Below, one piece after another: positions 1 to 64,000 of a stretch of 64,000 bases of DNA. The notes below the pieces were generated by a model, which searched no databases, was not told the DNA's origin, and was given only the letters and a program-made list of their open reading frames with translations. The stretch's first letter is position 1. Every line of letters starts with the position of its first letter. Location: the NCBI RefSeq assembly GCF_964204865.1, contig NC_135252.1, positions 2,170,001-2,234,000 of the forward strand, in the 5' to 3' direction. This DNA comes from Styela clava. Its lineage: Eukaryota. The position numbers were made by a program, and so were the translations under genes.

Positions 1-401
1 TGCGGCTCATAACCAATGATTTTAGGCTCATATATACATGCAAACATTCATCCAATGTGACAAGTATATAAACTATAACTGACATGATTGAAGCAAAATA
101 TTTGTAGCCCAGAAATATGCATGACCATATTTGTGTATTTTCTCAACTTGCAGAAGGTAATCAACAACACACATGGTACAAAACTTGAATTTCTCTTCAT
201 ATGAAATGTCTGAAAAATCAGCCATGTGTATATATTGAATTATTGTGTACCCCCCTGTGTACTCAACATGTTGAAAATTATTTTGATCCAGATCAACAAC
301 CGATGGTTCATTTCAACTTCTCATGCAAATTGAAAAAAATTCAGTTGGTTATGCTACGCCCTAAGTCTCTTAAGGTGAATGGAAAAACAGAATGGCTTCA
401 C

Positions 402-1017
402 CTCTTCTATCTTCTGTGTGATGAGTCTGAAAGCTTCTCTAATTTGTGACTGCTCTCCAGTGACGGTGACAATTCGTTCTGGAGTTCCACTTGATGTAGA
501 TACATTTATCTTGGCTCCACTTTTTTGTCGGAAACTCGCTATCGTCGCTCCTCCCTATAACCAATTTTAGACATGTAAGTATTTATACCAAACAAAGTTT
601 ACCAGTGAGAAAATAATACTGGCGCTCTAATCAATTTTGGATTCAAAATCGACTTAAGTAACTAAATGATACCATAAATTATGCTTCGATATGTGTATTA
701 GTGATGAATAAAGCTTATATTCAAAATGTAAATTCCTGATTGTAACGATATAAATTCATAATAAACTTTACATTGATAAAAACTGATGCTAAAAACAAAA
801 AAATGTTATGAAGACAGCAATGTTTATTTTAAAACACCCCTCATTTCTTTTGTCACATTCTGATTAATCAATTTTGAGACAAAAATGTATAAATATTGAG
901 TATTCAAGGTTTAGTTTGTTTAAAAAATATAAAACCAACAACAATCACCTTTCCAATAATTGCACCAATCTCCTTCCCCACCATGAGCATCCTAATTGTT
1001 ATTATTACATCTGGCAT
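402..1017 (-). CDS. PCBP: Poly(rC)-binding protein (PCBP/hnRNP E)-like KH-domain gene, 5' part; continues off the left window edge. Coding exons 1017-949 and 554-402
   Basis: Spliced translation MPDVIITIRMLMVGKEIGAIIGK|GGATIASFRQKSGAKINVSTSSGTPERIVTVTGEQSQIREAFRLITQKIEE matches the PCBP KH1 pattern (TIRLLMxGKEVGSIIGKxG...SGARINIS...PERIVTITG). Phase-0 GT/AG junctions at 949, 554 and 402. An acceptor at 1044 extends the exon in frame, and a candidate upstream exon 3808-3740 (MNVPVTVGDNLVVNQYNYDRFFK|gtaagt) is phase-compatible but unproven. Confidence 0.85.
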
Positions 1018-4017
1018 TATGCAGAATTGTTTCAACTCTGTCTCCTGTTTGATGGTGTAAGAAATACAAAGTCAGAAAGTAGATGTGGACAACAAGCAGA
1101 CAAATGATTCCCCAGAATTATGGTTGAATTTTGGGCAAACTACTCAATTCAGCAATTGGGATATGGAAGAGATAATGGGGTCCAGTACTGTATAATTTGA
1201 TAGAACATTTATTAGCAACAAAACAAGTTTGCTCAAACTGCCTCTTAATTAACCCATTACTTGATTACTGACCAATCTGACAATACTCCACTTACTGCAC
1301 CGTAAAACTGTGCATTATATAACAAAAGAAATGCAAAAAGATTTACGGTACACCCTTATATCAATAACAGATGGTCATACAAAAAAAAACGAAAGATTAC
1401 CGGTACTCAATACCACAGTATGCAATGCAGATAACAACATACACGCATACAAAAATTTCTCCGCTGCCAATAAACTCGGTCCTGTCTGTCTGTGAACGCA
1501 TTCTAAATGAAATCGCCACAAAAATTGTATTTTTTTATGTCTCATTTAATTTGGTAATTTGAATATGTAATTGTACCCGGAGTGAATGTTTCAACATTTA
1601 TTTAACATGTATTCATTTATTAACATTTAGGTCTGAGATCTGTCTACTTTCAGTCGTAAGTATTGAATACTAAATAGCTTTCGCAGACTGCGGAAGGTAT
1701 TGTGGGGTCAATTGTCACTCAGGAGTCATGACGCACGATATTTGCACGATCCGGCACGATATTTGGTAAAAAAAATTAATCGTTTTAGGATCAGTTATTT
1801 CTTAAGATGAATTAGTATAGCTATATATCGTTGTTTCATAATCTTAATCAAATAATAAAGGTATTATTAGGGCAAAAAATTCTTCCATACATTTATATTA
1901 GTATATCTTGTTAGGTTATAGAGATAGACTGGTATTTTGTTAACAAAAATATTTGCGACCTGAAATATAAAATCGATTAAAGAAATGCCAGTTTAACCTT
2001 TTTGAACAGGTGAAATTCCTAAACAAGCTTTTAAAATTCAAACATGACTAAAAAATTAATAACAGTTCAAAATTGAATATAGATCCGCTTATTACTCGAG
2101 GCCACTAGCTGGGCTTCAGCCTACCTTGCCTAATTCTGTAATTGTAAATGTTTCGGCAAAGTGCCATACTAACCTATGGCTTACAGACATTTTGGCCAAT
2201 ACAAGTACGATTGTCAGAGTGTGGAGATAAGTTTATCAACAATCCTGCAATGCAGGTGCAACATAACAGTGGCTTCCGCGGAAACCCTTGGGTCGCTTGA
2301 AAGACCTTCTTGTCTGAGCCGAGCCGAATTCTTGTTTCTCATTTTTTTCTGATTGGCAAATTCCAAAGTAGTAATCAAAACTAAAAATCACGTATTTTGT
2401 GTATATTTGTGATAATAAGGATCAACAGCGCGAAGTCTGAAGTTCCAGGATATCTTTTGAGGTTTTATAACAATATAATAGGAACTTATCGAGTCATCTA
2501 CTGAAAAATTTTGATTCTTCTATTTTATTAAATAGAGACGAAAGAAGCCTAGAAATATCTCGTTACAGTCATCCATGAGGAAGTGAAGATCAAAATAAAA
2601 TTGAATTGATTGTGAGAGCTTTGCCAGCCGTACTGACTTTGCCGATGAAAATTGGTATCGTAATCGAATATGAAAATTTCGGTCAGTAAAAAACTCGTGA
2701 CCTAAGGTTAAATCATTATGCGTTCATTTCGATTCCAGAAGTTTAAATGAGCAACTCCGTGAAATACGACTTCATAATACTGGCCTTTGCAATTTTTGCA
2801 AGGTTCCAGAGACCGTATAATATTTTCTAATGAACTGCCATGCCTATAGCAATGGAAGGCAAATACTTAAGCTCAAATGTTGCGATTATGACATTGATCT
2901 TCGAACCAAATCTATTTTAAGCAACTCTCGCATTTTCCTTCCACTATATATATATGTGAGGCCACCAGTATAATAATATAGCCTTATTAAAAAATGGTAT
3001 TAAATTATCTGGCGCAAGACTTAAATTATTCAAAGCGCTATATATATATATATATATTCATATTACACACACATCATAGCCTGTTCGTGTCCAACGGGTT
3101 TTGGAGAGAACGAACGGGTGGTATTTCAAACTAATACAGTTAACGTACAGTAAAGCGGGAAGTATCCACTGCAGCGAACATCAAATATCCACTGAAAAAT
3201 TTCAAAATGAACGCTAGTACTTGACTCAGGGTTTATTATAGACATTCTAAATGCCCCAAACAGCGTAGTGTAGGCTAGTCTATGCTTTACAGTGCACAGT
3301 AAAACACGAAACACATAACGTTAACGTTGTTATGTATATGTGTGTTTGGTGTTGAATTGTCTATATTTATATATATTGTCTTGTCTTATAAACTCCCCTG
3401 TATAAACAGTTTTGTATACTCCTCCCTTACCACTTTCACCACATCAACTCGCCCCACCTTGCACAACTGTCTATATGAGGGACCATATTATACATATTTA
3501 ATCCAATGTTTTTTGTTTTATATTTGTCAAAAGGGGTGCATGCTGCACATTGTGCTAACTTGACTTTCTGTGTGCAACTCCCCACAAAATTTACCAAAAA
3601 CTTTAGGCGCCTTTATGGTTAGTTATTAGCCTGAATGGGAAAATTTTTCAACACCTTGATAGCGTTAGTCACAGACAGATTTAAAATTTTGCCCGTTTAA
3701 CTTGTTTTCAGTGGCCGTATATGATTATGATAAACTTACCTTGAAAAATCGGTCATAGTTATACTGATTCACAACCAGGTTATCACCCACTGTTACGGGA
3801 ACATTCATCTTCGCAGGGCGTTTCGGGCTTTGAAGCTGTACGAAGTGTCAGCCGACAGTTTCCACTGCCCGAAGTTATCAGTGGACAACGACATTCAAAG
3901 GAATATTATGATGTCATAAACGTAGCCTTAGTAAACAGACCTCCAGTCAGGGCGAGCAATGAAGTCAAATTTCACATCCTCCAAACACTTGCTACCGACC
4001 AACACCGAAGTCTAGTA

Positions 4018-6350
4018 CAGTGATTTCAACCTTTTTTGTACCGCGGAACACTTTTTTTTCATCTTAAATTGTGGCGAATATTTATCTTGGAAATGACCTT
4101 TATTTTGCTATCAACTGACATCAAACATTTTGACATGAAAGTAAAATAACGAAATTAATAAAAGCTCGTCAACTTTAGCTAAAAAAAAACGTGGCACATT
4201 CCAATATAGAGCTACAAGAGCTAAAGCACAGTACTGTACAAATAAATGTTTTTGCTTATGATTAGATTAAAATAGAAATTGTATTTTAATGTGATATCTG
4301 GGTCTGTTTCGATGAACACAAATATTTTATTCTGGCTGAAATTGAAGATAGACAAACACGCAGCTCTTTCTCAACGACTCAATTTCTCACGTTTTTTTAA
4401 CTTTTATGGCGGCCTTGCTCGAAAAGCTCATTTCGCAAAGATAGGTCGTGGAAAATGGTAGCAAGATTGAAAGCTCGTTTTTGGAAAGCATTGGAAATTC
4501 CTTGGAGACATCAATCCAGAATGTTTCCAGAAGTACATCCGGGAATTTTAATCTCAACCCGCGGTCAACTGTAAGGATCTCTGATCCGATCAAAGCTCTC
4601 TGTGGGGGTGGAGAAAAAATAAAAGCATAATTTCTCCTCGAGAGTTTTTAGGTGAGTTGTTATGGTCTCGCATAGAGCAACCCTATTATCAGTTCCTTGG
4701 TAACAATGGAAACATGTCAAGCTTGTCATATTTCACAAATTTTTGCCAGAGCTAAACTTTTGAATGAAATTCATATATTTTGTCTGTGCTTGTAAGTAGA
4801 TTTTCATCTCGCCCTTGCATTCGCGTGTTCAGCTTGTTCAAATGTTGAAATATGTCAGCCACGTACGCTAATCTTGCACATCACTCATCATTTGCCAGCA
4901 GCTCAACACCCCCAAACTTTTCATCGGTCAAAAACACTTTCATTTCATTTTGTAATTCACAAACGCGAGCTGACACTTTTCCACGAGACGACCATCTGAC
5001 TTCGGTATGAAGCAACAATGTGGTGTATTCTGCGCCCATTTCTTCGCATAGACATGCAAGGATATAATTAACCATGCTCACCACGGAATTTATTATGGAA
5101 GCTAATTCTGCAGGCAACGTCTTTTCGACTAGCGCCTCTCGATGTAAAATGCAGTGAGTAACTATAACATCAGGATTTTTTTCTTTTATTAAACTCTATC
5201 AACAAAGCCTTTGTAGGTTCCCACCATGGCAGCTGCTCCGTCTGTACAAATACCCTAACAGCTTTTCCATTCCAATCCGCCGTTTACAAGATAATTTGAT
5301 GCAACCCGGAAATTTTTCTTTTCCAGTCATTCTTTTGGGCAAAGTCTTGCAATAGAAGAAGTTTTCTCTGATGTTTTGTCCATCGAAAAATTGAACATTT
5401 GCCAGTAGTTGAGCATGTCTACTGATATCTGTTGACTCGTCAATTTGTAGCGCAAATATCTCGCTGGTGCGTAATTTATCTAACACTATTGCTTCGATGT
5501 CCGCAGACATGTCTTCCGCCTGTCAACTATGTTGTCTGAAAGGGGAATCTTTTCTATTTAATTTTCCCAAGATAGGATCATGCATCTCAATAATATTGAT
5601 CTTACAAGCTGGTAGAATTAACTCTTCTGCAACAATATGTGGATATTTTTACTTGGCTATCAATTCAGCTACAAGATAGCTGTTTATTACTGATCGATTT
5701 TAATCGTTACTTATCGATTTTATTACTTATCGATTTTAATCGTTAAGTATGTTGATATGTATTTGTCTGTATGTCTGTCTGTTAGATGCACGCGATATCT
5801 CACTAAAGCAAGACTGAATCTGCTCCAGATTTTGCATGTGCATTCATCATGTCTCGGACCAGAAGCCTATTGATTGATTAATTAACGACTGGACACGCGG
5901 TGTCGCTATTGTGTCAGAGCGAAGGAATCGAAACCGCAGTTTCTGTTTCGGCGGATCACCTAACTTTCCTCGCTGCAAACCAAAGATCGATAAGTCGGCG
6001 GTCTCCAATCACTATCTAGTCTTGATATTCAATGAGATGTCACACTTGTATTTGATACTAGTTTTCGTTCATACCTGATAGATGCCTCCCGCTAACCAAC
6101 AAATTCATCTACTGGTATCTCTATGACAGAAATAAAATGTATCCGTAGCTTTGCCACTCGATGCTGATATGAACGAATTTTTTATTTCAGTTTGGGGTTA
6201 ACGGCATTGGCTTAAGTTTCAATAGATAGCCAAAGTGTGAAATGGCTCAAAAGAATTTTGGTTGTTTACTAGAAACATAGTTTATAAATTACTCGCTCTT
6301 GGCAGAGTAAGTATTTTTAAAGGGTACGTAAACATATATTGTAAATTTTG
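4018..6350 (-). mobile_element. Degenerate hAT (Buster/Charlie, ZBED5/SCAND3-like) DNA transposon
   Basis: Broken ORFs 5199-5510 (FALQIDESTDIS..AQLL), 4881-5117 (LLLHTEVRWSSRGKV) and 4387-4593 (LLPFSTTYLCEMSFS) are Buster transposase motifs. TIR-like CAGTGATTTCAACCTTTTT starts at 4018 after gtcTAgta. The right end is not resolved. Confidence 0.85.
5683..6020 (+). mobile_element. Non-autonomous Helentron/HINE-like repeat inserted in the hAT transposase
   Basis: Interrupts the transposase. Has a GTCT microsatellite and core gatgcacgcgatatctcac...gaatctgctccagattttgcatgtgcattcatcat..ctcggaccagaagcctattgatt shared with 36240-36570; ends in ctagt. Confidence 0.6.
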
Positions 6351-6967
6351 GGGCAAGGTCTGCCTGCCTATGTTTTGAAACTCAGAATACATTTAACCAT
6401 GTATGGCATTGGTTCTTAACCTTTACTAGCCTGTCGAACCCCTATGCTATTCTGCAAGCTCCCTTAATATAATGACTTAATATAATGACATGATGACTCA
6501 AAAACGTTGGTAGCTCAACTCATTCGTTTCTCAAATTTCAAAATGCATTCCAATGCGAATAAAAACGTTTGACCATTAATTTACAGAAATAGAGATACCG
6601 TCTGACTCGCCATAAGGTGTCAGTCACAAAAATAGTCAGCTCAAAATCCAACGTTTGTCATAACAACCTGAGATATTTCGTACCCATAATCAAAAAGCAT
6701 CTAAAAGCGCTTGAAGTACATCCGCGCTTGAAGTACATCCAAGAGTACGGAATTGCGACGATACGAGTTTTTCAAGAAATGTTCTAAAATCTAAGGTCAT
6801 TCACAGGTCCACTAAAACTTATATCTGCGCTAAGCTATTCACAGCTAATCTATTTTATGAGTTGTTTAGACGTGTAAGATTGTCTATCTGCTACGAAATA
6901 TTGTTATTTTTGTATAATTAGTGAGCTGGGTAACAAGGAGGTTTCATGATACACAACTGTTTTAGAG

Positions 6968-7040
6968 CAGGGTTTCCCAAACTTTTTGAGCCGTGGACCC
7001 CTGTTTGTGAATCTTAGTTTAAAGGGACCGCCATACTATG
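6968..7040. mobile_element. hAT (Buster-type) terminal fragment
   Basis: CAGGGTTTCCCAAACTTTTT..CCGTGGACCCC preceded by gttTAgag; partner end not found. Confidence 0.45.
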
Positions 7041-7693
7041 TCCTATTAACATGTGTGCCTAACCAACACGGAAGAATAATGTTTCCTATACAACACAAAC
7101 GACATTAATGGGATGGACGACGTTACTCTTCTCTGCACGATTTATCAATTCTTGCAGTACATTGTGACAAGAAAACTCGTAGGTCCGACTCTACGACAAG
7201 TCCAAATCTCGACCTGTCTATAGCTGGAAATGCCGCCTCACACAGGTATGTAAGTCGTTGCAAAAGGCAATACAACTTTATATGGCCTTTTCTGAAAGAA
7301 ATCGAATTCCAAGAACATCTCTACCCAACCCCGAGAGTTTGATCGAGCGTAGGTTAGTTAGTTAAGAAAGACTGATCTTTATGGCATATTTGACGTCAAC
7401 TGAAGGAAGTTGTTTCAGAAGGATTTGAAAAGTGCATCTCTTGCTTTTTGATTATTACATACCAACCACTTATAATGGATACTTATTTACTCCAAGCGAT
7501 CCCCTAAAAAATTTATCAATAAATTCGTAAATTAGAAGTGATTAAATCGAATATTGTGACGTCACAAAATAAAAACATGTTGTTGAGTCCTTGCCAACAA
7601 CATGTTTTCCCTATTACACAACTCGTCTTTTTGAGAATGTTTGATGAGTTCTCTAGTCTCTTCTTATAGATCCATTGAAGCACATGTTGCAAT

Positions 7694-10600
7694 ATGGTGA
7701 AAATAGGACGACCCGTGAAAAATTATGGCCTTACAAAAGTTCAGGCACGCAAATTGGCAAAAGATGGTGGAAGTATACAAAAACATCTCAACAAAATTTT
7801 GATGGAAGACAAGAAATCGAAAAACGAGGAATCAATCGGTAGAAATTCAGAATTTCTAATGGTAAATTGGTTGATATATTCTAGAAAATTATGAATCTTT
7901 CCCAGAAATTTGTTTTTTTACGCTCCTCATGTTATTTATAGTAACTAATTGCCTTTCCAGGAAATCTGAAACACTAGCGCGAATTAATAAAGATATTAAA
8001 TGAGTTTAAGGGACATCAACATCACAAGAGTCTCGTTTAGTGAACCATACTTGTGGCCAGGCGAGTTGGTCGAGTTCCTGCTTCGCTTAGGCCACGTGTA
8101 GTCGGAATGTATTATTTGTAGACGCTTTTGGACTGATTATTAAATCAAAGTCGATTACAGTATACAATAAGTTTTCTAAGATCGTGATATTGAAAATATC
8201 CGACTTTATGTGCCAGTGGAGAGAGTATAGAATTCGGTCACATTATGCAGAAAATATACACTCCAATAAATGTATAGTACGCGGGACCGCGTCAAGTCCA
8301 TTCTTTGTATTGCGGTACTTGAATCTAAATCTATTATAAATAACAAAATATGCAGCTGTTTTGAAATTTAATATCGATAGTATTGGTAGATTTTATGCTA
8401 CTGTTTAGTGATTATTCTAACTTGCGGAATCCCCGTTTGTTGTCACACATGTTTTTCGGTGCCATAGCAGATTTTACCATGATCAATTGAACATCAGGAC
8501 ATGTAAATTATATACGTGGAAGTCACTAATATCTAATAGAGCTCATAAAATTTGAAATTTCATACTAACATGTATCGTCTTTTACATTATTGTTGGTGTG
8601 TATTAAATTTAGGACAATCATGGCGATAGTTGTCGCGCCCTTGCGATACGTCCACGAGAAGAAATCGGCCAGGGAGAACCATGCGGCGTTTTGATGACTC
8701 AAACAGCTTCGCCAAAGACTATTACAGGAACGGAGGTTGTACCGGCAAAATCAACTTGCGGAGGAAATCTTCCCGCTCCCAAATATTCTTCAGCAATCTC
8801 ATATCCCGACCTTCTTGAACGAGCGATTGCGGAAGCAGAGATTGTTGTTGGAAAGTGAGGGCATTTTATCTTCTATCAAAAACTTAAAAATACAGATTGG
8901 TGATGAATTTTAGAATATAATAAGAGCCATGTTTGTATTGTATATATTCACTATGGAGATGCTACATGCGCCCAGACCTTCGTACTACGAACGGGTTCTT
9001 GGCGAAGAATTTCAAAACTATGTTGAAGCCGCTTTCCTGAAATTGAAGCTCACATTCTGATTACTGCATTTTTTAGCCCTATAAAAATTGAATTGTCATT
9101 ATTCAGTATCCAGTTACCAATTTTTTTTGTAACTTACCTAGTAATACTCTTGCCAACTCTTCTAGACTTTACAATTCGACTCATAAATTCTATTCTGTTG
9201 TCACGATTTACATTTTATTTGGGTCTAAAAGTCTATGATAAATTATATTATGATAAATTTTAGATGCAAAATTGAAGTTTTCTTAATCAACGCTTTCTGT
9301 ACATTACAGATGGATACTTGTTACAAGCAAACAAAAATATCCTGCGTCGAATAAAAGTAGCATGGCATCTGTTGCCAATGCACTGAAGGTAAATTTACAA
9401 TTTTAGGATAAAAAGTTGCTTTTACAAATTTGGAGATAATTCTACAATGCAACATGATTTAAATTCATTAAAAGAAAATCATCAATTCGTTCATTAATCT
9501 GGACATGGTTTACAAATTATCAATTGTTTCTTACTTACATGTTATATATAATGTGGAGCCAATATTTGGTCTATGAACGCATTTTCACTCAGTGATATTT
9601 TCGCTTTTAATCCGAGAGATAGTTGATTCCCGAACTAGACGTTTGGCCGATGGCCCTGGCCCTAGGGTGGTGCCAGAGTGAAACTATTATTTATGTGTTC
9701 TGTTGTGTCCCATTAGTCTTATTTAGAAAGTTGTCGAGATAATTATCATAATTTTATTTATTTGTAACGACTTTGCTTATTTCGATAAGTTTCACCTGCA
9801 GGAAGCTCTAGAGTCGACGAGAAACATCAGATATACTGAGCTTCAACTCATCATGGCAAAAAAGAAATCCAAAAGAGGTAAACTGCATGTAAACTCAGTA
9901 TAACCAAGTAGTATGATAATCAATAGTATCGTTATTAGAAAAAACTCTAACCTGGAGAAAATCTCAAACTGTGTGAACAACAACACGTAGATCGTGGATG
10001 AAAGAATTCGTCTTTCTCTAAAATGTTATAACCAATTATGAGCTAGGTTTACTAAATTTGATTTTATTATGTTACTCTTTCAAAAACCAATTATGGAATC
10101 AAAATTATATTCAACGCCGGTGAAGTAAGACATGTGATAACTCCAGTTATACCCGTATATCAATCTTTTGTCAGAAGTTCTAAAACCTCTCTTGGTTCAA
10201 AATGTTGAAACTCATGCTAAACCGAATATTTCAGGTTTCAAGAGTCCTAACAACCTCGGCCTGTCTTTCGTTCGACATACAGTGGATACAAATCCAGAAT
10301 TAATGGTTCGAATGACACACGCCATTATATACGCAACTAATAGATTGAAACAGGAACTTCATTGGGTTTCAAATGGAAGAGTTTGCAACAAAAATACAAC
10401 AAAATGTGATTTTCTCCCCATACCACCTTTAGTATTAGGTGGGTTCAAATTGGCAGTTTACTTGCTATTTGTAATGTATACTTTGAGCGCTTGTTGTGAA
10501 ACTTTTGATCCAATGACTCTCTGTGGATTCTTTATAATGCCTGTTATATTATAGATTCTTGCTCTATTCACTCTAATATACAGAAGTCGAATCCGTTGTT

Positions 10601-13600
10601 TTCAATCAAAAATTTCTACTCATACTATATATATATATATATATTTCCAAGTGCTTTAATAGTTTTAACATTTGAATGAACCGCTCCGACGGACTGCAAT
10701 AAAAGTATATTTGAATTTGTTCTTTTATGTATATCTGGTCGGTAAATGTCAGTTGTCTACCTCAGAAATATCAGAATAACCGAAGTAAATATTTAGTATG
10801 CGTCACTCGCAATCATTGACCAGAAAACCTTGACAAATACATTCGGATTTTGCGACTATGGCCGCCAATGCCCCATGAACAGTTTTTGAAATCAGTTTGA
10901 TTCTTTACGTTTAATGAATCGTGGTTGAAGAGAGGTTAATAGAATGGTAATAAACTGTTGAAGTCAGCCTGAAGAGCGGAAATTTTATGAATGAATTCCC
11001 CCCAGACATTTTAGAGAATCCTAATGCCACGTCTCAATGTAATTACGTACCGGTTTTGTTCTCGAGATTATGTCAGCATTCCTTTGACGCCCCGTAACCT
11101 AAATTTATATTCATTTGCTTTATTTCTTTCTCATTGCCATAGACCTCCGATTGGCGAGAAGCGCCATATCAACGAACTTGAAATCGACAGCTATCAAAGT
11201 TGACATATCAATTGTCCAAAGAGAATGTATTGCGTCTACCGAGTTGAAATTGCCAGGCATCTCTTCTGCGGTGTTGGAGTTCGATGTCAAGGCGATTGAT
11301 GACGAATCCCCAAGAGAAAGATTGCAACGAAAAATGTCTGAGCACGGATTTGATCAGAAAGAGGGTAATAAGTCAAAAAACACGGAAAACTTGACAGTGA
11401 TAGTGGCTTCCGTTTTGCAAGCTATACAGAAAAAGAGTCGACGAGAGTAAGCTATGATACTCTAATTGTTATCAACATTTATTTCGTGTTTTGACATTTT
11501 GTTTTGTTGTAATGCCAATGGTGAAGCCGAGTAAGCAACAAAAAAGAAGGTCCAATATCTTAAATATTCTGATAGTCCCCGACACATTTGTTTACTGCTA
11601 GAGTTTTATAAGACGAACAAAACTAAACGAATTCGGGTTTTCGAACTGAAATTGTTGCTTATGGCTATTCCTGTATCTAAACAAATATTTATTGCTTCCT
11701 GGGATTCTCATTTTTATTTCCATCTGAAACTAGAATGTATGAGGTTATGCCAAGGACCGAGAGACGCACAGCCATGCGACACGATTTGATAGTCAGATTA
11801 CGCCCGAACTTTCTTCTACCAAAGTTAATACGTCATATTCACACCGGGCTACCGCTACACATTGCTGGTATACCACGTGATATGGAAGATTTGATTATGA
11901 CATCAGTTGCTCTGAATGGAAAACAACATGTTTTACTTTTTGTCAAGGTAGGTACTTTCTAGATTGTTTGTAAAGGGTAATACAATAAAAGAATCGAGAT
12001 TGCTGACAATTTTGACCATGTCGCAGAATGTTGCTGCGGAGTTTTTAGGTTCAGATTTGGAAGCATTTCGTGCTCGACAACAATATTATTTTATGTGGTC
12101 TTGCCTGTTCAACAAAACAAGAGCGAAGTTGTTTAATACCTGGCTAAAGTTTACACTGATGTGAGTACAATTTTCAGTTCTTTTTTTTGTAATTTTTATT
12201 GGATATATTGAAGCATAATATCAGATAATGGGAAATGTTGTTCTTTGCAATTATTTTAAAAAATATTTCAAAGTTTGAGCCAAAAAATAAATCATTTATT
12301 TTTCTCTTCATTACAAGCAGATTTAGCAGCGGATCTGATCAAATTGATTCAGTCATCTTGCGGGCTCGGGAAGACTGTCGTTGTACGGTAGAACGAATAC
12401 TAAATAAATTTCAATTGCTGATACGTAGAAATAAACCTGACAAGAATCGATCTGATGTGGTCAAAATTTTACAACGGTAAGGTTAAACGTTGACAATGTT
12501 TGTTGCCTTTCTAGCCTTATTCTCATGCAGTTTGCCTCTCGGCCTGCCCACTATTTCTGACTGGAATTATCAAGAAGGGGACGGGTAATAAAATCGTACT
12601 TAACTATTTTATTCTGGTTTTCAGCAATTCCCCGAAAGCTACATTATTTTCTATGTGTGTTATATATAAAAGTTTAATTTCCTGCACTCGCACCTGTAAT
12701 ACTTTAAGAGCTAAACTATCGGATCAGGTGCGTACAAATTTATCCTGCATAAGTGTGGCAATATAAAATAATGCACTGTTGTGGTAAACCACTGGATATT
12801 TGTTAACAGTAACGGATATTGTTGCAAAGCGAGTGCTAAGATAACGCTAATAACAGTTCTAACGCCGTGTTCAGCACCTCACGGGTCTCGCATTATTGCC
12901 TAGTTTCTGTACGTATATCTTCGCAATTGTTACCAGGATATAGGCAACTTTTTATTTTCTCCTGGTTTATGAGTTCTATTACTGAATTATCACAATTCAA
13001 TGTTTTTCATACAAACTTTGAACATTTGTTACAACTACCGTATTGTCACTTCCATGATCATTTATACGTCTCCTCAAGTAAACAAAACGATTTCGACTTG
13101 AGAGTAAGCAATATCATTAATTAATGAAGATTACCATAATTACACCGAGTTTTAATTATCATCGCCTATTCACTAGACGTCCATTTATCGCATCCTTATC
13201 GTTTGTCGCATTTGGAGCGGCATTCAAGACGTCCCAGCAAATTCCACAAAGAGGAAATTTAGCCACAATAAAGCACAGTATCATTCATAAGTGTGATTCT
13301 CCATGATTGGTTGCAATGCAGTGGACCGAAAGAATTATGTTTTTGATCGCTTTTGTGTGAATTAAAAATTTGGGTGATTATATATCCATGCTGGGTCATT
13401 TCTGAATGAACTGTAGTATTGCTGCAAAAGGCAAAAGTGTTTATGACTCTCTAACACATCGACAAATTGTACAATCAATTAACGCTTAATATTGCGATAA
13501 AAACACAAATTGACAATTGAAAATGAAAACAGGTACTTTAGGAAAGTGGAGAAAACCTTTGAACAATATGGAAAAACCATAGCTGGAAATATATTGTCTG

Positions 13601-14559
13601 GACTTGCGAATGAAGTTGAAACACAGACCACCAACAGTACACGTCAACCACACCGCAATATGCAGGTATGCCATAACAATTATATTTATCTTTCTGTAGC
13701 GGTAGGAATAAGAAAGTCAGTTGTTGTATTGCTTCAACCGTTTGTGCTATATGCATCATTGCTGTAGTACAGTAATTTACTGTACAGTATTTGTACTAAA
13801 CTGAATGAAAAAGTGTAATAGTTAGAAATTAAATGACGAAACCCCTGAGCTTCAGCCTACATTGCTTATATTGAATCAGACCCAGACCGCCCCCCAAAGA
13901 TTCTCTGGTGTCACACGCCAGATAAAGTAAATAAACGTCCATACGCCTGGTGGGTGATATTTGCGAACGACGGCAACAGTAGGTTGAAAAAACTTTGATG
14001 TTACCGTTAATATTGCCAATCTACAACGACCCACAATGAACAGGATGCCCTGTACTTTTTAAAAACGCAAAACTCTAACTAGCCATATATTTCAAAGATG
14101 AGGATGATGGTAGCGGCATCTGGTTTTCAACATCTGCAGAGTAGATTGTTTCATATGGCCGATGATATTATACGGAAAGCAGAAATGCGTTCTTCGCCCG
14201 ACGAAAAGTTATTTATAACTTCAATAAAAAGCCTAATTTTTATGGGTAAGAAAATAATATAATTTGCTCCTGCCAGATATGCATCTACCATATATAATAA
14301 AATTAGTTACTATGACTTCTATAACTTGATGTATGGCAGTTTTTCATTGGCTATGTGTAACGGACATAAACATAATAAGTTTCATGGTATGATAGATGTA
14401 TTTCAAACGATCATATCGACTTTCGCTTTTGTCACAGTAATTCAACGATCTACAATCAAAATTGTGAGGTCAATGGGAGAAATGTTTAAACAACAAATGT
14501 GTGTGAAAGAATATTCCGAAAATTCAAATGAAATTGTCAATGATAATATTGATAATTAG
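7694..14559 (+). CDS. Uncharacterised multi-exon protein, ~697 aa. Exons 7694-7861, 8613-8854, 9310-9388, 9802-9877, 10235-10438, 11143-11446, 11734-11947, 12027-12160, 12321-12476, 13177-13290, 13533-13665, 14098-14245, 14438-14559 (possible extra 33-nt exon 11006-11038)
   Basis: Thirteen exons with GT/AG boundaries and matching phases (0,2,0,1,1,2,0,2,2,2,0,1) give one open frame from MVKIGRPVKN to VNDNIDN*. A TGACGTCA palindrome lies ~130 bp upstream. No domain recognised by eye. Confidence 0.75.
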
Positions 14560-15697
14560 ATGGAAATGACGGATGATTTTTGAAGACGTGATTCTATAAT
14601 GTACTTCATAATACGATGTTTAACTGCATATGTCGATTTAACTTTCTATATATATATATATATATACATACAGTACATGTGTAATATTCATTTTAACTCT
14701 TATTCAAGTTATATATAGGATATTCTTTCCATAACCTCCAATCTGCTTATCCATATTTTTGTCTCCCCATGTTAATAAATTGAATACCCGAGTTTAAGAA
14801 CTTCATAATAAGTTCTATTTCACCCCAGTAGAAGCTTTAACTGCAACTAAAGTATCTACCTAGTGTATTGGATTTTCCATACATACTGCTATTTTTTTTT
14901 ATTTTTATCTAGAAAGGAGGTTGTAATTATTTGCATTATATATATATCATAATATCCTTCGAGACGATAAAGTGTTTTTCCTATCTTGATATATTAAATG
15001 AAAAAAAAACTCTCCACATCAACTGATTTCATCACATCAATATTTGACTGGTATCAAAAATCGAGGAATTTTGGCCATTTTACCTTAATAAGATTAACAT
15101 AATGGGATTAACTTCGAACCTTGGCAGCACTGATTCGCGAAACTAAACGCTGATAAATATTTATTTTAAACACAGATTTGAATAACTTATAACAAAATAG
15201 TTAATTATATCAATTTCGGTCTTTAGGGTTCCATAGTTTAGTAATCACGCATATTAAAATACCGTGAACGGTCGACGAACAAGAGCAAGGTTATACATAT
15301 ATATTCAAATTAAGTCCAGACACTTGCGTTAGCAAATATTGAGTTTTAATCAAGAAAAGAGGAAACTGCCTAGACGTCGATGTTGCATTGTGCTAAATAA
15401 TGAAAAATAGTGGAAGGTTTTTGGAATAAAACTTTGTATAATTTGGCAGAAAATGACTATCAGTAGCATAAACCTTAACGTGACGATTCGCGCCTATATT
15501 GTCTATCTTTTAGCGGTTGATGCTATCTATGATTTTCAAGCGTTTCTTGTATAAAGTAATTAAAACAAATGTATGATAAAAATGTATATTGATGTACAAT
15601 AAAAATAGAATAAATCACAATTGAGGGAGAACATATAAAACCATCGAAACAAGTATTGGAAACTTGAAAAATAAATAAATAAAATAAATAATAAATG

Positions 15698-16652
15698 TCA
15701 TTCAGATGTGTTGATAAAAATACACGTACATCCCAGGCTGATACTTTGAGTCGTTAAGAAGCCTTTTCCTTTAGGATTTTTCATACAAACTGCTAAGTTT
15801 GTTTTTATCTCTTGTGAATGGAGGTTGTAGTTTATCTCCTTAGATATCGGATCTATGCAGTACTTCGACGCGCATCGGTGTTCAATCATTGTTTGAGGGT
15901 ATCTGCAAGTAAATATATATTCTAGTAATAAATTATGTAGTACAATAAATTGTGATTTTCTGATATTTTGTTTAATACTAAACTGCGTAAATTTTAGAAC
16001 TGCGTGCTCATATGGGTCTCAAGTTTGAAACGCGTTTCCAGTTCGGTACAAAAGAAGCCTCAGCGGATTATGATGTCCTCAAAAATTTGGTATAGTTAAT
16101 GAATGAAAAAAAATTACCTTTGTGGACAGTGTATTTTCACTTTTTGAACAGCAGACCAGCTATCGAGTAGATCTGTTTCAAGAATCTTTTCGGTGCACGG
16201 AGTTTCTGCTGCCTTCTGGATTATTCTCGTACTGTAAATACAATACAATGTAACGAAAACGAAAAAGAATTTCTATTAGGTAACTGATGAATAGTGTAAA
16301 ACTATTTTACAAATGTTGTTATATGCCTAATAAAACTTTTCTTCAGAAGGAACTTGGTATCAATTTGAAAAAAAAATATTTATCAAAATAATAATAAAAA
16401 GATTTTTTCTTTAAGACTGAATTTCAAAATAATTGCTATATTCAGAATACTTGTACGATACCTCAGACTGTTGGTCGACTTTTCTTTTCCTATATTTTCC
16501 AAATAATCACACGGCGATTTCGTTCCCTCAGTTGTTGAATCTACAAGTTCAATTGTAGTTTGAGGGTCTTGAACAGGATGATTTGCGCCAACTGCGACGA
16601 ACGAATAATCAAATAACGTGATTTGCAATGCGATTAAAATAATAGTGTTCAT
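15698..16652 (-). CDS. IL17: IL-17 family cytokine 1 (divergent), 169 aa; exons 16652-16462, 16231-16118, 15902-15698
   Basis: Signal peptide MNTIILIALQITLFDYSFVAVGA; C-terminal PQR|YPQTMIEHRCASKYCIDP...LHSQEI...SISLGCTCI is the IL-17 cystine-knot pattern. Two phase-2 introns; the second is at the same R|YP position as in the paralogs. TATA-like element ~50 bp upstream. Confidence 0.85.
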
Positions 16653-19600
16653 TTTTTGCGTTTCGTGCGACAAGTGAAATGAAATCTAAGAATTGTGCGT
16701 TTTTATATACTTTTTCCCTGAACATGGTACAAGTTCAGTTTCCTGTTCGCATTATTTTAGTGAATTTTTATCATTGGTCCTTATTTGTCAAGTATCCAAG
16801 AAATCATGTCTCGACTAACTGAATACGTCACAAGCGGAAATCTCATTTCCAGTCTCAATCAGAATTATTTTTACATCATGTTATATATTTAACTCAATGA
16901 CATTTGTAATGTTATAGGATGCAACTGATGTATTTGGGAATTTTATGTCCATGTTTCATTTTCGCTGAGTAATCATTCCACGTTTTCCTTTGTAAATAAT
17001 GCTATGTCACAATACGTAAATATAGGTCATGGTACGTGCATGAATCCAAACTCAACATATGAATCATCTCCGGGTATTGAAGCTTTCAACAAATTCTGAT
17101 CTATCTCATTTTCATAAGACGATAATATACTTGATAATAAAATGGTCATCAGTGAACGAATCTCAAGAGGTTGTTACCGTGTGACTATGGCAAGTGCTCC
17201 ATTTAAACAAATGCTTCATGTATTTTATGGATTATAAATCCAATGTTATGATAACATATTGTTTGTATAAACATTTGTCAAACGTATAAATTAGATAACG
17301 TGAATGCAAACTAGCTTGCGAAGTAGTATTACCGCGTCAAAGTATAGTAGCGCTTATGCGTATTGGTAAAATAGACTAAAATACAGGAATTTCTATCGAT
17401 CACTACCTTAACCAGTTACTCGGACATATTTTGAATGCATTTTGACAGCGGTGTTTTTATTTTTAAACTTCTTTTACGTCATTACAGTGTCAATTTTATT
17501 TTCTTATAAAAAATGATCTCATATATTCAATAATTTTTTCGACTTTACAATGTGATACTGATGGGACAGATAAAAATAACTTTGAATGTTTAATATAGAA
17601 CAAAGTTTTTAAATAAATTCCTATATTTTTAGGTACATTGATTTGTTAGCTGACTTCTAAAACAACACACATGTGTGAGAGATGATGATTAAAACTACAT
17701 TGCTATTTAAACGTAATGGATAGATTTAACGTAATCGATGACTGAAATAAAAATGCGAATATTAAAAAATACTGAGTTGTTCACCAGTGCGCCAACCAAA
17801 CGATAATACCCAGCCAAAGGCATTTGTGGTGAAACAACATTCAAGGTTTTTTATGAACCACATGTGCATATCACCGACACAATAATAAATTATACTGAGT
17901 TTAAATTCACAACTCTGAATATCTGTTTATTCTGCTTAAATATACTTTGGGGCAGGGATGATGAACCATTCTTAGTAAATGAATCAAAACTTATGTTTTT
18001 ACTGCGGAAAAGAAATCTATGATTGTGGGCCATAGATATTTAATCATAGTTTGAATCAATGAGAACTTCGCAAGTTTCATAAGCCTTGATTGCTGTAATG
18101 AAGTTTTGATCTTTAAGCACGCAGCGCTTGTATCGGGACTCAGGCTAGTTCTGGTATTCGACTCGACAAATAAACACGGATTTGCATGCATACGATTAAC
18201 CGAAAAACGTTCATAATGCTACCGAAAATCTTTTACAGTCTTGGGGAAAATCCAACCCTAGAGAACCATATTTTTGATCGCCTTCCAACCACATTAAAGT
18301 CTCTTCCATTTTATTTTAAAATTCTGGGGTCGGTAATTTAATTCAACGAAATTTTGTTTTACAAACAGTATTGTATGCGGTAAAAAATAAACAGTAAGTA
18401 GCATCTAGTTCTCGTCTACAACCAAAACGTTATACGCCCCTCTTTAGCTTATGTACGTGCAAAAGGGATTCTCTTATATAAGACAAGTTTCAAGAAAGTT
18501 AACGTATTATTGTTATTATTATGTCATAAACGTACAGAACGTTGTTACTAGTAGCTGCATACTACATTTCGTTAGACTGAATTAAATCTGGTTTTATCTT
18601 CAATATTTATAACTGAAAAATTGGTTATTATTTAATATTTCATAGCGTGGCGGTTCAACAAAAAAAGATACGGGTCACTTTGTGACCCGCGGGTCAGTGG
18701 CTCGCCATCCCCACTTTATTGTATCAATAATTTTTAGAATATTATTTGTTGTGAAAAGTTGTTTATTCGGAAAATGGTGTCAGCATTCTGATTGAAAGAT
18801 GGCTGTATTAAGCTACAGGCTTACCACAGCAGCTTTCGGGAGGTGGTGACATTGGAAGACTACCTATATGTATGGGTTTTGATTTTTTCGATCCAAACGA
18901 TCGATTAAAAATGTTAAGCTACATATTCGACTGCAAATTCGATTTGATCATTTGGGCGTTTCTATTTTATGCCCGCTGCATGATGAATTCTTGTACGCAA
19001 TAACAGAAAAGAAACAAACTACAGTGTTTTGATTGATAATTATATTTTAAATTTGTTCGAAATAAAACTGTCTCTAATATTTCATGTTCAATCATATATA
19101 TGCGGTTGTGTGTGTGTGTTGGATGCAACTCCATAAAACACATTTTCAGTTTCGTCATGATGATAATTTAATACGTAGGGCGTGACATTTGATGGTCACG
19201 AATCTACGTCAATAAAAAGATAAGAATGTTAGAATACTGTGTTTTATATTGCAACCATTCAAAAATACTAGGATATTATAATTTATCGGTTACTCATTTT
19301 ACAGCATTATGTTAGAAATAAGAAAGAAAATTGTTTGCAAATTCGAACTTTATATACTATGTAAATTGTGAAACCGCAATGATATTTTATAGTTTCCTAA
19401 TTTTTGTCATGTTTTGACGTGTTTTTGGCACGCTTGGTATAGGAATATGACATGGATTGATCCTATGTCGTTTCAAATGTCATTATTTTGATTTTCGTGA
19501 ACAATAGTCAATTTTCAAAGAGCAAATTTCCATATCCCAAATACTTCCAGTAAACTGTCAATGAAATAGGAAATTGTTTATTAATCATATTGTGTACGCA

Positions 19601-21185
19601 ATACAGACTGCTTTGCAAATATATATATATATATTAGTACAAAAATGATTTACATAAAACTGAAAATATGCGTGCGAACAATTTTTCGTTGCAGTATTTT
19701 ATAAATAATAATAATAAAATCCACGACGTTGACTGATACAAACCGGAAAAATAGTTTCAGTACGAAGGACATTTCGGACATGAAGTTGGTGCAGTCACGA
19801 AGGAATATGAGTTCTCTTCTTTGTAAAATACTTATCTCTCAAATTATTTAATAATTTTTATAATAAACCCAAGCAGATAAGTTGAATCTGAATGAGTTAT
19901 AAAGGTTTTCATATTGGCGACTACATAAGAATCAAACAAAACTCAGTCTTCCACCCTGTCGCATTTGACGTCACCCAGGTCTCACTCATTACACGAAGAC
20001 ATGTACGCGGATGATTATAACAAGATGATTGTAATTGCACGACTTGAAGGAAATAAGTCGAAAGGACAAATAAACTGCTGTCCCCTCTTGTAACCTATTA
20101 TTTTCAATCATTGAACACATATTAAAATATTCAAATTTATTTTGTATGTATTCCATATATTATAACATGTGCAATACTTCACATAAGGCTATAAATTAGT
20201 TGTTGAAATATAGATATTAAACATTCCGGCTCGTTTGAATACTGCTAGTGAAAATCGTCTCCAGTTACATTTACATGTTTAATTAACATACGAAGTCCAA
20301 TGCGATAATCCCTAAAGTGACCTTTACCATATGTGAAGAAAAATAATATGAAATGAATTGTCATTTTCTCCTAAAACATAATTCCGGAAAACTAAATTTT
20401 GTTTATTATGCAACGTATGCCTACTGTGTCCATGCACAAACGTATACATGCTATTTTTGTAGAAAAAAGTTATAAATAGTAGATATAATGTTCCTGATAC
20501 AATAAAACTGTTAAACTATCATATATCCAAAATAAAATTCAGCTTTAATGTCAAATATTTTATATTATATTTTTATATTGATTTAATATTTCTTGGACAA
20601 ATATATAACATCAATAAATAATTTATAAATAAATAATGAAATAAATATATAAATATAATTTAATTCTTGATGATCGAAGTTATTGTACAGTATCATTTTT
20701 GACAGTTTCACGGTCCTTTGACAGATGTAAAAAATATGTGCAAATTTTAAATAATCACGCTATATAATTTGATAAAAAAGAAATTAAACGGATTTTTTGA
20801 CAATTTTGCCTAAAACTATTGAAGAAATTTTAAAAATAAATAGAATCTTTGAAATTTCGCTACATCTTTTGGTAACAACTAAACGCACAAAAGTTTCACA
20901 GTGTTAAAACGTTAAACAATTCAGAATGTCAGAATTTTTGAAATTATCTAATTTGACTATTAAATAAAACCAATAAAACGTACAACCCTCCATCTAGTAT
21001 TGTATAAACGCGAGTTATATTAAAACATAACATAAGTATAATTGCATATCTGAGGAAATGATGTAATTGTCCATATAAAGACTTATGTGCGGTCGATCTA
21101 TGCATACAAGCGTTATGCTGTTAAATATTTACACGGAAAGCACCGCTTTAGCACCATATTCCTGTTATTAAGAATCAAACATGAA

Positions 21186-22446
21186 CTAGATATACACAGG
21201 ACGAACACAAGTACATCCCACACGGATTTCTTCTTTTCCTAGAGTGAACAATCCCGTAGAAGCATTTATAAAAAAGGCTCGAGCTTCTGCTTTAATCAAC
21301 TGAGACAAATATTCCATCGTTTCTACTCCTGTACTTGGATTGATACAGCCTTTACAAAGACATTTATTTTGAAGAATGTATTTTGGGAACCTGTAATATG
21401 AATAACCAATTATTAAAACAAATATCAGCGATGTTACTTTTTAAAGAGTTCTGTTCATACTTAACTTTATATGTATTTGCATTATAATGTTTCGATATTC
21501 TACTCATGTCGTTTTACATATATTTACTCCAATATTAAAAACTCGTACCTGTCTTTGTTGTATGTTAGTTCGTCGTCATATGGAGACAAACTTCGCAGCC
21601 CGTCCATCTTTTGATGCTTTTCAAAATATTCTCTGTTCATGACTGGACAACTCGTTACGGATCTCCTCTTTCTAGCGTGCATTTTAGGATGCTTTCTGAA
21701 GGCATTTGTTCTGGCTTCCTCCATTTCCGACATTGTTGCTTTTAGCATGTATTCTTTTGTTTTTTGCATCAACTCGCTGTTCATTATATTGTTACATTCG
21801 AGCCTGAAAAGATATTTCAATTTGATTTATGTTGCTGAAATATTTCCGTCATAAAAGAAAAAAAAAGATTATCACAGACTAACTTTAATTCATTCCTATC
21901 GTCCAGTTGTCAGAAACATTACCAAAAGAATTTAGTAGTGAGTCAATGGTGGCGCACGATAAATGCTCTTTTAGTTATCTAAATGACTCTATGTGTATAT
22001 CACGATCATAAAGTTCGCGATGACTTGTTTATACGTAGTTTAATAACGACGCATCGTTATTTAGCTCTTTTAGTTATCTATATAAGGAAGGTAGCGAATA
22101 TTCTCGACGAACGCATTGACATAAAAATACATTTTTATCTAGTTATTTGAACAATGAACAATTTGTCTTCGAAAGGAAATACTAGTTTAGAATGCCAAAA
22201 AGTAATTCAAATGAGAGAGGAATCAACTTTGACGCCACTTTTCGACATAATCTTATTTACTTACATCGTTTGTTCAGAGGCCTCTTCAGTTTTGCCTAAG
22301 AGCTGCTCACAATCAAATTCTGATTCTATTTCCGCTATGATATCTAAATGCGGGTGAAACTTTTGCTGTTGCGCCACAGTAATCTGGTACATTGCACTCA
22401 AAGTCAGTCCAATTCCTAGCACAAATACCGCTGATTGAATTTCCAT
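21186..22446 (-). CDS. IL17: IL-17 family cytokine 2, 213 aa; exons 22446-22265, 21803-21549, 21390-21186
   Basis: Signal peptide MEIQSAVFVLGIGLTLSAMYQITVA; RSLSPY...KDR|FPKYILQNKCLCKGCINP...IRVGCTCVRP is the canonical IL-17 signature. Phase-2 GT/AG introns, open frame. Confidence 0.92.
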
Positions 22447-24595
22447 TTCTTTTTTATTGTTACTTAGTCGTATATATGTATATATATATAAATAAGATTT
22501 TGAAACGTTCTTCTTGGATTTTCTCAATGAATGATTTCCAATTGGATCGAAGAGCCAAATATAAATACCCGAAAGGTCGCAACCGCGTCCTCTTGTGGTA
22601 TGAAAATAACCATTTTCAGTGTATGTATCATTTTTGAAAAAATTAAATTCCGTGATTTGGTTATGTGCGCTTTCGTCACGGTGCGTAATTTGCATATGTC
22701 GTTTTATTCCAATTAACTCATAGCATTACTTTCATAGTATAGAATGCTAATAAGTGCATTACATTAAATATAGTGCATTTCATCATATTATTAGTTATAG
22801 TAGTAATATATTAACTCCGAAATACTATTAAATTTTGATCATGTCGCTAAAGGAGTGTACAGCATTGACAGGAATCGGAAGGGTGAAAAAATAGAGCAAC
22901 CAAAGACGAAAATAATTTGATAAAAATAGAAATTCTTATCTAAGATGTCGAGCAGAAACTTGAAGAAAACGCATAAAATATTAGGCTTAAAATTGGTTGA
23001 ATACATCCGGTAGTCGCAGCTAGTATCGCGAATCCCCAAATCAGTTGTCTGGTTTCGTATTCGACTTGGAATAGCGAATGAGTCTAAAATAATTATTAAT
23101 TGGCATTCGTCAAATTAGTCGAGAATACATATAATTGGAAACGTCATAGTCTTCCTTCCTAAACGGGAAATGTCTGGCAGTTTTGTTTGGCGTGTTTAAG
23201 AATTGAGCCCAGCTAAATGACAAAGATTCGCCATGCATTTCAATAATTGTGTTTGGATATCCAGTATATAACGTGATTCAGTGTGGAAAAACAATAGTGC
23301 ATGCTCCTCAAATAGAGCCGTTTTAAAAGCAAGAATGGAAATCTGGTTTTTACTTTACCAGATTTTTCAATTCCAATTTTACTTTAAATATTTCAACTGA
23401 AACTGCTGTTAAGAACTTTGGGCAATTTAAAAACTTGACATTTACGACATAAAATTATTGATTTGAAATACAAGTATTTAAAATTAGCAGCATTTGTTAC
23501 ATATACTATAAGCAGAAGAGGTGAGAGAATTAAAAAAAAATCACTTAGCCTATTTTGGTCATGTATTGAAATATAGTAAATATATTAAAAATATTCACTG
23601 TGAGGATGATTCCTTTTGTTATTTCCTATGCATTTATATGTAATACACATCATGCTTTAAGGTGTCATTGAAATAACTCATTTACGTTGACCTGTTCCAT
23701 TCATAAAATCATCGCAGTGACGCACCTAAATGTTATGACATAATATGAGGTATGTCACTTATATTTTCACGTCTACACGTGATTTATTCTAATTATATTA
23801 TATCGTTCCCCATTATAGAATTCGACGGATGCGCATTTGACTCATTTATAAACATGTTGGAACTTAAATTTTGAATGTAATTATCCGAGAAATATATATT
23901 ACCATTTAAATCAACACATAATTTGAAGGCAACGAGGATATAAAAGCTTAAACACGAAGAAAATCGAATCATTTGTTTGTTTTGTAGCAAGGCTAGGTGT
24001 AATAATCAGCATTTCACGAATATCAGACAATATTTTATGATGACGTCATTAGACATATGTAGTCGTAACTTGCATCCGGCATCCTAAAGTATTCGCTAAC
24101 TTTGTATATTACGAGCATCCTTCAATTAATGACGATATACCGTGTCGATTTCTACTGCCTTCGTTGTCGACTTATGGTCGGGTATTATGACGTCATGTTA
24201 ATGTAAATCACTACAGATTTATTTAGTTTGGGTAAATAGGTGGTATTTCAAATTTGTGTATTCCACGTCTTGTACAATTCTATGAATTTTACCATTCACT
24301 ACCTATCTTAAACTAAACTTTTTTTGGCAAGCTTCATTATGTATTTGCAAGATGACATGACCTGGAAAAGCTATTTCAAAATAGAATTTTAGCTGAAATT
24401 TTCATAAATCTATTTTGAGGTATGTTGAAGTAAAGACAAAATGAAGTGGCAGTGATTACAAATCAATTCCTTTAAAGTTCAACTTTATAAAAGATCAGAA
24501 ACTGAAATTGATCCAATAGTATGATTTTATGGAAATTCATCGACGCTTTCTAAAATTAATTGAATTCGAATTAATAATTCTATTGGGTAGAATGT

Positions 24596-24622
24596 GGGAA
24601 TTTCCAGCGGCTGGGAAACGCC
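24596..24622. promoter_or_regulatory. Candidate NF-kappaB enhancer ~2.1 kb upstream of IL-17 gene 2
   Basis: Consensus GGGAATTTCC at 24596-24605 with a second imperfect site GGGAAACGCC at 24613-24622. Confidence 0.4.
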
Positions 24623-27600
24623 AACTCTCTATAGAACGTGATATGAGGAGTCAGATTACTTTTCTCAATACTCTGTGGTGCACAACATGCTAATACACTA
24701 TTTGTTACGCATAAATTGTTAATGTCATAAAATAAAGTAAAATGCAAGCACACACTCACCAAATAAAGAAGTGCATGTCTGCGGATGACGGTTTCCATGT
24801 TTTACTTCACCCGAAAGACCGCTTTAATTTTATTATTTTTGATATAAATTATTTTTTGTATACTGTCCTAATTAGTTCTAGAGTTTCATTCTTGGAAGTT
24901 CAACAACAAAATGATTTTAAAGAGCAAGAAAGCACGTAGTTAGTGCACACTTAACTAGTAATGAAACACGACTTTCAATAACTAACCGTACATGCATTAG
25001 CAATCCCCTTCGAAATAAAAGGAATATTATGGTTACAATGATTCGTTCACACGCCATACTTCAATTCTCAACAATTGTGAGAAATACTAATTCTGATGGT
25101 GCTAATTATATCCCAAGAAAGCGATGAATTTGTTCGCGTTGCTTTTTTTTATTTGTATATTTTTCAAGGTAAAGATGCCATTACAAAATTTCAAAATATT
25201 TTCCTAACGAATGAGTAATGTGAATAAAAGTAAACTTGAATATCTTCGAGTACAAGAATCAGTACCTTTAATTTTTTGGAATAGCGAGTAAAATATAAAT
25301 TTAGGCAACTACAAAACGCTGATTTGAGAGAGGATCGATCTACAATTAGGACCAAAAAGAATCAGTTAAAGATGAAATTTTTATTTTCTTCGGGTTTCAA
25401 ATTGCATGGAGTTATATATAGTGATTATACCTATTTATGTTGCATTGCAAATGGAAAGGTAATTTAAATTACTGCTCTATAAAAGATCGCTGGAATTAAA
25501 ATCCACTTGAACCTAATTGTATTATCTATGGAGCCTCATGATATATTTAAAGTTAGAATTCGAGCATCTAAATTCTAAACAGATTAATCAAATTGCAAAT
25601 TTATCTCTTCTTGATCAAGAGATTTCTTAATTAATTAATGTAAAAACACAAAAAAGTTCAACTAAATGTCATTCGTACATTGTTGTGCTTTGACATTTCC
25701 TGTTTCCGGTGTCCGAAAGCAAAACGCGTGCGCAATGATGCATGGAACTTGACAATCTGTCATTTTTGCAGCAGCTGAATATGTTAGCTTCCGGATCGGT
25801 CGTGTTGTTTCTCTTAAATACATTAATTTATTGCAAAATGATTTAATTTGCACTTACTCGGGTTGAATAATTAAATCGAATCAGTAAAACGTTAAATATT
25901 ACTTCTATTGAAGATCCATTTCGGCATTACACGTTTCGTTGCCTATCTAGGTAATAAATATCATGCTCCCTTCTGTGTCATGTCAGCACTTATTATTACC
26001 ACATCTAAGGATCTAGTTATGACATCAGTTAAAATATAAAGGCATCAAAACTATAAATTAATTTGCTGTCCTTTTTTTGAACCTTTTGGATTTGGCAAAT
26101 ACCACTCTCGAGCGAGATTCATATTGAAGGTCTTGTTTCCTAATGACATTAATTTTATCTCTAGCTTTCCTGGATAAAACAGAAATTTAAAATTATCAAA
26201 CAAACTCAAAAAGAAATCGGTGCCAAAAACTAGTACTTTTCTATACTTGTTTATTCTTGATGATAAATCTGCATAGATACCTCCTCGAAAATTTCCTACC
26301 CATTCGGTCGTTTTTTGTTTATTAAGTAATTTGCGATTATTGTTTAATTATTATTGTTTGATTATTTGTTCAACGTATACGCCAATTGCATATAAATCAT
26401 GGTTCAAATCATGGTTCATGTTGTTTTTACATCTAAAAAGGAATTCTTTCTTCTACTGTTTCTTTTTTTTTAAACGAACCTATGCAAAAAAAATCATTTG
26501 AAGTTGAATCACGATGTTGTTGATAATCATCGTTATAAAATTTAGCAACCACGTGCTAATGTGTAACTGAATATTGAGAAACAACCGTACAGTTTGCTGC
26601 TTGCTATTACAAAAACGGTTTATAAATGAAAGTTGGCAAACATTAAATTTTATCATATTTGGTTATAATGCAAGCGACACATAATCGAAAATTGCCTTAT
26701 CATGATCCAAATGCCATTCAGAGCATTTATTTTATCTTACAGCACACCACATTTAAAATTGAGAAATGGCTGTAACTGAAAACATGGCGATATCGGAAAA
26801 TTCTTAAAAGTACATAATAAATTATGCTTAGCAAAGTCGCGACAATTTGATTACGAACGTACAGACATAACCAGGCAATTTTGATGGTGTACTCAAGGTT
26901 CACTACACTGTACTCAAGGTTTACGTCGTTGCATAAGAAATTTGTCACCGTCAGGAATTTAGCTGTTAAATAGGTATTTTCCAAGTAAAATATTGCTGTC
27001 AATTATTGCCGGACTGAATAACATCTTGAAAACTTTCCCACGAACAAACGGAAACACTGCATCAGCCACTGACAATCCATCTCTTTGATTAAGAGACTGA
27101 TTACATGGGGAATTTCGAGTTGGGCCTCGTAGCAGGCATTGTCAGAAATTATGAATCAAAGTCTAGCGCATACAGACTATACGGGAACTTCGTCATTGGG
27201 GTAGGGATGTGAAAATGTGAATCGATTTTTGAATGGATGTATTTATTTTGCCTTCTGTTGGAGATACTATCATTTTATATTTTTTGTATTATTTCCATTT
27301 TATTTCCAAATGTCTGCTTGTGAGGTGACATTAATTTGGTTTGCATTATAATCCAAGCAAATGTCGCCATTGTCATTCGAAAACATAATGGCATCTGAAG
27401 ATACAAAATGACATCTGAATAATTATGTACAATATTCAAGTTTACAATCTGCCTAAATGTTACCCGTAGATAGATTGGAGCATATTTTATCAATTATACG
27501 ATATCCGAAATCTAACATAATAGAACAAACATGGCAAGAGCTTTATCCAAAGTCACCCTTGTTTCAAACGTTCAACAGGCTAACCAAATCCGATGTTCAT

Positions 27601-27639
27601 TCAGCCAATTTTGGTTAATTGTGTACCAGCTCTTCAGTC

Positions 27640-28120
27640 ACCGCCTTGGGAAGTGGAACTTCCAAATAGTGATGTATTGCTTGCTAATATTATTTCGAAA
27701 AACCTCTAGTAAACAAGCATATGATGAATATATTACCGAAAATCACGGTCAATACAATAGACAGATATGGGATGTGGTTCATCATTTTGTATTTTTGAGT
27801 ATGACGTTTCCAAAATTTTTCGACAAAATATCAAGTTCTTTCACAACTGAACTTTATGCTGTGTACAAGGCATTGCTTTAGATAGTTTTGCATCGGCCGT
27901 CACATGTTTTGATTTTAACCGATTGTTTGGGCCTTTTACAGAGATTAAGTAAAATTTTCCTTGTGAATCATATGTTTTTGGTTTTAAATTAAAACTATTC
28001 TATCTTCTATCTGAAGGCAAAAAATCCACGCAGATTTCACGTGAATCTCAGGACATGTTGTAATTACTGGCAACGAAAAAGCAGATAAACTAGCAAAAGA
28101 AACAACAATGCAAGAAAATA
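27640..28120 (+). mobile_element. Non-LTR retrotransposon RNase H remnant
   Basis: Frameshifted motifs SSSFTTELYAVYKAL, ILTDC and GHV.ITGNEKADKLAKE are typical of LINE-associated RNase H. Confidence 0.6.
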
Positions 28121-28389
28121 GTGTAACATCAGTCATCAAACTCTCGAAAAACGAAGTCAATTATCAATGTAAAGTGCGACATGGAATTGAATAGCTAACA
28201 ATTCAACGCGTAATATCACAGTTCTGAGGCACAAAACCAAGCCAATTATAAGCACCATTTAAAATAATAATAATATTCTGCTCTTGCAAGTTTTCTTTTA
28301 TCAGTTCAAGAAGAATTGCAAAGAAAGTTTTTTTCTTTTTTATTTCTTATAAATCATTACTATTATGTTTTACAAAGACGAATTAACTT

Positions 28390-28800
28390 TCAATTAGCTT
28401 TATAAAAAAAGTGCGATTCATCAGATAACCGAGCATGATCCAAAAAGTCCAGATTGTCTTCGATTGTTTCGAACAACCATTCATACAATTTAACAAGTTT
28501 TGCCATGTTAGCCACTGTGAGCATATGTTTTATTCCGATCTGATAATCATACAAAAGTAGAGCTGCTTTGAGAACACGTTTCATACATTCTCGCGAAATC
28601 CACAGTTTTTGACTGCGCCATTGAATCATTTTCTTTGGACTCTGCTGTCTGACTAATTTCCGTACTGCGCCAATGTTTCTTTCTGTTCTAGCACTAACCT
28701 TCCGACATGAATGATTGTCTGTGATACAAATAGAAGTATGATTTTACACCATGCCATACTTATTAAACTCCTTAATCAATCCAATTTTGCTTTTTATCAA
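28390..28800 (-). mobile_element. Tc1/mariner transposase remnant
   Basis: RTERNIGAVRKLV..SPKK and FLDHARLSDESHF resemble the mariner HTH region and the first catalytic motif (FSDExHF). Confidence 0.55.
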
Positions 28801-29435
28801 CATCGATGGTCACCCATAAAAATTACTTGTACGACCCTGTATGATTTGTTGGCAAAATCGACTTCCACCGATAGAGTTGTTTATACCTGGGAGAACAGAA
28901 CACGTTGGTGACGGCCATGGTTCCAATCTTCCATAAAATGATTCTAGCATAATCAGGATTGTCAATGAAAAGGGGTAAGAAAAACCCCATCGATAAATTG
29001 ACTTGGTTACTTAGTTTCCGTTTCGAACAATATATAACTTTCATGTTATATCATATTGAATATAGCCCTTCTGAACATTTTTCGCTATCACGTCTAGATT
29101 TTTAATAATAAATACTATGAATACATAATAGGTAAATTTGCGATATTTTAGAAATACCACACTTATGTTTTGGTTTATAGCATAATTAAATAAATTATAC
29201 ACTGAGCCAATCGAGGCGTGTATATTGTGTGAGGCTTATGTTTTACGTAATAAAAAATAGTTATTGCCATGCTCCATGTAACACTACTAAACTTGCTACA
29301 TCGAATTTAATGAAGAAATCGTGGCGTGTCCTTACTCATCTACAACTTCAAACTGATTTCCGATATCAATGATATTCCGATATCGTTTCCAATACACATA
29401 TCGAACCAGTTACAGTCTCACAAAGTCATCTAGAT

Positions 29436-30468
29436 CAGGGGTGTTAAACGCGCGACCCGCGGACCGCATGCGGCCCCAGGGAACTTCCAATGCGGCCCTA
29501 GAAACGCTTAACAACAATTGTAATATTTTGCAAGTTTTTTTGCATGTAATACATTTTTTAAACCTTTCAAATTGAAATTGATTATCAACACAGAAAACGA
29601 CAATTTACAGAATGTAGTTTTGAAAAATTACAAATTTTCTGTCGTCGTTTTGACCCGATTATGGATACACCTCAAGCTAGCAAAAGAATACTCGGCAAAA
29701 AACACTTCAGTGATTAGGAATATACGCATGAAGAATGCATGAAGAAGGTCGCATTTTTCGAGAAAAATGGGAGATACAATTTTTCTGTGCATTTCTCAAA
29801 ATTCATACTGTTTTATTTGTCACTATTCCATTAGTACAATGAAAAAATACAATATAAGTAGACATTATCAGAATGAGCACAGCAGTCAATATGACAAATT
29901 TAAAGATCAACTTCGAACCATGAAACTGTTGCAGTTAAAAGCACAGCTAAATCAGCAGCAAACCTGCTTTAAAACAAACTGTAAAAGTAACGTTGCCACT
30001 TTTTCAGCCAGCTATGAACTTAGCCAGGTGGTTGCAGTCTCTGGAAAGCCTGATATTGATGGAGCTTCCATAAAAAACTGCCTTGTAAAAACATTTGAAA
30101 CTTTTCAAAGATATATTGCTGACAAGAACTACAGTTGCTACTAGAATTGATAAGATGTGCCTAAATTTGAAAACAAATAAAATTAGCCTCTGCTGACTTT
30201 GAATATTTTTTCCTAGCAATTGATGAAATTTGTGATATATCAGGCACTGCACAACTTGCGGTCTTTATACGACATTTCAAATTTAAGAAAATACCAAAAC
30301 TTTATTGCGCAGTTTTATTACATCACAATATGTGTAACAAACTACACTTACCTAAAAATATGCTTTAAGTATACATATATATAAATATATCAAAAACTGT
30401 TCGCGGCCCTTGGCACATTTCCCAAAATGCAATACGATCCTCGAATACCCCCGAGTTTGACACCCCTG
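29436..30468 (+). mobile_element. Internally deleted hAT element (SPIN/GTF2IRD2-like Buster)
   Basis: TIRs CAGGGGTGTTAAAC / GTTTGACACCCCTG, perfect 8-bp TSD ATCTAGAT. Internal ORF 29767-30144 (CFIC..SISTMKKYNISRHYQNEH..LKAQLNQQQ) is a BED-like transposase N-terminus. Confidence 0.9.
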
Positions 30469-30599
30469 ATCTAGATGCAAATGGGATCAACAAAGTCATC
30501 GCATCTATGCAGGAGCAATACTTTTTATAATCAGATTCATTTCGCTTCTGTGAACGAAGGCGAAAATGATCGCTGACTCAGTAGCCTTGCTGTAAATTC

Positions 30600-31310
30600 A
30601 CACATTTTACTTAAGAAAATAATTTTTCGGGCAGCTTATGCTGCAATGGCATCCACGTGGCAAAAAGCACTTCGTCTTTGGTCCGCTTTGCGTTTGGAGC
30701 CCTGCCTTTATTCATATTCTTACACCCGACTTGAAACCATACCGCAGCACCAATACTAAATCCAGCACATTTATTCCAACAGGGAAAGATAAAATTTGTG
30801 AATAAACCATTGAAGCTTGAAAAATCCTCACCACCAGTGTGCAATTTCAACGCTTTTACAATTCTTCTGATACAGCCTCTGTTGATATAGCAAATAAACA
30901 CAGAAATCTGCGATATATCTGCTATGTCTTTACATTCATTCAACGCGTCGAATGCAAAGGGAACTGTTTTAACTGATTTAGAATCTGTTCGAGCCTTTTG
31001 CTTCGCTGTTGATAAAGCGAATACATCTAATTTTTTGATTTGTAAATTAGCTAACAAGAACATACTAAAAGTAGGCAGTTTATTTGTTCGTCGCTGAAAA
31101 TGCTTCTTAACACTTTCCTGCCTGTAATTGCTTTAAACTTGCGTTCAAAACACTCGTTGGGCTTTCTAATACCATTAGGATAATTTGTCTTCAAATGGCC
31201 CTCCCATTTGTTTTTCGTCATGATTCTGCCGAGAGAACTTTGGGACATACCACACACTCTAGTTTGCCATCAGATTCAGTAAAACCCAGTTTTAGTAAAT
31301 CTTCACCAAT
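30600..31310 (-). mobile_element. Degenerate hAT (Buster/Charlie-like) transposase fragment
   Basis: LGFTESDGKLECVVCPKVLSAES, HLKTNYP..KPNECFERK and ALNECKDIADISQISVF motifs in broken ORFs. Confidence 0.7.
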
Positions 31311-32675
31311 CCACTGTGATAGTTTGTAGTTGGGTTTAGTTTGTAGTTGCGTTTTTGAATCGATATAGTAAGCATCACACGATTTTGAAAAAATTCTGTT
31401 TTTCAATATTATTATTGTTAAAACAGTATAAACTCTTTGTAAAACAATATGGTAATGGTCGATAGGAAATAAAGAAAAAAAGACACTTTCTTTGCAATTC
31501 TCATTGAATTTATGAAAGAAAACTAGCAAAGGAAGCAGAAGATGAATGACGCAGTAGTGATAATACAAAAAAAACACCCCATATTCAATTTAAACATTGA
31601 TACGTGTACAATACGTGTTCATTGAGAGTTCTAATGCCTCAATGGTACCGTAAAAAAATCCTAAAGTGTACAGGTCTACTTAAAGTTCGACTCAACCATA
31701 GACACTTGACTTACAACTCAGTACGCCATATATTCAGAATTCAGAAGTAACGTTAATTTCTATTCAAAAAAGTTTTAAAATTCTCTGTATGTGCTTTCAG
31801 AAAGGTCGTAAAATATGTTGAAATGACTTAGATTTTCTCAAGAGTAAAGAGTAATTTTTAAAACAGCTTATCTAACGTAAAATATAGCTGATGATAGCTT
31901 ATTTAGAATATAGATCAATAAGGAAACGAAGATTGCGATTTTACAATATATTAACGTGAAAGGCATGGAACTTCTAGAAGAAACACAGCGTTCTGCAAAA
32001 ACGCAAACGTTTTGATGAATAGTCTGTCTGTTCAGGCGTGGCCTAGTCTATTTGGAAAGTAGGGGCCATTTCATATAAAGACTATGCTCCCTTCAAGAAG
32101 AAAATACTCCTAAAAACTGTGTCTATTTTCGAAAATCCATGCTTTAAAAATTCCATGAACCAACAAAAGATACACTTTCCCCACCTATGTTACTCCCGAA
32201 GAAGCTACGGTCTTCATATAAAGTTCTGTTCTGCTATAAAAAGACCTCATTTACAAATGCTGTGCTACTTTTTGAAACATTTATTATTATTAGTTTAGGC
32301 CCTTTATGAAAGGTATGTATATCTACAAGCATTATATCGCAAACGCCAAAGCTCTAATACCCGTGCTTCACAGTAGTGTGATATTTTAAAAAATTCGCTT
32401 TACAACTTCCGGACAATTAGCTAACTGAAACTCTAGCTAGAGTATTGCGGCATACCCAAAACCGAAATGCAATATAATTATAATTCAACTAATAAATTTA
32501 TTATTTTGAAGTTGATGAAATACTGTGAAAAAGAAACACTGTGTCGACTCTTCCTCGGTACTTCGACTGAGGTTGCAAAATCGATTTGAATGAAAATGTA
32601 TCTTGTCAGAACAAGCCAGTATTTTAGCATTTTAATATTAAGCGATTTGTGTACAAGGAACACAAAATCAAATAT

Positions 32676-35600
32676 TAGGCGGCGAGCCAAGGCCATTTAT
32701 CTTTCAGTTTCGTAGCGCACATAAGGTAACTACCTGAAAATGATTTTAAAATGTTCCTTAGAAATTTAGTAACAAATATTGCCTTGTTCCCACTTCCAAA
32801 AGTTGCACGTTTTACAGAAAAAACTCTTTTACTACAATAAATATGTGTTACCATCTGTCCTATTTTCTCTGCTTTTCCGTTATCATGGGCCAATGAACGC
32901 AGACTTCTGCATGGCGTAACAATCAAATTAGTCAGCTGTAGGTGGATCCCCCGTGTTCGGGTAAATATCAGATGTACTACTGCTCGCTTTTGCGTTGAGT
33001 TGGGTACAATGTTCCCTCTAATTTTTTGTAATATGTGTGCGCAGAAATTTTGGTGTGTGCGCACTTTTTTGGAAATTACTAATATTTGTACAAAAACCGA
33101 TAAAGAAATTTTGGCGTTCTAACCGGGTAATGGGTGGGCCAACAACAAACTTTCTCAACCTGCCAATCGAGAACATTGTTACATTACATCGAAATACGTC
33201 TGTGCGCAGTAAATCTATGTGTGTGCGCAGCCTCTGAAAGCTGTGTGCGCGCGCACACGCGCACACCTTAGAGGGAACACTGGTTGGGTAGCCTTTCCAT
33301 AGTTTTTTTTTCAGTTATTATTAGTTCAGTTATTCTAAGTAGGTGTTGAAAAGTATAAGTAAGATATTAAACACTTGTATATCCTTACCATAAATAGCAA
33401 TTTTAGTTGAGCACTAGCTCATAAGACGTTGTTAAATAGGTACGGTGCGGTAACTCCAAGGAAGGCTAGACCTAGAATAATATGTCACAAACAACGATAT
33501 TTTTTGGCTAGCATGAAATGTTTATGATTAATTTAATGACTCTGTTTCTGTAATGCACGGTTGTGTGAAAGAGAAGAAAATAATCAATTTTACTAATGTC
33601 GGTTGGTCTAAATCTAAATTCATAGAGTCGACAAGAACCTGGGAAGCAATGATAAGTTATGCCGGAGTGGAAAGAAAAATAGCATTGGAAACGATTGAGA
33701 GGTGAGAAATCAAGTTGTAGACAGACAGTTGATGTTTTAAAATATAGTCTATAGTCCATACTCATACTGTCATAGGGCATTTCAGACTGTGATATATATA
33801 TCAAAATTTAGTGTAGATATAGTCTAGTAATGGTATGGAAACACTGCTGGACTGTAGTACATGCAATGAGCATATATACTCTCATTGAGTACATCGGATA
33901 AAATGCATTATGTATTCAATGTATTAGTTAGTATTTAGTGGTATTTTTACTCTCATGCTGTTCAAAATATGATTTTCATCCTCATTTTAGATACTGTACT
34001 ACAAAAGAAAACGGCAATGTTCCACCAATCCGACCTAACGCAGGCTCTAATCCCTGCTGCTATCAGTCCTATAAAATGGATTAAACAAGAACTCTTGAAG
34101 CGTGAAGGTATATGAGAATCATAATAGTTGCAAACAGCTTAGAGGGGTTTCCATATTAAAATACTTTAGCACTTTCCTGCAATTGGAACTGCCCATCATA
34201 CTCATGTTGGAGACTTCATTGAGGTTTTCAATTCATTTTTTGTCTCAACTATGAAGATCTTTTGAGGTTAACGAGGCATTAATAAATAAAGCTGAGGAAT
34301 TTGTTTGTTCACTGTATGAAGAGGATATGAAGAATGTAAATGATACCAGGGCACGTCTATTTAACACTGGCAAACATAAGGATTATACTCTCCCACCCAA
34401 CAATGATTCACTGAAGAAGCATGTGGCCCTCAAATCAGTTCTTGAGTTGGCAAACTGCAAGTGTAAGAAAAATAGTCAAAATAATTTATGCAAGTGTGGA
34501 AAAATCAACTTAAATTGCACAGATTTTTGTTTTTGTATTGACTGCAAAAATCACAGTACACTTATAGGGGAAAAGTCGATTTTCGAGATGTGGATTTCAA
34601 AAACAATTCAGAAAAAAGTGAATTAGATATTGCAGTTGATTTAATAAGTATCATTTATTTGTTTGTTTTTTCGGACATTTGTTAGTGTCGTAGTCCTGTT
34701 TCTAGAAATAATATTGCCTTTGTTCAAATACATAACCACATAAACCAAAAAAAGACTAAATGTAATATTTCTGTTCACTATGTTATGTACATACTGTACA
34801 TTCATTTAATTTTCTTGACATTTCCAGTAAATTTCTAAGTGAGAAATAACTGATTTATTTGTGTTTTCGTGCTCACGATGTTAATTTGTGACTTCATTGC
34901 TTAAAAATAAATACGTTTGATAGCTTCTATAATATGGATGTAGATTTTTAGGCTGTTTTTGTTGTAAACTGCTTGTGGGTATTACATAAAATTTATTCGA
35001 CCTTTCGAGGTCACTCGCGACTCCTGTCACACAATTAAAGTATTTTTGTTATTGGTTACATGTATGCCATATTTTTCGTAATCTACCTAGTAAAATATGA
35101 TTGACTGAGGAAGTCTGATTTTGGTCAGGCAAAACGTTACAGGAATACATTTGTGTTAGTGTGCTGTAGGGCTCTCGAATTGCATAGTTCTTATGTATGT
35201 GTTGTAAACTTATGGTTATTGAATTTCCGGGAACCTCTTATATTCAATTTCGCTGTAACGCTGTAATGCGTTCAGTATGTTCATTTTCACACAAAACTGA
35301 AGAATTTATTTAGTTACCAGATCTGCGCTACGAAACTCATTTTCTGGGCGTTTTCAAGGCTTCGTCTCACGGCCCATATCCGTGGTAAGGATCTACAAGT
35401 GTTTAATACCTTACTTATACTTTTTAACAACGTCTTAGCATAACTTAACTAATAATAACTAAACAGGGCTATGGAAAGGCTGCCCAACTTAACGCAAGAT
35501 CGAGCAGTAATAACTAAGATTCATCCACTCGCTAACAGGTGATTCGATTCAATTGTTACGTCATGTAGAAGTCATTGTTCATTGCTGGAAATGTAGAGAA

Positions 35601-35799
35601 TATAGGACAGATCGTAGCACATATTTCTTGTAGTAAAAGCGTCTTTTCCGTAAAACGTGCAACTTTTGGAAGTGAGAACAAGGCAATATTTGTTACTAAA
35701 TTTTCAAGGGACATTTTAAAATCATTTTTAGGTAGTTACCTGATGTGCTCTACGAAACTCACATTCTAGGCGTTTTTCAGGGCCTCGGCTCGCGGCCTA
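32676..35799 (+). mobile_element. Academ-superfamily DNA transposon, internally deleted
   Basis: Termini TAG..CTA (TAGGCGGCGAGCCAAGGCC / GGCCTCGGCTCGCGGCCTA) with 3-bp TSD TAT; long imperfect TIRs (~32676-33400 vs ~35390-35799). Internal remnant AEEFVCSLY..VNDTRARLF..LPPNNDSLKKHV..LELANCKCKK..CKCGKINLNCTDFCFCIDC resembles the XPG-adjacent Cys-rich C-terminus of Academ proteins. Confidence 0.75.
33007..33282. mobile_element. hAT MITE nested in the left Academ TIR
   Basis: TIRs CAATGTTCCCTCTAA / TTAGAGGGAACACTG; perfect 8-bp TSD GTTGGGTA. Confidence 0.88.
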
Positions 35800-35944
35800 T
35801 ATCTTATTATCAAAATTTTGAAGCATTCTGTGAAGAAACAGAGGCTGGAAAACATAAGCTAAGAGGCTGACAAAGAGATGTTTGCGAACTCAGTGCTCTC
35901 GATCCTTACGATAACGGTACCGATTCGGTGTTCATATATCAGAG

Positions 35945-37056
35945 CAACGGTGGGCAAACCGCGGCTTGTGGGCCGCATGCGTCTCGAAAGATTTAATGCG
36001 CTTTTCTCGCTAGCATTAATTATTATCTAAATTTAACTAAGAGAAACTGTATCAGTTTTTTTAAATTTATTAATCGGTAGAAGAAGTTTTCATCAATGAT
36101 TAGGACAAATTATGTTTTAGTACGAAAATTGTTGTAGAGTAGAATTTTAAATTTGAATCATTCGATAAATCTTACGTCACAATGGTCAAATGTTTGCGCC
36201 TATGTTGGGTGTATGTCATGATGGATAGGATTCACATATTTATCTAGTGGGAGAAGACAGCCGATCGGTAAGTATGTTGATAGGTATTTGCCTGTCTGTC
36301 TATCTGTCTGTTTGTTTGTTTGTCTTTTAGATGCACGCGATATCTCACGAAAGCGATTGAATCTGCTCCAGATTTTGCATGTGCATTCATCATATCTCGG
36401 ACCAGAAGCCTATTGATTTTGGGCGAATTATGTCGTATAATTAGCGAGTTATTAATTAATTAGTGATGGGACACAAGGTGTCACTATGGAGTAAGAGCGC
36501 TGTTTCGGGTTCCCCTAACTTTCGATCGATAAGTCTTCGGTCTCTGACCGATATTCTCGGTCAGCCAGTTATTTGTTCTCAGATGCATGGACTTTGTTCT
36601 CAGATGCATGGACTTGGTGGTGGAGGAAGCCATAACCACTCTACGGCGGTGAGGAGTCCAGCAATCCTATCGCACATAATTAGCCCCGCATAACACAAAT
36701 TTATGACATCATTTGGCAAGGAATCCGATGCAACAACTGAAGCTATAGTTTTGTTATATAATGGAATATTGCTCCTGCTAAACACCCATACTCTGACTGT
36801 GATTTTGTGAAAAATAAATATGGCTGATGTTGTCGCAGTCTTGAATCCCAACAACACGAACCGACTGATAACCCAAACGCCGGTTGCGCATTGCACTACA
36901 CAAAGGAAAAGATCCCAAATTAATACCAATGTAATAGTTACAATGCAGAATGATTTAATGAGTTCTAATATCAACAATTTCAAAAATTATGCGGCCCGCA
37001 CACATTTCTGACTCGCTGCATTCGGCTCTTATACTATAAATTTTTGCCTACCCCTG
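35945..37056. mobile_element. hAT non-autonomous element with nested insertions
   Basis: Ends CAACGGTGGGCAAA..GGGCCGCATGCG / GCGGCCCGC..TTTGCCTACCCCTG; degenerate TSD tatcagag/tattggag. Confidence 0.65.
36240..36570 (+). mobile_element. Helentron/HINE-like repeat, second copy
   Basis: Same core as 5683-6020; GTCT/GTTT microsatellite; sub-terminal inverted repeat; 3' hairpin CTGACCGA-tattc-TCGGTCAG. Confidence 0.6.
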
Positions 37057-37987
37057 TATTGGAGTATTGATGTGCACGATATGCACATGAGGGTTATTTT
37101 GCTAAAAACACGATGGAATGAAAAGAATAAAATCACTTATCTATAAATCGAATTCGATCGGGAATTTTTTGAATACCGAATATTTAAAACAACCCTCAGT
37201 TATATAAATATATTTTAAAACGTGTGGACATGAAATGCATGAAAGAATATATGTCAAATATAAAAAATATTCCAGTGAACGAACACTAGCAAGAGATGTT
37301 GTAGTCATCATCAACTGTTATTAGGAAACGTTGCTCCATCGCCCCTGCAATGATCTGAAACAAAAAATACTTTATAAAATAATATTTTTGTTCTAAACCT
37401 TACACATTTCGAAGAAAGATTGATATCAGTATTTGAAATCTCTTTTTTATCGAGACTTGTATTACTGATTATAAATAAAACTGTAGTTCTAGAGATCATG
37501 GACATTTTGTGTACTAGATTTTTGATATTTTGTCATAAAGGCCTAAGTAATGAAAAACGCAGTGAATAAGTTTTACCTTGATCCATCTTTGCAGGTTGTA
37601 ATTCAATTTCAAGTATGTCGGAGCTCACCTTCAAATATATATAGTAATGATTTTAAAAACGGGATTGATCTCATTTATACTTAACTCAAGTCGAAGTGAA
37701 TCTGGTACGATATACTGAGCCAGACATATTCCAGTCTATTTTTACCACCAAGTTCCTGTACGCCCTATGCCTATCTAATGATACATAGGAAGATATCTCG
37801 AGAAAAGAAAAAATTAATATGAGTTTATACGCAAGTGTTCTACATCGCCTATAATTCAATAATTTGTCTGTATCGTTAGAAAAATAAGTATATACAGTAT
37901 ATAAATCTGATTGTTGCACTGTCCCTTGTACCAAATACCGTTATTTGTTATATCTGAAAGTTTGATTGTTCTTCGCTAGCCGATTTC

Positions 37988-40900
37988 CTACCTATTCTTC
38001 TTATCGGCTCTTTTCTCTCTTTGACACTGAATTGAATGCTTTGTTTTTCAATGTTAATTATTATTTAATTACCTTTAGAGTCTCCAGTTTAATTTGGGCA
38101 ACTGCCCCAAACATTGCCGCCAATGTAATTTCCTGAGCAACATCTCTCTATAAAATTAAAAATAAAAACATTTCACAGAATCTGAATAAAATAATGCTGA
38201 CTAATATTTGATATATTTTTCCCTTTTAATATTAAAATTGAATCATTTCGATAATTTAGATTATAAAATTTGTACAAACCAATTCTTGTTCGATCTTTAG
38301 ATCTTTCCAAAGATTTTGTTTTTCAAATCTCTCCTCTTCTTCCTGATACAACAAAAAATTCAAACATCAAACTAAATTATATGAATAATAGGGGCTCCCG
38401 AAGTATGCGAACCAAGATGACGGACATCGGAATGTGATATGTGTACTAGGTTAGGGTTAGGCCATAATTTTAGGTATAAATACTACGGGAGGCTCTTGGC
38501 TAGTCTTCGAACTGATAATAGGACTAAAATAAGAAAAATTGGAAATAAATTATGGCCAACCCTAACCTGTTACCCATGTTACGTTCCGATGTCCGCCATC
38601 TTGGTTCGCATACTTCGGGAGCACCGAATAATATTTATAATGCACGATAATGATTACATAGATTAAATTTTGAATGATTTTTGTTACATTCACCGCTTAG
38701 ATGACATACATATAAATTACCTGTTTAATTGAAGAAAAGTACAATATCTGATCTATAAATGATAAGTTCAAAGAAGCGTGCATGGTTACAGCTCTCTCTG
38801 ATAATCATGAATCAAATTGAAAATATTCCAGAATATTACCTGTTTCTGCATCTCAAACTGCTGCTTTGCATGTCTGTTTGATACGCAATCAAAATCGTCG
38901 ATACTCTAAAAGATAGATTTGTGTATAAGATAATTAATGAAATAAATTGATTTCTTCAAAGATTATTTATTTTCACAGATAGTCAATGCATAAATACACA
39001 TACCGAAGATAGCGAAGATATTTCACTCATGGTGCTATCCTGAGAACACAAAAATGAAAATTGGAGTGAATTTATAACAGATGAAATTTCCAAAATCCGT
39101 ATTCGCTAAATAATGTAAAGATGCGCACAACGTGTCGAATTTTTGCACGAATGCACCTGCGGTTTTATAAAATAACTGCTTTTAATTAGCGCTTGAACAC
39201 GATTAAAATAAATATGGTATATTGAATAAGTTTATTTCTAATTATTTATACATTTTTAATTTGTTCTGGTTTATTAAATAATAGGTCAATATGAATTGTG
39301 TGGTCTGAGATCTCAGGATAATCCAGAATATTGTGCCATAGGTTAAATACCCACCTGAATGTTTTATATAACTTGTTTGGAAATTCAATACCAACAATAT
39401 GCACTTACCATAGACAAGGACGATACATAAGTCAAAGAATAATCCTGTTAAAATGAAAAACAATATAAAGATTAGTATTAAAATTATCGATGTAATTTAT
39501 TTAATTGGAAATTTCTGATCTTTTTATCTAAATATTTCTTTGCAGTTTTATAACCTTTTTGTTTTGCAATGTCTCGGGCCATTTGGGCACAGGGGGAAAA
39601 GAAGATTTTACAATAAGGAAAACAATAATGTACATCATAGCTAGAGCAGAGATGCTGTTAAACGATAAATATACTACCTTCGTTCAAAAAAAGCAAATGA
39701 TAAAATTACATATCATGAATACGTCCAATAGTTGGCATATAAACTTAATCTCTGCGTAACAAACAGCTAACTTCAATTAAAATGTTATATTAAAATATTA
39801 TAACAAATCTTAAATATCATATTTCGTCAAACTATTCAGACTCTTTTTCATACCGTTGATATCGAAGAAACTTCCCATTGCATATCTTCATCCTGTTGCG
39901 AAATGATGATTTAAAAATTAATGCACTACAAACCATAATTGCAAATGAAAAATGATTGTCTGTCGGTAAATGTATTTATATTCGTATGTTATAAAGTAAA
40001 TTATATTTTGGATTTATGGTATATTCTGAATAATTATTAAAAAGAAACTTTTTTGTGATATCTGCGATTTAGTCATCAAAGAGATAGAGAGAAATATAAT
40101 TTGTGTCTTTCATTTACTAGATAAAACTAAAAAATCACAAATTTTAACTGTTAATTTTTTTTTTATATCTTTGGCTTCAAACAATAACTCTTTTAAAATA
40201 TAATATAGAATGTTATGAAGGAAACTATTTGATGGACTATTTTCCTTCATCACCAATTAAAATGAAAGGAATCTCAACTGTAATAGACATAAATAAAGAA
40301 AAAATATGGTCATTGGATACAAATAATATCAACACCACTAATTGCTTCATAAACAAAGCAATAATAAACAACAATATAAAGTTATTTACATATGGCAGGG
40401 TAGTAAAATTGTTGTAATAATAATATTAAGAGCCATCATTTTTTTAATCCCATTGGTATTTAAGATCTGATTATTGCAACCGGCACCGACCCAAAGCAAA
40501 CAATGTCTCAATTTCCATATCCTGGTAAAACAAGATTACCTTCTCGTAAAACGATTCCAGCGCTATATTTTCTGATCGATGAGATTGTGACGTTATTTCT
40601 CCAAGATCATCAAAATTCTGGGAATAAATTTGTATAAATATATGTTGTTAAAGATAACGTTAATTCATCCAAGAGAATAAAACGTTACTATTAAATGTCA
40701 ATAAGATTTACATGAATATTACATTTTTTGGTGCTACTGAAGTATGCGCACAAAGATGTCGCACAACCTGAACCCAGTACTGGTACACAACCTGAATTCA
40801 GATTGTGCGCCATCTTGGTGCGCATACTTCAGGAGGTTCCATTTTTTGTTTAAACCATGGTTAACAAAGGAATAAAGTAAAATGTTGAAGCTTAAATGTA

Positions 40901-42587
40901 TATCCGGTTGAATAATAATTGGATATTCAAGTTCGCTAAACAATTCTGCGCTATTTTCTTGCAATGGTCAACGACATCTGCTGCATATTTATTCAGAATA
41001 AATTTTATTGTAACAGAAAATAATCGTTGATGTATAAATGTGATTTTAATGATTTTACTCACGTCGTCCATTTTATTCCTGTTTGACTTCATGCCATTCT
41101 GAGTCTTTGAAAAGCATTTGGTAAATATCTGACAAATTAATAAGTACATTTATTACAAGCAAATGAAAAGTCATATGAATTCCTATTTTTTCTGTGGTTT
41201 ACCTTCATCTTCAAATTCAATCCCGTTAATTTTGTCTTGTTGTTTGTAACTTTTTTAATCTTACATTTTCCGGACTGACGTGTCCGTTTTTCGAAATTCT
41301 AAAAGAATGTAGCAATTGAGAGAAATGCGAAAGAAGAGCTATCACAGTTTATAAGCGATAATGATAATTTTCATGATGACTATAGTTTTCAGCACTTTCA
41401 ATTGATGGAAAATTTACTGATGAATGACTTGGTGTCTTTGGTGTTGTTTTTAAACATTAAACATTTGAATCGACAAGTCATATGTAACAAACAGAGCTGC
41501 TGCGCAGAGCTGGGGCCAAGACTTTTTTGAAATAACGTCAGTTATCCAATCATTACCTGCGCTCTGTACAAAGTGCCACAATGTTCTTGGGAGTTATAAT
41601 CATTGGTATCATCTCAAATATTTAAATTTATCTAAACTGCCAGAATATTTCCAAATATGTGTTGTTCAGTTTTAACTTCCTTACTATTATGCAGAATTTA
41701 AAAAAAAGTTGGTTAGTCAATTTCTTATTTACTCACCATAACATTATTGACTTTTCTCATTTTTCTTCCAAACCAACTTGCAAATGCAACAATGCAATGG
41801 ATTGCATTCAAGAAAGAAGACGATCTTTCCTCACTGTCTCCTCGTTTCTTGAAAAAAGGTCAATTACTTTAAACATTGTTTAAAAAATATAGTCTACCAA
41901 ATTATAATTTTGTTTTAAATAGCTGTACTAAGATTTCGTCGATATGTTTCTGGAAAGGACGGTACATCGGACACTCAAATTTTGTTTACATTGCAACAGA
42001 ATTTGTACATATATTACATATATCACAACTCGGAATGTTCAATGTATCAGGATTAATTGTTTAAAAAGTCATGTAATATATCTTCAGGGTTTCATTATTT
42101 CTGTTAGTATCAATGGCGAGGTCAAGTCAAACACTGAAAATACTTCTGATTCCGAATTTGTATAGTGATCGACCCAAGGCAAAGTCGCTTAGCACGAACC
42201 ATATACGCTGAACAAGAAGAATGACACGAGTAACCACTTGTTCAAATAAGAATCGAAACAGCGAGATGTAGACGCTCCTAAGATGAAGTAAATAATTCAG
42301 CAAAGCTTATTGCACAAAGTTTCGGAGGCTAAATTTGTCAACAAGAAGACCAATCTCGTGCCCATGAAGTTAAAGCGGCCTTCACAGATAATTGATACAC
42401 TTTCTCATTGTATAACCAAATTTTGACAGACAAATTGCACTGTTCATTTGATAAAAAGTAGTTCTTTACATACTTGATTCCAACGTTTACGATTCTTACG
42501 ACTCCGCCGTTTCCGTCCACATGAAATGCGATGGCCTCCATCTTCATCTGGCGGATCAATTACAACTTCCTGGTGATGAATATTCAT
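37988..42587 (-). CDS. Uncharacterised all-phase-0 short-exon gene, copy A. Exons 42587-42474, 41847-41737, 41298-41203, 41128-41063, 40617-40540, 39892-39854, 39444-39409, 39039-39004, 38905-38840, 38747-38721, 38342-38280, 38147-38073, 38026-37988; the 72-nt exon near 41560-41610 has lost its acceptor
   Basis: Every exon is bounded by AG/GT, is a multiple of 3 and is open in phase 0: MNIHHQEVVIDPPDEDGGHRISCGRKRRSRKNRKRWNQ|KRGDSEE...|DEDMQWEVSSIST|DYSLTYVSSLSM|DSTMSEISSLSS|...|CQREKRADKKNR*. Confidence 0.7.
38391..38625. mobile_element. Palindromic MITE present only in duplicate copy A
   Basis: Long TIRs GGGGCTCCCGAAGTATGCGAACCAAGATG / CATCTTGGTTCGCATACTTCGGGAGCACC, flanked by direct repeat GAATAATA; absent at the homologous site (~46400) in copy B. 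A related short element sits at ~40730-40840 and ~51636-51746. Confidence 0.85.
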
Positions 42588-42881
42588 GATAACAGTATCG
42601 TTAACATTTCAATTCAACTGCTCGTTGTAAATGAATTTCTTGGATTTTAATGCAATTTGCAAATATTGTTTGAATTGTGACGTCACAATCAATGACAAAT
42701 TAAAAATTCATTCAATAGGTTTCAAGAATCTCACTGAGAAACTGTGTGAATTTGTTTAATATATGGTTAGTGTTCGTAATGGTGAACGACAAATTTGAGA
42801 GAAAGTCGCCAAGATGACAAACAGAACTTGCTGATATCTTGCTACACATTTTGGTGGTAACAAAAACAGGTATATAGACAG

Positions 42882-44540
42882 CAGTGGCGGCGCGTGGTCA
42901 TTTTGACAACCAAGGCAAGCTACTGCGGGACCAAGTCACCCCCATCTATGGGGACAGGATGAGCGCTGTAAGTTCTCCCATCATTTTATGAGTATAAAAA
43001 CCATTCCAGCGGTAACAACCAATCGGCAAAAGCGACAATTTTTAACGATAAGAAAGTGTCTTTAAAACCGGTCCAAGTCAAGGGATTAATAAATATAGAC
43101 ATAGTTTATTTTGAAACCTCTTTCAAAAGGAAAGGCAATATTTACCCAGATAAATACAATGACATATTAACAGAAACTTCGGGAAAGCAGACAAAACCTA
43201 AAATAAGGTTTAAAACGTTACTATGAAAAACGGAAAGGTAATGCAAAGATAAGGACATGCGTCGCTCACTCATAGATATATATGCTGCTAGACTTCTACT
43301 GCTTGAACATATATGCAACACGCCGCGGTTTCTTGGAAGCAAAATGCTCAATAACGCGCTGATTAAAGTCATGCATCCCAGAAATAACGTCTCTGTGAAT
43401 GGATAAAACAGTCAAGGAATTTAATCTATCTTACTTCATTATGTTTCTGAGATACGTCGTCAAAATGATGTCCAGAACTTTTGCAGACGCCGCAAAGGTA
43501 GTTACTAGAGTGTTATCTATGAGGAACCCATAGAGCGCGCAAGTTGATGTGATGTTTAAAAAAGTTTGATTGGTGTATATACAACGCAATTCATTTTCCA
43601 ATTTACCCACGTTTATCATGGGGTAAAATTTGGAGACAGTAGCCAACAAATGGATGGGAAATTGACGTGCAAATTTTGAAAAATTTTTGGGGTTCATCAA
43701 AGAGAACGCGGCAAGGTTTTCAGTGCGCGGACGATCGCCTATTTGATTCACCAGAATGTCACAGCATTCCTTTGCAGACAAAATCAAACGCTGCGTTGTT
43801 TGCCCGCGGCGTAAGGAAGCACTCCATGTGTCATCATATTTTATTGTTTCCCGGATACGAGATACAGCATCGCAGAAGTCTGAAATACACGACTGCACAG
43901 ACGCTCCATCCATTAGCCTTGACTGCAATGCGCCGTATAATACATCCACGTGATAGAATATTGTGGAGAAAAAAGCGAGAAAAAATGAAAACTAACCATC
44001 TTCTAGCAGACGCTTTAGACTTGCCGTCTTCCTCACAGAGCGTTCGTCCCAAACCGGAGAGCTCAGAATGCCATTGAAACACTCAATGAGCTCAGACCTA
44101 ATTTTGGACACGCCCTGCACCACGCGTGATTGGAAGTTCCAACGTGTTGGTGCACAAGCTGGGAGACGGCGGCTACATATCTGGCGAAGGAGGTCAGAGC
44201 GCTTCGGCGAAACGGAAAAAAATGAAGAAAACCCCGAAACATTTGCAAAAAATATACGGACGAGAGGGGTATCAAGACACATACTTTTAATAACGAGGTT
44301 AAATTGGTGTGCATGAAAATGTAAAAAATGCGCATGAGGAAAATCTTCTTTTATATAAACTTGAACACCATGTTTCGACCCACTCATGACTGCCGCGCCG
44401 GCATAAGTTTGAGCTATCAATTTTGACTTCGCGTTGTAAGGCTGTAACGCTTCTTTCAGTACAGCCGATATCCCACAAGCCGTGCGATCGACGATTGGTA
44501 CAAAGCTGTGAAATCTCTCGGTAGGTTTACCATCGCCCAA
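42882..44540 (-). mobile_element. 5'-truncated hAT (Ac-family, ZMYM1-like) transposase element at the duplication junction
   Basis: TIR-like CAGTGGCGGCGCGTG at 42882. ORFs 43992-44540 (IAQTYAGAAVMSG..HFLHFHAHQFNLVI..SPKR..APTRWN) and 43431-43949 carry Ac-type transposase motifs. Confidence 0.88.
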
Positions 44541-45986
44541 GACGTTGTACCTCTAATTTTTGTTCCAGCGGCAGCTGCGAAAACGGAGTGCGAAGTAGTG
44601 CATCAACCTTATTCATTATGAGGTCTAAGGCTAAGAAATGCGAAGCCGGAAAGAAGTGAGGAGCTCAAAAGGAATGTGGAAAATCGAAAGCAAATGGACT
44701 AAAGGTCTCTAACTGATTCAAATAGCGAAACAAGCGACAAAAACGAAGGCGAGGAAACTATCAACTCTTCAAGCAACCAACGAACGAGAAGGAATGCGTG
44801 AATATGTCAACACGTTGTTGTAAGAAACGTCGGCATTGTGTCGTCATAATTTCGGAGCTAGCCCCGATGATTTAGTAAAAGAAACAGAAAACAAACGAGA
44901 CAAACGCGGCGAGTGGAAGATAAAAGAGAGAATACGATATACAATGAGCAACCGGGGCAAAATCGGCGTCGCCCCGTCGACGTTCGGCGAAGGCTTTGCG
45001 AGCGAAAAATGAACCATGTCGGGAGAATATGGTAGTGTAGACAGTCTGTGCAACCGATATTGAGGTATTTTTCGAATATTTTTTATTATACCGAAAAAAC
45101 AATAAATATATAAATAAATATATTTTAAAACGTGTGGACATGAAATGCATGAAAGAATATATGTCAAATATAAAAAATATTCCAGTGAACAAACACTAGC
45201 AAGAGATGTTGTAGTCATCATCAACTGTTATTAGGAAACGTTGCTCCATCGCCCCTGCAATGATCTGAAACAAAAAATACTTTATAAAATAATATTTTTG
45301 TTCTAAACCTTAAATCTTTCGAAAAAGGTTGATATCAGTATTTAGAATCTTTTTTTTATGGAGACTTGTATTACTGATTATAAATAAAACTGTAGTTCAA
45401 AAGTTTCATGGACATTTTGGTGTACTAGATTTTTGATGTTTCGTCATAAAGGCTTAAGTAATGAAATATTTAATATTCAACAACTCAAAAGCAATAGACG
45501 AATGTGTTTAGAAAAATGAACATTTGTATTTTCGATTCCACAGACTCGAATAGAAAGAAATTCGTTGAAAAACGCAGTGAATAAGTTTTACCTTGTTCCA
45601 TCTTTGCAGGTTGTAATTCAATTTCAAGTTTGTCGAAGCTCACCTTCAAATATAGTAATGATTTTAAAAACGAGATTGATCTCATTTATACTTAACTCAA
45701 GTCGAAGTGAATCTGGTACGATATACTGGGCCAGACATATTCCAGTCTATTTTACCTTCTGCTGGCCCTACGCCTATCTAATGATACATAGGGAGATATC
45801 TCGAGGAAAGAAACAAATTAATATGAGTTTGTACGCAAGTGTCCTAGTTCGCCCATAATTCATTAATTGTCTGTATCGATAGAAAAAAAAGTATATACAG
45901 TATATAAATCTGATTGTTGCACTGTCCCATGTATCGAATACCGTTATTTGTTATATCTGAGAGTTTGTTCTTTGCTATCGGATTTG

Positions 45987-48900
45987 CTACCTATTCTTCT
46001 TATCGGCTCTTTTCTCTCTTTGATACTGGACTAAATGCTTTGTTTTTCAATGTTAATTAATATTTAATTACCTTTAGATTCTCCAATTTAATTTGGGCAA
46101 CTGCCCCACACATTGCCGCCAATGTAATTTCCTGAGCAACATCCCTCTATAATGTAAAAATAAAAACATTTCTAGAGAACTAAATATTTCGCAGAATCTG
46201 AATAAATTAATGTTGATTATTATTTGATATATTTGTCGCTATTAACATTAAAAATAAATCATTCGAAATTTTAAATTATAAAATTTGTACAAACCAGTTC
46301 TTGATCGATCTTTAGATCTTTCCAAAGATTTTGTTTTTCAAATCTCTTCTCTTCTTCCTGATACAACAAATAAATTCAAACATCAAAACTGTATTATTTG
46401 GATAATATTTATAATGCACGATAATGATTACATAGATTGAATTTTGAATGATTTGAATTTTGTTACATTCACCGCTTAGATCATAGGTTCTCAAAGTGCT
46501 CCGTACGGAGCCCCAGGGCTCCGCGAGAGAAACCCAGGGGCTCCGCGAGCTATTCGATTACTCTTCAAAATACTGACTCAAAATTTTGTAACTGTTCAAA
46601 GAAGCAATAACAGCTTTGATAACATCTGACAACAATATAGCCTCGAAATATGGTAAAGGGCCGGAATTAAAAAATGACATTATTTATGAGCAGTAGCGCA
46701 GCCAGGATTCTCAAGAGGGAGGTGGTTCAAAATTGGAATCGGAAATTTCCGCGCAACATTTTTCGCGATTAAAAAAACGGATAACGAGATTTCTGTTGCG
46801 TAAAATATTCAATCCAAGACCGATGGAGCGTTTGACGTGTCTCGTCGGTATAATGTAGTTGTGCTCATCGTTACTCACGTTTGATTCGAGATTACTATTA
46901 GGATTACTAAAATGAAAGAATACTATTCTAAAATAACATAAAATATGTGATAAACTGCCATCTATAAATAAATTGGTGTCGTATTTTTGCGATCTTGGTA
47001 TTTGTCAAACTTGATTTGTTCTTTCGCACTTGAGATTATTTTTAAGCAAGATATCGCTGTTTAAAAAATCACAATGTCTGGGGAAAATACGAACAATTGA
47101 AAATTATTTTATTGCATTCAGCTCCGTCGGTAGTTTCAGAATGAAAAAAGGTACATCGCGGATCGCGCGCACCATTGATTGCGTGCGGCTGCGTCGGTAG
47201 TTTCAGAATGAAAAAAAAGGTAAATCGCGCGCACAATTGACTGTGTTTCGATTTCGCAGCTACTACGATGAAAACCTAACATAACACCAAATTTTGTGAT
47301 TTACAATGTCTATAGAAGCGTTTTCAATCTGAGGTGAGTCTGCTGAAACCAAAGTGTGATCTTCCATTTTAAGTTTCAGTTTAAATATTTTAGAATGCCG
47401 CTTTTCAATCAAGAAATTTGAGTTGTGGATTTACCTTTTCATTGATTATTATTTTTAGCATTTCGTCGCCGATGACTATAATATGGTAACATGTTTTTCA
47501 CATTGAACTCATAATTCCCCACGAGAACAAAAAAGCAATTAACGTCGTCATTGTGTAACAATACATGTATATGCCGAGGGAAATTTTTGATTTAGGGAGA
47601 ATAAACAGCGGCGTAAAGATGTTTAAAACACGCCATGCTGACGGAAAAAATCGGCGATTGTAACAAAATGAAATAGCGCACGTTACTAACGGCCTTTTAA
47701 TTGAGTCTTCCAAAAATGTCAAAAAAGAAAAGATTCAGCATTTAGAATAAATAAAGTACTTTTAACTTGTTCGGGAATAATAATCTGAAAGTAACAATTT
47801 TAAAATTTATTTTGGGGCTCCGCGAATAATATTCAACCTTTCAAGGGCTCCGCAACACCAAAAGTTTGAGAACCCCTGGTATAGAGCATAGGTTCTCAAA
47901 GTGCTCCGTACGGAGCCCCAGGGCTCCGCGAGAGAAACCCAGGGGCTCCGCTAGCTATTGGATTACTTTTCAAAGTACTGACTTGGCTAATTTAAAACTG
48001 TTCGTAGAAGCAATAACAGCTTTGATAAAATTTGACAACAAGATATCCTTGAAATATGGCAAAGTGGCGGAATTAAAAATGACAATATTTATAAGCAGGA
48101 GCGCAGCCAGAATTCTTTAGAGGGAGGAAGTTCAAAATTGGAATCGGAAATTTACGCGCAACATTCTTGGCGATTCAAAAAAAAAAAACGGATAACGAGA
48201 TTTCTGTTGCGTAAAATATTTAATTCATGATCGATGCGAGCATTTAAAGTGTCTTGTCGTAATAATTCAATTGTGCTCATCGTTACTCACGTTTGATCAG
48301 AGATTACTATTAGGATTGCTAAAAGGAAAAAATACTATTCTAAGATAACATAAACTGCGTGATAAACTGCCATCTATAAATAAATTGGAGTTGCATTTTT
48401 GCGATCTTGGGATATGTTAAACTTGATATCGCCGTTTGAAAAATCACAAGGGTTGGCAAAATACGAACGATTGAAATTTATTTTAGTGCATGCGACTCTG
48501 TCGGTAGTTTCAGAATGGAAAAATGGTACCTAGCGCGCATAATTAATTGACTGTGTTTCAATTTCGCAGTTACCACGATGAATAACCGAAGAAAACCTAA
48601 CATAACACCAAATTTTGTGATTTACAATGTCTATAAAAGCGTTTTTATTCTGACGTGAGTCTGCTGAAACAAAACTTATATACAAAACTTATCTTTCATT
48701 TTAAGTTTCAGTTCTAATATTTTAGAATGCCGCTTTTTAATCAAGAAGTTTGAATTGCGGATTTACCTCTTTATTAACTATTATTTTTTGCATTTCGTAG
48801 CCGATGATTATAATATGGGAACATCTTTTTTAAATTGATTTCATAATTTCCCACGAGAACGAAAAAGCAATTATCGTCGTCATTGTGGAACAATACATGT

Positions 48901-51900
48901 ATATGCCGAAGGGAATTTTTGATTTAGGGAGAATAAACATTGGCGTAAAGATGTTTGAGGTTTAAAAACACGCCATGCTGACGAAAACAATCGGAGATTG
49001 TAACAAAATACAATCGCGCACGTTATTAGCGGCCTTAAGTCTTCCAAAAATGTCAATAGGGGAAAAGATTCGACCACTAATTTAAAATTTACAGCTTTAG
49101 TCTCTTACAATTTATCTTTGAAAAAGGTTTAGTATTTAAATTGAGTAAAGTACGTTTAACTTACTCTGGAATATTAATCGGAAAGTAACAATTTTAACAT
49201 TTATTTTGGGGCTCCGTGAATAATAGTCAACATTTTCAAGGGCTCCGCAACACCAAAAGTTTGAGAACCCCTGGCTTAGATGACAAACATATAAATTACC
49301 TGTTTAATTGACGAAAAGGACAAAATTAGTAATCTATAAAAGACAAGTTTAAAAGAAGCGTGCATGGTTACAGCTCTCTCCAATAATCATGAATCAAACT
49401 GAAAATATTCCAGAATCATACCTGCTTCTGCATCTCAAACTGCTGCTTTGCATCTCTGTTTGATACGCAATCAATATCGCCAATACTCTAAAAGATAGTT
49501 TTGTGTATAAGATAATTAATGAAATAAATTGATTTCTTCAAAGAATATTTATTTTCGCAAATAGTCAATGCATAAATATACATACCGAAGATAGTGAAGA
49601 TATTTCACTCATGGTGCTATCCTGAGAAACACAAAATTGAAAACTGGAGTGAATTTATAACAGATGAAATTTACAAAATCCGTATACGCTAAATAATGCA
49701 AAGTATGCGCACAACGCGTTGAATTTTTGCACGAATGCACCTGCGTTTTTTTTATAAAATAACTGCTTCTAATTAGCTATTGAACACGATTAAAATAAAT
49801 ATGTTATATTTAATAGGTTTATTGGTCTAATGGTCTAATACAGGGGTGCACAACACGGGGCACGCGTGCCAAATTTGGCACGCCATACGCTCAAACATGG
49901 CACGCGAACTGTTTTGTAAAAAAAAAAAATTATTCATGATATACATTAAAATATCACGTTTATATCAAAATCAGCAGTTTTTCAGGACATTAAACTGTTT
50001 CAATAAATAGATATTCGTTATTATGTAATATTATTGAAATTTGTTTGTTTTACGGGAGGTAATGTCCAATACCAATGATTGTGCGCGGCACGCGACAAGA
50101 TTTTTTCGAAAAATTTGGCACGTGTCCTCATTTGAGTTGTGCACCCCTGGTCTAATAGGTCTAATTAAATATACATTTTCAATTTGTTCTGGTTTATTAA
50201 ATAATACGTCAATATGAATTGTGTGGTCTGAGATCTCAGGATAATCTAGAATATTGTGCATAAGGTTAAATACCCACCCAACTTGTTTGGAAATTCAATA
50301 CCAACAATATGCACTTACCATAGACAAGGACGATACATAAGTCAACGAATAATCCTGTTAAAATGAAAAACAATATAAAGTTTAGTATTAAAATTATCGA
50401 TGTAATTAATTTAATTGGAAATTTCTGCTCTTTTTATCTACCTATTTTCTACGCAGTTTTATAACCTTTTTGTTTTGCAGTGTCTCGGCCCATTTGGGCA
50501 CAAGGGGAAAAGTAGATTTTACAATAAGGAAAACAAAAATGTACATCATAGAGCAGATATGCTATTAAACGATACATGGACTACCTTCGTTCAAAAAAAA
50601 GCACATGATAAAATTACATATTATGAATACGTCCAATAGTTGGCATATAAACTTAATCTCTGCGTAACAAACAGCTAACTTCAATTAAAATGTTATATGA
50701 AAATATTATAACAAATCTTAAATATTATATTTCGTCAAACTATTCAGACTCTTTTCCATACCGTTGATATCGAAGAAATTTCCCATTGCATATCTTCATC
50801 CTGTTGCGAAATATGAATTAAAAATTAAAGCACTACAAATCATAATTGCAAATGAAAAATGATTGTCTGTCGGTAAATGTATTTATATTCGTATGTTATA
50901 AAGTAAATTATATTTTGAATTTATGGTATATTCTGCTTAATTATTAAAAAGAAACTTTTTCATAATATCTGCGATTTAGTCATCAAAGAGATAGAGAGAA
51001 ATATAATTTGTGTCTTCCATTTACTAGATAAAACTAAAAATCACAAATTTTAACTGTTAATTTTTTTTTTATATCTTTGGCTTCAAACAATAACTCTTTT
51101 AAAATATAATATAGAATGTTATGAAGGAAACTATTTGATGGACTATTTTCCTTCATCACCAATTAAAATGAAAGGAATCTCAACTGTAATAGACATAAAT
51201 AAAGAAAAAATATGGTCATTGGATACAAATAATATCAACACCACTAATTGCTTCATAAACAAAGCAATAATAAACAACAATATAAAGTTATTGACATATG
51301 GCAGAGTAGTAAAATTGTTGTAATGATAATACTAAGAGCCATCATTTTTTTAATCGCATTGGTATTTAAGATCTAATTATTGCAACCGGCACCGACCCAA
51401 AGCAAACAATGTCTCAATTTCCAGATCCTGGTAAAACAAGATTACCTTCTCGTAAAATGAATCCAGCGCTATATTTTCTGATCGATGAGATTGTGACCTT
51501 ATTTCTCCAAGATCATCAAAATTCTGGGAATTAATTTGTATAAATATATGTTGTTAAAGTTAACGTTAGTTCACCCAAGAGAATAAAACGTTACTATTAA
51601 ATGTCAATAAGATTTACATGAATATTACATTTTTTGGTGCTACTGAAGTATGCGCACCAAGATGTCGCACAACTTGAACCCGGTACTGGTACACAACCTG
51701 AATTCAGGTTGTGCGCCATCTTGGTGCGCATACTTCAGGAGGTTCCATTTTTTGTTTAAACCATGGTTAACAAAGGAATAAAGTAAAAATGTTGAAGCTT
51801 AAATGTATATCCGGTTGAATAATAATTGAATATTCTAGTTCGCTAAATAATTTTGCGCTATTTTCTTGCAATGGTCAACGACATCTGCTGCATATTTATT

Positions 51901-53518
51901 CAGAATAAATTTTATTGTAACAGAAAATAATCGTTGATGTATAAATGTGATTTTAATGATTTTACTCACGTCGTCCATTTTATTCCTGTTTGACTTCATG
52001 CCATTCTGAGTCTTTGAAAAGCATTTGGTAAATATCTGACAAATTAATAAGTACATTTATTACAAGCAAATGAAATATGAATTCCTATTTTTTCTGTGGT
52101 TTACCTTCATCTTTGAATTCAATCCCGTTAATTTTGTCTTGTTGTTTGTAACTTTTTTTATCTTACATTTTCCGGACAGACGTGTCCGTTTTTCGAAATT
52201 CTAAAAGAATGTAGCAATTGAGAGAAATGCGAAAGAAGAGCTTTTATCACAGGTAATTAGCGATAATGATAATTTTATGATGACTATAGTTTTCAGCACT
52301 TTCCATTGATGGAAAATTTACTGATGAATGACTTGGTGTCTTTGGTGTTGTTTTTAAACATTAAACATTTGAATCGACAAGTCATTTGTGGCAAACAGCG
52401 CTGCTGCGCAAGGGTTCAAGACTTTTTATGAAATAACGTCATTTATCCAATTATTACCTGCGCTCTGTACGAAGTGTCACAATTTTCTTGTGAGGTATAA
52501 TCATTGGTATCGAAACAATGAAGACAGTCCTAAAATACAACATACAAAAATAAAGAAGACGAGGATATCATTTGGTTTACACATAACAAAATTTATCTAA
52601 AGTGCCAGAATATTTCTAAATATGTCATTTTCAAATTTAACTTCCTAAATAATTTGCAGAAATGAAAGAGTTGGTTAATCCTTTTCTTTTTTACTCACCA
52701 TAACATTATTGATTTTTTTCATTTTTCTTCCAAACCAACTCGCAAATGCAACAATACAATGAATTGCATTTATGAAAGAAGACGATGTTTCCTCATTTTC
52801 TCCTCGTTTCTGGAAAAAAGGTCAATTACTTGAAACATTATTTGATAAGTATAGTCTTCAAAGATTGTGTCGATATGTTTCGGGAGGGGGGTACATCGGA
52901 CACTCAAATTTTGTTTACATTGCAACAGAATTTGTACATATATTACATATATCACAACTCGGAATGTTCAATGTATCATGATAAATTGTTCGAAAAGTGA
53001 TGCAATATATCTTCGGGATTTCATTATTTTTTTTAGTATCAATGATGAAGTCAAGTCAAACACTGAGAATACTTCTGATTCCGAATTTGTATAGTGATCG
53101 ACCCAAGGCAAAGTCGCTTGGCACGAACCATATACGCTGAACAAGAAGAATGACACGAGTAACCACTTGTTCAAATAAGAATCGAAACAGCGAGATGCAG
53201 ACGCTCCTAAGATGAAGTAAATAATTCAGCAAAGCTTATTGCACAAAGTTTCGGAGGCTAAATTTGTCAACAAAAAGAACAATCGCGTGCCCATGAAATT
53301 ATAACGGCCTTCACAGATAATTGATACACTTTTTCATTGTATAACCAACTTTTGAAACAGACAAATTGCACTATTCATTTGATAAAAAGTAGTTTCTCAC
53401 ATACTTGATTCCAACGTTTACGATTCTTACGACTCCGCCGTTTCCGTCCACATGAAATGCGATGGCCTCCATCTTCATCTGGCGGATCAATTACAACTTC
53501 CTGGTGATGAATATTCAT
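45987..53518 (-). CDS. Uncharacterised all-phase-0 short-exon gene, copy B, ~296 aa. Exons 53518-53405, 52809-52699, 52529-52458, 52200-52105, 52035-51970, 51523-51446, 50800-50762, 50354-50319, 49621-49586, 49487-49422, 46357-46295, 46146-46072, 46025-45987
   Basis: Exon lengths 114,111,72,96,66,78,39,36,36,66,63,75,39 nt, all AG/GT-bounded and open in phase 0. ATG in accATGa context; a TGACGTCA palindrome lies ~90 bp upstream. Confidence 0.72.
46482..49273. mobile_element. Head-to-tail dimer of a hAT (Buster-type) non-autonomous element (46482-47878 and 47887-49273)
   Basis: Each unit runs CATAGGTTCTCAAAGTG...AAGTTTGAGAACCCCTG. Outer TSD GCTTAGAT on both sides; 8-bp spacer GTATAGAG between units; empty site ccgcttagatgac at ~38692 in copy A. 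Confidence 0.92.
49841..50149. mobile_element. hAT MITE
   Basis: TIRs CAGGGGTGCACAAC / GTTGTGCACCCCTG; 8-bp TSD GTCTAATA; absent from copy A (~39235). Confidence 0.92.
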
Positions 53519-54033
53519 GGTAACAGTATCGTTAACCTTTCAATCCAACTGCTCGCTGTAAATGAATTTCTTGGATTTTAATGCAATTTACAAATATTGT
53601 TTGAATTGTGACGTCACAATCAATTACAAATGAAAATTCATTCAATAGGTTTCGAGAGTCTCATTGAGAAACTTTGCGAATTTGTGTAATATAATATGGT
53701 TATTGTTCGTAATGGTGAACGACAAATTTGAGAGAAAGTCGCCAAGATGACAAACAGAAACTTGTTGATATATTGCTACATATTGTAATGTAAACAAAAA
53801 TAGGTATATAGACAGATTTTGAAAGTAGCCTAATTCCCGACAGTCAATGTTCCATTTCCCTTTTGTGATGGAAAGTGATGTTTTTACATAAGACTACTTA
53901 TTTTGTATTCCACGCTATGTTGTTGTCGCTGAAAATATAGGCCCGAGTCAAACCTAGGGCTTGGAGTGTTGGTAATTTCAGGGTTATATCTATAATGTTT
54001 TGTGGCAAAATAATGTTTCAAGTCACACTAGAT

Positions 54034-57000
54034 CAGTGGTTCTCGAACTATTTTTACTTGCTACGCACTGAGAAAATAATAAAAAAGTTTGCGGCACACT
54101 AATAAAAAATAAAGTTAGCTTTGAACGAATTTATATTCAATAGTTAATGCGATTGATGTGCTTATTTTGAGAAACAAATAGGATTGAAACGTGGTTCCGT
54201 CGTTGCCAAGCACACCCGCATTTTGTAGTCAATTCCAAGAGGTCGCTGCCTTTTCCGCATATCATTTCAGTCAGAGCAGAAAATACGTGTTGACAGAACC
54301 AAGAAGATGCAATGGCAAGCTTATTTTGATGGCTTTTCAAATTATAAAACAATCACTCAAGCTCATAAACACACTTCATACACAAACTAAGAAAGGAGAA
54401 GAAATCACATAAAAAGTAGAATGCAGTGTCGGAAAAGTGCGACCCCTCTGGTCACACCCAAAGCACGAAGAGCAGTCTGGTTTCCAAAAGCATAACTGCC
54501 GAGAAAACTATCCACAAATGTGCTGAAATCCACCACTTTGCTAGAGGCAAGAGGAGCGACATAACTCCTCATACTCTGAGTGCTTCCGATGGGCCGCGTC
54601 ATCCATAGCGGCTTCGCCGTTGTCGAATGGGCACACCACATATTTTACTACGGGAGTACTACGACTTGATTTCCTCCAGAATCAAATTTGGCGGCAGCAT
54701 CACAGCTGTTCTAGCGGTGTGCTCTCTACAAACTACGTCAACATCGCACCTAGAAAACCTGGTTGGTGGTAGGTGAGCCAAGATATCTTCCTGCACCGAA
54801 TCGTGCCGCTACTTGATGATATTATTGACTGGGCGACAGTGATTCAAAACATGAAGAAGAGTCTCGTTCGCGTAACCACACCTGCTACAAGTCACCCGTG
54901 GTTCCACATAAGCCGTAAACCGTGTACGAACGGATCGCAGCGGCAGAAGATTTAATCGAACTTTTAAAACCCACGAAATCTGAAACTAGGCAAGAGAGAC
55001 AGACGTGGAGAGAAAGTAGTTGAGCAATCGAACTGGGAATGACAGGAAACTGTCTTCCCCTGGTACCGAAGCTCGCCCACCGCCTCAACCAACGGGTGTT
55101 GGACACTTGGGGCAACACCCGTTGACGGTCACATCAGGCGCACATCGTAACTGGTAACCGACGTCCGGCAAACCCTTGACGCCCCGGAGAAAAACGTCCA
55201 TCACCATGTTAAAAATGATTTCCGAGAGAGGGCATCCTTGACAGACTCCACTATCTGATGGAATAGAGGAGGTGTCACCATCGATAGTTCGAATGGTAAA
55301 CACGTTATCCATGTAAACGTCAGCAACCGTTTCCAATTTGTACCAGGTGCGCCAAAATGTTGCAGGACTTCGAGAATGGTTCCATGCCTTACCGACCCGA
55401 AGGCATTACGAATGTCAAGCCACGCCACATGAAGATTACGCTTATGTTTCTTGACATCCGCAATGACCGAATCAAGCATGAAAACATTTTCGAAGACGCC
55501 TTTGGAAGGAACGAAGCCCTTCTGTTCCGAGGAAATCACTTTCCAACTACATGCCCAAGACGGAAGACGACGTGCAATCACGACCGCATAGATTTTTATA
55601 CAGCGTGCGGCAGATTGCGATGGGTCTCCAGTTCCCGATGTCATTCATATAACCTTTATGCCCTTCAGGTCCTTGGGAATAAGGATTATCCCAGAGGAAC
55701 GTCATAAACTTAAACTACGCCGGAAACTCCTGCAGATTTCAAAGAGCTTGGTGAGAATTTCACCCCGTTTGTCAATGCGCTTCCAAACTCCATAGGTGAG
55801 CCATCTGGCCCCGGGGAAGTGCTAGTTTTTAAATCCCGCATGACCGAAAAAACTTTCGCCGCACTGACAGTCACGTCCTCCTCTACCACCACGTTACCGT
55901 GGTGGTGAGCGCTTTGGGACATCCACAAAGGCATCGTCCAGTCACCATCTCCGTGCGGAGCCGAATCAGTGCAATATTTCTCTTCTAGTATCGATGATGA
56001 ATGAAGTAGAGCACCGCAGACCACCAGTGAATCCTCGATGATCGATCTAACCGTGCTTCTTCGGATTTCTTCAAAAAGCCGTCCTCAACTGTGGACCGAA
56101 CCCCAGCCGATAACCACGTTCGTCGTTCAATTAGTTTTATTTGGCCCGTTTCTGGGCTGAACGTGAATAACGGTTTGGGGACCGGCGTCCGGCACTCTGG
56201 AAAACAGAGGCACGGGTAGACCAAAGTTCAAACTGTCCCTCAAGATGGCGAACGCCTCGTCTGGCGAGGACATCGAGACACATTCATTCACCAAGTGAAA
56301 AAGTTTTTGACGCAGCTCCTCCAGGTTTAGAACACTCAAAGGAACCGCACCTTCCTGGGGAGATGAACTCTGGCGATCATCCGGCGCAGAAATTAAGCTC
56401 TGATGTATCATGGTTAGCGTGGGGGTAGGAGTGGCTGCATTAATAATTTTTGCAACCACAGGAGGATCCGGAATATGGGTAACTACGGGCTCAGGCTCAA
56501 CCACGAGAATAGGCGAGGTCGAATCCGAAACCGCAAATACGACAATATCAGATCAACAGGACCGGAATTTTTGGGCTTACTCACGATCTCAATTACTATT
56601 TCAGGGCTTTGGGGCGACGGGGTAACTACAGTGAATAAGTGTGGATCAGGTTTGGGTTGGGGTGAAGCTTCGTCCCATGCCGTACGCAGCCACGACAACA
56701 ACGACTACATTTCGGAGTCCCTATTGACAAAACAGCACACGGCCTGGAGGCGCCTTTAGGCGGAAATTCCTTTATTAGAGGTCGAATTTGACTGAGGGGG
56801 GATTCTTTACGGCCATAGGAAGGGGAAGAGGTTTTACTTTACGGGGAGGAGGTTCTGGTGTCGCCAGCTTCAATTATATGGTGACAATCACCCTTGCTAC
56901 ATCGAAAAGGCAATTCAATATTATTATCAGTTATCTGCTAATAACTGCGCAGCACTTACGTCTCACAAGCATGTCCGTTGCGTGCATGCCTATGTGTTAT

Positions 57001-57101
57001 ACGAATAGCTTATTTTCTAAAGTTCCAAAAAGATCCGCGGCACACCTAAAAATCTCCATTGGCAAACTAGTGTACAGCGGCACACAGTATTGGAAACGAT
57101 G
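54034..57101. mobile_element. hAT (Charlie-like) non-autonomous element carrying a nested retrotransposon
   Basis: Starts CAGTGGTTCTCGAAC..GCGGCACAC and ends GCGGCACACAGTATTGGAAACGATG; perfect 8-bp TSD CACTAGAT. Confidence 0.8.
54150..56860 (-). mobile_element. Degenerate RLE-type non-LTR retrotransposon (NeSL/Utopia/R2-like)
   Basis: RT motifs STSPGPDG, ISSEQKGF..GVFENVFML..LHVAWLDIRNAFGSVRH and GVCQGCPLSEIIFNMVMD; C-terminal restriction-like endonuclease motifs VVCPFDNG..AAHRKHSEY and FLGSY..GNQTALRALGV. GC-rich relative to flanks; frameshifted. Ends approximate. Confidence 0.85.
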
Positions 57102-58003
57102 CACTAGATACTGACAGTAGCTTACGATAGATGTATCCAGACATATGTTTCTGCTTAAAGGCATGCATTCGGTCGTCGAAGTCCAAACACGATAAGCTAC
57201 ACGTTTTCAGCGTTGTCGAGTTTTTTTTAAACAACTGTTAAAAATAGTGTTGCATGTTTATATAAAATCTAGACCTCAGTTGAATGGGCCTTATTAACAT
57301 AGGAAGAAACGATATACGCTAGTGAAAGGGACGCGTTAGTCGGGCTTTGAAAACAAATAGGAAACTGACAAAATAAAAGCCATATTTTTTGGAAATGCAT
57401 TTTAAACTAACAGATGAGTAGTAGGCGAATGCGCAAAAAAAAAATCTGTGCATTTGACCCTTGGCGATAACTTATGTTTAAGCCTCTTGCTGACTTTCAA
57501 TTTACGAGGGTTATTCTTAAAGATAGCAGAATATGAAAATCTGTACATAGAGCCGGAAGTGAGCCAGCCCCTTTCGAGAATTTGTGATATAAAAAAGATC
57601 CCTTGTTATACGCACGATTTGTAAGGTTTATATTTTTTGCGAAAAAAATAGTATTCACTTATTTATAAAATAAATAAAAGTAAAATATTCTAGTGACACT
57701 TCCATCTTAAACAACTCACCTATTGGAAGCAAACAGTTTGTTGTTGCAGAGATAAAAAAAAATTGCTCAAAAACTACATGAACCGCAGTAACTTGAGAAA
57801 ACAATTCATGAGTGCAGAAAGTTTTATTATAACACACAAAACACTACCGATGATTAATAAAACAAAAATACTTTATTTTGTTTATAAGGAATTGGTAAAT
57901 ATTCAAATAAAAAAAGTAAAAACAAAACATATGATAAAAATAAGCAATTTCATAGGTAATAATCTGTCTGCTGGCATGACTGAATTTTCACAACAAACAC
58001 GCT

Positions 58004-59306
58004 TTATGAAATATCCGGTTGTACACAGGTACATCCAACGCTAATTGACTGTTTTGCAAGTCGATAAGAAGATTTTCCTCCTGTTTTCTGCAAAAATATT
58101 CTTGATTGTGCAGTAACCAGATGAGAGATAAAATCCGTTGTTTCAGTTCCTAACGTCGGCTTGATGCAACCATCGCAGAGGCAGTATTTTTGGGCAATAA
58201 ATTTAGGAAAACTGTAAATAAAATAGTAATAAAGTAATTAATTATATTATTAAAAATAGCAAATTTATACTCATGCACCGTATGTAGGCTACTCATCAAT
58301 AAAATTCTATGTTCATGTTTGTATTGAGCAGTTTATGCCCATCAAACCAAAATTTGAAGTATGCGTGACCAAGTTCTAATATACATGTATGTTATACAAT
58401 ATAAAACCATTTAAAACAGTCGACTGACGAAAGTGTTCTTACCGTGTTGGATTGTAATCCAATTTTTCAGCATACGGTGACAGACTCCTCATGCCACTCA
58501 TCATGTCATTTTGTTTCAAATAAGCTTGGTTCATAACTGGACATGGAACTTTTGGGATTGATCTTTTTGGTCGAAAAATTGTCTCTTTTTTCGAATCATG
58601 ATATTCTTGTCTAGCTTTCTCCAACTCATCTTTTGATGCTGATTTGATATATTCCCGAGTTGCCCGCATAATGTTTGTTGACATTAGTAAATTGCATTCC
58701 TTACTGGTGCAAGAGAAACAAATGAATAGATTATAGATAATGAAGAGCATATAAAATTAGTTAAATACTCAATCAACGATGTATTATTCAAGGTTGTTTT
58801 TTGAAATAATCTTATAAAAATAATATGTTCTGTTTAGTTAAGGTTTTAAACTGTGAAAAGTATATAGGTTTGAATATATATATTTATACACGGTGTGTTC
58901 AGTGGTATTTTAATTTGGGCTTATATTGAGAAACACGAATCTCTTTGGAGTATATCGCAATGTTATAACACTCTTCCAAAATAAATAGGCTTAGTAGTCA
59001 CAAATAAATCAAGTTGCATTGCAAGTTAAAGCCATCTGTAAGACTAACTCGTGATAATCAGTCCAATTAGGTTTTACATAATGGTGTGAAAGAGGTCTGA
59101 ATCGGTTCGGCTATACATTTCTCTTACAACGAAATTACTTACAGTAATATATCTGTATGCTTCCTGGTTTCTCCGTACAACCCAACGCAATCAAATTCGT
59201 CCTCGTGTCGTTCTTCATCAATTTCCATTGCTGTGCTTAGTTCAAAAACGCACAATAATGTGATGAGAACGATATTACGGGAAAGTTTAGAGTTAGACTT
59301 TGCCAT
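58004..59306 (-). CDS. IL17: IL-17 family cytokine 3, 210 aa; exons 59306-59143, 58703-58443, 58211-58004 (alternative in-frame ATG at 59360)
   Basis: Signal peptide (NIVLITLLCVFELSTA); MRSLSPYAEKLDYNPTR|FPKFIAQKYCLCDGCIKP...SISVGCTCVQPDIS*; phase-2 introns. Confidence 0.92.
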
Positions 59307-61103
59307 AATACTCTTTGGTAAGATTGAAAAGTCTTGAATTTTATTTGAAATTTGCACCATCTGCTTACCGTTGAGACTTTTTCAGTTTACTTAGTCTTTA
59401 TATTCGAACTGTATTCCGCATTCATTTGTTTTATCTTATATACGCGTCTCAGAAACGTGTTGTGTAGCGAGTTTCGGAATGGACTGGATAAAAATATAAC
59501 GTAATAGTCAAATCAGTCAGATACATAACGATCAAAATTAGTTTCTTATTTTATGTAAAGCAATCAACTTAATTAACTCACGATTTTTTTACATAATGAA
59601 GTCAAGATGGTTATTACGTCAATAAAAACTAACTATGACTCGACTGCGTTGTTAGACCAAAAAGATTAAATATGTTTTCGCCGTGTGCGGAGTAATTAAC
59701 TACAACTTATTCAAATATGCAAGACATAGCTTATTACGTCTCGATAAAAGCGCAGTTTCCTGGTTGCCCTAAGTAGACGCAATATATAGATAGATGTTAC
59801 AATAGTCTATGTATGTGCGTTGTTATTAAGTGTAAAAATATATGACTGATCATATATTTCGGGTTTGATTGGTCATAATTCAATATCATGACCAAGGCCG
59901 TCGGAACGCATGTCCTATCACTAAATTCTATCTTGCAACCACTAAAAACGATTTTAGGACTTGGTTACAAATTCGAAACAGCTGAATTTAGTCTCGGTAA
60001 CAATGCCTTTTTCTTTGTCCATTCAACTATTCAATAGTCGCAAATATCAGATTGGATGGTTTGGTAATTGACGATATCTCAATTATCTATGTTTACCTAA
60101 AGCTGACGTTAATTATTTTTTCACGCTTTCTGACTTAGGATTCCATTTCCCATTCATTGGTAAACATATATTTTATCTCGGTTAAAGCAAAACTTCAAAC
60201 CTGCTTTGAAGCTAGATATTAAACTAAATAAATGGGAAATTACCGAAGGCCTCACGGTCACTGGCAATAATGCGGGAGCTTTATCTATGCTTATAGGCCC
60301 AATCAATAGACAAGACAAGAAAACATGGCATTAGTCTCTAGCGGAGATTGTAAAATTTATGAAAAGACGTAGAACATCCATCAATCGTTACATAACATTA
60401 TGAATCTATATATAATTCGGTAATTTTTATAATAACGAACCAGGTATATATATTTTTCATATTATACAGATGAGAAAATAGGTAAGTAAGATAATGTCGG
60501 TTGCTATAATCTAGATTTCTAGAGAACATTTTAGTCACAAAACGAAGTAAAACATCCTCTAGCCAGTGCCAAAAATAAATTGGTTGTGAAGTCACGCCGG
60601 AAGGAGATAATGACGAAAAACATGTTGTTGCAAAACGTATGCTAATTATTTCATTCACAAATTCACAACGTTTTCTATAGATGAAGTCTGTGGTAACATG
60701 AGTTGAATCATGCTTACTAAAAAATTCGATGCATCTAGAAATCAACCAAACAAAACCAAGCTAATAATTGAAAACTCTAAAAAGTGCGCGTTATTAATAC
60801 TGAATAAATATTTCTCTATTTTATTAAATAAATTTTATTAGTTTGTGACGCATTTTTCATTATTATGACCTAATATGTGGACTCGTAAAATGAAGCTATC
60901 ACTACGAGTATTCCTTGATTCACCGTTCGGTTTGGTTGAGTCTAACAATAAAATATAAACGAATCGAAAAATCATGGAATATTTGAAATAGGCAATGGAA
61001 AAATGACGAAATTTCTTGACGATGATGACAAAATGACAACGTTTACATTTGTATTCCTTATTCAATCCTGTTCTGGAATGGTGTCTTTAAAATAGCACAC
61101 AGT

Positions 61104-62245
61104 TCAAAGATTACCAATTATGGGATAAGCACAAGTACAACCAATATAAATTGACAATTTCTTTTTCGTCGTGAAAGTATTTAAAAATTTATCCTTTTTA
61201 TAAAAGAATTCCATACGGGTCTCCAACGGCACAGATTGTAAGGAAAGGTTTTCTTTTCTCGTCACGGGGTCGATGCACCCATTACACAAACAATGACGCT
61301 GTATAAAGAATTGGGGATATCTGTTGAAAAAGAAAATAACTCAAGTTGAGTGATCATACAGACCCACTAGGTTCAATGTCTTGAATATTACTAATGATTG
61401 AATATAATATATTCCACTTGCTCATTTGTTTGCGCGACTGCGAAAGTTACATACATATAAGTATCAGAATGGAATTTTTATCTGGATTATCCCAGTTTGA
61501 TTTTGTGCAATGTCTACATGATAAAATTGGCATTCCTTCAATATATGACGGATTCATCTTTTTTTTATTGGAGAGAGGGGACGCGTATACACACAAGCAT
61601 ATCGTCACGCTAATAAAAAAATGATTAATTCATTTTTATCAGTTTTCAGTGACAAAAGAAAAAAAAACACCCTGAGAATTTTGTCGTAGCAGGATTCAAA
61701 CTAAATTATTCGAAACTAATATTACCTGTTGGGGTCCCAATTCGGTTTTTCGGCATAAGGCGACAAGCTTCTTCGCCCATCCATTAAATTATTTTCTCTG
61801 AGATATTGAGGAGTCATCGTAGGACATTTAGTGATTTCTCTTTTTGGTCTATTTGACGGAGGGGAAAAATATTCTTGCTTTGCTCTCTCAAGAGTCATAT
61901 CGTCAGCAAATATCAAGTATTCTTTTGATTTTTTCATAACTTCAGTTTTCATTAATATTTCGCATTCCTTTCTATAAATAAAATAAAGCATAATGGTGTA
62001 TCTGGAGTTAATTTTGGCTCGATTGCATTAAATCTAGATTTTGTACAAAAATAAACTTACAGTAAAATTGTTGTTTCTTCTGCTGTTTTGCCGCGAAGTC
62101 CAATACATTCATATTCATTAAGTATTGTATTGCGATCATGTATACTAAATCTACTATCTTTTGTGGAATTCGACAATGAAAAATGGGAAAACAAAATCAC
62201 AATTAAAACACGAAGAGAAACAAAGCTGAAAGTGTTCGCGACCAT
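61104..62245 (-). CDS. IL17: IL-17 family cytokine 4, 215 aa; exons 62245-62061, 61971-61726, 61320-61104
   Basis: Signal peptide MVANTFSFVSLRVLIVILFSHFSLS; RRSLSPYAEKPNWDPNR|YPQFFIQRHCLCNGCIDP...LQSVPL...IYIGCTCAYP; phase-2 introns. Confidence 0.93.
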
Positions 62246-63191
62246 GGCGTATTTTCTGCAGTGTAAGCACGATTACAAAACTTACATTTTAAATATAACT
62301 CCATCTTTTATAGTAAAATTGCTGTACAGGAGTAATGGGAAATGGATTTTTTGGCGATTCAGAGGTCAAGGTTTCCGGGCATTTCCCCAACTATATATAG
62401 AAATATACAGAATGAGGAAGCACGCCTGAGTAACTTACTAAACGTGACATGGTAGCATTTCGAAACCTCTTGTCGAACGACAGCAAGTGGATTACATGAG
62501 TGCATTTTAAGCAAACCGTTCGAATAAGTATCCATGTTATTATTGGCCAGTGTTAAGTTGGGAAACAAATGCAATGAATACACGGGTCTTTATTTTCATA
62601 TATTCAATGAAATAGATATAAATGTAGAGATTGCAGACAAATGACGTTCTCCCTTATTCCGAAAAATAAGATCATCTCACAAAACATCAATATAATTTCA
62701 CACATTTCTAGACGATGTTTTTTATTTATGCAGTCGCGGAAATCACAGTACAGGAGTTGCGGGAATACTTCTACGGTCTATATTAGCTAATAAGGCTTGA
62801 AAGAAACATATTAAAATTTCCAAGCGGAAAGTACTAGAATACCATCGTCATCGAGTTGAATCACGATCCTGTACAGTTATATGAGTGCAATCGGTCTTTA
62901 ACTAATTGATATTGGAGGCTTGAATACTCATGCTATTAATGGGTCAGACAAATTCCAGACAGATTGGAATGATTCATAATTAGTTTTTATGTGTGACGCC
63001 AACAAAACCGTGGGGAAATTTCAGACCACAACTGAATGTATATTACTAAATGGTATTTTTGATGCTTCTATTTTTGCCACATTTGCGTTCCATGGAAATC
63101 TAATAAAATTATATAAAAGATGCAATGTTCGACTGATTCTTGGAAACATAGACTAATTATACAACGGAACATTTAGGATAAAATTTGCAAC
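62246..63191. promoter_or_regulatory. Divergent promoter region shared by IL-17 genes 4 and 5, with TATA boxes and kappaB-like sites
   Basis: Minus-strand CTATAAAAG at ~62305-62313; GGGCATTTCC at 62377-62386; GGGGAAATTTC at 63012-63022; plus-strand TATATAAAAG at ~63110. Confidence 0.55.
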
Positions 63192-63954
63192 ATGCCAATG
63201 ACTAATATCGGTAAAATGAGTTTTCTTTTTGTAATGGCGTTTCAGCAAGTAAGCAGCGTATTACCAAATGTAATGAAGGCTGAAATAACTCGGGAAAAGT
63301 TGAAATCAGAATATGATTGCATAGGGCTCATTGGAAAATCCGAAAAGGATACTAAAATGCTGTTGTAAGTACGAGTTTTTTGGAGAATAGTCAACATATT
63401 CAGATATACCTTTGCTGATCTAAATCCTGTTCTTTCAGTCCATTCTGAATATTTGGAAGTCGGAACGATTTCCAGTAGACTAATTATATAATATAAAAAA
63501 TATTCTGTCATAGAAATGCTACTAGCATTCAAGATATCATATAGATGTGTTACGATAATCAGTCCACTATATTAATAATAAAATAAAAATTAGTAAATAA
63601 TAAATTAAAGTCAAAAATCAAATGGAATATGTAATGAAATGTCATTAAAAATAAGATGACGTATCATTGTTTCGTTTAATTTTTCTACATTCGCAGACGT
63701 GATTGTGAGTTCGCCATGAAATCGAGTGTGATGACTGAAACGAAAAAGTTTATCGAAAACGCCGTTGTGGAAGAACTAACAGAGATTATACATAACTATT
63801 TTGAGAAAGATCGTGCAATTTTTGCCAGACGTAAAAGATTCACAGATATGGATTGTCCGACGCTGAATAAACAAGATTTATCATCAAACGCAAAAGAAAT
63901 GAGAAAGAGAAGTCTTGCTCCTTTTGTGTATAAACCAGATTTTAATCCTAACAG
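63192..63954 (+). CDS. IL17: IL-17 family cytokine 5, partial; exons 63192-63364 and 63697-63954, exon 3 lies beyond the window
   Basis: Exon 1 ends EYDCIGLIGKSEKDTKML|gtaagt like the paralogs; exon 2 reads RDCEFAMKSSVM...ARRKRFTDMDCP...RSLAPFVYKPDFNPNR|gt. Phase-2 introns at homologous positions. Confidence 0.88.
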
Positions 63955-64000
63955 GTTGGTTTAGTTTTCCTGACCCTTCTTTGTATTAAAATATTCTGTT

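What the first reader, a model, noticed from the sequence alone, without database searches (positions are those of the whole stretch)
21186..63954. IL-17 paralogs built as pre-pro-cytokines with a conserved Cys-containing pro-domain and furin site
Seen in sequence: genes 2-5 all have, after the signal peptide, a ~70-90 aa region with motif E[FY][DE]CxxLxG[KE][TS]...|x[ED]CxxxM...MxxxxxY/F...A....L/ME. It ends in a polybasic site directly before the IL-17 domain: ARKRR/SVTSCP (gene 2), RPKR/SIPKVPCP (gene 3), RPKR/EITKCP (gene 4), ARRKR/FTDMDCP (gene 5). Established: R-x-K/R-R is the furin/proprotein convertase consensus; mammalian IL-17A/F are secreted without a cleavable pro-domain, whereas cystine-knot relatives (NGF, TGF-beta, Spaetzle) are regulated by pro-domain removal. 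Inference: this is a protease-activated IL-17 subfamily with a disulfide-stapled, probably helical pro-peptide acting as latency cap, folding chaperone or separate released peptide.
Basis: partly seen in the sequence, partly recalled or inferred. Interest (0 to 1): 0.85.

Follow-up and report, generated by a model that had tools for sequence, protein, structure and literature searches.

The report
Furin-site pro-domain in sea-squirt IL-17 genes
Four neighbouring interleukin-17 genes of the sea squirt Styela clava encode an extra helical, two-cysteine segment that ends in a conserved furin-type cutting site just before the cytokine domain, and vertebrate IL-17C has a similar site at the same place, so some IL-17s are probably made as precursors that a protease must cut, which has not been tested.

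Summary
The window is Styela clava chromosome DNA. It holds five IL-17 genes. Genes 2-5 have three exons with canonical GT-AG introns, both in phase 2. Each encodes a signal peptide, a 76-90 aa region with exactly two Cys, an R-x-K/R-R site, then 4-6 aa later the 'CP' cysteine and an IL-17 domain (Pfam PF06083, 46-51 bits).

The site is not chance. A basic site in this register occurs in 17 of 21 homologous sequences, against about 1% after shuffling. These include 9 of 12 S. clava paralogs of this type on five chromosomes, a Clavelina ortholog and unidentified assemblies. No S. clava IL-17 paralog of another type has it.

AlphaFold2 predicts the region as three confident helices (pLDDT above 90), with the site in a lower-confidence loop. 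The genome encodes proprotein convertases.

New here: vertebrate IL-17C carries R-x-K/R-R 4-6 aa before the same Cys in caecilians, frogs, turtles, most birds, sturgeons and platypus. It is absent in teleosts and degenerate in the primates and rodents sampled. The pro-region alone shows no detectable sequence similarity to the IL-17C extension.

Cleavage, latency and the disulfide remain inference. No paper found describes a convertase-processed IL-17. The scan's notes hold no earlier IL-17 finding.

The parts
21186..22446 (-). Gene 2, type-A IL-17. Exon 1 is 22265-22446 (signal peptide plus the first pro-Cys at 22309-22311). Exon 2 is 21549-21803 (second pro-Cys at 21794-21796; RKRR site codons at 21662-21673; CP...RSLSPY). 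Exon 3 is 21186-21390 (cystine-knot part plus stop).
   Evidence: The public model P0003 has the same splicing.
58004..59306 (-). Gene 3, type-A IL-17. Exon 1 is 59143-59306 (pro-Cys 1 at 59187-59189). Exon 2 is 58443-58703 (pro-Cys 2 at 58694-58696; RPKR codons at 58562-58573). Exon 3 is 58004-58211.
   Evidence: Identical to P0015 (XP_039267779.2, Styela clava). AF2 model m06416e816889.
61104..62245 (-). Gene 4, type-A IL-17. Exon 1 is 62061-62245 (pro-Cys 1 at 62105-62107). Exon 2 is 61726-61971 (pro-Cys 2 at 61962-61964; RPKR codons at 61839-61850). Exon 3 is 61104-61320.
   Evidence: The public model P0004 is an N-terminally truncated version.
63216..63954 (+). Gene 5, type-A IL-17. Exon 1 is 63216-63364 (pro-Cys 1 at 63318-63320). 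Exon 2 is 63697-63954 (pro-Cys 2 at 63704-63706; RRKR codons at 63827-63838). Exon 3 lies beyond the window end, at L003:2291-2498.
   Evidence: Public model P0002 (XP_039266357).
15698..16652 (-). Gene 1, a two-exon IL-17 paralog without the pro-region or the basic site. It serves as an internal comparator. Exon 1 starts at 16652 and ends at a phase-2 GT donor near 16458. Exon 2 is about 15698-15902.
   Evidence: (PF06083, 43.6 bits).

Best explanation
Genes 2-5 are functional IL-17 family genes of Styela clava that encode pre-pro-cytokines.

Shown: a signal peptide is followed by a 60-90 aa region that keeps two Cys, is predicted to form three helices, and evolves about as slowly as the cytokine domain. 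It ends in R-x-K/R-R, usually followed by Ser. The motif sits in a lower-confidence loop 4-9 residues before the first Cys of the IL-17 moiety.

Inferred: a furin-type proprotein convertase in the secretory pathway cuts there. That would leave a mature chain of about 105 aa with six Cys, about the same extent as mature IL-17A or IL-17F.

Further inferred, weaker: the two pro-Cys pair with each other, so the pro-piece is a separate module. It would help folding or dimerisation and/or mask the ligand until it is cut, as in NGF, TGF-beta and Spaetzle.

The same layout in vertebrate IL-17C (helical extension, polybasic site, CP) suggests the arrangement predates the tunicate-vertebrate split.
For: 1. 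Real genes. PF06083 matches every exon 3 and residues 146-223 of P0015. Splice sites are canonical with conserved phase. The models are identical to RefSeq models. The AF2 model matches IL-17A and IL-17F structures at Foldseek probability 1.0, E about 1e-7.

2. Site conservation. A basic site in this register is present in 17 of 21 homologs, 4-9 aa before the Cys. P3 varies freely (P, V, S, H, A, T, Q, K) while P4, P2 and P1 stay basic. P1' is Ser in 11 of the 17. The shuffled expectation is 1.2%. This covers 9 of 12 type-A paralogs on S. clava chromosomes C3, C5, C2, C19 and C1, Clavelina lepadiformis (P0010, RSKR/S) and sequences from unidentified assemblies.

3. Specificity. No S. clava IL-17 paralog of another architecture, nor gene 1, has the motif before its CP Cys.

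4. Structure prediction. AF2 mean pLDDT is 83. Helices span 66-80, 83-94 and 97-112 with pLDDT 91-95. The site at 116-119 lies in a coil with block pLDDT about 70.

5. The predicted mature N-terminus aligns to within about 13 residues of the start of the human IL-17F chain.

6. Cys parity. The pro-region has 2 Cys and the mature part 6. Paralogs without a pro-region also have a 6-Cys mature part.

7. Constraint. pN in the pro-region is 0.42-0.51, against 0.33-0.45 in the mature part and 0.43-0.66 in the signal peptide. Where dS could be computed, dN/dS is 0.3-0.4.

8. At least three convertase P-domain loci are in the genome.

9. Vertebrate IL-17C has R-x-[KR]-R at the same aligned columns: caecilians 3/3, frogs 14/14, turtles 5/5, birds 24/27, sturgeons 2/2, platypus 1/1. 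Its N-extension is also predicted helical, with the site at the end of the last helix.
Against: - There is no experimental or proteomic evidence of cleavage.
- One paralog (L026, on C1) lacks the site, and three homologs have only dibasic variants.
- Synonymous sites are saturated, so the selection estimates are weak.
- I could not read model coordinates. The Cys-Cys staple, and whether the pro-region packs on the receptor-binding face, are therefore untested.
- The high AF2 confidence and a beta-bridge next to the first pro-Cys suggest the region is integrated with the core. That fits a permanent part of the ligand equally well.
- In IL-17C the extension has a single Cys and is treated in databases as part of the mature chain.
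- The placental IL-17C sequences sampled keep the extension while the motif decays. That would be odd if removal of the extension were essential.
- Compared alone, the pro-region and the IL-17C extension show no sequence similarity (hhalign probability 0.2%). Shared ancestry of the two extensions is not demonstrated.
Confidence: 0.6

Rival explanations
1. The N-terminal region is a permanent, uncleaved extension of the ligand, as IL-17B, C and D are currently treated. On this reading the basic cluster is a glycosaminoglycan-binding or receptor-binding patch, not a processing site.
For: - IL-17C orthologs often have long Arg runs, which look like heparin-binding patches.
- Placental IL-17C keeps the extension while the canonical motif shifts or decays.
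- AF2 models the extension with high confidence and with a beta-bridge near its first Cys. This suggests it is part of the folded unit.
Against: - In tunicates the motif is minimal and in strict furin register: R-P-K-R, R-V-K-R, R-S-K-R, R-H-K-R, R-A-R-R. P3 is free and P1' is mostly Ser. It is not a diffuse basic patch.
- It sits in a predicted loop at a fixed short distance from the first Cys of the IL-17 moiety.
- IL-17 paralogs in the same genome that lack the extension also lack the motif.
Confidence: 0.25
2. The site is cut, but the pro-piece stays attached. The attachment could be disulfide bonds to the core, or tight non-covalent binding. The active or latent ligand would then be a two-chain molecule rather than a freed 105-aa IL-17.
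For: - In IL-17C the extension has one invariant Cys and the rest of the chain has seven. That parity suggests a tether.
- MAFFT aligns the first tunicate pro-Cys with that IL-17C Cys.
- There is a beta-bridge next to the first pro-Cys in both AF2 models.
Against: - Tunicate pro-regions have two Cys and the mature part has six.
- S. clava paralogs without a pro-region also have a six-Cys mature part. The pro-Cys can therefore pair with each other.
Confidence: 0.12
3. The gene models are wrong: exons 1 and 2 do not belong to the IL-17 transcripts, or the genes are pseudogenes.
Against: - The frames are intact, introns are canonical GT-AG, and intron phases are conserved in all four genes and in dispersed paralogs.
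- RefSeq models in S. clava and Clavelina have the same joins.
- pN is lower than pS.
Confidence: 0.03

Closest known systems
Vertebrate IL-17C
   Same: - IL-17 domain: hhalign of the tunicate profile against the IL-17C profile gives probability 99.8%, E 2.6e-28.
- Layout: signal peptide, a Cys, a helical extension of about 45-60 aa, a polybasic R-x-K/R-R run, 4-6 aa, then the 'CP' Cys and RS.SPW.
- The basic runs fall in the same alignment columns.
- AF2 predicts helices ending at the basic run in both.
   Different: - The IL-17C extension has one invariant Cys; the tunicate region has two.
- IL-17C has an extra 'RRKPC' Cys in the core that the tunicate proteins lack.
- IL-17C has two main helices; the tunicate region has three.
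- There is no detectable sequence similarity when the extensions are compared alone.
- No paper found in the held library describes a pro-peptide or furin processing for IL-17C.
- IL-17B and IL-17D could not be fetched for comparison.
IL-17A / IL-17F (solved structures)
   Same: - Fold and cystine-knot-like Cys pattern.
- The predicted post-cleavage chain has about the same extent as mature IL-17F and includes the CP Cys.
   Different: - IL-17A and IL-17F have no region between the signal peptide and the mature chain.
- The tunicate proteins have the CLCxGC triple-Cys arrangement.
Convertase-processed cystine-knot ligands (pro-NGF and neurotrophins, TGF-beta/BMP, PDGF/VEGF-C, Spaetzle)
   Same: - An N-terminal pro-domain followed by R-x-K/R-R directly before a cystine-knot growth-factor domain.
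- This is a 'works like' analogy resting on established knowledge of those families.
- The protein-atlas feature search listed NGF/Spaetzle clusters first for the pro-region, but at 0.77-0.78, which is chance level.
   Different: - No sequence or Pfam similarity of the pro-region to any of their pro-domains.
- The IL-17 knot lacks the third disulfide topology of the classical knots.
- Spaetzle is cut by an extracellular clip-protease cascade, not by furin.

Membership tests
IL-17 cytokine family (Pfam PF06083) | Match to the PF06083 profile above the gathering score | tested here: met
   Exon 3 of g2, g3 and g4 scores 46-51 bits against a cut-off of 24. Full-length P0015 scores 66.4 bits over residues 146-223.
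IL-17 cytokine family (Pfam PF06083) | Conserved Cys pairs (C-x-C...G-C-T-C) and the RS.SP[WY] motif | tested here: met
   CLCxGC, GCTC and RSLSPY are present in g2-g5.
IL-17 cytokine family (Pfam PF06083) | IL-17 fold | tested here: met
   The AF2 model matches IL-17A and IL-17F chains at Foldseek probability 1.0, E about 1e-7, TM (target-normalised) up to 0.77. This is a prediction, not an experimental structure.
IL-17 cytokine family (Pfam PF06083) | Signals through an IL-17 receptor (SEFIR domain) | not testable with these tools
   No binding or signalling data.
Proprotein-convertase (furin-type) substrates | R-x-[KR]-R motif with a permissive P1' residue | tested here: met
   RKRR/S, RPKR/S, RPKR/E and RRKR/F in g2-g5. 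A basic site in this register is in 17 of 21 homologs, and P1' is Ser in 11 of those 17.
Proprotein-convertase (furin-type) substrates | The protein enters the secretory pathway | tested here: inconclusive
   Hydrophobic N-termini with small residues at -1 and -3 are seen by eye. AF2 models this segment as a helix. No signal-peptide predictor was available.
Proprotein-convertase (furin-type) substrates | The site is exposed and flexible | tested here: met
   Residues 113-131 of P0015 are coil with block pLDDT about 70, between the pLDDT-94 helices and the core. This is a prediction only.
Proprotein-convertase (furin-type) substrates | Convertase genes are present in the organism | tested here: met
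   PF01483 P-domain hits at three loci (C10, C18, C3), up to 72.6 bits.
Proprotein-convertase (furin-type) substrates | Demonstrated cleavage at the site | not testable with these tools
   This needs expression and N-terminal sequencing or mass spectrometry.
Orthology to vertebrate IL-17C | Closer to IL-17C than to IL-17A, B, D, E or F | tested here: inconclusive
   The only vertebrate hit of the tunicate profile was an IL-17C, but that search is word-limited. IL-17B and IL-17D sequences could not be obtained. No tree was built.
Orthology to vertebrate IL-17C | The extra core Cys ('RRKPC') and the single Cys in the extension | tested here: not met
   Tunicate type-A proteins lack the core Cys and have two Cys in the extension.
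Orthology to vertebrate IL-17C | Sequence similarity of the N-terminal extension | tested here: not met
   hhalign of the extensions alone gives probability 0.2%. With the mature part included, the alignment reaches only about 15 aa upstream of the basic site.

The most novel reading that the evidence does not exclude
A convertase-cleaved N-terminal pro-domain is an ancestral feature of an IL-17C-like lineage shared by tunicates and vertebrates. On this reading, IL-17C of most tetrapods, sturgeons and coelacanth, and about a third of the S. clava IL-17 repertoire, are made as pro-cytokines whose activity depends on furin-type processing. The step was lost in teleosts and blurred in primates and rodents, which would explain why it has gone unnoticed.
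Probability: 0.4. Interest if true: 0.8.

Novelty: new variant of a known kind. Interest (0 to 1): 0.62.

Why it matters
IL-17 cytokines are generally described as secreted directly after signal-peptide removal.

A conserved convertase step would add a layer of control (latency, tissue-specific activation) to an ancient mucosal-defence cytokine family. It would also bring IL-17 into line with other cystine-knot ligands such as NGF, TGF-beta and Spaetzle.

The vertebrate extension makes the idea testable with available reagents, namely chicken, Xenopus or turtle IL-17C. It also bears on how recombinant IL-17C-type proteins should be produced.

[quoted passage not shown] Three comparative IL-17 studies do not mention furin or pro-peptides (PMC8353272, PMC4517768, PMC5457136).

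Tried and rejected
- **Word-based protein search with P0001:** it found only itself. With the tunicate alignment it found only one vertebrate protein.
- **Pfam on exon 1, exon 2 and full-length P0015:** nothing outside the IL-17 domain.
- **Protein-atlas feature search of the pro-region:** NGF/Spaetzle and IL-17C clusters at 0.77-0.78, which is chance level. I used this only as a lead.
- **hhalign of the pro-region alone against the IL-17C extension alone:** no similarity. I do not claim sequence homology of the extensions.
- **dN/dS:** synonymous sites are saturated in most pairs. Only pN comparisons and a few ratios are usable.
- **The look-up of encoding contigs:** it was closed. The species behind the Logan proteins P0005-P0009, P0011, P0012 and P0014 are unknown.
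- **Spliced models:** joined models were not sent to any search or fold tool. Searches used single exons by reference, or public protein ids identical to the models. Joined coding sequences were built only inside scripts, for local statistics.
- **Model coordinates and PAE:** these are not exposed, so the Cys-Cys distance and the pro-to-core contacts could not be measured.
- **Literature searches:** searches for IL-17 with furin, propeptide, proprotein convertase or prodomain gave only incidental co-mentions.
Full report
**What is in the window**

The window is AT-rich animal DNA with no N runs. It lies at G000:C3:2170001-2234000 of a 377-Mb assembly.

My spliced model of gene 3 is identical to RefSeq protein XP_039267779.2 of the ascidian Styela clava, P0015, from its second Met onward. 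Genes 2, 4 and 5 correspond to P0003, P0004 and P0002.

Pfam IL17 (PF06083) hits in the genome place five IL-17 genes in or at the edge of the window:
- Gene 1, 15698-16652, minus strand.
- Gene 2, 21186-22446, minus strand.
- Gene 3, 58004-59306, minus strand.
- Gene 4, 61104-62245, minus strand.
- Gene 5, 63216-63954, plus strand, with exon 3 just beyond the window end in locus L003.

**Gene structure**

Genes 2-5 have three exons. Both introns begin GT and end AG, and both are in phase 2 in all four genes.
- Exon 1 encodes a hydrophobic N-terminus and the first conserved Cys, in E[FY][DE]CxxLxG[KE][TS].
- Exon 2 starts with the second Cys, in [ED]CxxxM. It runs through a conserved stretch to R-x-K/R-R and then CP...RSLSP[YF].
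- Exon 3 is the cystine-knot part and matches PF06083 at 46-51 bits against a cut-off of 24.

Gene 1 has two exons. It has neither the extra region nor a basic site.

**Is the basic site more than chance?**

I profiled exon 2 (alignment A1) against 1.84 billion representative proteins. Only 14 proteins matched. Five are the S. clava models. One is from Clavelina lepadiformis, which belongs to a different ascidian order. Eight come from unidentified Logan assemblies.

Within S. clava, exon-level searches found 12 genes of this 'type A' architecture on chromosomes C3, C5, C2, C19 and C1.

Across the 21 sequences:
- 17 have a basic site in this register, ending 4-9 residues before the Cys.
- 3 have a dibasic variant: IKKR, RRKK, or RKR abutting the Cys.
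- 1, the C1 paralog L026, has none.

P4, P2 and P1 stay basic while P3 is P, V, S, H, A, T, Q or K. P1' is Ser in 11 of the 17. This is the signature of a processing motif rather than a basic patch.

After shuffling each sequence, the motif appears in that 12-residue window 1.2% of the time.

The other S. clava IL-17 architectures, and gene 1, never show it before their CP Cys. Those architectures are:
- Type B: no extension.
- Type C: a long Cys-rich first exon.
- Type D: a CC-x-C core.

**The pro-region**

By my signal-peptide estimates, the pro-region is 76-90 aa in genes 2-5 and 62 aa in Clavelina. It always has two Cys, against six in the remainder. No signal-peptide predictor was available.

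Paralogs without an extension also have a six-Cys mature part. The two extra Cys can therefore pair with each other. That is inference; I could not measure it.

Non-synonymous divergence among genes 2-5 is 0.42-0.51 in the pro-region. It is 0.33-0.45 in the mature part and 0.43-0.66 in the signal peptide. Synonymous sites are mostly saturated. Where a ratio could be computed it is 0.3-0.4. The region is constrained, not a spacer.

AlphaFold2 was run on P0015 with a 33-row alignment. Mean pLDDT is 83 and pTM is 0.70. It predicts helices at 66-80, 83-94 and 97-112 with block pLDDT 91-95. A coil with pLDDT about 70 follows and contains RPKR (116-119). The IL-17 beta core comes after that.

Foldseek matches the core to IL-17A and IL-17F at probability 1.0, covering about 100 columns. 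Nothing in the top hits covers the helices.

phmmer against PDB sequences aligns residues 111-225 of P0001 to positions 14-135 of a human IL-17F chain. The predicted post-cleavage chain therefore has about the extent of mature IL-17F.

The genome carries at least three proprotein-convertase P-domain loci.

**Vertebrate IL-17C**

The only vertebrate protein reached by the tunicate profile was a caecilian IL-17C, P0021. It has RGRRQRR five residues before its CP Cys.

I then collected 120 IL-17C sequences. Counts of R-x-[KR]-R within 16 aa before that Cys:

| Group | With motif | Distance to Cys |
|---|---|---|
| Caecilians | 3/3 | 5 |
| Frogs | 14/14 | 5-6 |
| Turtles | 5/5 | 4 |
| Birds | 24/27 | mostly 4-6 (3-8) |
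| Sturgeons | 2/2 | 5 |
| Platypus | 1/1 | 6 |
| Salamanders | 2/3 | 5 |
| Squamates and tuatara | 3/5 | 5 |
| Marsupials | 4/7 | 6-8 |
| Placentals | 8/17 | 8-9 |
| Teleosts | 0/24 | none |
| Shark, gar, bowfin, bichir | 0/4 | none |

None of the sampled primates or rodents has the motif.

MAFFT places the tunicate and IL-17C basic runs in the same columns. It also aligns the first tunicate pro-Cys with the single invariant Cys of the IL-17C extension.

Profile-profile comparison of the full proteins gives probability 99.8%, E 2.6e-28. The alignment starts about 15 residues upstream of the basic site.

AlphaFold2 on the caecilian IL-17C also predicts a confident helical extension, with helices at 55-70 and 80-95. 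The basic run sits at the end of the last helix, ahead of a low-confidence loop.

When the extensions are compared alone, without the basic run and the core, hhalign finds nothing (probability 0.2%). The architecture and the position of the site are shared. Common ancestry of the extensions is plausible but not demonstrated.

**Literature**

Full-text searches combined IL-17 or IL-17C with furin, propeptide, proprotein convertase, prodomain, dibasic or polybasic. They returned only incidental co-mentions.

Three comparative IL-17 studies contain neither 'furin' nor 'propeptide' (PMC8353272, PMC4517768, PMC5457136). A review of pro-domains in human growth factors and cytokines does not mention IL-17 (PMC8589418).

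The library covers open-access papers only. This is absence of evidence within that library, not proof of novelty.

**Interpretation**

What is shown:
- These are real, intact IL-17 genes.
- They have a conserved, constrained, predicted-helical two-Cys region.
- They have a conserved furin-register motif in a predicted loop at a fixed short distance from the IL-17 moiety.
- The organism has the enzymes.
- Vertebrate IL-17C has the same layout.

What is inferred:
- The site is cut in the secretory pathway.
- The two pro-Cys form a staple.
- The pro-piece acts as a folding aid or latency cap.

The main rival is that the region is a permanent extension with a basic binding patch. A sub-variant is that it is cut but remains attached. 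The single Cys in the IL-17C extension, and the beta-bridge next to the first pro-Cys in both models, keep that option open.

- Joined spliced models were not sent to any search or fold tool. Exon references or public protein ids were used instead. Joined coding sequences were built only inside scripts.
- IL-17B and IL-17D could not be fetched.

**Verdict**

The finding is a new variant of a known kind: an IL-17 with a convertase-type pro-domain. It is probably not tunicate-specific.

Interest is moderate to high. The hypothesis is directly testable and would revise how IL-17C-type cytokines are thought to mature. All functional claims remain computational.

Noticed in passing
window 15698-16652 (-): Gene 1 is a two-exon IL-17 paralog without the pro-region. 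Its core reads C-A-S-K-Y-C, so the middle Cys of CLCxGC is replaced. The RS.SPW motif is degenerate (STNSLR). This leaves an odd number of Cys (five) in the secreted part.
   Followed up: partly
G000 whole genome; loci L008-L037: S. clava has at least 32 IL-17 exon-3 hits, in four architectures. Type A has the pro-region plus basic site (12 genes). Type B has no extension (C5 15.06-15.08 Mb, plus gene 1). Type C has a long Cys-rich first exon (cluster at C3 14.84-14.87 Mb, and C10). Type D has a CC-x-C core (C2 18.35-18.38 Mb, C8, C10).
   Followed up: partly
L034:1504-1755 and L035:1504-1749 (chromosome C5): Two type-A paralogs end in a long poly-Arg/Lys C-terminal tail after the GC-x-C motif. 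Their basic site abuts a 'CK' instead of 'CP'.
   Followed up: no
window about 40700-42200 and 51800-53100: This is a duplicated block: ORFs of 85 and 73 aa are identical over about 70 residues. Pfam finds nothing in the ORF at 40892-41149.
   Followed up: partly
window 54000-57000 (GC rises to 0.46): A retrotransposon fragment lies between genes 2 and 3. The ORF at 55201-55644 (-) matches reverse transcriptase RVT_1 (37 bits). The transposase-looking ORFs at 43431-44540 (-) gave no Pfam hit.
   Followed up: partly
P0021-P0140 (vertebrate IL-17C): The IL-17C N-terminal extension has one invariant Cys and a conserved W...LV..LE helix. The polybasic run before the CP Cys is present in nearly all amphibians, turtles and birds, absent in all 24 teleosts, and shifted 3-4 residues further from the Cys in placentals.
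   Followed up: yes

Follow-up and report, generated by a model that had tools for sequence, protein, structure and literature searches.

Structure of the gene and its two tandem copies

The 64,000-nt stretch of Styela clava DNA analysed here (the window) carries a tandemly duplicated minus-strand gene, its two units lying at approximately 37201-42881 and 45111-53815. The short open exons are bordered by AG and GT. This succession of symmetric exons might serve to generate protein variants by exon skipping, or be a trace of the way in which the gene was assembled.

A genome-wide DNA search showed that the gene sequence matches two places only, both being the tandem copies. Copy 2 (upstream) corresponds to LOC144421075 and copy 1 (downstream) to LOC120343024, both "uncharacterized protein" models of Styela clava, and the database proteins P0004 (315 aa), P0003 (283 aa) and P0002 (291 aa) matched the window letter for letter. 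What is already known consists of automatic RefSeq models, which give no family, function or tie to the other 15 loci described below, and a literature search for the family and for six identifiers found no paper on the family. The features of copy 2 are as follows.

45221..53518, minus strand: copy 2 coding span, 14 exons, 315 aa, LOC144421075 (database model and contig joints)
53405..53518, minus strand: exon 1, 114 nt, start codon and polybasic stretch; family module, 17 loci
52699..52809, minus strand: exon 2, 111 nt, Cys-bearing predicted amphipathic helix, then basic residues; best conserved family module
52458..52529, minus strand: exon 3, 72 nt, used in copy 2 only (joints 52528>52698 and 52200>52458)
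52105..52200, minus strand: exon 4, 96 nt, basic; absent from isoform X2 (database models)
51970..52035, minus strand: exon 5, 66 nt (model and contig joints)
51446..51523, minus strand: exon 6, 78 nt (model and contig joints)
50762..50800, minus strand: exon 7, 39 nt, Ser-rich, similar to exons 8-9 (model and contig joints)
50319..50354, minus strand: exon 8, 36 nt (model and contig joints)
49586..49621, minus strand: exon 9, 36 nt, 20/36 nt identical to exon 8 (model and contig joints)
49422..49487, minus strand: exon 10, 66 nt (model and contig joints)
46482..49273, no strand: two nested copies of a repeat element inside one intron
46295..46357, minus strand: exon 11, 63 nt, charged, predicted helix (model and contig joints)
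46072..46146, minus strand: exon 12, 75 nt, a hydrophobic helix whose AKAP-type spacing makes it a docking candidate
45592..45643, minus strand: exon 13, 52 nt, followed by a phase-1 intron (database model)
45221..45264, minus strand: exon 14, last coding exon including the stop (database model)

The features of copy 1 and of the repeat between the copies are as follows.

42882..45110, no strand: repeat element between the copies, at the duplication junction
37311..42587, minus strand: copy 1 coding span, 13 exons, 291 aa, LOC120343024 (model and contig joints)
42474..42587, minus strand: exon 1, 114 nt
41737..41847, minus strand: exon 2, 111 nt, joined directly to exon 4 (joint 41298>41737)
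41557..41610, minus strand: remnant of exon 3, 3' part retained, acceptor end replaced
41203..41298, minus strand: exon 4, 96 nt (model and contigs)
41063..41128, minus strand: exon 5, 66 nt (model and contigs)
40540..40617, minus strand: exon 6, 78 nt (model and contigs)
39854..39892, minus strand: exon 7, 39 nt (model and contigs)
39409..39444, minus strand: exon 8, 36 nt (model and contigs)
39004..39039, minus strand: exon 9, 36 nt (model and contigs)
38840..38905, minus strand: exon 10, 66 nt (model and contigs)
38721..38747, minus strand: 27-nt exon of the original prediction, unused in the contigs and models seen (joint 38341>38839)
38280..38342, minus strand: exon 11, 63 nt (model and contigs)
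38073..38147, minus strand: exon 12, 75 nt, candidate docking helix (joint 38147>38280)
37988..38026, minus strand: last exon of the original prediction, within intron 12 of the database models
37577..37628, minus strand: exon 13, 52 nt, followed by a phase-1 intron (database model)
37311..37354, minus strand: last coding exon including the stop (model; X9 contig piece ends at 37354)

The 14 coding exons of copy 2 measure 114, 111, 72, 96, 66, 78, 39, 36, 36, 66, 63, 75, 52 and 41 nt, and 12 of them are multiples of 3 with phase-0 ends. The exon map gives 11 consecutive internal (0,0) exons, against a threshold of at least three same-phase exons, and any of exons 2-12 could be skipped in frame. 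The probability of 12 or more phase-0 introns among 13 is 0.0017 at p = 0.5, although this very feature led to the choice of the gene and duplicated exons do not count as independent events; the share of phase-0 introns in human genes is given as 46% in the available part of PMC3632108. Copy 1 has 13 exons and lacks exon 3, while the sequence of exon 1 is identical in the two copies. The nested repeats enlarge the copy 2 intron that holds them to 3064 nt, as against 497 nt, and the repeat between the copies has many variant contigs and transposase-like ORF pieces, none with a Pfam match.

The original prediction had counted 14 exon positions, all in phase 0, with the left end of the gene at 37988. 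Twelve of these positions hold, while the 27-nt exon is spliced over and the last one, 37988-38026, is found in no model and is covered only by one unspliced contig (37615-38140, depth 7.25). Since the models continue into two further exons, at 37628-37577 and 37354-37311 (45643-45592 and 45264-45221 in copy 2), the gene extends beyond 37988 and is not entirely phase 0: introns 1-12 of copy 2 are in phase 0 and intron 13 is in phase 1 (12/13). The 296 aa first proposed correspond, by arithmetic, to copy 2 with a last exon of the 37988-38026 type and without the 27-nt exon.

Transcript evidence

Of 11 sequencing runs listed, seven were presumed to be RNA, and contigs from four of these (X1, X6, X8 and X9) were compared with the window. 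Among the contig joints listed, CT..AC joints were present at 10 of the 13 copy-2-type junctions (exons 2-3 to 11-12), while none was listed for exons 1-2, 12-13 and 13-14, where contig pieces end at 42474, 41847 and 37354. The copy 1 joint between exons 2 and 4 (41298>41737) was carried by a contig with 0 differences and a depth of 69.7, and both copies were present in one run at near-equal depth (69.7 and 62.1). Both copies are thus real, spliced and expressed, and the duplicated spliced gene that had been proposed is established by its two tandem minus-strand copies, the contig joints, including the copy 1 joint from exon 2 to exon 4, and the exact database models. Expression of the gene was clear in one of the four runs and faint in two, contig depth being a poor measure, and X8 had no joints of the gene among the rows listed, which is not proof of absence.

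The joint 38341>38839, which jumps the 27-nt exon, had a depth of 82.8 in X1 and 9.7 in X9; this exon has no acceptor AG in copy 2 and is absent from all three mapped models. The missing exon 3 of copy 1 is a copy-specific loss of the acceptor in the DNA and not exon skipping. A single splice path per copy was found among the contig joints listed, and rare splice forms drop out of contigs; the database isoform X2 (P0003) of LOC144421075 lacks exon 4, so some skipping may occur in this gene.

Divergence between the copies

The ratio of dN to dS between the copies, named as a check when the gene was first proposed, was 0.37 (dN 0.031, dS 0.084; Fisher p 0.008), and no indel separated the copies in 873 coding nt, where approximately 8-17 would be expected at the intron rate. 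The copies are therefore under purifying selection. Their introns diverge by 6.4%, as against a heterozygosity of 1.72% given in the available text of PMC7540406, indicating that the copies are paralogues and not alleles. Allelic haplotypes assembled in tandem were rejected on the basis of this divergence together with the co-expression of the copies.

A family of at least 17 loci

The search for further copies that had also been proposed revealed a family. Queries with exon 1 and with exon 2 each gave 17 matches in the genome, spread over six chromosomes, and 16 of the 17 exon-2 loci also had an exon-1 match. A query with exon 12 found only the two window copies and missed the type A loci defined below; short queries are thus insensitive and 17 loci is a lower bound. 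A profile search of 1.84 billion protein representatives returned only four proteins, all from Styela clava. The gene had been described as lying in an immune cytokine cluster, and five IL-17 genes do surround it on both sides, while no IL-17 match lies near any of the remaining 15 loci; the setting among IL-17 genes therefore seems incidental.

Behind one two-exon head the family carries three types of body, namely the window type (2 loci), type A (4 loci) and type B (11 loci). Type A has the body of the window gene in a longer form; two of its four helix exons arose by internal duplication, exons 9 and 11 being identical at 39/60 nt. Window exon 12 is homologous to type A exon 13 (45/75 nt identical), and the window branch is shorter than type A, lacking three of the four helix exons and the A tail. 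No significant counterpart of window exons 4 and 6-10 was found in type A, so the homology of the two bodies rests on exons 3, 5, 11 and 12. The equivalence of the 52-nt phase-1 exons of the window gene and type A was not borne out (20/52 nt, z 0.8). Types A and B have only residues 1-72 in common. The window head is equally distant from the A and B heads (39-55% identity) and forms its own branch (97/96), which argues that the window branch is old.

In type B the body is replaced by a multi-exon block copied from SAPCD2 and set between phase-0 introns. SAPCD2 is a cortical polarity protein. Pfam Suppressor_APC was over the cut-off in 4 of 5 type B proteins, and the genome contained 11 Suppressor_APC matches, ten at type B loci and one at C1:19.20 Mb, the site of the only SAPC2_N match. 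The SAPCD2 parent and type B share collinear segments, a 196-nt exon whose DNA is 67-72% identical, and the predicted phases 0 in, 2, 2, 0, 1 and 0 out, the exon borders of the parent being predicted from splice motifs and not from RNA; the parent seemingly has one intron more within the block. The middle exons and the Suppressor_APC helix of SAPCD2, which combines SAPC2_N with Suppressor_APC, are thus present in the type B relatives, whereas SAPC2_N is missing from type B, whose head and tail are new, and the window gene carries nothing of SAPCD2. Phase-0 introns made up 16/16 and 16/18 in two type A genes, and 9/12 and 17/20 in two type B genes, where all non-zero introns lie inside the SAPCD2 block. 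We infer that a phase-0 intron was the point at which the block was acquired, in the form of genomic DNA. The window gene is one branch of a previously undescribed 17-locus family with a chimeric subfamily.

Predicted features of the protein

As first described, the protein has no recognisable domain and no signal peptide. Pfam gave no family over the cut-off in the three window proteins, including SAPC2_N and Suppressor_APC, and a sub-threshold phage tail match of P0003 was discarded. The N-terminal head is acidic and then polybasic, while the strongest hydrophobic run lies near the C-terminus with a best 19-residue mean of 1.2; this is below transmembrane strength, and a type II membrane protein was rejected on this ground. 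The amphipathic helix of exon 2 has a moment of 0.43 and a conserved Cys, and exon 2 has eight invariant columns across the family, including Cys and Trp-Phe-Gly. The AlphaFold model of the 315-aa protein has a pLDDT of 38, with helices at 45-82 and 225-285, and 293/315 residues are below 50, a low score which the shallow alignment (7 sequences) may cause as much as disorder; a second model has a pLDDT of 34. A search of solved structures gave two weak proteasome-subunit matches (E 0.72), which were discarded, and Protein Atlas gave no usable match for P0004 or P0012.

Tethering to the membrane through the polybasic residues and an amphipathic, possibly palmitoylated helix would fit this type of motif, and we put it at a little under even odds; the polybasic stretch suits a nuclear localisation signal equally well.

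Helices in AKAPs, as the available part of PMC12083921 describes them, have 14-18 residues with hydrophobic positions 2, 5, 6, 9, 10, 13, 14 and 17. The exon-12 helix fills 7/8 of these positions and the type A helix 8/8, a spacing that is unspecific, since the globular control P0017 gives three matches as does the N-terminal helix of the window protein. On the opposite face of the window helix there are 3-4 hydrophobic residues. Under a stricter consensus the window protein had no match and the type A proteins two (p 0.02-0.03); a relaxed pattern, drawn up only after the sequences had been viewed, carries no weight here. The would-be partner, the PKA regulatory subunit, is present in Styela clava (P0017). 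AKAPs such as AKAP79, AKAP12, smAKAP, AKAP220 and SKIP likewise combine a disordered chain, a polybasic head and isolated helices, and type A resembles them in having several AKAP-spaced helices, as far as the available portions of PMC12083921 and PMC7752083 show. They differ in that the window protein has no sequence homology to any AKAP, its helix shows weak amphipathicity and lacks the FA/YA type-I mark, and its binding is putative. From the motif type, AKAP-type binding of the PKA regulatory subunit by the exon-12 helix is plausible but at rather low odds, somewhat better in type A.

Alternative explanations

The window protein might instead be a disordered nuclear or nucleolar protein, for example of the germ line, in which the basic head would direct import or bind nucleic acid, and the C-terminal helix would offer a site for dimerisation or for a chromatin partner. 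The net charge of +7 in the first 40 residues, with an Arg/Lys run, the basic-then-acidic layout and an expression pattern that may mean tissue restriction would agree with this reading, but the most conserved part of the head is the Cys/Trp/Phe amphipathic helix and not the basic run, and the same head is grafted onto exons of SAPCD2, with its cortical role. We regard a nuclear role as unlikely, though the best placed of the alternatives.

An adaptor placed under the membrane and acting in self/non-self or immune signalling of ascidians would recall Botryllus BHF, a tunicate protein which the available text of PMC12065747 describes as disordered and charged, with helices between, lying beneath the plasma membrane and requiring its N-terminal cysteines. 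The general anatomy is alike, cysteines included, and a mosaic allele is present in another assembly. No sequence link to BHF was found, however: the profile search returned Styela clava proteins only (BHF may be absent from the representatives), no receptor genes were observed next to either window copy, and the localisation of BHF is shown whereas that of the window protein is predicted. Such a role is improbable.

The original prediction had likened the gene to micro-exon genes (MEGs), in which combinatorial skipping of symmetric exons would yield immune or recognition variants. MEGs of Schistosoma mansoni, in the available part of bioRxiv 10.1101/2023.06.21.545858, are secreted, with exons of 6-81 nt, most of 15 nt, and variably spliced central exons; they likewise have 10-20 short exons mostly in multiples of 3 and are dispersed and lineage-restricted. 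In-frame skippability of exons 2-12, the isoform lacking exon 4 and the position among five IL-17 genes speak for the comparison. The window gene differs in having no signal peptide and larger exons (36-114 nt, with 3/14 over 81 nt and none under 36), in showing no repertoire of skips but one path per copy among the joints listed, in losing exon 3 by a copy-specific DNA change, in being under purifying selection (dN/dS 0.37), and in that the remaining 15 loci have no IL-17 match close by. The comparison is not supported and is very improbable.

Least probable of all is a decaying type A duplicate with little function of its own, its two copies a recent neutral duplication: the reduced length, the missing three helix exons and A tail, the loss of exon 3 in copy 1 and the nearby repeat insertions would suit it, but both copies are expressed and spliced with open frames, dN/dS is 0.37, no coding indel is seen, and a head 39-55% identical to A and B alike on its own branch (97/96) is old.

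Proposed interpretation and significance

The reading we prefer, with a probability of roughly 0.55, is that the gene encodes a predicted, mostly disordered intracellular scaffold, one branch of the 17-locus family, whose two-exon N-terminal module would hold it at the membrane and whose single C-terminal helix would dock partners. The window copies are likely to make such a floppy membrane-tethered scaffold rather than splice-varied immune antigens. The phase-0 build would be a trace of modular growth and would not serve to skip exons in combinations: introns in phase 0 would make it easier for exons to be duplicated, lost or shuffled, and exons would have been duplicated, lost and imported without frameshift, the losses being exon 3 in copy 1 and, in the window branch, three of the four helix exons. 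A succession of symmetric exons in disordered proteins, with internal duplication, is a pattern described in PMC3632108, and the disordered (0,0)-exon proteins treated in the available part of that source likewise have a long same-phase run, low predicted order and similar neighbouring exons, as in type A exons 9 and 11 and window exons 7-9. Those are human genes, whereas here the family is restricted to one species and multiplied after acquiring several exons from an unrelated gene.

More speculative still than the binding of PKA by the helix is a reading of the family as membrane-anchored PKA scaffolds of Styela clava's own, with each anchoring helix encoded by its own exon, phase-0 exon duplication having raised the number of sites to four in type A and trimming having left one in the window genes, and in which the anchor grafted on SAPCD2 exons, in 11 copies, makes a new cortical polarity or spindle regulator. 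If true, a single chordate lineage would supply a natural example, open to dating, of how exon shuffling produced both AKAPs and a chimeric regulator.

The window gene alone is an ordinary-looking orphan, and the family is more telling. It would offer a putative new membrane-anchor module and possible lineage-specific PKA anchors, in a field where anchor evolution outside vertebrates is thinly mapped. One genome holds both an all-phase-0 gene that duplicates and loses single exons and the gain of a frame-compatible multi-exon block, and with the SAPCD2 donor intact the textbook claim of exon shuffling becomes directly checkable.

Gene structure and transcription

Exons were reconstructed manually and by script, and the products, when sought in a protein collection, matched three uncharacterized Styela clava proteins, two of LOC144421075 (315 and 283 aa) and one of LOC120343024 (291 aa); the gene is already in the databases, as automatic models. 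These proteins align exactly to the window and confirm the duplicated spliced gene of the original prediction, a single minus-strand gene in two tandem copies. The duplicated units lie at about 37201-42881 (copy 1, downstream, LOC120343024) and 45111-53815 (copy 2, upstream, LOC144421075), the only two places matched in a genome-wide DNA search. Mapping of the proteins to the window indicated that copy 2 has 14 coding exons, its first 12 introns being phase 0 and intron 13 phase 1, and that copy 1 is without exon 3; the proposed all-phase-0 build holds up to intron 12 and fails at intron 13.

Twelve of the 14 exon positions first proposed agree with the models. The two that do not are the 27-nt exon, which a spliced joint passes over in two runs and for which copy 2 has no acceptor, and the last exon, which falls within intron 12 of models that finish in two exons farther downstream. 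This 3' end is based on the database models, a contig piece with its end at 37354, and a contig of low depth that runs unspliced across intron 12, with no junction row among those listed.

Among the joints listed for contigs of runs guessed by the tool to be RNA, canonical joints were present at no fewer than 10 of the 13 junctions. Two contigs of run X1 separate the copies: one, matching copy 1 without a difference, splices exon 2 directly to exon 4 at depth 69.7, and the other, carrying the ten copy-2 differences, splices exons 2-3-4 at depth 62.1. Both copies are thus transcribed, and the exon-3 'skip' is written into copy 1 at the DNA level. The idea of a micro-exon gene generating diversity through exon skipping is not supported. 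Joints of copy-2 type also occurred in runs X6 and X9, few in number and at low depth.

Comparison of the two copies revealed dN 0.031 and dS 0.084 (ratio 0.37, Fisher p 0.008) and no coding indels in 873 bases, against 17 expected at the raw intron rate, or about 8 by our own arithmetic once a repeat-filled intron is excluded. Introns diverge by 6.4%, compared with a published heterozygosity of 1.72% (PMC7540406). Database model P0001, from another assembly, follows copy 2 at most 5' sites; from residue 219 on it follows copy 1 at 10 of 11 differing sites, and the remaining one is P0001-specific. Such a mosaic would result from any one of three causes: unequal crossing-over, conversion, or a model that joins the two copies.

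A family of three types

Exons 1 and 2, which form the head module, each gave 17 genome matches, on contigs C3, C6, C8, C13, C14 and C17 of the S. clava assembly. An exon-2 profile found 15 proteins among 1551 candidates, all from S. clava; when 1.84 billion representatives were scanned in full with HMMER, four proteins came back, all members of the family. Restriction to this species holds within the libraries searched, from which most ascidian genomes may be missing. No mention of six database identifiers was found in the literature searched. The loci comprise two of window type, four of type A (same body, longer) and eleven of type B (family head on a SAPCD2-derived body).

Family loci outside the window
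C6:10.95 and 11.00 Mb, C13:3.69 Mb (L031-L038): type A genes, four one-exon helices with AKAP-like (A-kinase anchoring protein) spacing
C14:21.79 Mb (L039): type A copy with no exon-1 match and no matches to helix exons, probably deleted or broken
C17:5.51-5.59 Mb (L041-L050), C8:14.39, C6:0.79, 2.45, 4.60, C3:0.39 Mb: eleven chimeric type B genes, family head plus SAPCD2 middle exons

The head modules (14 protein rows) fell into three well-separated groups at 39-55% identity; since the tree is unrooted, it does not give the order of events. The window type and type A have exons 1, 2, 3, 5, 11 and 12 in common (z 3.7-13), and A-B similarity is confined to residues 1-72. Exon 6 of type A contains a variable tandem repeat (126 vs 210 nt). 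At C6:0.789-0.792 Mb (L023) a single exon 2 is preceded by two segments resembling exon 1 and lying 2.6 kb from each other. Exon 1 likewise differs in two A and B database models, which suggests that first exons are duplicated or used alternatively.

Four of 11 paralogue proteins (two A, two B) were mapped in full, some others deriving from another assembly; phase-0 introns numbered 16/16 and 16/18 in type A and 9/12 and 17/20 in type B. Each of the four type A helices occupies one exon, and exons 9 and 11 are identical at 39/60 nt, the best of 136 pairs. The window gene retains only the helix exon of the type A exon-13 kind (45/75 nt identical); its exons 7-9 are alike at 20/36 nt, a modest likeness since it was picked as the best of 78 pairs. 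Human genes for disordered proteins have been described in which symmetric exons follow one another in runs that grow via internal duplication (PMC3632108).

Proposed capture of a SAPCD2 block

The type B body bears the Pfam domain Suppressor_APC. Of the 11 genome matches to this domain, ten fall in B loci; the eleventh, at C1:19.20 Mb, is the only locus with SAPC2_N and hence the true SAPCD2. SAPCD2 segments run in the same order as B exons 4-8, two of them matching at E 1e-5 to 1e-18 and three at 0.1-0.2, and a 196-nt exon is common to both. Splice-motif prediction indicated that the donor block is bounded at both ends by phase-0 introns, with internal phases 2, 2, 0, 1 matching B, and that the donor appears to have one intron more. 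In both mapped B genes, every intron of non-zero phase falls within the SAPCD2-derived block. We infer that an all-phase-0 host captured a 0-to-0 SAPCD2 cassette at the DNA level and that the chimera would then have been amplified, including the six tandem chimeric genes on C17, spaced at about 13 kb.

Genomic neighbourhood

Other features of the window
11103-14559, plus strand: several open stretches with the appearance of exons of a helical protein; Pfam match in none of three examined
15698-22725, 58022-64000 and beyond, both strands: IL-17 cluster, five Pfam IL17 matches
32706-35759: remnant of a DNA transposon, with transposase-like ORF pieces enclosed by 173-nt inverted repeats 2.7 kb apart
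38386-38630, 40737-40835, 51640-51741, in introns: small hairpin-type repeats with very high contig depth in every run examined, an abundant miniature element family
54885-56552, minus strand, upstream of copy 2: non-LTR retrotransposon fragments that match RVT_1 in two reading frames

The cytokine setting originally noted is real, with five of the 32 genome-wide IL-17 matches around the pair (C3:2.186-2.235 Mb), but is probably incidental to the gene, since none of the other 15 family loci is within 1.4 Mb of an IL-17 match.

Predicted function

As anticipated, the window proteins have no recognised domain (none in Pfam) and the sequence scan found no signal peptide; it found no transmembrane run either, and no solved-structure or Atlas match was obtained. 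AlphaFold models, of low confidence, place helices at 45-82 and 225-285. The conserved head combines a polybasic stretch with an amphipathic helix bearing an invariant Cys and Trp-Phe-Gly. Polybasic regions with lipid anchors are a known means of holding disordered scaffolds at membranes (PMC7752083), and N-terminal cysteines serve membrane holding in the tunicate protein BHF (PMC12065747); tethering by the present head is a prediction. From its sequence, the protein is likely a membrane-tethered disordered scaffold.

AKAP-type docking is the leading candidate role for the exon-12 helix, albeit a minority guess. Seven of the eight hydrophobic positions published for AKAP helices (PMC12083921) are occupied in this helix and all eight in its type A homologue, and type A carries three further isolated helices with AKAP-like spacing. 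However, a globular control meets the pattern three times, both faces of the window helix are hydrophobic, and the window proteins contain no match to a stricter consensus. The genome encodes a PKA RII subunit and has three other docking-domain loci. Two RIIa-domain loci apart from the PKA subunits, C4:22.05 Mb (L051) and C1:15.27 Mb (L052), which we take to be SP17-like, are possible alternative partners for the helices. The interest of the finding rests mainly on the chimeric subfamily, together with the testable anchor and AKAP predictions.
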